NCBI RefSeq assembly: GCF_011386835.1 | Contig: NC_088806.1 | Location: 930,001-994,000 of the forward strand | Direction of reading: 5' to 3' | DNA: 64,000 nt | Source: Chrysemys picta bellii | Lineage: Eukaryota | Shown: positions 1-64,000 of the stretch, one piece after another | Position numbering within the stretch: position 1 is the first letter of the stretch | Layout: each line of letters starts with the position of its first letter | Translations under genes and position numbers: made by a program | Notes under the pieces: model-generated | What the model was told of the DNA's origin: nothing | Seen by the model: the letters and a program-made list of their open reading frames with translations, nothing else | Database searches by the model: none

Positions 1-881
1 CCGGGTCCGTCCTGAGGTCTCCAGGCCCCGCATGCCTCCCCCAGGAGCTGGCAGGTGGGGATACAGGCCTTCCCAGGCCGCTGGAGGCAGCGGGACCATT
101 TCGTTCTGGGTCTCCCGCGCTGGGATTCTTTTTCTTGAACATCCTCCCTGTATAAAATGTCACCCCTTGACCTTTCCTCCCAGTGCAGCATATTTCCGTC
201 CCCCCCAGTTACGTGACATTTTGTACGGGATGGGATTTCCACTTTCCAGCCAACGCTACTTGGCCTCAGGCAGACCTTGTGGCAGTGAGTTCCACCAGCT
301 AATCTGGCATTTTCCCCCTGCTATCATCGGTTTGGAATTTGCTGCCTGTGTCAGTGTTAACACGCAAACAAGGGGGCATCTGACAGCCACATTCATCAGT
401 TCTCTTTAGAGGCCAGCGTAATACCCCGAACAGCCAACAACATTGGTCTCATTTTTCTTTCCGGTTTGAAAATCTCTGGGCTGAATTTCCCATCCCGGTT
501 GCTCTGTGCCGTTCATGACTCCGTAGGCTTCACCCGCGGCTCCGTTCCAGGCACAATGGCCAGATGTCAAAGTGAGACAATTGGAGCCTGGAAACAGGGC
601 ACCACACCTGTGACGATAGGGCCAATTAACCAGGGGAACCAATTTGCTAGTCCCAGTGGTGGAGCCTCCATCACTTGGAGCCTTAAAAGGCCTGGGGCAC
701 GTGGTCTGACCCGTGAAGGGCCAGAAGTCCGTAGGTTCTGGTAATGAAGTGGGGGATGAATTTCCCAGAGACCATGGCGGAGTCTCCACCTATGTCACAG
801 ATGAGGTGCAAGGTTCTTCTAACAGACCCGGGGGTCAGGCCGGATGGCCCCCACCTCCCACTCTCTGAGGCTGCTTCTCAC

Positions 882-950
882 CTGCTGTCGTCAGGGGAAC
901 AGAGTTGACGTGTGTCGCGTTGGCTCTGAAGCACAATTCCTGCAAATGAG
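882..950 (-). CDS. Mucin exon 14, post-SEA linker ([23 protein letters not shown])
   Basis: Acceptor CACTTCTCTTTCAG|, donor G|GTGAGA; 69 nt, phase 1-1; paralog of exon 7. Confidence 0.82.
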
Positions 951-3900
951 CTGAAAGAGAAGTGCCAGACCCATGAGTCGTGCCCCTCAGCACGGACCCT
1001 GGCTGCTTTCCGCCTGGCAGGGCGGTGAGGACCCCAGGGCTGGGCCAGCAGCCACAAGGCTGGAGCTCCGGGAGCAGGCGGGTGTGAGCTATGGGGGTGC
1101 CACTAGCGCTGGTCCTGGGGGGGCCTGTGTCTGCGGAGGGGGGCAGGCCCAGCTGGAGGCTGAGCAGGGAGAAGGGGCCAGCCGGTCTGTGGGACAAATG
1201 CAGCGGAGCAAGGGGGGTCTCCGTCATCACTCCAGGGGCTCTGGAGACCTTCTCAGCTGGCTGGAGCCCCCTGGGAGCCCAAGACAGATGCAGGAAACAG
1301 AGCAGGGACAGCATGCAAGGCTCTGCAGGGACGGGATGAGATGCCAGGTCTGCAGGGCAGCTGGCACCTCACGGCGCCCCAGAAAGCTGCTGGCCAGCGC
1401 TTGGCCCGTGAAAGGGGGACCGACTGGCCAGGCGAGGCGCGGTACAGACCCTGAGAGGAGGCGGTCGAGCCGCTGGTGCAATTGGTTGCATTGAGCAGCG
1501 TGCTGACGTTGGCCACAGCCTGGGTGTAGGTGCTGGTGTAGCTGGCGTAGGGCACGGTCAGGACCACGTGGTGATGCACCACCACGCTGCCCTTGCTGCA
1601 GGTGGAGAAGGAGAGAAGAAAAGCCATCAGAGGGCCACCATATAACACCCACCCCCCTAGTGTTGCCAGGCATCTGGGTTCCAACCAGAAGGCCCGGTCA
1701 AAAGGGGACCCTGGCAGCTCCGGTCGGCACCGCCAACCAGGCCATTAAAAGTCCAGTCGTCGGTGCAGTCCCTGCCTGTCCTGGGGCACAGCGCAGCTCC
1801 CGGAAGCAGCCATCAGGTCCCTGCAGCCCTTAGGCACTGGGCAGCCAGTGAGGCTCCACACGCTGACCTTGCACCTGCAGGCGTCGCCCCCACAGCTCCC
1901 ATTGGTCAGAGTTCCCGGCCAATGGGAGCTGTGGAGCTGGCCCGCGGGAAGCGGGCTGCGTGCAGAGCCTCACTGGCCGCCCATGTGCCTAGGGGCTGCA
2001 GGGACCAGGTAGCAGCTTCCTGGAAGCAGTGGAAAGCTCCGCAGGGACCCCGCACCCTGAACCCCTCCTGCACCCCAACCCAGAGCCCGCCCCTCCCCAA
2101 ACTCCCTCCAGGAGCCCACATCCCCCAACACCCCAACCTCCTGCTCCAGCCCCCTCCTGCACTCCAAGCCCCTCATCCCCGGCCCCACCCCAGAGCTCAC
2201 ACCCCCAGCAAGAACCCACACCCCCTCCCACACTCCAAATCCCTCGGCCCCAGCCCCCCTCCTGTATCCCAAACACCTCATCCCCCGCCACAGCACAGAG
2301 TCCAAACCCCCGCTGGAGTCCTTGCCCCCCCTGCACCCCAACCCCCTACCCCAGTCCATTGAAAGTGAGTGAGGGTGGGGGAGAGCAAGTGATGGAGGGA
2401 GGGGGGATGGAGCGAGCAGGGGTGGGGCCTCAGGGAAGAGACGGGGCTGTTTGATTTTGTGCGACTAGAAAGTTTGCAACTGTTCCCCTCCCCCCCGACC
2501 CCGCGCCTCACCTCAGCTGGATCACCTTAATGCGTAGGAACCCGGGCAGCGTCTGCCTGTAGATCGGGTCCATCTGCAAGACAACAGGCTCAGCATGGTG
2601 GACGCCAAGTGCTCCCCCTGCTCGGTGGAGCCCCGGCCCCCTTCCCAGTGCATAGCCCCGCCCCACTGCAGCAGCTCCCCCCTGCCCAGCGGAGACCCTG
2701 CTCCCCCAACCCAGTGGTTGCTCCTTCCCCCTAGACTGGCTTGGCCCTTCCACGGCTCAACCCGGCCCCAGGGACCATGTGCAGCTGGGCCGTCCCCCAC
2801 GCGCCAAAGCCCCAACCCTCCCATAATGCATTGCACCAGGGCCCCTGCTCCCAGGAGACGCAGCGGCCCTATGTAATGAGGCACTGCCTCCACAGACCCT
2901 GCAATCTTCCCCCTCAGCGGCGCGCCAGACCCCATCTCTGCCCCCACTACAGCAGTTCCCTATTCACCCACAGCTCCGTGCATGCCCCCCAAGCTCCTGG
3001 CAGCTCCTGGGCCCCGTCTCCCTCACCTGGTTGCTGAAGATTGACACAAACGCTCCGAACGCTGTGGACGTTGGATCCTCCATTTTTTCAGAGAAGTTCA
3101 TGTTCGTCACCACCACGATGACACTGATCTCTGCTGGCACCACATCTGCAAGCGGGAAACAAAGCGCAGCATTAGCAGCCCCGAGTGGTCACAAGCCGGG
3201 GCCGGGGGGGCTCGCCAGGCTCGGGTTAAACACCACGAGATCGGGGTGGGGGTAATTATGAGTTTGGATCCCAGCGTGGTGCCTGTTCCAGAGCTGAGCT
3301 CCCCGGAGAGTCAGGAAGCGTTTCCTAAAACCCAACCGAGCTTGGCCCTGTTCCAAATTAAGCCCCTTGCTCCCTGTCCTGCCTTCGGGGGGTCCAGAGA
3401 ACAACTGACCCCATCCCCTCAGACCAGCCCTTCCCCGACCTGCAAGCCGGGCTCAAGTACCCCCGTCCTCCGTGCTGAACTCGCCTGGGTTTAATCTTGC
3501 CCCCTAGGTCAGGCTTTTAGCCCTTGGATCATCCTTTGAGTGGCCACTCCCCAGTTTGCCCCCAGCTCCCCTAATGTGCCCAGAGCTGGCCACAGCCCCC
3601 CAGCTGGGGGCTCACTGGTGCCAACAGAGCAGGACGAACCCTCCCCCATTCACACAACCGGGGTTGATATTAGCCTTTTTTGCACCCACATCACATTGTT
3701 GGCTTGTGTGGTGCCGTTGCAAAAAAGGCTAGTGTCAGTCATGGGCCGCAGCAACAAACACCCCAGTAAAGCCACTAGGGTCGCCGATGCAGCCAACGGG
3801 ACCGTGAGCCCGGGAAAGGGGTTCATGAACCAAACTCTTGGGAGCAAGCTGCTAAGGCTCGGGATCTGACAGTCCAACAGGGTCCCCCGGAGCGATGGGG

Positions 3901-6900
3901 GAGGCCAGAGCCACTCACCGACATTGATGTTGTTCATCACCGTTTCGCACAGCTCCCCTGTAAATCCGGGCAGGCAGAGACACTTGTTCGCAAGGAACGT
4001 CCCTCCGTTCTGGCACCTCAGGGGCTCCAGCGTTATGGCGGGAACTTCAGGGGAGCAAAGAGAGAAATGGGACTGAATGAGGATATAAACCTGAAAGGGA
4101 CCCCTCCTCCAGTTCTGAGATGCAGCCACCTCTGGAGCGTGGCAGCAGGTTACACAGGGACCCCTCACCTGGTGCTGAGATGCAGCCACTTCTAGAGTGC
4201 AGCAGCAGGTTATAAAGGGACCGCTTACCTGGCACTGAGATGCAGCCACATCTGAGGTGAGTGTGGGAAATGGTAATGGTTTGCCACAAGTTTCTAGCCA
4301 GGAATTTGCTTCATATCCCAGGTAACCACTGATAAGGATTATGTCATTTTGGTGTGTGACAGTAGCCCCTGCATGCCCCAAACTGTAATGAGGACCCCAT
4401 GGTGCTGGGCACTGCACCTGCCCCAACTGAGATCAGGGGCCTCGTAGTGCTGGTAAGTGGCTGAGCCAGGAATAGAATCTAGGGCTCCCAATCTGCTGCC
4501 CCCATCTTTCTCGTTGAACCCCGCTCCCCATAGAAACCCACAACTCACCCGCAGTGGTTGTGGTGCCAGTGGTGTTTGCGGGGTGGCTGCTTGTCTCTGG
4601 GATTTTAGTTGGCACAGTCATGGAAGTACTTGTGCTGCTAGACTGAGTCTGAGTCACATGGCTGGTCACGGTGCTGGGTTTCCTCGTGGGAACCGAAGAA
4701 CCTGTCGAGATGGAAAGAGGAGGAGCCATTGACCTTGTAGAAGACACTTCACTTGTTGCTGGCTTTGAAGTGATCATTGTGCTAGAGATGCCGGAGGTGG
4801 ACCCTGCGGTGGTAGGCAAAGAAACTGTCGTCACCAATGTTTTCTCACGGGTGGTGGATTTGGTTGGACTTGGAACAAAATGGGTTGTCACTGGCAGTGT
4901 CTCATTGTGCGTGGATGCCGGAGGACTTGAGTAGGAAACTGTTGTTGCCAGGGTGGTCTCGTTGGTGGTGGGTGAGGATATGGTTGGATAGGACTCTTTT
5001 GTCTTTATGGTAGACTCGGCGGAAGATGTGGTCACAGTCGGCTGAGGAGAGACTGTTGTCAAAGTTGTCTGTCGGCTGCTGAATTCCTCTGTGTTAGGGA
5101 CAGAAAGAGTTGTTACTCCTATACTCTCAGTATTTGTGAATTCAGTATGAGTTGGATGGAGAGGGGCCAACGTCATGGTTGTCTTATTGCTGGTGAATTC
5201 AGGTACGGTTGTATGGGACACAGGTGTCATTGTGGTACTCTCTGTGGAAGATGTGACTACAGTTGGCTGGGATGTGACTTTTGTCAAATTTCTCTCACTG
5301 GTGAAGCTTTCTGCTGTAGCTGTCACAGAGAGTGTAGAAGACCTTGTGAATTCAGTAGCTGTTGGCTGGGGAAGACTTGTTGTGAATGTTGTTTCATTAG
5401 TGGGGACATCCGCTATGGTTGAATGGTGCTCAGTTGTCTTTACAGTACTTCCTGCCAAAGTTGTCTCCTTTCTGCTGGACTCAGACACAGTTGTGTGGGA
5501 GAGAGACGTCACTGAAGGGCTCCCAGTGGAAGGGGTGGTCAGAGCTGGTTGGGAGGTGGCCGTTGTAGAGTTTGTCTCGAGTGTGGAGATTTCAAGTGTA
5601 ACAGGTACAGAAACAGTAGTTGATATTGTGGTCTCAGCATGGGTAGATTTTGCTGTAGTTTCTACAGGAAAACTAGTTGCCATGGTAGTCTCACTGCCTG
5701 AGATTTCTGTAAAAGTCTGATGTGGAGGAGTTGTCATCGGAGCTGCCGCACTGGTAAGGAATTCAGGAAGTGTTGTGTGTGACACGTTTGTCGTTATGAT
5801 ACTCTCAGTAGAAGATGTTGATACAACTGCAGAGTGAGTAGCTCTTGTTGCCACTGTCTCACTAGTGGATGTTTCAGATGTAGCAGAAGCAGAAGGTGTT
5901 GTTGACAATGTTGTTTCACGGTTGGTAAATGCTGTTGAAGCTGGAGCAGAATATGTTGTTGCCAGAGTCGTTTCATTGGTGGTGGTTTCAGAAAGGGTTG
6001 TGTGAGAGACAGAAGTCAAGAAGGTGCTATGGGTGGAAGAGAAGGTCACCGTTGGCGGTGGAGACGATGTTGCTGAGGTTGTCTCACTGTTGCTTGTTTC
6101 CATTGTGGTGTGCACTGAAGATGTTATCTCATTGTGTGTGGATGTCTCTGTCATTGGAAGAGAAGGAGAGCTTGCCATGGTAGTCTCCGTACTTGTAAAT
6201 TCAGTACGAGTTGGATGGGGAGGAACCAATGTCATGGTTGTCTCATTGGAGGTGAATTCAGAGACCGCTGGTTGTGTGACAGTCGTCCTCAAGGGACTTT
6301 CACTGGACGATGCTGTTAGAGTAGACTGGGAAGCCGTCGTCAGACTTTCTTCCCTTGTGGAAATTTGGGCTGTGCTCAGGACCGGAAGGTAGGTTGCCAT
6401 GGGAGTCTCACTTTTTGTATATTCACTAAAAGTAGGGGGAAGAAGAGTCGTTGTTAGGGTTGTCTCACTGGTGAAAGTTTCAGGTAGTGTTGAGAGAGAG
6501 ACACTGGTTGTTATCTCCCTGGAAGATGTTGATACAACTGCAGAATGAGTAGCTCTTGTTCCCACTGTCTCACTAGTGGATGTTTCAGATGTAGCGGACG
6601 CAGAAGGTGTTGTTGACAATGTTGTTTCACGGTTGGTAAATGCTGTTGAGGCTGGAGCAGAAACTGTTGTTGCCAGAGTTGTTTCATTGGTGGTGGTTTC
6701 AGAAAGAGTTGTGTGAGAGACAGAAGTCAAGAAGGTGCTATGGGTGGAAAAGAAGGTCACCATTGGCGGTGGAGAGGATGTTGCTGAGGTTGTCTCACTG
6801 TTGCTTGTTTCCATTGTGGTGTGCACTGAAGATGTTATCGCATTGTGTGTGGATGTCTCTGTCATTGGAAGAGAAGGAGAGCTTGCCATGGTAGTCTCCG

Positions 6901-9900
6901 TACTTGTAAATTCAGTACCAGTTGGATGGGGAGGAACCAATGTCATGGTTGTCTCATTGGAGGTGAATTCAGAGACCGCTGGTTGTGTGACAGTCGTCCT
7001 CATGGGACTTTCACTGGACGATGCTGTCAGAGTAGACTGGGAAGCCGTCGTCAGACTTTCCTCCCTTGTGGAAATTTCAACTGTACTCAGGACCGGAAGG
7101 GAGGTTGCCATGGGAGTCTCACTTTTTGTATATTCACTAAAAGTAGGGGGAAGAAGAGTCGTTGTTAGGGTTGTCTCACTGGTGAAAGTTTCAGGTAGTG
7201 TTGAGAGAGAGACACTGGTTGTTATCTCCCTGGAAGATGTTGATACAACTGCAGAGTGAGTAGCTCTTGTTCCCACTGTCTCACTAGTGGATGTTTCAGA
7301 TGTAGCGGATGCAGAAGGTGTTGTTGACAATGTTGTTTCACGGTTGGTAAATGCTGTTGAAGCTGGAGCAGAAACTGTTGTTGCCAGAGTCGTTTCATTG
7401 GTGGTGGTTTCAGAAAGGGTTGTGTGAGAGACAGAAGTCAAGAAGGTGCTATGGGTGGAAGAGAAGGTCACCGTTGGCGGTGGAGAGGATGTTGCTGAGG
7501 TTGTCTCACTGTTGCTTGTTTCCATTGTGGTGTGCACTGAAGATGTTATCTCATTGTGTGTGGATGTCTCTGTCACTGGAAGAGAAGGAGAGCTTGCCAT
7601 GGTAGTCTCCGTACTTGTAAACTCAGTACGAGTTGGATGGGGAGGAACCAATGTCATGGTTGTCTCATTGGAGGTGAATTCAGAGACCGCTGGTTGTGTG
7701 ACAGTCGTCCTCAAGGGACTTTCACTGGACGATGCTGTCAGAGTAGACTGGGAAGCCGTCGTCAGACTTTCTTCCCTTGTGGAAATTTGGGCTGTGCTCA
7801 GGACCGGAAGGGAGGTTGCCATGGGAGTCTCACTTTTTGTATATTCACTAAAAGTAGGGGGAAGAAGAGTCGTTGTTAGGGTTGTCTCACTGGTGAAAGT
7901 TTCAGGTAGTGTTGAGAGAGAGACACTGGTTGTTATCTCCCTGGAAGATGTTGATACAACTGCAGACTGAGTAGCTCTTGTTCCCACTGTCTCACTAGTG
8001 GATGTTTCAGATGTAGCGGATGCAGAAGGTGTTGTTGACAATGTTGTTTCACGGTTGGTAAATGCTGTTGAAGCTGGAGCAGAAACTGTTGTTGCCAGAG
8101 TTGTTTCATTGGTGGTGGTTTCAGAAAGGGTTGTGTGAGAGACGGAAGTCAAGAAGGTGCTATGGGTGGAAGAGAAGGTCACCGTTGGCGGTGGAGAGGA
8201 TGTTGCTGAGGTTGTCTCACTGTTGCTTGTTTCCATTGTGGTGTGCACTGAAGATGTTATCTCATTGTGTGTGGATGTCTCTGTCATTGGAAGAGAAGGA
8301 GAGCTTGCCAAGGTAGTCTCCGTACTTGTAAATTCAGTACCAGTTGGATGGGGAGGAACCAATGTCACGGTTGTCTCATTGGAGGTGAATTCAGAGACCG
8401 CTGGTTGTGTGACAGTCGTCCTCAAGGGACTTTCACTGGACGATGCTGTCAGAGTAGACTGGGAAGCCGTCGTCAGACTTTCTTCCCTTGTGGAAATTTG
8501 GGCTGTGCTCAGGACCGGAAGGGAGGTTGCCATGGGAGTCTCACTTTTTGTATATTCACTAAAAGTAGGGGGAAGAAGAGTCGTTGTTAGGGTTGTCTCA
8601 CTGGTGAAAGTTTCAGGTAGTGTTGAGAGAGAGACACTGGTTGTTATCTCCCTGGAAGATGTTGATACAACTGCAGAGTGAGTAGCTCTTGTTCCCACTG
8701 TCTCACTAGTGGATGTTTCAGATGTAGCGGACGCAGAAGGTGTTGTTGACAATGTTGTTTCACGGTTGGTAAATGCTGTTGAAGCTGGAGCAGAAACTGT
8801 TGTTGCCAGAGTCGTTTCATTGGTGGTGGTTTCAGAAAGGGTTGTGTGAGAGACAGAAGTCAAGAAGGTGCTATGGGTGGAAGAGAAGGTCACCGTTGGC
8901 GGTGGAGAGGATGTTGCTGAGGTTGTCTCACTGTTGCTTGTTTCCATTGTGGTGTGCACTGAAGATGTTATCTCATTGTGTGTGGATGTCTCTGTCACTG
9001 GAAGAGAAGGAGAGCTTGCCATGGTAGTCTCCGTACTTGTAAATTCAGTACGAGTTGGATGGGGAGGAACCAATGTCACGGTTGTCTCATTGGAGGTGAA
9101 TTCAGAGACCGCTGGTTGTGTGACAGTCGTCCTCAAGGGACTTTCACTGGACGATGCTGTCAGAGTAGACTGGGAAGCCGTCGTCAGACTTTCTTCCCTT
9201 GTGGAAATTTGGGCTGTGCTCAGGACCGGAAGGGAGGTTGCCATGGGAGTCTCACTTTTTGTATATTCACTAAAAGTAGGGGGAAGAAGAGTCGTTGTTA
9301 GTGTTGTCTCACTGGTGAAAGTTTCAGGTAGTGTTGAGAGAGAGACACTGGTTGTTATCTCCCTGGAAGATGTTGATACAACTGCAGAGTGAGTAGCTCT
9401 TGTTCCCACTGTCTCACTAGTGGATGTTTCAGATGTAGCGGACGCAGAAGGTGTTGTTGACAATGTTGTTTCACGGTTGGTAAATGCTGTTGAAGCTGGA
9501 GCAGAAACTGTTGTTGCCAGAGTTGTTTCATTGGTGGTGGTTTCAGAAAGGGTTGTGTGAGAGACAGAAGTCAAGAAGGTGCTATGGGTGGAAGAGAAGG
9601 TCACCGTTGGCGGTGGAGAGGATGTTGCTGAGGTTGTCTCACTGTTGCTTGTTTCCATTGTGGTGTGCACTGAAGATGTTATCTCATTGTGTGTGGATGT
9701 CTCTGTCACTGGAAGAGAAGGAGAGCTTGCCATGGTAGTCTCCGTACTTGTAAATTCAGTACGAGTTGGATGGGGAGGAACCAATGTCATGGTTGTCTCA
9801 TTGGAGGTGAATTCAGAGACCGCTGGTTGTGTGACAGTCGTCCTCAAGGGACTTTCACTGGACGATGCTGTCAGAGTAGACTGGGAAGCCGTCGTCAGAC

Positions 9901-12900
9901 TTTCTTCCCTTGTGGAAATTTGGGCTGTGCTCAGGACCGGAAGGGAGGTTGCCATGGGAGTCTCACTTTTTGTATATTCACTAAAAGTAGGGGGAAGAAG
10001 AGTCGTTGTTAGGGTTGTCTCACTGGTGAAAGTTTCAGGTAGTGTTGAGAGAGAGACACTGGTTGTTATCTCCCTGGAAGATGTTGATACAACTGCAGAG
10101 TGAGTAGCTCTTGTTCCCACTGTCTCACTAGTGGATGTTTCAGATGTAGCGGATGCAGAAGGTGTTGTTGACAATGTTGTTTCACGGTTGGTAAATGCTG
10201 TTGAAGCTGGAGCAGAAACTGTTGTTGCCAGAGTCGTTTCATTGGTGGTGGTTTCAGAAAGGGTTGTGTGAGAGACAGAAGTCAAGAAGGTGCTATGGGT
10301 GGAAGAGAAGGTCACCGTTTGCAGTGGAGAGGATGTTGCTGAGGTTGTCTCACTGTTGCTTGTTTCCATTGTGGTGTGCACTGAAGATGTTATCTCATTG
10401 TGTGTGGATGTCTCTGTCACTGGAAGAGAAGGAGAGCTTGCCATGGTAGTCTCCGTACTTGTAAATTCAGTACGAGTTGGATGGGGAGGAACCAATGTCA
10501 TGGTTGTCTCATTGGAGGTGAATTCAGAGACCGCTGGTTGTGTGACAGTCGTCCTCAAGGGACTTTCACTGGACGATGCTGTCAGAGTAGACTGGGAAGC
10601 CGTCGTCAGACTTTCTTCCCTTGTGGAAATTTGGGCTGTGCTCAGGACCGGAAGGGAGGTTGCCATGGGAGTCTCACTTTTTGTATATTCACTAAAAGTA
10701 GGGGGAAGAAGAGTCGTTGTTAGGGTTGTCTCACTGGTGAAAGTTTCAGGTAGTGTTGAGAGAGAGACACTGGTTGTTATCTCCCTGGAAGATGTTGATA
10801 CAACTGCAGAGTGAGTAGCTCCTGTTCCCACTGTCTCACTAGTGGATGTTTCAGATGTAGCGGATGCAGAAGGTGTTGTTGACAATGTTGTTTCACGGTT
10901 GGTAAATGCTGTTGAAGCTGGAGCAGAAACTGTTGTTGCCAGAGTCGTTTCATTGGTGGTGGTTTCAGAAAGGGTTGTGTGAGAGACAGAAGTCAAGAAG
11001 GTGCTATGGGTGGAAGAGAAGGTCACCGTTGGCAGTGGAGAGGATGTTGCTGAGGTTGTCTCACTGTTGCTTGTTTCCATTGTGGTGTGCACTGAAGATG
11101 TTATCTCATTGTGTGTGGATGTCTCTGTCATTGGAAGAGAAGGAGAGCTTGCCATGGTAGTCTCCGTACTTGTAAATTCAGTACGAGTTGGATGGGGAGG
11201 AACCAATGTCATGGTTGTCTCATTGGAGGTGAATTCAGAGACCGCTGGTTGTGTGACAGTCGTCCTCAAGGGACTTTCACTGGACGATGCTGTCAGAGTA
11301 GACTGGGAAGCCGTCGTCAGACTTTCTTCCCTTGTGGAAATTTGGGCTGTGCTCAGGACCGGAAGGGAGGTTGCCATGGGAGTCTCACTTTTTGTATATT
11401 CACTAAAAGTAGGGGGAAGAAGAGTCGTTGTTAGGGTTGTCTCACTGGTGAAAGTTTCAGGTAGTGTTGAGAGAGAGACACTGGTTGTTATCTCCCTGGA
11501 AGATGTTGATACAACTGCAGACTGAGTAGCTCTTGTTGCCACTGTCTCACTAGTGGATGTTTCAGATGTAGCGGACGCAGAAGGTGTTGTTGACAATGTT
11601 GTTTCACGGTTGGTAAATGCTGTTGAAGCTGGAGCAGAAACTGTTGTTGCCAGAGTTGTTTCATTGGTGGTGGTTTCAGAAAGGGTTGTGTGAGAGACGG
11701 AAGTCAAGAAGGTGCTATGGGTGGAAGAGAAGGTCACCGTTGGCGGTGGAGAGGATGTTGCTGAGGTTGTCTCACTGTTGCTTGTTTCCATTGTGGTGTG
11801 CACTGAAGATGTTATCTCATTGTGTGTGGATGTCTCCGTCATTGGAAGAGAAGGAGAGCTTGCCAAGGTAGTCTCCGTACTTGTAAATTCAGTACCAGTT
11901 GGATGGGGAGGAACCAATGTCATGGTTGTCTCATTGGAGGTGAATTCAGAGACCGCTGGTTGTGTGACAGTCGTCCTCAAGGGACTTTCACTGGACGATG
12001 CTGTCAGAGTAGACTGGGAAGCCGTCGTCAGACTTTCTTCCCTTGTGGAAATTTGGGCTGTGCTCAGGACCGGAAGGGAGGTTGCCATGGGAGTCTCAAT
12101 TTTTGTATATTCACTAAAAGTAGGGGGAAGAAGAGTCGTTGTTAGGGTTGTCTCACTGGTGAAAGTTTCAGGTAGTGTTGAGAGAGAGACACTGGTTGTT
12201 ATCTCCCTGGAAGATGTTGATACAACTGCAGAGTGAGTAGCTCTTGTTCCCACTGTCTCACTAGTGGATGTTTCAGATGTAGCGGACGCAGAAGGTGTTG
12301 TTGACAATGTTGTTTCACGGTTGGTAAATGCTGTTGAAGCTGGAGCAGAAACTGTTGTTGCCAGAGTCGTTTCATTGGTGGTGGTTTCAGAAAGGGTTGT
12401 GTGAGAGACAGAAGTCAAGAAGGTGCTATGGGTGGAAGAGAAGGTCACCGTTTGCAGTGGAGAGGATGTTGCTGAGGTTGTCTCACTGTTGCTTGTTTCC
12501 ATTGTGGTGTGCACTGAAGATGTTATCTCATTGTGTGTGGATGTCTCTGTCACTGGAAGAGAAGGAGAGCTTGCCATGGTAGTCTCCGTACTTGTAAATT
12601 CAGTACGAGTTGGATGGGGAGGAACCAATGTCATGGTTGTCTCATTGGAGGTGAATTCAGAGACCGCTGGTTGTGTGACAGTCGTCCTCAAGGGACTTTC
12701 ACTGGACGATGCTGTCAGAGTAGACTGGGAAGCCGTCGTCAGACTTTCTTCCCTTGTGGAAATTTGGGCTGTGCTCAGGACCGGAAGGGAGGTTGCCATG
12801 GGAGTCTCACTTTTTGTATATTCACTAAAAGTAGGGGGAAGAAGAGTCGTTGTTAGGGTTGTCTCACTGGTGAAAGTTTCAGGTAGTGTTGAGAGAGAGA

Positions 12901-15900
12901 CACTGGTTGTTATCTCCCTGGAAGATGTTGATACAACTGCAGAGTGAGTAGCTCCTGTTCCCACTGTCTCACTAGTGGATGTTTCAGATGTAGCGGATGC
13001 AGAAGGTGTTGTTGACAATGTTGTTTCACGGTTGGTAAATGCTGTTGAAGCTGGAGCAGAAACTGTTGTTGCCAGAGTCGTTTCATTGGTGGTGGTTTCA
13101 GAAAGGGTTGTGTGAGAGACAGAAGTCAAGAAGGTGCTATGGGTGGAAGAGAAGGTCACCGTTGGCAGTGGAGAGGATGTTGCTGAGGTTGTCTCACTGT
13201 TGCTTGTTTCCATTGTGGTGTGCACTGAAGATGTTATCTCATTGTGTGTGGATGTCTCTGTCATTGGAAGAGAAGGAGAGCTTGCCATGGTAGTCTCCGT
13301 ACTTGTAAATTCAGTACGAGTTGGATGGGGAGGAACCAATGTCATGGTTGTCTCATTGGAGGTGAATTCAGAGACCGCTGGTTGTGTGACAGTCGTCCTC
13401 AAGGGACTTTCACTGGACGATGCTGTCAGAGTAGACTGGGAAGCCGTCGTCAGACTTTCTTCCCTTGTGGAAATTTGGGCTGTGCTCAGGACCGGAAGGG
13501 AGGTTGCCATGGGAGTCTCACTTTTTGTATATTCACTAAAAGTAGGGGGAAGAAGAGTCGTTGTTAGGGTTGTCTCACTGGTGAAAGTTTCAGGTAGTGT
13601 TGAGAGAGAGACACTGGTTGTTATCTCCCTGGAAGATGTTGATACAACTGCAGACTGAGTAGCTCTTGTTGCCACTGTCTCACTAGTGGATGTTTCAGAT
13701 GTAGCGGACGCAGAAGGTGTTGTTGACAATGTTGTTTCACGGTTGGTAAATGCTGTTGAAGCTGGAGCAGAAACTGTTGTTGCCAGAGTTGTTTCATTGG
13801 TGGTGGTTTCAGAAAGGGTTGTGTGAGAGACGGAAGTCAAGAAGGTGCTATGGGTGGAAGAGAAGGTCACCGTTGGCGGTGGAGAGGATGTTGCTGAGGT
13901 TGTCTCACTGTTGCTTGTTTCCATTGTGGTGTGCACTGAAGATGTTATCTCATTGTGTGTGGATGTCTCCGTCATTGGAAGAGAAGGAGAGCTTGCCAAG
14001 GTAGTCTCCGTACTTGTAAATTCAGTACCAGTTGGATGGGGAGGAACCAATGTCATGGTTGTCTCATTGGAGGTGAATTCAGAGACCGCTGGTTGTGTGA
14101 CAGTCGTCCTCAAGGGACTTTCACTGGACGATGCTGTCAGAGTAGACTGGGAAGCCGTCGTCAGACTTTCTTCCCTTGTGGAAATTTGGGCTGTGCTCAG
14201 GACCGGAAGGGAGGTTGCCATGGGAGTCTCAATTTTTGTATATTCACTAAAAGTAGGGGGAAGAAGAGTCGTTGTTAGGGTTGTCTCACTGGTGAAAGTT
14301 TCAGGTAGTGTTGAGAGAGAGACACTGGTTGTTATCTCCCTGGAAGATGTTGATACAACTGCAGAGTGAGTAGCTCTTGTTCCCACTGTCTCACTAGTGG
14401 ATGTTTCAGATGTAGCGGACGCAGAAGGTGTTGTTGACAATGTTGTTTCACGGTTGGTAAATGCTGTTGAAGCTGGAGCAGAAACTGTTGTTGCCAGAGT
14501 CGTTTCATTGGTGGTGGTTTCAGAAAGGGTTGTGTGAGAGACGGAAGTCAAGAAGGTGCTATGGGTGGAAGAGAAGGTCACCGTTGGCGGTGGAGAGGAT
14601 GTTGCTGAGGTTGTCTCACTGTTGCTTGTTTCCATTGTGGTGTGCACTGAAGATGTTATCTCATTGTGTGTGGATGTCTCTGTCATTGGAAGAGAAGGAG
14701 AGCTTGCCATGGTAGTCTCCGTACTTGTAAATTCAGTACCAGTTGGATGGGGAGGAACCAATGTCATGGTTGTCTCATTGGAGGTGAATTCAGAGACCGC
14801 TGGTTGTGTGACAGTCGTCCTCAAGGGACTTTCACTGGACGATGCTGTCAGAGTAGACTGGGAAGCCGTCGTCAGACTTTCTTCCCTTGTGGAAATTTGG
14901 GCTGTGCTCAGGACCGGAAGGGAGGTTGCCATGGGAGTCTCACTTTTTGTATATTCACTAAAAGTAGGGGGAAGAAGAGTCGTTGTTAGGGTTGTCTCAC
15001 TGGTGAAAGTTTCAGGTAGTGTTGAGAGAGAGAAACTGGTTGTTATCTCCCTGGAAGATGTTGATACAACTGCAGAGTGAGTAGCTGTTGTTCCCACTGT
15101 CTCACTAGTGGATGTTTCAGATGTAGCGGACGCAGAAGGTGTTGTTGACAATGTTGTTTCAGGGTTGGTAAATGCTGTTGAAGCTGGAGCAGAAACTGTT
15201 GTTGCCAGAGTCGTTTCATTGGTGGTGGTTTCAGAAAGGGTTGTGTGAGAGACAGAAGTCAAGAAGGTGCTATGGGTGGAAGAGAAGGTCAACGTTGGCG
15301 GTGGAGAGTATGTTGCTGAGGTTGTCTCACTGTTGCTTGTTTCCATTGTGGTGTGCACTGAAGATGTTATCTCATTGTGTGTGGATGTCTCTGTCATTGG
15401 AAGAGAAGGAGAGCTTGCCAAGGTAGTCTCCGTACTTGTAAACTCAGTACGAGTTGGATGGGGAGGAACCAATGTCATGGTTGTCTCATTGGAGGTGAAT
15501 TCAGAGACCGCTGGTTGTGTGACAGTCGTCCTCAAGGGACTTTCACTGGACGATGCTGTCAGAGTAGACTGGGAAGCCGTCGTCAGACTTTCCTCCCTTG
15601 TGGAAATTTCAACTGTACTCAGGACCGGAAGGGAGGTTGCCATGGGAGTCTCACTTTTTGTATATTCACTAAAAGTAGGGGGAAGAAGAGTCGTTGTTAG
15701 GGTTGTCTCACTGGTGAAAGTTTCAGGTAGTGTTGAGAGAGAGAAACTGGTTGTTATCTCCCTGGAAGATGTTGATACAACTGCAGAGTGAGTAGCTCTT
15801 GTTCCCACTGTCTCACTAGTGGATGTTTCAGATGTAGCGGACGCAGAAGGTGTTGTTGACAATGTTGTTTCAGGGTTGGTAAATGCTGTTGAAGCTGGAG

Positions 15901-18900
15901 CAGAAACTGTTGTTGCCAGAGTCGTTTCATTGGTGGTGGTTTCAGAAAGGGTTGTGTGAGAGAGAGAAGTCAAGAAGGTACTATGGGTGGAAGAGAAGGT
16001 CACCGTTGGCGGTGGAGAGGATGTCGCTGAGGTTGTCTCACTGTTGCTTGTTTCCATTGTGGTGTGCACTGAAGATGTTATCGCATTGTGTGTGGATGTC
16101 TCTGTCATTGGAAGAGAAGGAGAGCTTGCCATGGTAGTCTCCGTACTTGTAAATTCAGTACGAGTTGGATGGGGAGGAACCAATGTCATGGTTGTCTCAT
16201 TGGAGGTGAATTCAGAGACCGCTGGTTGTGTGACAGTCGTCCTCAAGGGACTTTCACTGGACGATGCTGTCAGAGTAGACTGGGAAGCCGTCGTCAGACT
16301 TTCTTCCCTTGTGGAAATTTGGGCTGTGCTCAGGACCGGAAGGGAGGTTGCCATGGGAGTCTCACTTTTTGTATATTCACTAAAAGTAGGGGGAAGAAGA
16401 GTCGTTGTTAGGGTTGTCTCACTGGTGAAAGTTTCAGGTAGTGTTGAGAGAGAGACACTGGTTGTTATCTCCCTAGAAGATGTTGATACAACTGCAGAGT
16501 GAGTAGCTGTTGTTCCCACTGTCTCACTAGTGGATGTTTCAGATGTAGCGGACGCAGAAGGTGTTGTTGACAATGTTGTTTCAGGGTTGGTAAATGCTGT
16601 TGAAGCTGGAGCAGAAACTGTTGTTGCCAGAGTCGTTTCATTGGTGGTGGTTTCAGAAAGGGTCGTGTGAGAGACGGAAGTCAAGAAGGTGCTATGGGTG
16701 GAAGAGAAGGTCACCGTTGGCGGTGGAGAGGATGTTGCTGAGGTTGTCTCACTGTTGCTTGTTTCCATTGTGGTGTGCACTGAAGATGTTATCTCATTGT
16801 GTGTGGATGTCTCTGTCATTGGAAGAGAAGGAGAGCTTGCCATGGTAGTCTCCGTACTTGTAAACTCAGTACGAGTTGGATGGGGAGGAACCAATGTCAT
16901 GGTTGTCTCATTGGAGGTGAATTCAGAGACCGCTGGTTGTGTGACAGTCGTCCTCAAGGGACTTTCACTGGACGATGCTGTCAGAGTAGACTGGGAAGCC
17001 GTCGTCAGACTTTCTTCCCTTGTGGAAATTTCGGCTGTACTCAGGACCGGAAGGGAGGTTGCCATGGGAGTCTCACTTTTTGTATATTCACTAAAAGTAG
17101 GGGGAAGAAGAGTCGTTGTTAGGGTTATCTCACTGGTGAAAGTTTCAGGTAGTGTGGAGAGAGAGACACTGGTTGTTATCTCCCTGGAAGATGTTGATAC
17201 AACTGCAGAGTGAGTAGCTCTTGTTCCCACTGTCTCACTAGTGGATGTTTCAGATGTAGCGGACGCAGAAGGTGTTGTTGACAATGTTGTTTCAGGGTTG
17301 GTAAATGCTGTTGAAGCTGGAGCAGAAACTGTTGTTGCCAGAGTCGTTTCATTGGTGGTGGTTTCAGAAAGGGTTGTGTGAGAGACAGAAGTCAAGAAGG
17401 AACTATGGGTGGAAGAGAAGGTCACCGTTGGCGGTGGAGAGGATGTCGCTGAGGTTGTCTCACTGTTGCTTGTTTCCATTGTGGTGTGCACTGAAGATAT
17501 TATCTCATTGTGTGTGGATGTCTCTGTCATTGGAAGAGAAGGAGAGCTTGCCATGGTAATCTCCGTACTTGTAAATTCAGTACCAGTTGGATGGGGAGGA
17601 ACCAATGTCATGGTTGTCTCATTGGAGGTGAATTCAGAGACCGCTGGTTGTGTGACAGTCGTCCTCATGGGACTTTCACTGGACGATGCTGTCAGAGTAG
17701 ACTGGGAAGCCTTCGTCAGACTTTCTTCCCTTGTGGAAATTTGGGCTGTGCTCAGGACCGGAAGGGAGGTTGCCATGGGAGTCTCACTTTTTGTATATTC
17801 ACTAAAAGTAGGGGGAAGAAGAGTCGTTGTTAGGGTTGTCTCACTGGTGAAAGTTTCAGGTAGTGTTGAGAGAGAGACACTGGTTGTTATCTCCCTGGAA
17901 GATGTTGATACAACTGCAGAGTGAGTAGCTCTTGTTCCCACTGTCTCACTAGTGGATGTTTCAGATGTAGCGGATGCAGAAGGTGTTGTTGACAATGTTG
18001 TTTCACGGTTGGTAAATGCTGTTGAAGCTGGAGCAGAAACTGTTGTTGCCAGAGTCGTTTCATTGGTGGTGGTTTCAGAAAGGGTTGTGTGAGAGACAGA
18101 AGTCAAGAAGGTGCTATGGGTGGAAGAGAAGGTCACCGTTGGCAGTGGAGAGGATGTTGCTGAGGTTGTCTCACTGTTGCTTGTTTCCATTGTGGTGTGC
18201 ACTGAAGATGTTATCTCATTGTGTGTGGATGTCTCTGTCATTGGAAGAGAAGGAGAGCTTGCCAAGGTAGTCTCCGTACTTGTAAACTCAGTACGAGTTG
18301 GATGGGGAGGAACCAATGTCATGGTTGTCTCATTGGAGGTGAATTCAGAGACCGCTGGTTGTGTGACAGTCGTCCTCATGGGACTTTCACTGGACGATGC
18401 TGTCAGAGTAGACTGGGAAGCCGTCGTCAGACTTTCCTCCCTTGTGGAAATTTCAACTGTACTCAGGACCGGAAGGGAGGTTGCCATGGGAGTCTCACTT
18501 TTTGTATATTCACTAAAAGTAGGGGGAAGAAGAGTCGTTGTTAGGGTTATCTCACTGGTGAAAGTTTCAGGTAGTGTGGAGAGAGAGACACTGGTTGTTA
18601 TCTCCCTGGAAGATGTTGATACAACTGCAGAGTGAGTAGCTCTTGTTCCCACTGTCTCACTAGTGGATGTTTCAGATGTAGCGGACGCAGAAGGTGTTGT
18701 TGACAATGTTGTTTCAGGGTTGGTAAATGCTGTTGAAGCTGGAGCAGAAACTGTTGTTGCCAGAGTCGTTTCATTGGTGGTGGTTTCAGAAAGGGTTGTG
18801 TGAGAGAGAGAAGTCAAGAAGGTGCTATGGGTGGAAGAGAAGGTCACCGTTGGCGGTGGAGAGGATGTCGCTGAGGTTGTCTCACTGTTGCTTGTTTCCA

Positions 18901-21900
18901 TTGTGGTGTGCACTGAAGATGTTATCTCATTGTGTGTGGATGTCTCTGTCATTGGAAGAGAAGGAGAGCTTGCCATGGTAGTCTCTGTACTTGTAAACTC
19001 AGTACGAGTTGGATGGGGAGGAACCAATGTCATGGTTGTCTCATTGGAGGTGAATTCAGAGACCGCTGGTTGTGTGACAGTCGTCCTCAAGGGACTTTCA
19101 CTGGACGATGCTGTCAGAGTAGACTGGGAAGCCGTCGTCAGACTTTCTTCCCTTGTGGAAATTTGGGCTGTGCTCAGGACCGGAAGGGAGGTTGCCATGG
19201 GAGTCTCACTTTTTGTATATTCACTAAAAGTAGGGGGAAGAAGAGTCGTTGTTAGGGTTGTCTCACTGGTGAAAGTTTCAGGTAGTGTTGAGAGAGAGAC
19301 ACTGGTTGTTATCTCCCTAGAAGATGTTGATACAACTGCAGAGTGAGTAGCTGTTGTTCCCACTGTCTCACTAGTGGATGTTTCAGATGTAGCGGATGCA
19401 GAAGGTGTTGTTGACAATGTTGTTTCACGGTTGGTAAATGCTGTTGAAGCTGGAGCAGAAACTGTTGTTGCCAGAGTCGTTTCATTGGTGGTGGTTTCAG
19501 AAAGGGTTGTGTGAGAGACAGAAGTCAAGAAGGTGCTATGGGTGGAAGAGAAGGTCACCGTTGGCGGTGGAGAGGATGTTGCTGAGGTTGTCTCACTGTT
19601 GCTTGTTTCCATTGTGGTGTGCACTGAAGATGTTATCTCATTGTGTGTGGATGTCTCTGTCATTGGAAGAGAAGGAGAGCTTGCCATGGTAGTCTCCGTA
19701 CTTGTAAACTCAGTACGAGTTGGATGGGGAGGAACCAATGTCATGGTTGTCTCATTGGAGGTGAATTCAGAGACCGCTGGTTGTGTGACAGTCGTCCTCA
19801 TGGGACTTTCACTGGACGATGCTGTCAGAGTAGACTGGGAAGCCGTCGTCAGACTTTCCTCCCTTGTGGAAATTTCAACTGTACTCAGGACCGGAAGGGA
19901 GGTTGCCATGGGAGTCTCACTTTTTGTATATTCACTAAAAGTAGGGGGAAGAAGAGTCGTTGTTAGGGTTATCTCACTGGTGAAAGTTTCAGGTAGTGTT
20001 GAGAGAGAGACACTGGTTGTTATCTCCCTGGAAGATGTTGATACAACTGCAGAGTGAGTAGCTCTTGTTGCCACTGTCTCACTAGTGGATGTTTCAGATG
20101 TAGCGGACGCAGAAGGTGTTGTTGACAATGTTGTTTCACGGTTGGTAAATGCTGTTGAAGCTGGAACAGAAACTGTTGATGCCAGAGTTGTTTCATTGGT
20201 GGTGGTTTCAGAAAGGGTCGTGTGAGAGACTGAAGTCAAGAAGGTGCTATGGGTGGAAGAGAAGGTCACCGTTGGCGGTGGAGAGGATGTTGCTGAGGTT
20301 GTCTCACTGTTGCTTGTTTCCATTGTGGTGTGCACTGAAGATGTTATCGCATTGTGTGTGGATGTCTCTGTCATTGGAAGAGAAGGAGAGCTTGCCATGG
20401 TCGTCTCCGTACTTGTAAATTCAGTACCAGTTGGATGGGGAGGAACCAATGTCATGGTTGTCTCATTGGAGGTGAATTCAGAGACCGCTGGTTGTGTGAC
20501 AGTCGTCCTCAAGGGATTTTCACTGGACGATGCTGTCAGAGTAGACTGGGAAGCCGTCGTCAGACTTTCCTCCCTTGTGGAAATTTGGGCTGTGCTCAGG
20601 ACCGGAAGGGAGGTTGCCATGGGAGTCTCACTTTTTGTATATTCTCTAAAAGTAGGGGGAAGAAGAGTCGTTGTTAGTGTTGTCTCACTGGTGAAAGTTT
20701 CAGGTAGTGTTGAGAGAGAGACACGGGTTGTTGTCTCCCTGGAAGATGTTGATGCAACTGCAGAGTGAGTAGCTCTTGTTGCCACTGTCTCACTAGTGGA
20801 TGTCTCAGATGTAGCGGACACAGAAGGTGTTGTTGACAATGTTGTTTCAGGGTTGGTAAATGCTGTTGAAGCTGGAGCAGAAACTGTTGTTGCCAGAGTC
20901 GTTTCATTGGTGGTGGTTTCAGAAAGGGTTGTGTGAGAGACAGAAGTCAAGAAGGTGCTATGGGTGGAAGAGAAGGTCACCGTTGGCGGTGGAGAGGATG
21001 TTGCTGAGGCTGTCTCACTGTTGCTTGTTTCCATTGTGGTGTGCACTGAAGATGTGATCACATTGTGTGTGGATGTCTCTGTCATTGGAAGAGAAGGAGA
21101 GCTTGCCATGGTAGTCTCCGTACTTGTAAATTCAGTACCAGTTGGATGGGGAGGAACCAATGTCATGGTTGTCTCACTGGAGGTGAATTCAGAGACCGCT
21201 GGTTGTGTGACAGTCATCCTCATGGGACTTTCACTGGACGATGCTGTCAGAGTAGACTGGGAAGCCGTCGTCAGACTTTCCTCCCTTGTGGAAATTTGGG
21301 CTGTGCTCAGGACCGGAAGGGAGGTTGCCATGGGAGTCTCACTTTTTGTATATTCACTAAAAGTAGGGGGAAGAAGAGTCGTTGTGGTGTGCACTGAAGA
21401 AGGTGTTATGGCATTGTGTGTGGATGTCTCTGTGATTGGAAAAGAATGAGTGCTTGCCATGGTAGTTTCCGTACTTGTGAATTCAGTACCAGTTGGATGA
21501 GGAGGAACCAATGTCACGGTTGTCTTAGTGGTGGTGAATTCAGAGACTACTGGCTGTGTGACGGTGCTGGCCTCGGCAGTGGAGGTCGGGCTGGAAGGGC
21601 TGGGCATGGAGACAGGCTCAGGGACAGTGCTGCCTTCAGCCGCAGAGGTCGGGATGGAACTGCTGGTCATGGAGACAGACGCGGAGATGGTGCTGGTCCC
21701 AGCTGTGGAGGTCGGGCCAGAAGAGATGGGCACGGATTCGGACTCAGAGATGGTGCTCGCGTGAGCCGTGGAGAGCAGGCTGGAAGCACTGGGCATGGAC
21801 AGGGATTCAGTGCTCAGCACTGGAAAGGAGGTTGCCATGGGAGTCTCACTTTTTGTATATTCACTAAAGGTAGTGGGAAGAGAAGTCGTAAGGGTTGTCT

Positions 21901-24900
21901 CACTGGTGAATGTTTCAGGTAGTGTTGGGAGAGAGACACTTGTTGTTATATCCCTGGAAGATGTTGATACAACTGCAGAGTGAGTAGCTCTTGTCACCGC
22001 TGTCTTGCTGGTGGATGTTTCAGACTCAGCGGGCACAGAGGGTTTTGTTGACAAAGTAGTCTCACTGTTGATGAATTCTGTTGAGGCTGGAGGAGAGACC
22101 GTTGTTGCCAGTGTCATTTCTTTGGTGGTGGTTTCAGAAAGGGTCGTGTGAGAGACAGAAGTCAAGAAGGTGCTATGGGTGGAAGAGAAGGTCACCGTTG
22201 GCGGTGGAGAGGATGTTGCTGAGGTTGTCTCTCTGTTGCTTGTTTCCGTTGTGGTGTGCACTGATGATGTTATCGCATTGTGTGTGGATGTCTCTGTCAT
22301 TGGAAGAGAAGGAGAGCTTGCCATGGTAGTCTCCCTACTTGTGAATTCAGTGCCAGTTGGATGGGGAGGAACCAATGTCACGGTTGTCTTAGTGGAGGTG
22401 AATTCAGAGACCGCTGGTTGTGTGACAGTCGTCCTTAGGGGACTTTCACTGGATGATGCTGTCAGAGTAGACTGAGAAGCCGTCATCAGACTTTCTCCTG
22501 TAGCTGTCTCTGAAGAACTGGTGTGTGTCCTTCTCTCTGTGGTGGATAGAGACGTGTTTGGGACCAGAGCAGTGGTTGAGCTCAGAGTCTCTGCGCTGGA
22601 CTGAACCGCTGTGCTGTCTGTTGTCTCACTTGCTGTGAACTCCGTTGTTGTTGGTGTTGACTGGGTCCCTGCTACTGTCGTGATCAGCTCACTAAGTGGG
22701 GAAAATTACCGTGGTGTCATCATTCATGTAACCAGTTACCAATAATGTTTTTCCCATGGACCGCTGCTGAGTCACCCGCCCCACGTCGCTGCAGTGCAAC
22801 CCCGCCTGGCACCGTGCTGGGGCAGTGTGGTAATCACTGACTGCCCAGGGAGAGTGACCCCTGCTAAGGCTCCCACTCCACTCCCTGCTGCATTGAGCCT
22901 CCTAATGCTGCCCTTGGGCCAGCCCTGCCTCCCAGCAGACCGCATCCCCTTCTGAACCTCCCGCCCCGCTCCCTGCCGCACAGCGCCCCCTGGCTCCACC
23001 CTGGGGCCAGCCCCGCCTGCCAGGGGAGAGCTCCCCCTGCTGAGCCCCCCACCCTGCTCCCTTCCCCACAGCGCCCCCTAGCCCCGCCCTGGGACCAGCC
23101 CTGCCTGCCAGGGGAGAGCGCCCCCTGCTGTGACCCCGCCCCGCTCCCTGCCGCACAGCGCCCCCTAGCGCCACCCTGGGGCCAGCCCCGCCTGCCAGGG
23201 GAGAGCGCCCCCTGCTGAGCCCCCCACCCTGCTCCCTGCCCCACAGCGCCCCCTAGCGACGCCCTGGGACCAGCCCTGCCTGCCAGGGGAGAGCGCCTCC
23301 TGCTGTGCCCCCCGCCCCGCTCCCTGCCCCACAGCGCCCCCTAGCACCGCCCTGGGGCCAGCCCTGTCTCCCAGGGGAGAGTGCCCCCTGCTGAGCCCCC
23401 CACTTCCCACAGCTCAGGCTCCCCACTTCTTGCAGCACAGCACCCCCAGTTACCACCATGCTGAGGCATTGGGGTCAGCAGTGACCCAGAGAGGAGACCA
23501 TCCCCTGCCCTGCCTGGCTTTGGAGAGCTGATGAGCTCACGGGATACGGCAGCAGGGAGGAAAGACGTCTAGAGCTCCAGCAGCAGGGAGGCCCCTTGGG
23601 GAGGTGTGAGACTCACCGGCACTGGGGTCCCTGCGTCCCGAGGTAGCACTGCTCCCCTGCTTTGCAGAAGGGGCCGTAGGGGCTGTGGCTGCTGCAGTTG
23701 GAGACGCACATCAGCGTGTTGTTCACGTTGAGCGGGAAGTAATATTTCTGGTACGCCGCGGGAATGTCAGAGTTACTCTGGCAGACCGCTAGGGAGAGGG
23801 GGACGAAAGCCGAGGCAGGTAAATACCGCAGGAAACCAACCCGCCTCCCACCTCCTCCCTGGATGCTCAGACGCTGCTCAGCCAGACGTGTCCCAAGGGA
23901 CTCTCCAGAATGGTAACCGGTCCCAGAGAGTGACCGGATCCCGGGCTACAGGGGAGAAGGCATCTAACGCCTGGGAGCTGCGGCTAGACCGATTCACACT
24001 GCACAGAACATGCACATGGCGGCCGGAACGGCTTCCCCGTGGAGCTGCTGGATTCCCAGAGCCTTTAAATTGAGACTGTATGTCTCCAAACGCTCCGCAC
24101 TAGCTCAGCCAGACGCAAAGATCACTGGGGTCCCTGCATCTGCCGGCCAGACCCTTAGCTGGTGTGAATCTGCTGTGAATCCATTGGCATTGATTGAGCT
24201 GTGATGCAAGTTCGCACCAGCTGCGGCTCTGACCTTACAAACCTATGGGACAGACACCTGGAGTTATACTGGGAGTGACGGGAAGTGGGTGACGAGCAGA
24301 GACAGAGGCTCTGGGTCTTACCTGCTATGTTCAGATTTACTGAGTTGACATGTGTTGCTCCAGGTGCAAAGCATATTTTGTCTGAAAGAAAGAGAGAGGG
24401 AATTGCAAATGTGAGTTGCAGCGTCTGTGTTTTTGGGGGGATCTGGGCCCAGGTTGGTGCGTGTTTAGAGCTATGAGCTGGAGGGCGGGAGAGTGGGGAG
24501 TTCTCACCCAGAATCACAGCTGGGTGGGAAATTCATCCCTATGCCTAGAAAAGTTTTGAAGAGAGCAAAATTGGTTTCTTGCTTCCGTCAAAAAATGTGA
24601 TTAAAAATGTTGGCTGTTGTAAAGGGCCTTTTTAGTGTGTGTCAAAAAACAGTTGCCCTCCAATATACCAGTTTTCCAGCAGAGACAAAAACTAGAGCAT
24701 TTCAGTTTCTAGTAGAAAGAAGCCATTTGCCATCAGACCAAGCCTTTCAGCGGATAGTTTTTGGCCAACGGAATGTCCTGGCTCCTATTCCCGGCACCTA
24801 ATCTGCGGAAGGGGTCCCTGGCAAGGTGTGTCCCACGGGGCCATCAGGGGCACGGCTCGGGACATTGAGTTAGCACGTCACCTGTGTCATTGGATGTGCA

Positions 24901-27900
24901 GTTGCTGCGGACCAGGCGGTCTCTGACATTGCTGATGGCTTCCGTGTACGTGCTGTTGTAGCTGGAATATGGCACGGACAAAAAGATCTCGTGATCCACG
25001 ATGATGCTGCCGTTTCTGTGCGGGAGGAGAGGAGCCAACGTCAGTGCCGGGAAACGAGGGCCGAGCGGAGGCGGCCACATGCTCTCGCTCCAAGGGGGCC
25101 TCCAACGAGGGTTTTGCTTGGACAGAACCCTGATGTCCCAGCGGAGCCACCGCCATGGATGGAATCCAGCCCCCAGGATACCTGGACCACCCAGAGCACA
25201 GGGGGAGCAGGACTGTGGTTCTGGGGGTCCTCTTGCCACCCCAGCCTCTTACCTCAGTGAAATGATCTCCAGCCCCTGGTACTGGGGGATCTTACCATAG
25301 ATCTTCTCAGTCTGGAAAAGAAACAAAGCTCTCAGCCAAGAACAAGGGGTGTTTCATCACAGGTCTCCTCCGCCCATGCAGCAGAAAGCCCATCCCCAGA
25401 GACCCTTTCCCCCTGTGCGGCAGGGTGCCTGTCATGAAGGTGGGAATTGTAATAGTATTTTTCTGACCCACACCCATGTGCCTCAATTTACCCACTGACT
25501 TTGGATTGCTATCCACTGGGGACGTTCCCTGGAACTGAGGGGATACGGGACGGGGGCTTCCGAGCCACATATCCCGTCTGAGTTGGTCCAGAATCGTCAT
25601 GAAGGACTGTGTCAAACTGACATCTTTTCTTGACAAATCTCTTTCCTTTTACTATAACCCAGCTCAGCACTAGGGCCAGAGCCTGGCCAAGCCCCACTAA
25701 GTGACTAGCTGCTCTTCACTGAAAAAGGAAAGAAGGAGGATCCGGGGAACTACAGGCCAGTCAGCCTCACCTCAGTCCCTGGAAAAATCATGGAGCAGGT
25801 CCTCAAGGAATCAATGCTGAAGCACTTAGAGGGGAGGAAAGTGATCAGGAACAGTCAGCATGGATTCACCAAGGGGAAGTCACACCTGACTAACCTAATT
25901 GCCTTCTATGATGAGATAACTGGCTCTGTGGATGAGGGGAAAGCAGTGGATGTGTTATTCCTCGACTTTAGCAAAGCTTTTGATACGGTCTCCCACAGTA
26001 TTCTTGCCACTAAGTTAAAGAAGTATGGGCTGGATGAATGGACTGTAAGGTGGATAGAAAGCTGGCTAGCTCGTCGGGCTCAATGGGTAGTGATCAGTGG
26101 CTCCATCTCTAGTTGGCAGCTGGTATCAAGCGGAGTACCGCAAGGGTCGGTCATGGGGCCGGTTTTGTTCAATATCTTCATTAATGATCTGGAGGATGGC
26201 ATGGACTGCACCCTCAGCAAGTTTGCAGATGTCACAAAACTGGGAGGAGTGGTGGATACGCTGGAGGGTAGGGATACGATACAGAAGGACCTAGACAAAT
26301 TAGAGGATTGGGCCAAAAGAAATCTGATGAGGTTCAACAAGGACAAGTGCAGAGTCCTGCACTTAGGATGGAAGAATCCCATGCACTGCTATAGACGAGG
26401 GACCGAATGGCTAGGAAGCAGTTCTGCAGAAAAGGACCTAGGGGTCACAGTGGACGAGAAGCTGGACAGGAGTCAACAGTGTGCCCTTGTTGCCAAGAAG
26501 GCTTAGAGCATTTGGGGCTGTATAAGTAGGGGCATTGTTTAGTCTGCAGAACAGAAGAATGAGGGGGGATTTGATAGCTGCTTTCAACTACCTGAAAGGG
26601 GGTTCCAAAGAGGATGGATCTAGACTGTTCTCAGTGGTACCTGATGATAGAACAAGGAGTAATGGTCTCAATGCTCTGTCCCAGGGCCCCATCAAACTTT
26701 AATCCACCTCTGGCTGGACACATTCCCTTGGGACCTGGAATTCACTGATCATTCCTGGCGAGGTGAGGTTTGGGCTGGTTACCCCTGTAGGGTTTCCTGG
26801 CGTGGCCGGAGACTGACCCACCGCCCCCCCCCACCACCTATCACCAGCAAAGCTCTCACCTGTGGAGACCAAGAGGGGGAACACAGGGCTCGCAGTTCTG
26901 GGGACCCCAGCATATCATCACAACCAAATTCAAGAGAGCCTCATACCCTCATACCCCCGCCTTTGCACCCTTCTCTTGGACCTTGGTCATGAGTGAGCTC
27001 CCCGCCCCACAATGTGGGCCCTTATCTCCCTCACCTGATTCTGAAAGAGGATCTCAAAAGCTTTGAAGTCAGGGGAGCTCCGGTTCTCCAGGCTCAGGTT
27101 GAAGACCGCATTCACCACCTCCACGCTGACGTTGATCACTGCCACAACATCAACTGCCAGCAGGAAACAAAGGGGTGACTCACAGAGCACCCTCCGATGG
27201 GGCACACCTCAGGCGGTGTGGCCGGCACTCGTGGCAAGTTGGTTCCTGACAACCCCCAGGCTCCAGAGTCCCGTGGGTTACAGAAGAAACTCGCCTTCTA
27301 CTGAACAAACCTCTCCAGGCCGCGGTGGGAAGCTTGAAAACACAGCCCCCGCGAAACCCAAAACCCAGATGGCAAATGCAAAGAACTGGACAAACTTCAG
27401 TCATCGGGCTTGGATGATCCCTCCCAGACTCAAACCTCCAGGAGTCTCTGAACACGGGCGATGTATTTTTTAGGTCTTCTGATTTTGAAGCTAGTCTTGC
27501 TTTGCTGTGGGCACCGGACTCCTGAGTGCTGGATGATTCAGTGGGACAGAACTGCTCCAAGTTTGGGGTGTGGGTGAGTGGGGAGGGATAAGCACAGGAT
27601 ACAACTGGGCTCCAGGGAATGCACGGGCACATCAGAAGGGTGCCCAGGGAAGGCACCCAATGGCACCAGCAAAGGAGACAGGTACCTCCTTGGAGCCGGG
27701 AGTCGGGGAATCAGAGTCCACATTTCAGGGCAAGGGGGCAGGCTGGCGAATGCACTCGGGAGGCTGGAAAGGGGTAAATAGCCCCAGAGGGGGACTCACC
27801 TATGGAGATGCTGTTTCTCAGCACGTCACAGCTCTGGCCCGTAAAGGCTGGGCGACAGGAGCACTGGGTCCCCTGCAGTGTCCCGTTGTTCTGGCACTGC

Positions 27901-30900
27901 ATGGGGGCTGGTGTGGTGGACCCAGCTTCAGGAGAGAAGGAGAAAAGTCACAGCAACGAGTCACAGCAGCTCTTTGTACTGACACCCCACCCAGGGGCTG
28001 CCTGGGATGGGGCACAGGGACATCTCACCCGGCAAAGAGATGGAGCCACTTATGGGCTAGGCTGGCTAATTATACAGGGACCCCAAGATTGGGGCCCACA
28101 TCGTGCCAGTCAGTAGTAAAATGAGGAATACAATTCAGGGGCTCCTAAGACCCCACTCCACTGCCCCACACCCTGCTCCCAGAACCAAGCTATTCATAAA
28201 GAGCCCAAAACTCACCCCTAGTAGTTCTAGTACCAGTGGGGTTTGCAGGAGGACGGCTGCTACCTGGAACAGAAACCGCTGTTGCCACAGTCGTTTCATT
28301 GGTGGTGGTTTCAGAAAGGGTTGTGTGAGAGACAGAAGTCAAGAAGGTGCTCTGGGTGGAAGAGAAGGTCACCGTTGGTGGTGGAGAGGATGTTGCCGAG
28401 GTTGTCTCACTGTTGCTCATTTCCATTGTGGTGTGCACAGAAGAGGGTGTTATCGCATTGTGTGTGTATGCCTCTGTCATTGGAAGAGAAGGAGAGCTTG
28501 CCATGGTAGTCTCTGTAGTTGTGAAAGCACCAGTTGGATGGGGGGGAACCAATGTCACGGTTGTCTGATTTGTGGTGACTTCAGAGACTGCTGGCTGTGT
28601 GATGGTCGTCCTTATGGAACTTTCACTGGACGATACTGTCAGAGTAGACTGGGAAGCCGTCGTCAGACTTTCTTCCCTTGTGGAAATTTCAGCTGTGCTC
28701 TGGACCGGAAGGGAGGTTGCCATGGGAGCCTCACGGCTTGCATATTCACTGAAAGTGAGGAGAGAGGAGGAGGTGCCTGTGGTGGGCTCAGCCGAGGTAG
28801 CGGGACTTCTCTCACCAATAGAGGAGGAGATGCTAGTGCTGGACTCAGCCAAGGTCGTGTGGTTGCTCTCGCGGGTAGAGGAGGAGGTGCCAGGGGTAGA
28901 CTCAGATGAGGTCATAGAGATGCTCTTGCTGGAAGAGGAGGAGGTTCCCGTTGTGGCCTCAGCCATGGTCGTGTGGCTGCTCTCGCTGGGAGAAGAGGAG
29001 GTGCCAGTGGTGGACACGGCTGAAGCCGTGTGGCTGCTCTCACTAGGAGAGGAGGAGATGCCCGTGGTGGTCTCAGCCGACGCCGTGTGACTGCTCAGGC
29101 TGGGAGTGGAGTAAGTGCTCGTTCTGGTCTCAGCCACGGTTGTGTGGCTGCTCTCGCTAGGAGAGGAGGAGGTGCCCGTGGTGGGTTCGACTGAGGTTGT
29201 ATGGCTGCTCTCGCTGGGAGAGGAGGAGGGGCCAGTGTTTGGCTCGGCCGAGGTTGTGGGGCTGTTCAGGCTGGGAGTGGAGTAATTGGGCATTGTGGTC
29301 TCGGCCAGGGTCGTATGTCTGCTCTCGCTGGGAGAGGAAGAGGTACCTCCGGTAGTCTCGGCCGAGGTCCTGTGGCTTGTCTTGCTGGGAGAGGAGGAGG
29401 TTCCTGTTGTGGTCTCAGCCACGGTCGTGTGGCTGCTCTCGCTGGCAGAAGAGGTGGTGCCCGTGGTGAACACGGCTGAGGTCCTGTGGCTGCTCTCACT
29501 GGCAGATGAAGAGGTGCCAGTGGTGGACTCGGTCGCGGTCATGTGGGTACTCTGCTTGGGCGATGAGGACGTGCCTGTGGCGGGTTCGACCGAGGTCGTG
29601 TGGCTGCTCTCGCTGTGAGAGGAGGAGGTTCCAGTGTTGGGCTTGGCCGAGGTCGCGGAGATGCTCTCGGTGTGAGAAGAGGAGGGGCCCGTGGAGCTCT
29701 CGGCCGAGGTCGTGTGGCTTGTCTTGCTGGGAGAGGAGGAGGTTCCTGCTGTAGTCTCAGCCACGGTCGTGTGTCTGCTCTCGCTGGGAGAGAAAGAGGT
29801 ACCTGTCATGGTCTCGGCCGAGGTCGTGTGTCTTGTCTTGCTTGGAGAGGAGGAGGTTCCTGCTGTAGTCTCAGCCACGGTCGTGTGTCTGCTCTCACTG
29901 TGAGAGGAGGAGGTGCCAGTGTTGGGCTCGGCCGAGGTCGCGGAGATGCTCTCGGTGAGAAAAGAGGAGGTGCCCGTGGAGCTCTTGGCTGAGGTCGTGT
30001 GGCTTGTCTTGCTTGCAGAGGAGGAGATTCCTGTTGTGGTCTCAGCCACGGTCGTGTGGCTGCTCTTGCTGGCAGAAGAGGTGGTGCCCGTGGTGAACAC
30101 GGCTGAGGTCGTGAGGCTGCTCTCGCTGGGAGATGAAGAGGTGCCAGTGGTGGACTCGGTCGCGGTCATGTGGGTACTCTGCTTGGGCGACGAGGACATG
30201 CCTGTGGCGGGTTCGACCGAGGTCGTGTGGCTCCTCTCGCTGGGAGAAGAGGAGGTGCCAGTGGTGGACACGGCTGAGGTCGTGTGGCTGCTCTCGCTAG
30301 GAGAGGAGGAGGTGCCCGTGGTGGGTTCGACCGAGGTTGTATGGCTGCTCTCACTGGCAGAGGAAGAGGTGCCAGTGGTGGACTCGGTCGCGGTCATGTG
30401 GGTACTCTGCTTGGGCGACGAGGAGGTGCCCGGGGTGGGTTCGACTGAGGTTGTATGGCTGCTCTCGCTGGGAGAGGAGGAGGGGCCAGTGTTTGGCTCG
30501 GCCGAGGTTGTGGGGCTGTTCAGGCTGGGAGTGGAGTAACTGGGCATTGTGGTCTCGGCCAGGGTCGTATGTCTGCTCTCGCTGGGAGAGGAAGAGGTAC
30601 CTCTGGTAGTTTCGGCCGAGGTCCTGTGGCTTGTCTTGCTGGGAGAGGAGGAGGTTCCTGTTGTGGTCTCAGCCACGGTCGTGTGGCTGCTCTCGCTGGC
30701 AGAAGAGTTGGTGCCCGTGGTGAACACGGCTGAGGTCATGTGGCTACTCTCACTGGCAGATGAAGAGGTGCCAGTGGTGGACTCGGTCGCGGTCATGTGG
30801 GTACTCTGCTTGGGCGACGAGGACGTGTCTGTGGCGGGTTCGACCGAGGTCGTCTGGCTGCTCTCGCTGTGAGAGGAGGAGGTTCCAGTGTTGGGCTTGG

Positions 30901-33900
30901 CCGAGGTCGCGGAGATGCTCTCGGTGTGAGAAGAGGAGGGGCCCGTGGAGCTCTCGGCCGAGATCGTGTGGCTTGTCTTGCTTGGAGAGGAGGAGGTTCC
31001 TGCTGTAGTCTCAGCCACGGTCGTGTGTCTGCTCTCACTGTGAGAGGAGGAGGTGCCAGTGTTGGGCTCGGCCGAGGTGGCGGAGATGCTCTCGGTGAGA
31101 AAAGAGGAGGTGCCCGTGGAGCTCTCGGCTGAGGTCGTGTGGCTTGTCTTGCTTGCAGAGGAGGAGGTTCCTGTTGTGGTCTCAGCCACGGTCGTGTGGC
31201 TGCTCTCGCTGGGAGAGAAAGAGGTACCTGTCATGGTCTCGGCCGAGGTCGTGTGTCTTGTCTTGCTTGGAGAGGAGGAGGTTCCTGCTTTAGTCTCAGC
31301 CACGGTCGTGTGTCTGCTCTCACTGTGAGAGGAGGAGGTGCCAGTGTTGGGCTCGGCCGAGGTCACGGAGATGCTCTCGGTGAGAAAAGAGGAGGTGCCC
31401 GTGGAGCTCTCGGCTGAGGTCGTGTGGCTTGTCTTGCTTGCTGAGGAAGAGGTTCCTGTTGTGGTCTCAGCCACGGTCGTCTGGCTGCTCTTGCTGGGAG
31501 AAGAGGTGGTGCCCGTGGTGAACACGGCTGAGGTCGTGAGGCTGCTCTCGCTGGGAGATGAAGAGGTGCCAGTGGTGGACTCGGTCGCGGTCATGTGGGT
31601 ACTCTGCTTGGGCGACGAGGACATGCCTGTGGCGGGTTCGACCGAGGTCGTGTGGCTCCTCTCGCTGGGAGAAGAGGAGGTGCCAGTGGTGGACACGGCT
31701 GAGGTCATGTGGCTGCTCTCGCTAGGAGAGGAGAAGGTGCCCGTGGTGGGTTCGACCGAGGTTGTATGGCTGCTCTCACTGGCAGAGGAAGAGGTGCCAG
31801 TGGTGGACTCGGTCGCGGTCATGTGGGTACTCTGCTTGGGCGACGAGGACGTGCCTGTGGCGGGTTCGACCGAGGTCGTGTGGCTCCTCTCGCTGGGAGA
31901 GGAGGAGGGGCCAGTGTTGGGCTCGGCCGAGGTTGTGGGGCTGTTCAGGCTGGGAGTGGAGGAACTGGGCATTGTGGTCTCGGCCAGGGTCGTATGTCTG
32001 CTCTCGCTGGGAGAGGAAGAGGTACCTCCGGTAGTCTCGGCTGAGGTCCTGTGGGTTGTCTTGCTGGGAGAGGAGGAGGTTCCAGTGTTGGGCTCGGCTG
32101 AGGTCGTGGAGATGCTCTCGGTGTGAGAAGAGGAGGTGCCCGTGGAGCTCTCGGCGGAGGTCGTGTGGCTTGTCTTGCTTGCAGAGGAGGAGGTTCCTGT
32201 TGTGGTCTCCCCCACGGTCGTGTGGCTGCTCTTGCTGGCAGAAGAGGTGGTGCCCGTGGTGAACACGGCTGAGGTCGTGTGGCTGCTCTCGCTGGGAGAG
32301 GAAGAGGTGCCTGTGGTGGGTTCGACCGAGGTTGTATGGCTGCTCTCACTGGCAGAAGAAGAGGTGCCAGTGGTGGACTCGGTCGCGGTCATGTGGGTAC
32401 TCTGCTTGGGCGACGAGGACGTGCCTGTGGCAGGTTCGACCGAGGTCGTGTGGCTCCTCTCGCTGTGAGAGGAGGACGTGCCAGTGTTGGGCTTGGCCGA
32501 GGTCGCGGAGATGCTCTCGGTGTGAGAATAAGAGGTGCCCGTGGAGCTCTCAGCCGAGGTCGTGTGGCTTGTCTTGCTAGGAGAGGAGGAGGTTCCTGTT
32601 GTGGTCTCAGCCACGGTCGTGTGTTTGCTCTCGCTGTGAGAGGAGGAGGGGCCAGTGTTGGGCTCGGCCGAGGTTGTGGGGCTGTTCAGGCTGGGAGTGG
32701 ATGAAGTGGGCATTGTGGTCTCGGCCACGGTCGTCTGTCTGCTCTCGCTGGGAGAGGAAGAGGTACCTGTCATAGTCTCGGCCGAGCTCGTGTGGCTTGT
32801 CTTGCTGAGAGAGGAGGAGGTTCCCATTGTGGTCTTAGCCACGGTCGTATGGCTGCTCTCGCTGTGAGAATAAAAGGTGCCAGTGGTGGACTCTGCAGAA
32901 GTCGTTTGGCTACTCTGCTTGGGCAACGAAGAGGTGGTGCCCGTGGTGGGTTCGACCAAGGTCGTGGAGATACTCTCACTGGGAGAGGAGGAGGTTCCCG
33001 TTGTCTCAGCCATGGTCGTGTGGCTGCTCTCACTGGGAGAGGAGGAGGTGCCCATTGTGGGCTCGGCCGAGGTCGCGGAGATGCTCTCGGTGTGAGAAGA
33101 GGAGGTGCCCGTGGAGCTCTCGGCTGAGGTCGTGTGGCTTGTCTTGCTTGCAGAGGAGGAGGTTCCTGTTTTGGTCTCAGCCACGGTCATGTGGCCGCTC
33201 TTGCTGGCAGAAGAGGTGGTGCCCGTGGTGAACACGGCTGAGGTCGTGAGGCTGCTCTCGCTGGGAGATGAAGAGGTGCCAGTGGTGGACTCGGTCGCGG
33301 TCATGTGGGTACTCTGCTTGGGCGACGAGGACGTGACTGTGACGGGTTCGACCGAGGTCATGTGGCTCCTCTCGCTGTGAGAGGAGGAGGTGCCAGTGTT
33401 GGGCTTGGCCGAGGTTCCGGAGATGCTCTCGGTGTGAGGAGAGGAGGTGCCCGTGGAGCTCTCGGCTGAGATTGTGTGGCTTGTCTTGCTTGCAGAGGAG
33501 GAGGTTCCTGTTGTGGTCTCAGCCACGGTCGTGTGGCTGCTCTCGCTGGCAGAAGAGGTGGTGCCCGTGGTGAACACGGCTGAGGTCGTGTGGCTGCTCT
33601 CGCTGGGAGAGAAAGTGGTACCTGTCATGGTCTCGGCTGAGGTCGAGTGGCTTGTCTTGCTTGCAGAGGAGGAGGTTACTGTTGTGGTCTCAGCCATGGT
33701 CGTGTGGCTGCTCTCGCTGGGAAAGGAGGAGGTGCCAGTGGTGGGTTCGACCGAGGTCGCCGAGATGCTCTCGGTGTGAGAAGAGGAGGTGCCCGTGGAG
33801 CTCTCGGCTGAGGTCATGTGGCTTGTCTTGCTTGCAGAGGAGGAGGTTCCTGTTGTGGTCTCAGCCACGGTCGTGTGGCTGCTCTCGCTGGCAGAAGAGG

Positions 33901-36900
33901 TGGTGCCCGTGGTGAACACGGCTGAGGTCGTGTGGCTGCTCTCACTGACAGAGGAAGAGGTGCCAGTGGTGGGTTCGACCGAGGTTGTATGGCTGCTCTC
34001 ACTGGCAGATGAAGAGGTGCCAGTGGTGGACTCGGTCGCGGTCATGTGGGTACTCTGCTTGGGCGACGAGGACGTGCCTGTGGCGGGTTCGACCGAGGTC
34101 GTGTGGCTGCTCTCGCTGGGAGAGGAGGAGGTGCCAGTGTTGGGCTTGGCAGAGGTCGCGGAGATGCTCTCGGTGTGAGAAGAGGAGGTGCCCGTGGAGC
34201 TCTCGGCTGAGGTCGTGTGGCTTGTCTTGCTTGCAGAGGAAGAGGTTCCTGTTGTAGTCTCAGCCACAGTCGTGTGGCTGCTCTCGCTGGGAGAGAAAGA
34301 GGTACCTGTCATGGTCTCGGCCGAGGTCGTGTGTCTTGTCTTGCTTGGAGAGGAGGAGGTTCCTGCTGTAGTCTCAGCCACAGTCGTGTGTCTGCTCTCA
34401 CTGTGAGAGGAGGAGGTGCCAGTGTTGGGCTCGGCCGAGGTCGCGGAGATGCTCTCGGTGAGAAAAGAGGAGGTGCCCCTGGAGCTCTCGGCTGAGGTCG
34501 TGTGGCTTGTCTTGCTTGCAGAGGAGGAGGTTCCTGTTGTGGTCTCAGCCACGGTCGTGTGGCCGCTCTTGCTGGCAGAAGAGGTGGTGCCCGTGGTGAA
34601 CACGGCTGAGGTCGTGAGGCTGCTCTCGCTGGGAGATGAAGAGGTGCCAGTGGTGGACTCGGTCGCGGTCATGTGGGTACTCTGCTTGGGCGACGAGGAC
34701 ATGCCTGTGGCGGGTTCGACCGAGGTCGTGTGGCTCCTCTCGCTGGGAGAAGAGGAGGTGCCAGTGGTGGACACGGCTGAGGTCATGTGGCTGCTCTCGC
34801 TAGGAGAGGAGGAGGTGCCCGTGGTGGGTTCGACCGAGGTTGTATGGCTGCTCTCACTGGCAGAGGAAGAGGTGCCAGTGGTGGACTCGGTCGCGGTCAT
34901 GTGGGTACTCTGCTTGGGCGACGAGGAGGTGCCCGGGGTGGGTTCGACTGAGGTTGTATGGCTGCTCTCGCTGGGAGAGGAGGAGGGGCCAGTGTTTGGC
35001 TCGGCCGAGGTTGTGGGGCTGTTCAGGCTGGGAGTGGAGTAACTGGGCATTGTGGTCTCGGCCAGGGTCGTATGTCTGCTCTCGCTGGCAGAGGAAGAGG
35101 TACCTTCGGTAGTCTCGGCTGAGGTCCTGTGGGTTGTCTTGCTGGGAGAGGAGAAGGTTCCTGTTGTGGTCTCCCCCACGGTCGTGTGGCTGCTCTTGCT
35201 GGCAGAAGAGGTGGTGCCCGTGGTGAACACGGCTGAGGTCGTGTGGCTGCTCTCGCTGGGAGAGGAAGAGGTGCCTGTGGTGGGTTCGACCGAGGTTGTA
35301 TGGCTGCTCTCACTGGCAGAGGAAGAGGTGCCAGTGGTGGACTCGGTCGCGGTCATGTGGGTACTCTGCTTGTGCGACGAGGACGTGCCTGTGGCGGGTT
35401 CGACCAAGGTCGTGTGGCTCCTCTCGCTGTGAGAGGAGGAGGTGCCAGTGTTGGGCTTGGCCGAGGTCGCGGAGATGCTCTCGGTGTGAGAATAAGAGGT
35501 GCCCGTGGAGCTCTCAGCCGAGGTCGTGTGGCTTGTCTTGCTGGGAGAGGAGGAGGTTCCTGTTGTGGTCCCAGCCACGGTCGTGTGGCTGCTCTCGCTA
35601 GGAGAGGAGGAGGTGCCAGTGCTGGGCTCGGCTGAGGTTGTGGGGCTCTTCAGGCTGGGAGTGGATAAAGTGGGCATTGTGGTCTCGGCCACGGTCGTCT
35701 GTCTGCTCTCGCTGGGAGAGGAAGAGGTACCTGTCATAGTCTCGGCCGAGCTCGTGTGGCTTGTCTTGCTGAGAGAGGAGGAGGTTCCCATTGTGGTCTT
35801 AGCCACGGTCTTATGGCTGCTCTCGCTGTGAGAGTAAAAGGTTCCAGTGGTGGACTCTGCAGAAGTCGTCTGGCTACTCTGCTTGGGCAACGAAGAGGTG
35901 GTGCCCGTGGTGGGTTCGGCCAAGGTCGTGGAGATACTCTCACTGGGAGAGGAGGAGGTTCCCGTTGTCTCAGCCATGGTCGTGTGGCTGCTCTCTCTGG
36001 GAGAGGAGGAGGTTCCAGTGTTGGGCTCGGCCGAGGTCGCGGAGATGCTCTCGGTGTGAGAAGAGGAGGTGCCCGTGGAGCTCTCGGCTGAGGTCGTGTG
36101 GCTTGTCTTGCTTGCAGAGGAGAAGGTTACTGTTGTGGTCTCAGCCACGATCGTGTGGGTGCTCTTGCTGGCAGAGGAGGTGGTGCCCGTGGTGAACACG
36201 GCTGAGGTCGTGTGGCTGCTCTCGCTGGGAGAGGAGGAGATGCCCGTGGTGGGTTTGACCGAGGTTGTACGGCTGCTCTCACTGACAGAGGAAGAGGTGC
36301 CCGTGGTGGGTTCGACAGACATTGTATGGCTGCTCTCACTGGCAGATGAAGAGGTACCAGTGGTGGACTCGGTCGCGGTCATGTGGGTCCTCTGCTTGGG
36401 CAACGAGGACGTGACTGTGACGGGTTCGACCGAGGTCATGTGGCTCCTCTCGCTGTGAGAGGAGGAGGTGCCAGTGTTGGGCTTGGCCGAGGTTCCGGAG
36501 ATGCTCTCGGTGTGAGAAGAGGAAGTGCCCGTGGAGCTCTCGGCTGAGGTCATGTGGCTGCTCTCGCTGGGAGAGAAAGTGGTACCTGTCATGGTCTCGG
36601 CTGAGGTCGTGTGGCTTGTCTTGCTTGCAGAGGAGGAGGTTCCTGTTGTGGTATCAGCCATGGTCGTGTGGCTGCTCTCGCTGGGAAAGGAGGAGGTGCC
36701 AGTGGTGGGTTCGACCGAGGTCGCCGAGATGCTCTCGGTGTGAGAAGAGGAGGTGCCCGTGGAGGTCTCAGCTGAGGTCATGTGGCTTGTCTTGCTTGCA
36801 GAGGAGGAGGTTCTTGTTGTGGTCTCAGCCACGGTCGTGTGGCTGCTCTCGCTGGCAGAAGAGGTGGTGCCCGTGGTGAACACGGCTGAGGTCGTGTGGC

Positions 36901-39900
36901 TGCTCTCGCTGGGAGAGGAAGAGGTGCCTGTGGTGGGTTCGACCGAGGTTGTATGGCTGCTCTCACTGGCAGATGAAGAGGTGCCAGTGGTGGACTCGGT
37001 CGCGGTCATGTGGGGACTCTGCTTGGGCGACGAGGACGTGCCTGTGGCGGGTTCGACCGAGGTCTTGTGGCTGCTGTCGCTGTGAGAGGAGGAGGTGCCA
37101 GTGTTGGGCTTGGCAGAGGTCGCGGAGATGCTCTCGGTGTGAGAAGAGGAGGTGCCCGTGGAGCTCTCGGCTGAGGTCGTGTGGCTTGTCTTGCTGGGAG
37201 AGGAGGAGGTTCCTGTTGTGGTCTCAGCCACGGTCGTGTGGCTGCTCTCGCTAGGAGAGGAGGAGATGTCTGTGGTGGGTTTGACCGAGGTTGTACGGCT
37301 GCTCTCACTGACAGAGGAAGAGGTGCCCGTGGTGGGTTCGATAGACATTGTATGGCTGCTCTCACTGGCAGATGAAGAGGTGACAGTGGTGGACTCGGTC
37401 GCGGTCATGTGGGTACTCTGCTTGGGCAACGAGGACGTATCTGTGGCGGGTTCCCCCGAGGTCGTGTGGCTGCTCTCGCTGTTAGAGGAGGAGGTGCCAG
37501 TGTTGGGCTTGGCAGAGGTCGCGGAGATGCTCTCGGTGTGAGAAGAGGAGGTGCCCGTGGAGCTCTCGGCTGAGGTCGTGTGGCTTGTCTTCCTGGGAGA
37601 GGAGGAGGTTCCTGTTGTGGTCTCAGCCACGGTCGTGTGGCTGCTCTCGCTAGGAGAGGAGGAGATGCCTGTGGTGGGTTTGAACGAGGTTGTACGGCTG
37701 CTCTCACTGACAGAGGAAGAGGTGCCCATGGTGGGTTCGACAGACATTGTATGGCTGCTCTCACTGGCAGATGAAGAGGTGCCAGTGGTGGACTCGGTCG
37801 CGGTCATGTGGGTACTCTCCTTGGGCGACGAGGACGTATCTGTGGCGGGTTCCACCGAGGTCGTGTGGCTGCTCTCGCTGTGAGAGGAGGAGGTGCCAGT
37901 GTTCGGCTTGGCCGAGGTCGCGGAGATGCTCTCGGTGTGAGAAGGGGAGGTGCCAGTGGAGCTCTCGTCTGAGGTCGTGTGGCTTGTCTTGCTTGCAGAG
38001 GAGGAGGTTCCTGTTGTAGTCTCAGCCATGGTCGTGTGGCTGCTCTCGCTGGGAGAGAAAGAGGTACCTGTCATGGTCTCGGCCGAGGTCGTGTGTCTTG
38101 TCTTGCTTGGAGAGGAGGAAGTTCCTGCTGTAGTCTCAGCCACGGTCGTGTGGCTGCTCTTGCTGTGAGAGGAGGAGGTGCCAGTGTGGGGCTCGGCCGA
38201 GGTCGCGGAGATGCTCTCAGTGTGAGAAGAGGAGGTGCCCGTGGAGCTCTCGGCTGAGGTCGTGTGGCTTGTCTTCTTTGCAGAGGAGGAGGTTCCTGTT
38301 GTGGTCTCAGCCACGGTCTTGTGGCTGCTCTTGCTGGCAGAAGAGGTGGTGCCCGTGGTGAACACAGCTGAGGTCGTGTGGCTGCTCTCACTGGCAGATG
38401 AAGAGGTGCCAGTGGTGGACTCGGTCGCGGTCATGTGGGTACTCTGCTTGGGCGACGAGGACGTGCCTGTGGCGGGTTCGACCGAGGTCGTGTGGCTCCT
38501 CTCGCTGGGAGAGGAGGAGGTTCCCATTGTGCTCTCAGCCACGGTCGTATGGCTGCTCTCGCTGCGAGAGTAAAAGGTGCCAGTGGTGGACTCTGAAGAA
38601 GTCGTTTGGCTACTCTGCTTGGGCAACGAAGAGGTGGTGCCCGTGGTGGGTTCGGTCGAGGTCGTGGAGATGCTCTCGGTGTGAGAAGAGGAGATGCCCA
38701 TGGAGCTCTTGGCAGAGGTTGTGGGGCTGCTCACGCTGGGAGAGGAGGAGGTGCCAGTGGTGGGTTCGACCGAGGTTGTATGGCTGCTCTCGCTGGGAGA
38801 GGAAGAGGTACCTCCGGTAGTCTCGGCCGAGGTCCTGTGGCTTGTCTTGCTGGGAGAGGAGTAGGTTGCAGTGTTGGGCTCGGCCGAGGTCGCCGAGATG
38901 CTCTCGGTGTGAGAAGAGGAGGTGTCCATGGAGCTCTCGGCAGAGGTAGTATGGCTTGTCTTGTTTGCAGAGGAGGAGGTTCCTGTTGTGGTCTCCGCCA
39001 CGGTCGTGTGGCTGCTCTTGCTGGCAGAGGAGGTGGTACCCATGGTGAACACGGCTGAGGTCATGTGGCTGCTCTCGCTGGGAGAGGAGGAGGTGCCCCT
39101 GGTGGGGTTGAGCGAGGTTGTACGGCTGCTCTCACTGGCAGATGAAGAGGTGCCAGTGGTGGACTCGGTCGCGGTCATGTGAGTACTCTGTTTGGGCGAC
39201 GAGGACGTGCCTGTGGCGCGTTCGACCGAGGTCGTGTGGCTCCTCTCGCTGGGAGAGGAGGAGGTTCCCATTGTGGTCTCAGCCACGGTCGTATGGCTGC
39301 TCTCGCTGCGAGAGTAAAAGGTGCCAGTGGTGGACTCTGCAGAAGTCGTTTGGCTACTCTGCTTGGGCAACGAAGAGGTGGTGCCAGTGGTGGGTTCGGC
39401 CAAGGTCGTGGAGATACTCTCACTGGGAGAGGAGGAGGTTCTTGTTGTCTCAGCCATGGTCGTGTGGCTGCTCTCGCTGGGAGAGGAGGTGGTGCCCATT
39501 GTGGGCTCGGCCGAGATCGCGGAGATGCTCTCGGCGTGAGAAGAGGAGGTGCCCGTGGAGCTCTCGGCCGAGGTCGTGTGGCTGCTCTCGCTGGGAGACG
39601 AAGAGGTACCTGTCATAATCTCAGCCGAGGTCGTGTGGATGCTCTCGCTGTGAGAGGTGGAGGTGCCAGTGGTGGGTTCGACCGAGGTTGTATGCCTGCT
39701 CTCGCTGGGAGAGGAAGAGGTACCTCCGGTAGCCTCGGCCGAGGTCCTGTGGCTTGTCTTGCTGGGAGAGGAGTAGGTTGCAGTGGTGGGTTCGGCCGAG
39801 GTCGTGGAGATACTCTCACTTGGGGAGGAGGAGATTCTTGTTGTCTCAGCCATGGTCGTGTGGCTGCTCTCGCTGGGAGAGGAGGTGGTGCCCGTTGTGG

Positions 39901-42900
39901 GGTCGGCCGAGGTCGCGGAGATGCTCTCGGTGTGAGAAGACGAGGTGCCCGTGGAGCTCTTGGTAGAGGTCGTGGGGCTGCTCTCGGTGGCAGAAGAGGT
40001 GGGGCCTGTGGCGGGTTCGACCGAGGTCGTGTGGCTCCTCTCGCTGGGAGAGGAGGAGATTCCCATTGTGGTCTGAGCCACGGTCGTATGGCTGCTCTCG
40101 CTGCGAGAGTAAAAGGTGCCAGTGGTGGACTCTGCAGAAGTCGTTTGGCTACTCTGCTTGGGCAACGAAGAGGTGGTGCCCGTGGTGGGTTCGGCTGAGG
40201 TCGTGGAGATACTCTCACTGGGAGCGGAGGAGGTTCTTGTTGTCTCAGCCATGGTCGTGTGGTTGCTCTCGCTGGGAGAGGAGCTGGTGCCCATTGTGGG
40301 CTCAGCCGAGGTTGCGGAGATGCTCTCGGTGTTAGAAGAGGAGGTGCCCGTGGAGCTCTCGGCTGAGGTCGTGTGGCTGCTCTCGTTGGGAGAGGAAGAG
40401 GTACCTGTCATACTCTCGGCCGAGGTCGTGTGGCTGCTCTCGCTGTGAGAGGTGGAGGTGCCAGTGGTGGGTTCGGCCGAGGCCGTGTGACTGCTCAGGC
40501 TGGGAGTGGAGGAACTGGGTATTGTGGTCTCGGCCAGGGTCGTGTTGCTGCTCTCGCTGCGAGAGTAAAAGGTGCCAGTGGTGGACCCTGCAGAAGTCGT
40601 TTGGCTACTCTGCTTGGGCAACGAAGAGGTGGTGCCCGTGGTGGGTTCGGCCGAGGTCGTGGAGATACTCTCGCTGGGAGAGGAGGAGGTTCTTGTTGTC
40701 TCAGCCATGGTCGTGTGGCTGCTCTCGCTGGGAGAGGAGGAGGTGCTCGTTGTGGGCTCGGCCGAGGTCACGGAGATGCTCTCGGTGTGAGAAGAGGAGA
40801 TGCCCGTGGAGCTCTTGGCAGAGGTCGTGGGGCTGCTCTCGCTGGCCGAGGAGGAGGTGCCCGTGGTGGGTTCGACCGAGGTAGTATGGCTGCTCTCGCT
40901 GGGAGAGGAGGAGGTTCCAGTGTTGGGCTCGGCCGAGGTCGCGGAGATGCTCTCGGTGTGAGAAGAGGAGGTGCCCGTGGAGCTCTTCGCAGAGGTCGAG
41001 GGACTGCTCTCGCTGGCAGAAGAGGTGGTGCCCGTGGTGGGTTCGACCGAGGTTGTATGGCTGCTCTCACTGGCAGATGAAGAGGTGCCAGTGGTGGACT
41101 CAGTCGCGGTCATGTGGGTACTCTGCTTGGGCGACGAGGACGTGCCTGTGGCGGGTTCGACCGAGGTCGTGTGGCTGCTCTCGCTGGCAGAGGTGCCAGT
41201 GGTGGACTCGGTCGCGGTCATGTGGGTACTCTGCTTGGGCGACGAGGACGTGCCTGTGGCGGGTTCGACCGAGGTCGTGTGGCTGCTCTCGCTGTGAGAG
41301 GAGGAGGTGCCAGTGTTGGGTTCGACCGAGGTTGTATGGCTGCTCTCGCTGGGAGAGGAAGAGGTACCTCCGGTAGTCTCGGCCGAGGTCCTGTGGCTTG
41401 TCTTGCTGGGAGAGGAGGAGGTTCCAGTGTTGGGCTCGGCCGAGGTCGCCGAGATGCTCTCGGTGTGAGAAGAGGAGGTGCCCGTGGAGCTCTCGGCTGA
41501 GGTCGTGTGGCTTGTCTTGCTTGCAGAGGAGGAGGTTCCTGTTTTGGTCTCAGCCACGGTCGTCTGGCTGCTCTTGCTGGCAGAAGAGGTGGTGCCCGTG
41601 GTGAACACGGCTGAGGTCGTGTGGCTGCTCTCGCTGGGAGAGGAGGAGATGCCCGTGGTGGGTTTGACCGAGGTTGTACGGCTGCTCTCACTGACAGAGG
41701 AAGAGGTGCCCGTGGTGGGTTCGACAGACATTGTATGGCTGCTCTCACTGGCAGATGAAGAGGTGCCAGTGGTGGACTTGGTCGCGGTCATGTGAATACT
41801 CTGCTTGGGCGACGAGGACGTGCCTGTGGCGGGTTCGACCGAGGTCGTGTGGCTGCTCTCGCTGGGAGAGGAGGAGGTTCCCATTGTGGTCTCAGCCACG
41901 GTCGTATGGCTGCTCTCGCTGCGAGAGTAAAAGTTGCCAGTGGTGGACTCTGCAGAAGTCGTTTGGCTACTCTGCTTGGGCAACGAAGAGGTGGTGCCCG
42001 TGGTGGGTTCGGCCGAGGTCGTGGAGATACTCTCGCTGGTAGAGGAGGAGATTCTTGTTGTCTCAGCCATGGTCGTGCGGCTGCTCTCGCTGGGAGAGGA
42101 GGTGGTGCCCATTGGGGGCTCGGCCGAGGTTGCGGAGATGCTCTCGGTTTGAGAAGAGGAGGTGCCCGTGGAGCTCTCGGCCGAGGTCGTGTGGCTGCTC
42201 TCGCTGGGAGAGGAAGAGGTACCTGCAATAATCTTGGCCGAGGTCGTGTGGCTGCTCTCGCTGTGAGAGGTGGAGGTGCCAGTGGTGGGTTCGGCCGAGG
42301 CCGTGTGACTGCTCAGGCTGTGAGTGGAGGAACTGGGCATTCTGGTCTCGGCCAGGGTCGTGTTGCTGCTCTCGCTGCGAGAGTAAAAGGTGCCAGTGGT
42401 GGACCCTGCAGAAATCGTTTGGCTACTCTGCTTGGGCAACGAAGAGGTGGTGCCCGTGGTGGGTTCAGCCGATGTCGTGGAGATACTCTCGCTGGGAGAG
42501 GAGGAGGTTCTTGTTGTCTCAGCCATGGTCGTGTGGCTGCTCTCGCTGGGAGAGGAGGAGGTGCTCGTTGTGGGCTCGGCCGAGGTCGCGGAGATGCTCT
42601 CGGTGTGAGAAGAGGACGTGCCCGTGGAGCTCTTCGCAGAGGTTGAGGGACTGCTCTCGCTGGCAGAAGAGGTTGTGCCCGTGGTGGCTTCGACCGAGGT
42701 TGTATGGCTGCTCTCACTGGCAGATGAAGAGGTGCCAGTGGTTGACTCGGTCGCGGTCATGTGGGTACTCTGCTTGGGCGACGAGGACGTGCCTGTGGCG
42801 GGTTCGACCGAGGTCGTGTGACTGCTCTCGTTGTGAGAGGAGGAGGTGCCAGTGTTGGGCTTGGCCGAAGTCGCGGAGATGCTCTCGGTGTGAGAAGAGG

Positions 42901-45900
42901 AGGTGCCCGTGGAGCTCTCGGCTGAAGTCGTGTGGCTTGTCTCGCTGGCAGAAGAGGAGGTGCCCGTGGTGGGTTTGACCGAGGTTGTATGGCTGCTCTC
43001 GCTGGGAGAGGAGGAGGGGCCCGTGGTGGGTTCGACCAAGGTTGTATGGCTGCTCTCGCTGGGAGAGGAAGAGGTACCTCCGGTAGTCTCGGCCGAGGTC
43101 CTGTGGCTTGTCTTGCTGGGAGAGGAGGACGTTCCAGTGTTGGGCTCAGCCGAGGTTGCCGAGATGCTCTCGGTGTGAGAAGAGGAGGTGCCCGTGGAGC
43201 TCTTGGCAGAGGTCGTAGGGCTGCTCTCGCTGGGCGAGGAGGAGGTGCCCGTGGTGGGTTCGACCGAGGTTGTATGGCTGCTCTCGCTGGGAGAGGAGGA
43301 GGTTCCAGTGTTGGGCTCGGCCGAGGTTACGGAAATGCTCTCTGTGTGAGAAGAGGAGGTGCCCGTGGAGCTCTCGGCTGAGGTCATGTGGCTTGTCTTG
43401 CTGGGAGAGGAGGAGGTTCCTGTTGTGGTCTCAGCCACGGTCGTGTGGCTGCTCTCGCTGGGAGAAGACGTGGTGCCCGTGGTGAACACGGCTGAGGTCG
43501 TGTGGCTGCTCTCGCTGGGAGAGGAGGAGGTGCCAGTGGTGGATTCGACCGAGGTTGTATGGCTGCTCTCACTGGCAGATGCAGAGGTGCCAGTGGTGGA
43601 CTCGGTCGCGGTCATGTGGGTACTCTGCTTGGGCGACGAGGACGTGCCTGTGGCGGGTTCGGCCAAGTTCGTGGAGATACTCTCACTGGGAGAGGAGGAG
43701 GTTCTTGTTGTCTCAGCCATGGTCGTGTGGCTGCTCTCTCTGGGAGAGGAGGAGGTTCCAGTGTTGGGCTCGGCCGAGGTCGCGGAGATGCTCTCGGTGT
43801 GAGAAGAGGAGGTGCTCGTGGAGCTCTCGGCCGAGGTCGTGTGGCTTGTCTTGCTGGGAGAGGAGGAGGTTCCTGTTGTGGTCTCAGCCACGGTCGTCTG
43901 GCTGCTCTTGCTAGCAGAAGAGGTGATGCCCGTGTTGAGCACGGCTGAGTTCGTGTGGCTGCTCTCGCTGGGAGAGGAGGAGGTGCCCGTGGTGGGTTCG
44001 ACCGACATTGTCTGGCTGCTCTCACTGGCAGATGAAGAGGTGCCAGTGGTGGACTCGGTCGCGGTCATGTGGGTACTCTGCTTGGGCGACGAGGACGTGT
44101 CTGTGGCGGGTTCGACCGAGGTCGTGTGGCTGTTCTCACTGTGAGAGGAGGAGGTGCCAGTGTTGGGCTCGGCCGAGGTCGCGGAGATGCTCTCGGTGTG
44201 AGAAGAGGAGGTGCCCGTGTAGCTCTCGGCCGAGGTCATGTGACTTTTCTCGCTGGGAGAGGAGGAGGTTCCCATTGTGGTCTCAGCCACGGTCGTATGG
44301 CTGCTCTCGCTGCGAGAGTAAAAGGTGCCAGTGGTGGACTCTGCAGAAGTCGTTTGCCTACTCTGCTTGGGCAACGAAGAGGTGGTGCTCGTGGTGGGTT
44401 CGGCCGATGTCGTGGAGATACTCTCGCTGGGAGAGGAGGAGGTTCTTGTTGTCTCAGCCATGGTCGTGTGGCTGCTCTCGCTGGGAGAGGAGGAGGTGCC
44501 CGTTGTGGGCTCGGCCGAGGTCGCGGAGATGCTCTCGGTGTGAGAAGAGGAGGTGCCATTGGAGCTCTTGGCAGAGGTCGTGGGGCTGCTCTTGCTGGGA
44601 GAGGAGGAGGGGCCCGTGGTGGGTTCGACCGAGGTTGTATGGCTGCTCTCGCTGGGAGAGGAAGTGGTACCTCCAGTAGTCTCGGCCGAGGTCCTGTGGC
44701 TTGTCTTGCTGGGAGAGGAGGAGGTTCCAGTGTTGGGCTCGGCCGAGGTCGCCGAGATGCTCTCGGTGTGAGAAGAGGAGGTGCCCGTGGAGCTCTCGGC
44801 TGAGGTCGTGTGGCTTGTCTTGCTTGCAGAGGAGGAGGTTCCTGTTGTGGTCTCAGCCACGGTTGAGTGGCTGCTGTCGCTGGGCGAGGAGGAGGTGCCC
44901 GTGGTGGGTTCGACCGAGGTTGTATGGCTGCTCTCGCTGGGAGAGGAGGAGGGGCCAGTGTTGGGCTCGGCAGACGTCGCAGAGATGCTCTCGGTGTGGG
45001 AAGAGGAGGTGTCCGTGGAGCTCTCGGCCGAGGTCATGGGGTTGCTCTCGCTGGGAGAGGAGGAGGTGCCCGTGGAGCTCTCGGCCGAGGTCGTGTGGCT
45101 TGTCTTGCTGGGAGAGGAGGAGGTTCCTGTTGTGGTCTCAGCCACGGTCGTGTGGCTGCTCTCGCTGGGAGAAGAGGTGGTGCCCGTGGTGAACACGGCT
45201 GAGGTCGTGTGGCTGCTCTCACTGGCAGATGAAGAGGTGCCAGTGGTGGACTCGGTCGGGGTCATGTGGGTACTCTGCTTGGGCGACGAGGACGTGCCTG
45301 TGGCGGGTTCGACCGAGGTCGTGTGGCTCCTCTCGCTGGGAGAGGAGGAGGTGCCCGTGGTGGGCTCGGCCGAGGTTGTGGAGATTCTCTCGGTGTGGGA
45401 AGAGGAGGTGCCCGTGGAGCTCTTGGCCGAGGTCGTGGGGCTATTCTCGCTGTGAGAACTGGAGGTGCCCTTGGTGAACACAGCTGAGGTCGTGAGGCTG
45501 CTCTCGCTGTGAGAGGAGGAGGTGCCCATGGTGGTTGTGGCTATCCCTGTTTTAGTCATCCCTGAGGTGCTGTTTGCTGTGGTTGTTGTCGCTGTCCCTG
45601 TTTGCAATGATATTTCTGCTCAATATTTTATCTCCAGTGTTATAATTTGAAGCTGATATTTGCAACAGGACCTAAGATTGTTGTACACCCAAAGGTCATT
45701 TCTCAGGGTTTTTGGCACCAAAATCTCTTTGGTTATCCCGCCTTGAGAATCCTCCCTCCCTGCCGATTTCCCAGCGTCTCTCATATGCACATTCCTCACC
45801 GGTTTACTTGGGTCCCTATTCCCATAGAAATCACCTTCCAGTTCACAAAGGCAAATTCAGGTGGTTCTGCGGTGACCATTCATGGGACCAGGGAAACCCT

Positions 45901-48900
45901 CCATCTCTCCTTCTCACTGATAACCAAGGGGTCTATCCCCAGCTCTGGTAGAGGTCTAGGGGCTACTGACAATTATGGACCATTATGCAAACTGTTTCCC
46001 TTGTAACCAGACCCTGGCATGAACCAAATCCCATTCCAGAGCCCGGGAGAGAACCCAGGTGTCGTTGCTCCCAGCTCCCCCTGCTCTAACCCATCAGCCC
46101 CCATGCCCCTCCCAGAGCCAGGCAGAGAACCCAGGAGTCCTGGCTCCCAGCCCCGCCCACTCTAACCCACATAAGAACATAATATAAGAACATAAGAACG
46201 GCCCTACCTGGTCAGACCAAAGGTCCATCTAGCCCAGTATCCTGTCTATTGACAGTGGCGAATGCCAGATGCCCCAGAGGGAGTGAACCTAACAGGCAAT
46301 GATCAAGTGATCTCTCTCCTGCCATCCATCTCCATCCTCTGACAGACAGAGGCTAGGGACACCATTCCTTACCCAGCCTGGCTAATAGCCATTAATGGAC
46401 TTAACCTCCATGAATTTATCCAGTTCTCTTTTAAACGCTGTTATAGTCCTAGCCTTCACAACCTCCTCAGGTAAGGAGTTCCACAAGTTGACTGTGCGCT
46501 GCGTGAAGAAGAACTTCCTTGTATTTGTTTTAAACCTGCTGCCTATTAATTTCATTTGGTGACCCCTAGTTCTTGTATTATGGGAACAAGTAAATAACTT
46601 TTCCTTATCCACTTTCTCCACATCACTCATGATTTTATATACCTCTATCATATCCCCCCTTAGTCTCCTCTTTTCCAAGCTGAAGAGACCTAGCCTCTTT
46701 ATTCTCTCCTCATATGGGACCCGTTCCAAACCCCTAATCATTTTAGTTGCCCTTCTCTGAACCTTTTCTAGTACCAGTATATCTTTTTTGAGATGAGGAG
46801 ACCACAACTGTACGCAGTATTCGAGATGTGGGCGTACCATCGATTTATATAAGGGCAATAATATATTCTCAGTCTTATTCTCTATCCCCTTTTTAATGAC
46901 CCCTAACATCCTGTTTGCTTTTTTGACCGCCTCTGCACACTGTGCAGACATCTTCAGAGAACTATCCACGATGACTCCAAGATCTTTTTCCTGACTTGTT
47001 GTAGCTAAATTAGCCCCCATCATATTGTATGTATAGTTGGGGTTATTTTTTCCAATGTGCATTACTTTACGTTTATCCACATTAAACTTCATTTGCCATT
47101 TTGTTGCCCAATCACTTAGTTTTGTGAGATCTTTTTGAAGTTCATCACAGTCTGCTTTGGTCTTAACTATCTTGAGCAGTTTAGTATCATCTGCAAACTT
47201 TGCCACCTCACTTTTTACCCCTTTCTCCAGATCATTTATAAATAAGTTGAATAGGATTGGTCCGAGGACTGATCCTTGGGGAACACTGCTAGTTACTAGG
47301 GTGACCAGATGTCCTGATTTTATACGGACAGTCCTGATTTTTGGGTCTTTTTCTTATATAGGCTCCTATTACCCCCCCCCCCCCATTCTGATTTTTCACA
47401 CTTACTGTCTGGTCACCCTACTAGTTACCCCTCTCCATTCTGAGAATTTACCATTAATTCCTACCCTTTGTTCCCGGTCTTTTAACCAGTTCTCAGTCCA
47501 TGAAAGGACCTTCCCTTTTATCCCATGCCAGCTTAATTTACGTAAGAACCTTTGGTGAGGGAGCTTGTCAAAGGCTTTCTGGAAATCTAAGTACACTATG
47601 TCCACTGGATCCCCCTTGTCCACGTTTGTTGACCCCTTCAAAGAACTCTAATAGATTAGTAAGACACGATTTCCCTTTACAGAAACCATGTTGACTATTG
47701 CTCAACAGTTTATGGTTTTCTATGTGTCGGACAATTTTATTCTTAACTATTGTTTCGACTAATTTGCCCGGTACAGACGTTAGACTTACCGGTCTGTAAT
47801 TGCCGGGATCACCTCTAGAGCCCTTTTTAAATATTAGTGTTACATTAGCTATCTTCCAGTCATTGGGTACAGAAGCCGATTTAAAGGACAGGTTACAAAC
47901 CTTAGTTAACAGTTCTGCAACTTCACATTTGAGTTCTTTACGAACTCTTGGGTGAATGCCATCTGGTCCCGGTGACTTGTTATGTTAAATTTCTCAATTA
48001 CTTCCAAAACCTCCTCTAGTGACACTTCAGTCTGTGACAGTTCCTCAGATTTGTCACCTACAAAAGCCGGCTCAGGATTGGGAATCTCCCTAACATCCTC
48101 AGCCGTGAAGACTGAAGCAAAGAATCCATTTAGTTTCTCCGCAATGACTTTATCGTCTTTACGCGCTCCTTTTGTATCTCGATCATCACGGGGCCCCACT
48201 GGTTGTTTAGCAGGCTTCCTGCTTCTGATGTACTTAAAAAAACATTTTCTTATTACCTTTGGAGTTTTTGGCTAGCCATTCTTCAAACTTCTCTTTGGCT
48301 TTTCTTATTACATTCTTGCACTTAATTTGGCAGCGTTTATGCTCCTTTCTATTTACCTCACTAGGATTTGACTTCCACTTTTTAAAGGAAGTCTTTTTAT
48401 CTCTCACTGCTTCTTTTACACGGTTGTTAAGCCACGGTGGCTCTTTTTTAGTTCTTTTACTGTGTTTCTTAATTTGGGGTATACATTGAAGTTGGACCTC
48501 TATTATCGTGTCTTTAAAAAGCGCCCATGTAGCTTGCAGGGATTTCCCTTTAGTCACTGTACCTTTTAATTTCTGTTTAACTAACCCCCTCATTTTTGCA
48601 TAGTTCCCCCTTTTGAAATTAAATGCCACAGTGTTGGGCTGTTGAGATGGTCTTCCCACCACAGGGATGTTGAATGCTATTGTATTATGGTCACTATTTC
48701 CAAGCGGTTCTGTTACAGTTACCTCTTGGACCAGCTCCCCAGATCCTGCGCTCCACTCAGGACTAAATCTAGAGTAGCCTCTCCCCTTGTGGGTTCCCGT
48801 ACCAGCTGCTCCATGAAGCAGTCATTTAAAGTATCAAGAAATTTTATCTCTGCATTTCGTCCTGAAGTGACATGTTCCCAGTCAATATGGGGATAATTGA

Positions 48901-51900
48901 AATCCCCCACTGTTATTGAGTTCTTAATTTTGATAGCCTCTCTAATCTCCCTTAGCATTTCATCATCACTATCACCGTCCTGGTCAGGTGGTCGATAATA
49001 GATCCCTAATGTTATATTCTTATTAGAGCATGAAATTTCTATCCATAGAAATTCTATGGAACATGCGGATTTGCTTAAGATTTTTACTTCATTTGATTCT
49101 ACATTTTCTTTCACATATAGTGCAACCTTCCCCACCCCCGCACAACCTGTTCTGTCCTTCCGATATATTTTGTACCCCGGAATGATTGTGTCCCATTGAT
49201 TGCTCTCAGTCCACCAGGTTTCTGTGATGCCTATTATATCAATATCCTCCTTTAACACGAGGCACTCTAGTTCACCCATCTTATTATTTAGACTTCTAGC
49301 ATTTGTGTACAAGCCCTTTAAAAACGTGTCACTGTTTATTTGTCTGCCCTTTTCTGATGTATCAGATTCTTTTTTATGTGAATGTTTCTCATCTGATCTG
49401 GCCCCTACTTTATCCTCTTCCATCCTCTGCTCCTGACTATACCCTGGAGATTCTCTATCATTAGACTCTCCCCTAAGAGAAGTCTCTGTCTGAGCCACAT
49501 TCTCCTCTGCAGCAGTCGGCTTTCCCCCATCTCCTAGTTTAAAAACTGCTCTACAACCTTTTTAATGTTTAGTGCCAGCAGTCTGGTTCCACTTTGGTTT
49601 AGGTGGAGCCCATCCTTCCTGTATAGGCTCCCCCCATTCCAGAAGTTTCCCCAGTTCCTAATGAATGTAAACCCCTCCTCTCTACACCATCGTCTCATCC
49701 ACGCATTGAGACTCTGAAGCTCTGCCTGCCTACCTGGCCCTGCGCGTGGAACTGGGAGCATTTCTGAGAATGCCACCATAGAGGTCCGGGATTTCAGTCT
49801 CCTCCCTAGCAGCCTAAATTTGGCCTCCAGGACATGTCTCCTACCCTTCCCTATGTCATTGGTACCTACATGTACCACGACCACCGACTCCTCCCCAGCA
49901 CTACACATAAGTCTGTCTAGATGCCTCGAGAGATCCGCAACCTTCGCACCAGGCAGACAAGTCACCGTACGGTTCTCCCGGTCATCACAAACCCAGCTAT
50001 CTACGTTTCTAATGATCAAATCTCCCACTACTAACACCTGCCTTTTCCTAGCAACTGGAGTTCCCTCCCCCGGAGAGGTAACCTCGGTGCGAGAGGTAAT
50101 ACCAGCACCATCTGGAAGGAGGGTCCCAACTATGGGAAGGTTTCCCTCTGCTCCCGTTGACTGCTCTGCTTCCCTGGGCCTTTCATCCTCCTCAACAGCG
50201 CAGGGGCTGTCTGACCGGAGGTGGGACAATTCTACAGTGTCCCGGAAAGCCTCATCAACATACCTCTCTGCCTCCCTTAGCTCCTCCAGTTCCACCACCC
50301 TGGCCTCCAAAGTCCGTACGTGGTCTCTGAGGGCCAGGAGCTCCTTGCACCGAATGCACACATACGCCACCCGCCCACGGGGCAGGTAATCAGACATGCT
50401 ACACTCAGTGCAATAAACTTGATACCCCCCACTCTGCTGCTGGGCTTCTGCCTGCATTGTCTCCTAGTTAATGAAAGGGTTGTTTAAAGCAAGAAGTTTT
50501 GAATGTAGTTTGGGCTATAGGTTTTAAGGGGAATAAAGGGACCCCCGCTCCCTTCCCACTCCCCTTCCAAACTCCCTTGCGAAACTCCCTGTTAGCAGCC
50601 CCTGTTCACACCAGCCCCCACTCCACTCCCAGAGCCGGGGAGAGAACCCAGGAGTCCTGGCTCCCAGCCCCCCCTGCTCTAACCCACCAGCCCCCACTCC
50701 CCTCCCAGAGCCGGGGAGAGAACCCAGGAGTCCTGGCTCCCAGCCCCCTGCTCTAATCCATCAGAGCCCAACTCCCCTCCCAGAGCCGGGGGGAGAACCC
50801 AGGAGTCCTGGCTCCAAGCCCCCACACCCCTCCCAGCACCGGGGAGAACCTCCCTCTGGAATAGCACCTCTCTCCCCTGCCCCCTCCCGGAGAGCTGGAA
50901 GCTCTGTCTGCATTGGCAGCCAACGCCCGCCAGACACAGCCCTTCGCAAGCAGGGCCCAGCCCCATTGACCCACAGGAGGGAGGAGGATCGGGTTATGGG
51001 GGGGCTATGGGGGACAAGCACAGAACAGCCCTTAACAGCAACATCCCTGCAGTGGGGTTCCCAATTCTCCCTCCCCCAGGAAATACCCTAGATTTGTCTC
51101 ACTCCTGCCCCATGGGCACACAGAGTGGCCCTGTTGCGGGGGGGGGTGATACTAACCCCTGCAGTCTCAGCTGCCCGGGTCACCCCAGAAGTGGGGGGAT
51201 GCTAGGAAGTGGGAATTTTCAGTCACATCTCTATGCCTGCCTCAGTTTCCCTCTGCACTTTGCCTGACTACCCAGCGTACCGAGGGTTAATGCTGCCTGT
51301 GACCAGTGCGGGGGGAGACAACAACACACACCACTGCCTGGGGTGACATGAACGGGGCCCTAGCAGACCCAGCTGCAGCCGCCCCCCAGCACAGAGCTCC
51401 CCGAGGGCATCCCCAGGACAGAGCAGGCGGCTGGGGAAGGGCGGGGACCCGGCATTGCCAATTGTGGTCGGGCGCATTCCTGGAGGTTTCATGCCACGAC
51501 ACGTCTTTAATTCAAGGTTAATCTTTAGTTCCTGGAGACTCCAGGGCACACCTGGAGGGTTGGAAACCTGGGGGCTGGGACACGGGGGTGGCCGTTGGGG
51601 AGAGGTGCGGCCCCTGACTACCCCTAGGACTAGGGCCAAGAGGAGGTGCTGGAGCCGGCCGGTCCAGCTGAGCCGGCTGGTGGCTCTGGCTCGGCCCAGC
51701 CCCTCAGGGCTGCGCAGGGACCGGTCTGAGCCAGCGGTGCTGCAGATCGCCCCCACCCCACCCCGCGGGAGCAGGGCGCCCTGAAGGGAACAGGACGAGC
51801 CGGAGTCTGGCAGGGCCGGGGAAGCCGCAGGGAGCCCGGGGAGGGGGGCTGGTGCCGGAGGGTCTGCGTGGGTCACTGGGGCCGGGCTCGTTAAATGGGT

Positions 51901-54305
51901 CACACCCGTGGGACTAGTAAATGTGACAAAGTGGGACTGTTCTTAATGTTTTCCTCAGTTTCCCCTATGCAGTTCTTAAGTATCTAGGGGGTGGGATCAG
52001 GGTGTCTGGTTGCTGCAGAGCAAAGGGCCAGGGTACATAAATGCCCGACACTCTGTCTCCTGGCAACTGATGGCCTGGGCCCCTCCTCTGCAAAGGTGCC
52101 AACTGAAGGTGTTGGAGACAAAGGGGTCAGGTGGCCTCCTGGCCCGGGAAAGAGACAAAGCCCAGAGAAGGAGGGGCTGGACGGGAGTTTGGAGCTGGCT
52201 GGGGACTGGAAGGGAGGGCGGACGTGGGTTTGCCTCGCGGGGCCCCAGAATGGACCCGGCGGAGGGGTCCCATTCGCTGTACTTACAAGCTCTGTTTTAG
52301 ACCATGTTCCTGTCATCTAATAAACCTCTGTTTTACTGGCTGGCTGAGAGTTACGTCTGACTGCGAAGTGGGGGGTGCAGAACCCTCTGGCTCCCCCAGG
52401 ACCCCGCCTGGGCGGACTCGCTGTGGGAAGCCCACGGAGGGGCATATGCTGAATGCTCCCAGGGGAGACCCAGGAGGTGAAGCCATGTGAGCTTCTTGCC
52501 CTGAAGACGGTCTGCTCCGAGGGAGAGGAGGCTCCCCAAAGTCCTGACTGGCTTTGTGGGGAGCAGTTCCAGAGCATCGCCCGGGGACGCCGTGACAGTG
52601 ACAGACCAGGGCATAGACCGGACCCTGGGGTTTTGTGATATCCCTCTCCCCATCCCCTGCACGCACATACCACTGCTCCCCCCAAACCCATCCTCCCTCC
52701 GTCCCCCCACCTCCACACCCCTCCTCTCCCAACCCCTCCATCCCCCACCTCCAGCCATCCATCCTCCATCCACCCCACACACTGCTCCATCCATCCATAC
52801 CCTTGTCCCCCCACACCCTCCTCCATCCATCCTCCCACCCCACTGTGCCCCCCACCCCTCCTCCTTCCATCTCCCCCCACACTGCTCCATCCATCCATCC
52901 CCTGGTCCCCACCACACCCCTCCTCCATAGACTCATAGAAGATTAGGGTTGGAAGAGACCTCAGGAGGTATCTAGTCCAACCCCCTGCTCAAAGCAGGAC
53001 CAACCCCAACTAAATCATCCCAGCCAGGGCTTTGTCAAGCCGGGCCTTAAACACCTCTAAGGAAGGAGATTCCACCACCTCCCTAGGTAACCTATTCCAG
53101 TGCTTCACCACCCTCCTAGTGAAATAGTGTTTCCTAATATCCAACCTAAACCTCCCCCGCTGCAACTTGAGACCATTGCTCCTTGTTCTGTCATCTGCTA
53201 CCACCGAGAACAGGCTAGATCCATCCTCTTTGGAACCCCCCTTCAGGTAGTTGAAAGCAGCTATCAAATCCCCCCTCACTCTTCTCTTCTGGAGACTAAA
53301 CAATCCCAGTTCCCTTAGCCTCTCCTCATAAGTCATGTGCTCCAGACCCTAATCATTTTTGTTGCCCTCCGCTGGACTCTTTCCAATTTTTCCACATCCT
53401 TCTTGTAGTGTGGGGCCCAAAACTGGACACAGTACTCCAGATGAGGCCTCACCAATGTCAAATAGAGGGGAACGATCACGTCCCTCGATCTGCTGGCAAT
53501 GCCCCTACTTATACAGCCCAAAACGCCGTTAGCCTTCTTGGCAACAAGAGCACACTGTCGACTCATATCCAGTTCTCGTCCACTGTGACCCCTAGGTCCT
53601 TTTCTGCAGAACTGCTACCTAGCCATTCGGTCCCTAGTCTGTAGCAGTGCATGGGGTTCTTCTGTCCTAAGTGCAGGACTCTGCACTTGTCCTTCCATCC
53701 CCCCCACCACCACCACTCCTCCCCAACCCCTCCTGAATCCACCCCTCCATCCCCCCACACCCCTCCTTCATCTACCCCCCCACCACTCCACCCCCCTAAC
53801 TGCTCCTTCATCCACCCCTCCATTCCCCCCACACACTGCTCCATCCATCCATCCCCCTGTGCCCTCACACCCCTCCATCCCCCCAACCCCTCCTTCATCC
53901 ACCCCTCCATCCCCCCACCTCCAGCCATCCATCCCTGTCCCTCCCACACCCTTCCATCCCCCCCCACTGCCTCCAACTACCCCTTCCACCCCTCTCCCCA
54001 CACCCCTCCTCCATTCATGCCCCCACACTCACACACTATAGGGTGCCATGGGGGGCTGGGATGCCGGGGACAGGGGGGCTGGAGGGTGTCCAGGCAGCCA
54101 TGGGGGGCTGCAGTGGATGGGGGTGCCAGCTAATTCTGTAGCCCTCTGTGTCCCAGGGACTTAGCTGGGCCCCCGCCCCACCCCATGGCTCGCCCTCCCC
54201 CCAGTGGTCCCCTGGGAACTCACCCCCCATGGAGACCAGGGCCAGGGCAGCCCAGAGGCAGAGCGCCACAGGCATCATCCCCACGCTCCAGTCATGGGTC
54301 CTCAT
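882..54305 (-). CDS. Giant membrane-type mucin, MUC3A/MUC12/MUC17 family, with two tandem PTS-EGF-SEA modules; 3'-partial (continues off the left edge)
   Basis: 14 exons with GT-AG boundaries and compatible phases sum to 36,790 nt from the ATG at 54278. The Cys-rich exon AVC..YYFPL..CVSNC..C...C...GPQCR matches the MUC3A-type juxtamembrane pattern as I recall it. Both SEA domains carry GS(V/I)(V/I)V motifs. Exact orthology is not determinable here. Confidence 0.85.
1450..1595 (-). CDS. Mucin exon 13, SEA domain 2 part c with GSVVV cleavage motif
   Basis: Acceptor TTTTCTTCTCTCCTTCTCCACCTGCAG|; encodes [16 protein letters not shown]...NCTS. The donor G|GTCTGT is non-consensus, so the 3' boundary is less certain. 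Confidence 0.83.
1658..2484. mobile_element. Degenerate hAT-like DNA transposon remnant in an intron
   Basis: Left end tagtgttgcca and right end tttgcaact resemble decayed TAGGGTTGCCA-type TIRs; C-rich low-complexity interior; no clear TSD. Confidence 0.45.
2512..2573 (-). CDS. Mucin exon 12, SEA domain 2 part b ([21 protein letters not shown])
   Basis: Acceptor CCTGTTGTCTTGCAG|, donor AG|GTGAGG; 62 nt, phase 0-2. Confidence 0.85.
3027..3145 (-). CDS. Mucin exon 11, SEA domain 2 part a ([40 protein letters not shown])
   Basis: Acceptor TTTGTTTCCCGCTTGCAG|, donor CAG|GTGAGG; 119 nt, same size as exon 4. Confidence 0.88.
3330..3700 (-). mobile_element. Old degenerate CR1 fragment
   Basis: Segments gttccaaattaagccccttgctccctgtcc and attagccttttttgcacccacatcacattgttggct resemble the CR1 3' region seen at 53100-53560. 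Confidence 0.4.
3919..4044 (-). CDS. Mucin exon 10, EGF-like domain ([23 protein letters not shown])
   Basis: Acceptor TTTCTCTCTTTGCTCCCCTGAAG|, donor G|GTGAGT; 126 nt, phase 1-1, same size as exon 3. Confidence 0.9.
4105..4260. repeat. Three copies of a 60-bp intronic tandem repeat
   Basis: ctgagatgcagccac recurs at 4115, 4175 and 4235. Confidence 0.8.
4549..22691 (-). CDS. Mucin exon 9, giant PTS exon B (18,143 nt, ~6,047 aa; Thr/Ser-rich)
   Basis: ORF 4433..22486 extends in frame upstream to the acceptor TAATTTTCCCCACTTAG|T GAG (phase 2). Donor G|GTGAGT at 4548 (phase 1). Confidence 0.9.
5790..21400 (-). repeat. Coding VNTR, ~22 copies of a 711-bp (237-aa) unit
   Basis: Near-identical shadow ORFs recur every 711 bp from 5929 to 20860 (22 anchors). 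Confidence 0.97.
22900..23400. repeat. GC-rich ~88-bp tandem repeat (5-6 copies) containing CTCF-consensus motifs
   Basis: ggggagag anchor at 23023, 23111, 23198, 23286 and 23374; cagcgccccctag and agcgccccctgctg in most units. Confidence 0.88.
23617..23788 (-). CDS. Mucin exon 8, Cys-rich/EGF2 ([58 protein letters not shown])
   Basis: Acceptor TTTCGTCCCCCTCTCCCTAG|, donor CG|GTGAGT; 172 nt, phase 1-2; six Cys in MUC3-family spacing. Confidence 0.9.
24145..24234. mobile_element. Short palindromic MITE-like element
   Basis: ggccagacccttagctggtgtgaa ... ttcgcaccagctgcggctctgacc form imperfect inverted termini. Confidence 0.4.
24322..24381 (-). CDS. Mucin exon 7, post-SEA linker ([20 protein letters not shown])
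   Basis: Acceptor CTCTCTCTTTCTTTCAG|, donor G|GTAAGA; 60 nt, phase 1-1; paralogous to exon 14 ([13 protein letters not shown]). Confidence 0.85.
24882..25015 (-). CDS. Mucin exon 6, SEA domain 1 part c with GSIIV cleavage motif
   Basis: Acceptor CTCCTCTCCTCCCGCACAG|, donor G|GTGACG; 134 nt, phase 2-1; encodes [16 protein letters not shown]...NCTSNDT. Confidence 0.9.
25253..25311 (-). CDS. Mucin exon 5, SEA domain 1 part b ([20 protein letters not shown])
   Basis: Acceptor TTTGTTTCTTTTCCAG|, donor AG|GTAAGA; 59 nt, phase 0-2. Confidence 0.88.
25716..26670 (+). mobile_element. 5'-truncated CR1 LINE fragment (RT domain), internally deleted
   Basis: ORF 25790..26506 contains [24 protein letters not shown] and [10 protein letters not shown] motifs; there is a jump to the 3' region near 26540. 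Confidence 0.93.
27035..27153 (-). CDS. Mucin exon 4, SEA domain 1 part a ([40 protein letters not shown])
   Basis: Acceptor TTTGTTTCCTGCTGGCAG|, donor CAG|GTGAGG; 119 nt, phase 1-0; F..L.N..S..F..F SEA signature. Confidence 0.9.
27800..27925 (-). CDS. Mucin exon 3, EGF-like domain 1 ([23 protein letters not shown])
   Basis: Acceptor TTTTCTCCTTCTCTCCTGAAG|, donor G|GTGAGT; 126 nt, phase 1-1; EGF cysteine spacing. Confidence 0.9.
28216..45615 (-). CDS. Mucin exon 2, giant PTS exon A (17,400 nt, ~5,800 aa; Ser/Thr/His-rich)
   Basis: ORF 28190..45607 has no stops. Donor G|GTGAGT at 28215 (phase 1). Acceptor GAGCAG|AA at 45616 is phase-1 compatible but has a weak pyrimidine tract. Confidence 0.88.
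28780..45500 (-). repeat. Coding VNTR of ~57-bp (19-aa) diverged units with higher-order blocks (~290 units)
   Basis: Units such as [19 protein letters not shown] and [19 protein letters not shown], with 18- and 20-aa variants; block spacings 1254, 1425, 2964 and 4503 bp are multiples of 57. Confidence 0.93.
46030..46170. repeat. GGAGCCAGGACTCCTGGGTTCT-family tandem repeat (left part, split by CR1)
   Basis: agaacccaggagtcctggctcccagcccc units. Confidence 0.8.
46382..49498 (-). pseudogene. CR1 ORF2 (endonuclease plus RT), fragmented by frameshifts, stops and a MITE insertion
   Basis: Fragments at 48719-49498, 48234-48662, 47906-48199, 47402-47641 and 46382-47206. Confidence 0.92.
47297..47420. 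mobile_element. 124-bp hAT-superfamily MITE nested in the CR1 RT region
   Basis: Perfect 13-bp TIR TAGGGTGACCAGA/TCTGGTCACCCTA and perfect 8-bp TSD CTAGTTAC (47289-47296 and 47421-47428). Confidence 0.95.
49534..50457 (-). CDS. CR1 ORF1 protein (zinc-finger-like Cys motif plus SGNH/esterase-like domain), 307 aa
   Basis: CTEC..C.RC motif; VVGD(L)II, PGAK, HVGTND and DGLHLN blocks. Confidence 0.85.
   Translation of the reverse strand: MQAEAQQQSGGYQVYCTECSMSDYLPRGRVAYVCIRCKELLALRDHVRTLEARVVELEELREAERYVDEAFRDTVELSHLRSDSPCAVEEDERPREAEQSTGAEGNLPIVGTLLPDGAGITSRTEVTSPGEGTPVARKRQVLVVGDLIIRNVDSWVCDDRENRTVTCLPGAKVADLSRHLDRLMCSAGEESVVVVHVGTNDIGKGRRHVLEAKFRLLGRRLKSRTSMVAFSEMLPVPRAGPGRQAELQSLNAWMRRWCREEGFTFIRNWGNFWNGGSLYRKDGLHLNQSGTRLLALNIKKVVEQFLN
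50609..50860. repeat. GGAGCCAGGACTCCTGGGTTCT-family tandem repeat (right part)
   Basis: Several gagaacccaggagtcctggctcc units. Confidence 0.85.
51922..52597 (+). mobile_element. Solo LTR of a Gypsy family related to the element at 58435-62322
   Basis: TGTGACAAAGTGGGACTGTTCTT start resembles the TGTGACGAACTGGGACTGTTCTT start of the other LTR. It has AATAAA at ~52319, a shared ctctcagccagccagtaaa block (on the reverse strand) and a ...GTGACA end. No clean TSD. Confidence 0.75.
52640..54030. repeat. C-rich CCATCC/CCCCCAC low-complexity tract interrupted by a CR1 fragment
   Basis: Similar ccatccatccc-type sequence on both sides of 52926-53693. Confidence 0.7.
52926..53693 (-). mobile_element. 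5'-truncated CR1 3'-end fragment
   Basis: catagactcatagaa tail; ORFs with [23 protein letters not shown] and RRVRGDLI. Confidence 0.93.
54224..54305 (-). CDS. Mucin exon 1, signal peptide (M)[17 protein letters not shown]
   Basis: Hydrophobic N-terminal stretch followed by the donor G|GTGAGT (phase 1) at 54223. Start is ATG 54278 or the upstream in-frame ATG 54305. Confidence 0.72.
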
Positions 54306-55044
54306 GGGCGGGGGGCGCAGGCGGGTGCCGGAGGGGCTGGTGCTGGGCTCTGGAGAGGAGGATGCAGCAAGGTACCCTCCGGGATCCTGCTGGGAGCTGA
54401 AGTGCCGCCCAGGTGGATGTTGGATTTCATAGAGGGAGGAGAACAGGTGGGAGGGGCCCCCAGGCGTCCGTCCAAACCACAGCCATCTGGCTGATAAGGG
54501 AGCCCGCGCCCCATTCCGTGCCCCATACCGCCAGTGGGGCCTGGCAGCTGGCACCCCAGAGCCCTGAGGGGCTGGGTGGGGGGCTGCTGCCCTCCCGGGG
54601 CTGAGATGAGGGGCCACAGACCGGGCGGTGCCAAGCGCGGAGCAGGGAGCCACTGGCAACAACTGTTTCAATAGCTGGGCAAATATTTGGAGGAAACCTG
54701 TTGCTGGAACCCGGTGTGAGGGAGCTTGAAAGATCTGGGCCGGCTGCCCGAGCAGAGGATTTCTCGCTCTGTGTCAGGGCTGCTCTGGGCACCCCATCCC
54801 CGTGGCCTCTGGGCTCCTCCTGGTGCATCCTCACACACACCCTGCCCCCGCCACTGCCTGGCCAGGAATATCAGGGGAGAGGATCCCACCCGGGCGGCCA
54901 GTGGCCTGGCCTTCCCCTGGCTACAGAAATTAACGTGAGCTGCCCCGGTTTGCAATGCCCAGCCTGTGAGTGCGGGCGCGACTCCCCCCTACATCCCCAA
55001 GCGCCTCACTACCCTGGAGAATGGGGGCACACGGGGGAGGCTGT

Positions 55045-55745
55045 GTGAGGGACAGCGCGCAGCCCGCATGCGAGCAGGGGGGACGTGCGGGAGTGACAGC
55101 GCGCAGCCCACGTGCGAGCAGAGGGGACGTGCGGGAGTGACAGCGCGCAGCCCACGTGCGAACAGGCAGGACATGCGGGAGTGACAGTGTGTGAGCAGGT
55201 GGGATGCGCGGGAGTGACAGCACTTAGCCGTGTGCGAGCAGGAGGGACGTGCGGGAGTGACAGCGCGCAGCCTGCGTGTGAGCAGGCGGGACGTGTGTGA
55301 GTGACATCACTTAGCCGCGTGCGAGCAGGGGGGACGTGCGGGAGTGACAGCACGCAGACCACGTGCGAGTGGGGGGACATGCGGGAGTGACAGTGTGCAG
55401 CCCGCGTGCGAGCAGGGGGGACGTGCGGGAGTGACAGTGTGCAGCCCGCGTGCGAGCAGGGGGGACGTGCGGGAGTGACAGTGTGCAGACCACGTGCGAG
55501 CAGGGGGGACGTGCGGGAGTGACAGCACGCAGCCCGCGTGCGAGCAGGGGGGACGTGCGGGAGTGACAGCGCGCTGCCCGCGTGCGAGCAGGGGGGACGT
55601 GCGGGAGTGACAGCGCGCTGCCCGCGTGCGAGCAGGGGGGACGTGCGGGAGTGACAGCGTGCAGCCCGCGTGCGAGCAGAGGGGACGTGCGGGAGTGACA
55701 GCGTGCAGCCCGCGTGCGAGCAGGGGGGACGTGCGGGAGTGAGTG
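55045..55745. repeat. 44-bp CpG-rich minisatellite (~16 copies) upstream of the mucin
   Basis: Unit gcgggagtgacagcgcgcagcccgcgtgcgagcaggggggacgt; anchors 55513 and 55557 give period 44. Confidence 0.92.
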
Positions 55746-55864
55746 AGCTGGTGGGACATGTGGCCAGGCATGCGCAGGACCCTGCGGCGCGTGGGACCCC
55801 CGTGTGCCCACATGACTGGCTGTTTGCACAGCCCCCCCTCTCCACTTGGTTCCCGATAATGCTG

Positions 55865-56030
55865 CATTGACGTCAGGGCAGGATAACTAATTTGCTTTAT
55901 AAACAGGGTGTTTCCCTCCTTAAGGAGATGAGTGGTTAATCAGCGCTTCAAAGAGCGCTCCTTCCCAACGCTCATGCCCTTGGAGTTCGTTTATTGTTAC
56001 GGCAAACATAACACCAATTATAAATAGCAT
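55865..56030. promoter_or_regulatory. Candidate enhancer: cluster of CRE, CDX, FOX and HNF1-half motifs
   Basis: TGACGTCA 55868, TTTATAAACA 55896, GGTTAAT 55944, TTTATTG 55990, GCAAACA 56002, TTATAAATAG 56018. Motif matches only. Confidence 0.4.
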
Positions 56031-56054
56031 TTCAAGGGCAGAGCCTACCTGTCC

Positions 56055-56375
56055 ATCCCCTGGGTTCTCTCCCCGGCTCGGGGAGGGGAGTGGGGACTGG
56101 TGGGTCAGACCAGGGGGGCTGGGAGCCAGGACGCCTGGGTTCTCTCCCCAGCTCTGGGAGTGGGGTGGGGGCTGGTGGGTTAGAGCAGGTGGGGGTTGGG
56201 AGCCAGGACGCCTGGGTTCTCTCCCTGGCTCTGGGAGGGGAGTGGGGGCTGGTGGGTTAGAGCAGGGGGGGCTGGGAGCCAGGACTCCTGGGTTCTCTCC
56301 CCGGCTCTGGGAGGGGAGTGTGGCCTGGTGGGTTAGAGCAGGGGGTTGGGAGCCAGGACTCCTGGGTTCTCCCTG
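56055..56375. repeat. GGAGCCAGGACTCCTGGGTTCT-family tandem repeat
   Basis: Multiple gggagccaggac(t/g)cctgggttctc units. Confidence 0.85.
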
Positions 56376-57984
56376 CTGCCTCCCTGTCTGACAAGTCCGT
56401 TCTCCTCTGGGTTAATTTCCCTGTTCCTGCGACATTAGCCTCAGGCAGTTTCTGGTGGCACTGTCGCCCGCTGTCCCCATGCGCCGGAGAGCGGGTTCTG
56501 GGGAGGTTGCCCGGGTGCATTCCAGGGGATTTACCAGACGGTTCCACTTCAGCGCCCTTTCACTTCCTCCTCTCATCACCCGGCCAGCCCAGTCCTGCCC
56601 ACTTCACTGTTACGCCTCTGCCCACCCAGCCGCGGTACCAACAGGGACACCCCCACCACGCCAGGGGCTGCCCGCGGCCCCCAGACTGTGACCCCCATTG
56701 TGCTGGGGCTGCAGAGACCCCATGGTTGGGACCCCCCTCACAGCCTCCCTCTTACACAGAGACCCCCCCAACCACACCCCTCCTCCCCAGGGGAACTCCT
56801 TTTCCAGGGCCCATCCAGCCTCTCTGCTGGGGACTGACCTGGCTAGCTCGTCACAGGGGGGACGTGGGGCACTACCTGCCAGGCAGCAGGAGAAGGGGGG
56901 GAAGGCAGAGGAGCAAAGCAAACAGCTGCGGGGGCTGGACCAAGGGGCTGGGCTGCAGCAGATGCCCCAACCTCGTTTGCCAGTTCCCAGGCTGGGAGAA
57001 GCCCCCTTGGGCCTCACCAGGCACGGCTGGACTCCGAGCAAACTCTGGGCATGCCCCAGCACCTTTTGGGGTTACCTGGTAGCCTCTCAGGGTCTGGGTC
57101 TGGGTCAGAGCTGGGCCTGCCCGGGCCTGCCCTGGCATTGCCTTTCACAGCTCCCAGCCCCTCTGGGCCACCAGTTCTCCTGTCCTGGGCCACCTCCCAA
57201 AGCCCAGCTGGCCCTACTGCCTGGGGAAGCACCTTTATACCAAACACCTGCCCCGGGCCCAGCTGGCCCTGATGAGTGAATGGGGCAGGCCCCAGCCCCT
57301 TAAAGGGGAACACCGGCCTGCTGCAGGGTCCGTCCCCAACCTAGATCCCAGTACAGGAGCCGCAGGATTCCTGGGGGCTCGACAATCCGGTCAGTTGGGG
57401 GCCACACACCCCTCCAGCCCGAGCCCTCAGCAATCCGGGGTCCCTGGAGGGTGCCAGGGGTGGGGGGCTGGCAGGGGGCCCAGCCTGGGGGGGAAGGAAC
57501 CCGGGTGCCACCTGCCCGGGGCCACGCTGCCAGGGCCATGCATGGACCCGCCTGACACCAAATGGGTTGCCATGGTGATGCACAGACCCACACAGTGCAT
57601 GGAACCACGTGGCGCTGCATGGGCTGCCATGGCGACGCACGGAACCGCTCAGCGCTGCTGTGACGCTGTGTGGAACCACCTGCCCCAGGCGGTTCAGGGC
57701 TGGGTGGAGCAGGGGTCCACAGCAGGGAGGAAGGGGTGATGGGTTCCCGGTGGCAGAGCCCGGGCATGGAGCGGGAGATCTCTCCACCCGCCAGGACGTC
57801 CGGCCCGGGGCCCATCCCTGAGCCCGTTCCATGGGACTATAAATAACAGCTGAGATTCCACAGAACAAACAAATCAAAGGTCACCCTGGGTACCTGAGAA
57901 ATGCGCTAACCCCCAGCGGGGGGGACGTGCGCATCTGAGCCAGGCCTCACCCAGCAGGTGACGCAACAGGGACAGGGAGGGGAC

Positions 57985-58300
57985 AGGGTGGAGGGCTGGG
58001 AGCCAGGACTCCTGGGTTCTTTCCCCAGCTCTGGGAGGGGAGTGGGGGCTGGGGGGTCAGAGCCGGGGGGCCGGGAGCCAGACTCCTGGGTTCTCTCCTC
58101 GGCTCTGGGAGGGCAGTGGGGGCTGGTGGGTTAGAGCAGGGAGGGCTGGGAGCCAGGACTCCTGGGTTCTCTCCTCGGCTCTGGGAGGGCAGTGGGGGCT
58201 GGTGGGTTAGAGCAGGGAGGGCTGGGAGCCAGGACTCCTGAGTTCTCTCCCTGGCTCTGGGAAGGGAGTGGGGACTAGTGGTTAGAGCAGGGTGCACTGG
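57985..58300. repeat. GGAGCCAGGACTCCTGGGTTCT-family tandem repeat
   Basis: Multiple ~60-bp units. Confidence 0.85.
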
Positions 58301-58434
58301 GAGCCTGGGTTCCACGCCTGGCCACATTGCTGAGTCACTTTTACTTGTCCTTTCTCTCCCCTGGGCCTTGCCCGGCTTTGCCCTCGGTAATGGGTATACG
58401 ATTTGTGTGCACAGCACACAGGGCCGGAGCTGCC

Positions 58435-58906
58435 TGTCACAGAGTATTGGGGAACTCAGGGCCCTGCACCCCCGGCTTCCTGCGATTCACCATGACTCTC
58501 AGCCAGCCAGTAAAGCAGAAGGTTTATTTGGATGACAGGAACACAGTCCAAGACAGGTCTTGCAGGCACAGACAACAGGGCCCCCCTCAGTTAGGTCCAG
58601 CTTGGGGTCCCAGGGCATCCCAGCCCCCCCCTTTGGGGGGTCAGAGCCATCTCTGCCTCCCAGCCATCTCTCCAGCCTCCTTCCAGCCTGCTTCCCACAC
58701 TCTGCCTTCAGCGACCCCTCCCACAGCCTTTGTTCAGTTTCCCGGGCCCCGGAGTCATCTGACCTCCAACCCCCTCCTGGGTTCTCATGTTACAAGCTCA
58801 GGTATGTTCCCTTGGGCCGGCTCCCATCCCCCGATGCAGACCATCCTAGTCACACTCCCCTGTCAGCATTCACACACCCCAGCAAGAACAGTCCCAGTTC
58901 GTCACA
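58435..58906 (-). repeat. 3' LTR (472 bp)
   Basis: Begins TGTGACG and ends GTGACA on the minus strand; preceded by the PPT GAAGGGGGGAGAGA. Confidence 0.9.
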
Positions 58907-58972
58907 TCTCTCCCCCCTTCGAGACCGAACTGAGCAGGGTCACTTTAGCCAGTGACCCGGGGAAGTTCGAAC

Positions 58973-61696
58973 CTACCCCCGTTCCCATGGATGCCCCCGC
59001 ATCCCTCCAGTTCCTTGGTGAGAATTACACCAGGCCCCTTCCGTTCCACGCCCCCCCTTAGGTCGGGGGTGCTTGATGGCACTCGCAGTTCGCATGTGGG
59101 AAGGTTTATGCGGCCTGTGCCCTTTTCCCACCCCCATACCTCTGGGGTTCCAACTGGGCTGTGGTCTTCTCCCAGCGCTCCAGTCTGGAGGTCTGTGCTT
59201 TGGGCTCTCTTGGTTTAGAGCCGCCCTTTTAACCTTGGCCACCCTCTGGAAAGGATCCTTTATGCTGGGCAAGGGTCCTAAAGCTCTTTTCCCCTTGTCC
59301 CAGGCCTTCCTCCCCCTCTGACAGGGGTCACAGGATCCGCAGTACTGTCGGACAGTAACAAAGACCCCAGGCCAGTAAAAGCTCCGTAGCAGCCTCTGCT
59401 GGGTACGCCAGGTTCCCTGGTGCCCTGAGAGGGGAATGTCATGGGCCCGGCACAGCAGCTGGCGGCGATACTTCTGGGGTACCACCAGCTGCCTCCTGAT
59501 CCCCCCTGACTCCATTTTCCCTGGGGGAGCCCATTCTCGGTACAGGAACCCCTTCTCCCACAGGAACCTTTTCCGGCCACCTCGTTCCATGGTCTGTACC
59601 GCATTGAGGTCGGCCAGGTCCCTTATCTTCCGCAAGGAGGGGTCTCTCTGTAACTCGGCCTGGAACTCAGCAGCTGGGACAGGGATGGCCACCTGCTCTT
59701 TCTCGCCCGCTGGGTCCGAAGCTGCAGCCTCCCTGAGCCGCGTCCCTGGGCGTTCCCTCCCCACCAGGTTAGGGTCCTGCGCCTCAGGCAAGGCACCCCC
59801 CCCAAGGCCAGGGCGCAGGGCCCCTCGCCGGCTCTGACTGCGGGTCACAACCAGTGCCTTTTGGGGGTTGCTTGGCCAGTTCTCCAGGTCCCCCCCCATC
59901 AATACCTCAGTGGGCAGATACGGGTGTACCCCCACATCCTTGGGGCCCTCCTTGGCCCCCCACTTCAGGTGTACCCTTGCCACGGGCACTTTGACTGGTG
60001 TTCCGCCCACCCCCGTCAGGGTCAGGTAGGAGTTGGGCACCACCTGATCTGGGGCCACCACCTCGGGCCGGGCCAGCGTCACCTCTGCGCCCGTATCCCA
60101 GTATCCATTGACCTTCCTCCCATCCACCTCCAGGGGAACAAGGTACTCTCTCCGGAGGGACAGCCCCGCGCCCACCGTATAAACCAAAAACCCTGAGTCT
60201 GGGGCATCCAGCCCCCTAGAGGAGCTGGCCTGGGGCCCTTCTCTCTCTTGAGCAGTTGATAAGCTGCCAGCCCCTCTTGCGTGAGAAGCCTGCCCCTCGT
60301 CCGTCTGGGCCTCTACCAAGTTAACCCTATGCGGGTTCGGTCTGCTCAGTCTGTCCTTGAGCTTGGGGCACTGGGCCCGAACGTGGCCTCTTCGGCCGCA
60401 GTAATAGCAGCTCATGTCCTGTGGGTCCCCTCGAGCCGGTCGGTTGTCCCTGACGCTGGGCATTCCCCGTGGGAGGGGATTCCCCATATTCCCTCTTTGG
60501 GAGGTCCCAGGGTGACTCTCTCTCTGCATCACGGCGGGCCTGTTCCTTTGGGGCTCCTCCCTGCCACCCCCTGACCGGCTCTTTACAAACTCATCAGCCA
60601 GCTGCCCGGCGTGTCGCGGGTTCTCTGGCTTTCTGTCCACCAACCACAGCCTCAGGTCGGATGGGCACCGCTCATACAGTTGCTCCAGTACCAGCAGTTT
60701 AATCAGGTCCTCCTTCGTCTGGGCCCCACCCGCCCACTTGCTGGCGTATCTTTCCATGCGGACGGCTAGTTGCAGATATGAGATCTCAGGGGTTTTATCT
60801 TGACTCCGGAACCTTCCCCGGTACATCTCAGGAGTCAGCCCAAACTCACGTAGCAGGGCCTTTTTGAATAGTTCGTAGTCCCCTTTCTCTGCCTCTCCCA
60901 GTTGGCGGTACAATGCCACGGATTTGGGGTCCAGTAAGGGGGTAAGGACCCGGAGTCTGTCCGCGGGATCAACCCGGTGCAGCTCGCAGGCCGTCTCAAA
61001 GGCCTCCAGGAAGTCATCCATGTCCTCCCCCTCCTTGTATGGGGCCATGATGCACTTATCAAAGCTCCGTGCAGTCCTGGGTCCCCCCTCACTCACCGCA
61101 GCCGGGGGTTCGCTGCCCCTCAGTCTCGCCAGTTCCAGTTCATGCTGACGCTGTCTCTCATTCTCCTGTCTCTGTCTCTCTTCATGCTGATGCTGTCTCT
61201 CTTTCTCCTCCCGTTCATGCTGACGCTGTCTCTCTTCATGCTGTCTCTGTTGTTCACGATCCTCCAGCTCCCTCAGTTTTAGCTCTTTCTCCCATTCCAG
61301 CCAATTCCGCTCCCTGGATGCCGAACGCCGCCGGGAGGATCCTCTGCTGGCCGGCGGGCTTCGCCGGGGGGACCCCCTGCTGGCCGGGGGGATCACGGCG
61401 CCTTCGGTATTTGCTGGGCTCCTCCCCACCCTTCCCCTAGGCATAGGAAGGAGGGGTCTCGGGAAGCCCTCAGCAGCCGGCTGACCACTCCCAGCTGGGA
61501 CAGACACTGGTGCCTGCGCTGCATTTGCCAGGCTGCTTCCCTGAGACACAGGGATCAGTTCATTCGCGCGATCTTCCGCCTCCAGCTGGGCAATGAGCTG
61601 TTCTTTGGTGAGCCTCCCAATGCGCAGCCGCCTCTGCTTGCACAGCTCCACCAGGTCGCTCTTAAGCCGCTTGGCATACATCTTCCTGCTGGCCAC
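58973..61696 (-). CDS. Gag (coiled coil, SCAN/capsid-like, CCHC knuckle) - aspartic protease - integrase H2C2 zinc domain, 907 aa; first ATG at 61681
   Basis: CYYCGRRGHVRAQC (~60368-60409), DTGA (~60089-60097), AHDIPLSGH...YWPG...CGSCDPC; no DDE core or YxDD motif. Confidence 0.9.
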   Translation of the reverse strand: MASRKMYAKRLKSDLVELCKQRRLRIGRLTKEQLIAQLEAEDRANELIPVSQGSSLANAAQAPVSVPAGSGQPAAEGFPRPLLPMPRGRVGRSPANTEGAVIPPASRGSPRRSPPASRGSSRRRSASRERNWLEWEKELKLRELEDREQQRQHEERQRQHEREEKERQHQHEERQRQENERQRQHELELARLRGSEPPAAVSEGGPRTARSFDKCIMAPYKEGEDMDDFLEAFETACELHRVDPADRLRVLTPLLDPKSVALYRQLGEAEKGDYELFKKALLREFGLTPEMYRGRFRSQDKTPEISYLQLAVRMERYASKWAGGAQTKEDLIKLLVLEQLYERCPSDLRLWLVDRKPENPRHAGQLADEFVKSRSGGGREEPQRNRPAVMQRESHPGTSQRGNMGNPLPRGMPSVRDNRPARGDPQDMSCYYCGRRGHVRAQCPKLKDRLSRPNPHRVNLVEAQTDEGQASHARGAGSLSTAQEREGPQASSSRGLDAPDSGFLVYTVGAGLSLRREYLVPLEVDGRKVNGYWDTGAEVTLARPEVVAPDQVVPNSYLTLTGVGGTPVKVPVARVHLKWGAKEGPKDVGVHPYLPTEVLMGGDLENWPSNPQKALVVTRSQSRRGALRPGLGGGALPEAQDPNLVGRERPGTRLREAAASDPAGEKEQVAIPVPAAEFQAELQRDPSLRKIRDLADLNAVQTMERGGRKRFLWEKGFLYREWAPPGKMESGGIRRQLVVPQKYRRQLLCRAHDIPLSGHQGTWRTQQRLLRSFYWPGVFVTVRQYCGSCDPCQRGRKAWDKGKRALGPLPSIKDPFQRVAKVKRAALNQESPKHRPPDWSAGRRPQPSWNPRGMGVGKGHRPHKPSHMRTASAIKHPRPKGGRGTEGAWCNSHQGTGGMRGHPWERG

Positions 61697-62000
61697 TCAC
61701 CGGCCTGTGTGCTCACAGCTCCCCACAGTTCGCAGGGGGCCCCCTAGTGTGCCAGCCCTTCTCGAGGTCACCACCTCTCTGCCAGGGTCGAGCTGCAGAC
61801 TCCTCCGCCCCTGGGACCACTCGCTGTGATCCCACGGGGGACCCTGTTACTGCAAAAGTCCTTCTCGCTGGTCACACACTCCCAGGGGTAATAACCGTCT
61901 CTCTCCCACTCTTCAGCAGGCCTGGTCCCCGTCAATCCCCCTTCGTTTTACTGCTCCCCAGTCACTTACTGCAGGAAGCGCCGTCCACGGGGTGCAGTAG

Positions 62001-62018
62001 ATCCCACCGCTGCCACCA
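62001..62018 (-). other. Primer binding site complementary to the tRNA-Leu(AAG) 3' end
   Basis: Plus strand ATCCCACCGCTGCCACCA matches the vertebrate tRNA-Leu(AAG) 3' 18 nt including CCA, as recalled; 2 nt from the LTR. Confidence 0.85.
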
Positions 62019-62020
62019 GT

Positions 62021-62322
62021 TGTCACAGAGTATTGGGGAACTCAGGGCCCTGCACCCCCGGCTTCCTGCGATTCACCATGACTCTCAGCCAGCCAGTAAA
62101 GCAGAAGGTTTATTTGGATGACAGGAACACAGTCCAAGACAGGTCTTGCAGGCACAGACAACAGGGCCCCCCTCAGTTAGGTCCAGCTTGGGGTCCCAGG
62201 GCATCCCAGCCCCCCCCTTTGGGGGGTCAGAGCCATCTCTGCCTCCCAGCCATCTCTCCAGCCTCCTTCCAGCCTGCTTCCCACACTCTGCCTTCAGCGA
62301 CCCCTCCCACAGCCTTTGTTCA
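62021..62322 (-). repeat. 5' LTR (partial, 302 bp visible)
   Basis: No difference seen from 58435-58736. Confidence 0.92.
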
Positions 62323-62822
62323 NNNNNNNNNNNNNNNNNNNNNNNNNNNNNNNNNNNNNNNNNNNNNNNNNNNNNNNNNNNNNNNNNNNNNNNNNNNNNN
62401 NNNNNNNNNNNNNNNNNNNNNNNNNNNNNNNNNNNNNNNNNNNNNNNNNNNNNNNNNNNNNNNNNNNNNNNNNNNNNNNNNNNNNNNNNNNNNNNNNNNN
62501 NNNNNNNNNNNNNNNNNNNNNNNNNNNNNNNNNNNNNNNNNNNNNNNNNNNNNNNNNNNNNNNNNNNNNNNNNNNNNNNNNNNNNNNNNNNNNNNNNNNN
62601 NNNNNNNNNNNNNNNNNNNNNNNNNNNNNNNNNNNNNNNNNNNNNNNNNNNNNNNNNNNNNNNNNNNNNNNNNNNNNNNNNNNNNNNNNNNNNNNNNNNN
62701 NNNNNNNNNNNNNNNNNNNNNNNNNNNNNNNNNNNNNNNNNNNNNNNNNNNNNNNNNNNNNNNNNNNNNNNNNNNNNNNNNNNNNNNNNNNNNNNNNNNN
62801 NNNNNNNNNNNNNNNNNNNNNN
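62323..62822. other. Assembly gap (500 N)
   Basis: Run of N. Confidence 1.
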
Positions 62823-63079
62823 CACAGCCCCACCCCACAGCACCCCATAACACGTCCCCACAGCGCCCCACTGCACCCCACAGCCCCCGGGGCCCTGGAG
62901 CACAGGCTGGAGGGGACGGGCCCAACCTCCCAACTCTGCCCCATCATCCGGCTGCGGCCGCTGCCCCCCTGTGCCAATGCTCTGACCCCCCCACACATCC
63001 AGCGCCCCCCCCCGGCCACCTCCCAGCGCAGCCCCTACTGCCAGCCCATCCCCCACACCCAGCCTGCCCCCTATCTCCC

Positions 63080-63450
63080 TCCACCCCACCCCCCCGTGTC
63101 CGCCGAGCTCCGCAGGCTCGCGAGATCTGGCTGCGGAGAGGCTGGGGGGCGGGGGCGCGGGGGGGGCCGGGGCGAGGGGGGGGGCGCTTATTCCAGTCCA
63201 GCGCCCGGAGCCCAGCAGCTGCAGCCGGCGGCTCTCGCCTGCCCGGACTCAGGGAACCGGGGCTGCCCCGCGCCCCCCCCCCGCCAGGTGAGCGCGACCC
63301 TCCCCTCCCCCCCTCGGCACCGGGGCGGGGGGGGTCCCTGCATCCCCCCCCCCCGCTTCCCCGGGCCGCCTCTGCAGCAACAGCCAGGTGCGCGCATCTG
63401 GACGCATCTGGAGCAACCTGCCGGGGCGGGGGAAGGGGGGGTTACACAAC
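63080..63450 (+). promoter_or_regulatory. GC/CpG-rich promoter-like region with a possible non-coding first exon ending at CCAG|GTGAGC (63287)
   Basis: GGGGCGGGG-type boxes, dense CpG and a consensus donor; oriented divergently from the mucin. Confidence 0.45.
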
Positions 63451-64000
63451 CGGGGGGGGGGGGCTGTGGGCTGGTACCCAGCCTCCCCCCGCTTCCCTGC
63501 TGGGCTACGCCCCCCCCCAATCCCCTGCGGGGCAGCCGGGTTCCTCCTTCTTCTTCAGCCCCCCCGGTGCAGAGGAAGAGGGTGCGGGGGGGGGGAATCG
63601 GGGGCTGCAGCCAGGGCTGGGGGGGGGGGCTGCAGCCAGGGCTGGGGGGGGGCTGAAGAACCGAGCCCCCCCTCGGGGGGAGCAGCGACAGGCAGGAGGC
63701 TGGGAATAGCCCGGCTGTGGGGGGGGGGGGGGGGGCCGGGACCATGTGACCTGCGCCGCCCCCCCCACACACACACACACACATGCGCCCCTGTATGATT
63801 TAACCCCTCCCAGGCGGGTGTTTTCCACGCTCTGGCCAAAGCAGCAGCAGAATAGAGAGATGCAAAAACCTGCACATCCCCCCCCCAGTGACCCCCCCAG
63901 CAGCCAGGCCCCCCAGTGACCCCTCCCAGCCGCCTCCCCCAGTGAGCCACGGCAGTGACCCCTCCCAGCCAGCCCCCCCAGCCAGCCCCCAGTGAGACCC

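Follow-up and report, generated by a model that had tools for sequence, protein, structure and literature searches.

The minus strand of the DNA analysed here very probably carries one gene, whose single product is an exceptionally large type-I membrane mucin from the MUC3/MUC12/MUC17 family, with its extracellular unit present twice in series. The stretch analysed, termed the window, comprises 64,000 nt of Chrysemys picta bellii (C16:930001-994000, from a source genome of 2.37 Gb); positions in the window are given as plain numbers and positions on the whole contig carry the prefix C16. Reading of splice sites and frames yields 19 minus-strand coding exons with canonical GT-AG borders and compatible phases, which join into one uninterrupted reading frame, 12,459 codons or 12,459 aa long, over a gene of ~67 kb. 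Fourteen of the 19 exons lie inside the window, while five lie past its start and reach 12.9 kb out. Exons 1-14 sum to 36,799 nt, or 12,266 codons, in agreement with the product of at least ~12,260 aa proposed in a preliminary description of this DNA. Chance is ruled out as an explanation, since two open frames of 17-18 kb, 13 phase-compatible canonical splice pairs and spliced contigs point to the same arrangement. The human mucins MUC3A, MUC3B, MUC12 and MUC17, encoded at 7q22, each have one PTS domain, one SEA domain and one EGF pair, whereas the turtle PTS-EGF-SEA unit is present twice, with two PTS and two SEA domains on one spliced transcript and in one frame. The turtle protein also differs from the human 7q22 mucins in that its first EGF2 is shortened, and a second mucin domain of 6,047 aa then replaces the transmembrane (TM) segment.

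Two stop-free giant frames run along the minus strand, 45619..28193 (5809 aa) and 22705..4436 (6090 aa), and small EGF-like and SEA-like frames sit between and after them on the same strand. Each giant frame corresponds to a PTS domain encoded by a single exon, of 17,382 nt (Ser+Thr 57%) in the first case and 18,143 nt (Ser+Thr 49%) in the second. All exons given below are on the minus strand, and a slash within a sequence marks an exon boundary. Exon 1 (54224..54305) starts with the ATG at 54305 and is a putative signal-peptide exon; it codes for a hydrophobic, signal-peptide-like core, as judged by reading the sequence. Its phase-1 donor (GGGG/GTGAGT) fits the phase-1 acceptor of exon 2, or exon A, which encodes the first PTS domain, PTS-A (28216..45597; 17,382 nt, phase 1 to 1). 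The acceptor cag/GG at 45597 was adopted for exon 2, the alternative cag/AA at 45615 adding 6 aa, while the donor at 28216 is confirmed by a spliced contig.

Module 1 follows in six small exons, placed by splice sites and by the joints of RNA-like contigs, and for exons 3 and 4 also by Pfam matches of orthologues. Exon 3 (27800..27925, 126 nt) encodes EGF-like 1 and exon 4 (27035..27153, 119 nt) the start of SEA, which continues through exon 5 (25253..25311, 59 nt) and exon 6 (24882..25015, 134 nt), the latter containing the autocleavage-type motif N-G-S-I-I-V. Exon 7 (24322..24381, 60 nt) encodes the end of SEA and a linker, and exon 8 (23617..23788, 172 nt, six Cys) the first part of EGF-like 2. 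Intron 8 (22692..23616; 925 nt, GT..AG) separates module 1 from exon 9, or exon B, which encodes the second PTS domain, PTS-B (4549..22691; 18,143 nt, phase 2 to 1); its acceptor at 22691 is present in spliced contigs from three runs.

Module 2 is formed by exon 10 (EGF-like 1; 3919..4044, 126 nt), exon 11 (start of SEA; 3027..3145, 119 nt), exon 12 (SEA; 2512..2573, 62 nt), exon 13 (SEA with K-G-S-V-V-V; 1450..1595, 146 nt) and exon 14, the last in the window (882..950, 69 nt). The EGF2 and TM exons that the preliminary description proposed to seek in the adjacent DNA were found beyond base 1: the counterpart of exon 8 (first part of EGF2) lies at C16:929757-929928, and ~1 kb past it a single exon at C16:928600-928767 holds the end of EGF2, the TM and the start of the tail. 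Two further tail exons (C16:922687-922811 and C16:922112-922191) and a final exon coding for ...PQVTRI and the stop (C16:917131-917166) were placed using the 'mucin-3A' of Caretta caretta (P0003) as a guide. The join of exon 1 to exon 2 and all joins of module 2 and the tail are based on homology and splice signals, and the choice of donor for exon 17 could alter the length of the protein by 4 aa. The last intron, between the last two tail exons, contains a proline-rich minisatellite, ...PVPAQSPHPAPKP..., at C16:917108-920000; this lies outside the model and gives open frames of ~900 aa in several frames on both strands.

The single-gene reading depends on the join between exon 8 and exon B. 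Exon 8 ends in phase 2 with GPQC plus CG, reading ...CAGTGCCG/GTGAGT at 23617. Exon B begins in phase 2 at 22691, after ...CCCCACTTAG/T GAG (the sequence just before this start being TTTTCCCCACTTAG), and an in-frame TAA lies at 22708-22706. The join reads GPQC-R-ELITT in frame, so that both borders and the joined peptide are as the preliminary description had them. Its proposed check, a search for reads across 23617/22691, was carried out on transcript contigs mapped over 22450-28250; these are assembled contigs, those of runs X1-X3 coming from one study and being RNA by guess, and those of X16 being DNA. All three RNA-like runs contained the join: their contigs leave out 22692-23616 to the base, the omitted piece having minus-strand GT..AG ends, and depth at the joint is 27 (X1), 6.8 (X2) and 8.4 (X3). 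No such joint was seen in the DNA run X16, which bears the same organism label and covers the unique flanks of intron 8 continuously.

Runs X1-X3 behave like RNA, since exons are covered while most intron bins have zero depth, including 23420-23613, the part of intron 8 outside its minisatellite. Depth in introns is confined to the minisatellite of intron 8, the interspersed repeat spanning 25554-26717, and stretches of introns 3-5 with low-depth contigs (25115-25265, 27222-27372 and 27408-27598). Contig 14 of X2 (857 nt) links exons 4, 5, 6, 7 and 8 to exon B, and contig 2 of X1 (614 nt) starts in the last part of exon A, crosses exons 3-7 and reaches the beginning of exon 8; together they place PTS-A, module 1 and PTS-B in one message. 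None of the mapped contigs spans PTS-A to PTS-B in one piece. For the stretch containing module 2, X1-X3 hold 8-13% of the sampled words, where ~15% would be expected from exons only, and the other RNA-like runs of the species hold 0; this suggests tissue-specific co-expression of the module-2 stretch with the rest of the gene in X1-X3. Retention of intron 8 would place a TGA directly after exon 8, and isoforms terminating there may exist. Within intron 4, the stretch 25554-26717 has a summed contig depth of 10^3-10^6 in all runs, as befits a very abundant interspersed repeat, which accounts for spurious joints at this position.

These contigs bear on a second reading, in which two neighbouring mucin genes (A with module 1, and B with module 2) are linked by occasional read-through splicing and only appear as one, a 'conjoined gene' artefact. 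Tandem MUC3-type paralogues on the same strand do occur here, the gene downstream (C16:879,258-890,349) having the canonical single layout PTS-EGF-EGF2-TM, and modules 1 and 2 have diverged as separate paralogues would, to 44% identity. Against this, the upstream gene would have no TM, tail or terminator, and the downstream gene would have no promoter-proximal or signal exon in the 925-nt intron. The junction contig is moreover the sole form in three samples, with zero depth in the unique part of the intron (23420-23613), and the in-frame join is kept in the gene model of Chelonoidis abingdonii. A frame scan and a tblastn search with the real TM exon bear out the earlier statement that intron 8 contains neither a TM nor a signal-peptide exon; against the whole window, the same tblastn query returned noise only (best E 0.046, on the wrong strand). 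Searches of intron 8 for relics of a TM, tail or 5' exon returned its own minisatellite only. Two features that the preliminary description regarded as fatal to the single gene were looked for and not found: a TM or a poly(A)-type terminus downstream of exon 8, and a signal or promoter exon feeding exon B. We consider two separate genes very unlikely.

Even less probable is an artefact of assembly, in which collapse of the minisatellite in intron 8 would have hidden the TM and tail exons of one gene and the 5' exon of the next. Intron 8 consists mostly of this GC-rich array (88-bp units with a 175-bp higher-order period, ~6.4 copies, 22837-23403), and short-read DNA contigs from an independent sample break at 22991 and 23383 and never cross it, as would be expected of a stretch liable to collapse. 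The spliced contigs, however, run from exon 8 into exon B whatever the true length of the intron, and the same join is present in another genus (Chelonoidis). In searches of the whole genome the TM exon had no other close match, the runner-up (E 0.012) being in the neighbouring gene, and exon-8-type sequences numbered only two, both in the present gene. The arrangement is therefore best read as one gene with two modules.

The two modules mirror each other in exon size and phase, as noted in the preliminary description (126/126, 119/119, 59/62, 134/146 and 60/69), and the correspondence extends to a sixth exon pair (172/172). All six small exons of module 1, their six counterparts in module 2 and the TM exon have AG...GT borders. 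The proteins are 44% identical over 227 aa and both contain G-S-(V/I)-(V/I)-V, the SEA autocleavage motif, as N-G-S-I-I-V in module 1 and K-G-S-V-V-V in module 2; this is a motif match only. At the DNA level, blastn aligns the exon cores of the two modules at 67-77%, while the introns do not align and the comparison yielded no breakpoint. The EGF-SEA-EGF block was recognized via orthologues 80-84% identical to the window modules, on which a Pfam scan gave SEA above the curated cut-off together with EGF matches; SEA was found in the proteins of Chelonoidis abingdonii (P0002) and Caretta caretta (P0003), and twice in that of a lizard (P0004). An AlphaFold model of the Chelonoidis module-1 orthologue (pLDDT 86) has the SEA domains of TMPRSS6, MUC16 and HAT as its best PDB matches, and by this model the module-1 orthologue is predicted to have a SEA fold.

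The modules differ in how EGF2 ends. EGF2 of module 1 breaks off past its fourth Cys, exon 8 being spliced to PTS-B instead, and the CxC...WY.G..C loop and the TM are absent; because the missing part is a self-contained CxC...C loop (the C5-C6 pair), module 1 would be left with no unpaired Cys. In module 2, EGF2 is completed as C-F-C-QHSDWYWFTGNHC, followed by ~25 hydrophobic residues on the same exon, the end of EGF2 on this exon past the window reading CQHSDWYWFTGNHC. The cytoplasmic tail that follows is ~80 aa long and ends ...RPQVTRI, which matches the pattern of a class-I PDZ-type motif (S/T-x-hydrophobic).

The two PTS domains differ clearly in composition and repeat unit, which upholds the proposal of two chemically different glyco-domains. 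In PTS-A a Ser/Thr/His-rich unit of 57 nt (19 aa) is repeated ~294 times (28762-45534), and in PTS-B a Thr/Ser/Leu/Val-rich unit of 711 nt (237 aa) is repeated 22 to about 23 times; neither domain contains Cys. Serine makes up 32% of PTS-A and 20% of PTS-B, and threonine 25% and 29%, respectively. Histidine accounts for a further 4.5% of PTS-A, whereas Leu/Val/Phe account for 15% of PTS-B, and N-x-S/T sequons number 13 in PTS-A against 52 in PTS-B. The tail of PTS-A nevertheless contains a B-type unit: by blastn, 28264..28760 on the minus strand is 89-90% identical at the nucleotide level to ~500 nt of each PTS-B unit, the units matched spanning 5940-22495. Nucleotide identity is only 67-77% for the module exons, and likewise for the far 3' ends of the two PTS exons, and it follows from this difference that the ~500-nt direct repeats bracketing module 1 are young. 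The pattern suggests gene conversion between the PTS-A tail and the PTS-B repeats. Such direct repeats on either side of module 1 are a substrate for unequal recombination, which could delete or multiply this module.

Several SEA domains in one mucin have been described for MUC16, termed the only mucin known with multiple SEA domains (PMC1552070), while the human MUC3-cluster genes are described as single-module (PMC9578598). The turtle protein resembles MUC16 (CA125) in being a membrane mucin with several SEA domains in series and glycosylated linkers between them, and the module-1 model finds some of its best structural matches in solved MUC16 SEA domains, but at the level of the fold only (9-15% identity). 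MUC16 differs in having dozens of SEA repeats of ~156 aa, no EGF and short linkers; the turtle protein has two SEA domains only, flanked by EGF-like domains, and all of its sequence relatives are of the MUC3/12/17 type. The preliminary description called the architecture unrecognized. This stands for the full-text literature searched, where no description of a two-SEA MUC3-type mucin was found, but not for protein models, as it is already present, unremarked, in XP_032632398.1 and XP_053116802.1. Both are automatic models without annotation of this feature; the module pair is recent, or homogenized, in the lizard model and old in turtles.

Relatives were sought with a profile of both exon-8 peptides, which matched 35 proteins among 1.84 billion. 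Most of these have a SEA domain, ~115 aa, CxC..WY.G..C and then a TM, like module 2. The nearest database relatives are all named mucin-3A, -3B, -12 or -17, and the nearest proteins come from turtles. XP_032632398.1 of Chelonoidis abingdonii ('mucin-3B-like', partial, 564 aa) comprises the PTS-A tail, module 1, the join and the start of PTS-B; its join reads GPQC-R-EPTTTVAG, and it is 80% identical and colinear across the join over 471 aa. XP_074979920.1 of Caretta caretta (427 aa) aligns with module 2, TM and tail at 84% identity.

A comparable layout is found in the lizard Hemicordylus capensis, where XP_053116802.1 ('mucin-3B-like') contains two EGF-SEA-EGF2 modules with the same phase-2 joint at the exon-8 donor. 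In the lizard locus a first PTS exon, 13 kb long or more, precedes module 1, whose exon-8 donor (TGC TA/GTGAGT) opens a 393-nt intron; this intron ends at a phase-2 acceptor (cag/T), behind which come a second and short PTS exon, then module 2 and the TM. The join lies at 20984-22052 of locus L006 (CM050095.1). The second PTS comprises ~80 aa (residues 642-725 of XP_053116802.1) and shares 95-98.5% identity with the end part of the first. In the tree the lizard modules group as a sister pair (support 100/99) and, together with the high identity of the PTS pieces, this indicates a duplication that is recent or has been homogenized. The 'mucin-17' of Alligator was considered as a further two-module gene and rejected, as it is a 4.8-kb single-module gene with no second module within 10 kb.

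With regard to origin, an old duplication or gene fusion, as first proposed, fits the 44% protein identity, the 67-77% DNA identity of the module exons and the unalignable introns. That the duplication is old is indicated by the turtle modules being only 44% identical. The two-module gene would have arisen either by an early doubling of a cassette with compatible phases, reaching from the PTS exon to exon 8, or by fusion of two tandem paralogues, and the exchange of repeat sequence between the PTS-A tail and PTS-B would have come later. Fusion, in which a deletion between intron 8 of one complete gene and intron 1 of its downstream neighbour would have merged the two, is to us a real possibility, if one with slightly less than an even chance. 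In the tree, turtle module 1 groups with Chelonoidis (100/100) and, less firmly, module 2 with Caretta (85/80), while module 1 falls outside the group of module 2, the alligator and the squamate modules (93/90), which speaks for fusion. A tandem array of paralogues would supply the substrate, and the acceptor of exon B looks makeshift, being in phase 2 and 5 codons past a stop where exon A is in phase 1. An AU test, from which the long-branch rows Carassius and Heterocephalus module 2 were omitted, nevertheless does not reject a turtle-only clade of modules 1 and 2, though with p = 0.056, barely above 0.05. Fusion is also disfavoured by intron 8, which has no relic of TM, tail or 5' exons, and by the lizard, which displays an internal cassette duplication with the same exon-8 donor, a partial PTS exon and a phase-2 acceptor, the duplicated pieces being 95-100% identical at the nucleotide level. 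From nt 196 onwards, the first part of exon B is also similar to the end part of exon A, and likewise in Hemicordylus capensis.

Returning to the cassette, we tentatively suggest, while leaning slightly against the proposal as a whole, that the block 'PTS exon-EGF-SEA-first half of EGF2', with phase 2 in and out, can be duplicated as a unit and has multiplied independently in turtles (long ago) and in a cordylid lizard (recently). Sauropsid MUC3-type mucins would then be converging on a segmented, MUC16-like design in which each SEA domain would be a non-covalent breaking point. If so, the outer PTS-A storey could be shed under force or by microbes with the chemically different PTS-B storey kept, and the direct repeats (~500 bp, ~90% identical) would make module number vary within populations via unequal recombination.

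The surroundings of the gene also bear on its ancestry. The neighbouring gene at C16:879258-890349, on the minus strand, is a single-module MUC3-type gene with a 6.3-kb PTS frame and EGF, EGF2 and TM exons, each of the three being 38-40% identical to module 2. Weaker TM-exon-like matches occur on the same strand at ~54-kb spacing (C16 825326, 771329 and 715587), and this pattern suggests a tandem array of MUC3-type genes. About six VMO1 (VOMI) exons are clustered 120-217 kb upstream of the mucin gene (C16:1113578-1210915), and in Alligator mississippiensis (locus L012) VOMI and ACHE lie within 10 kb of 'mucin-17'; the conserved synteny supports an ancestry of the locus shared with the mammalian 7q22 cluster. 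Intron 1 contains a CR1-like LINE in the orientation of the gene (46385-50463, minus strand), with a GDSL-lipase-like ORF1 domain, an endonuclease and a reverse transcriptase, and further upstream the 3' fragment of a second LINE (53013-53614, minus strand). Just upstream of the mucin gene is an open frame of 907 aa (58976-61696, minus strand) with SCAN, zinc-knuckle and integrase H2C2 domains, either a Gypsy-derived SCAN-domain gene or a retroelement relic. A 500-N gap or masked stretch (62323-62822) also lies upstream of the gene.

The protein is known here from its predicted frame, with translation and processing of a 37-kb mRNA assumed. Its order would be a signal peptide, PTS-A (~5,790 aa), module 1 (EGF1-SEA-truncated EGF2), PTS-B (~6,050 aa), module 2 (EGF1-SEA-complete EGF2), the TM and a cytoplasmic tail of ~80 aa ending in T-R-I. 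From what is known of the family, both PTS domains would form densely O-glycosylated rods, and each SEA domain would cleave itself between G and S of G-S-(V/I)-(V/I)-V during folding, the halves remaining non-covalently associated. The mature molecule would then consist of three chains linked by two force-sensitive SEA joints. PTS-B would be the inner storey, held in the apical membrane, and PTS-A the outer one on top of it, and we infer that a glycocalyx of two layers would result.

MUC3, MUC12 and MUC17 build the glycocalyx of enterocytes, and their SEA domain is regarded as a mechanical fuse. A protein with a pair of these fuses in series and two glyco-domain chemistries offers a test case for how force is partitioned and how the height and layering of the glycocalyx are set, and the two-module gene also informs how mucin genes grow by duplication of exon cassettes. 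As automatic annotation breaks these genes into fragments (427 aa and 564 aa, compared with ~12,460 aa), the membrane-mucin repertoires of reptiles are probably misdescribed.
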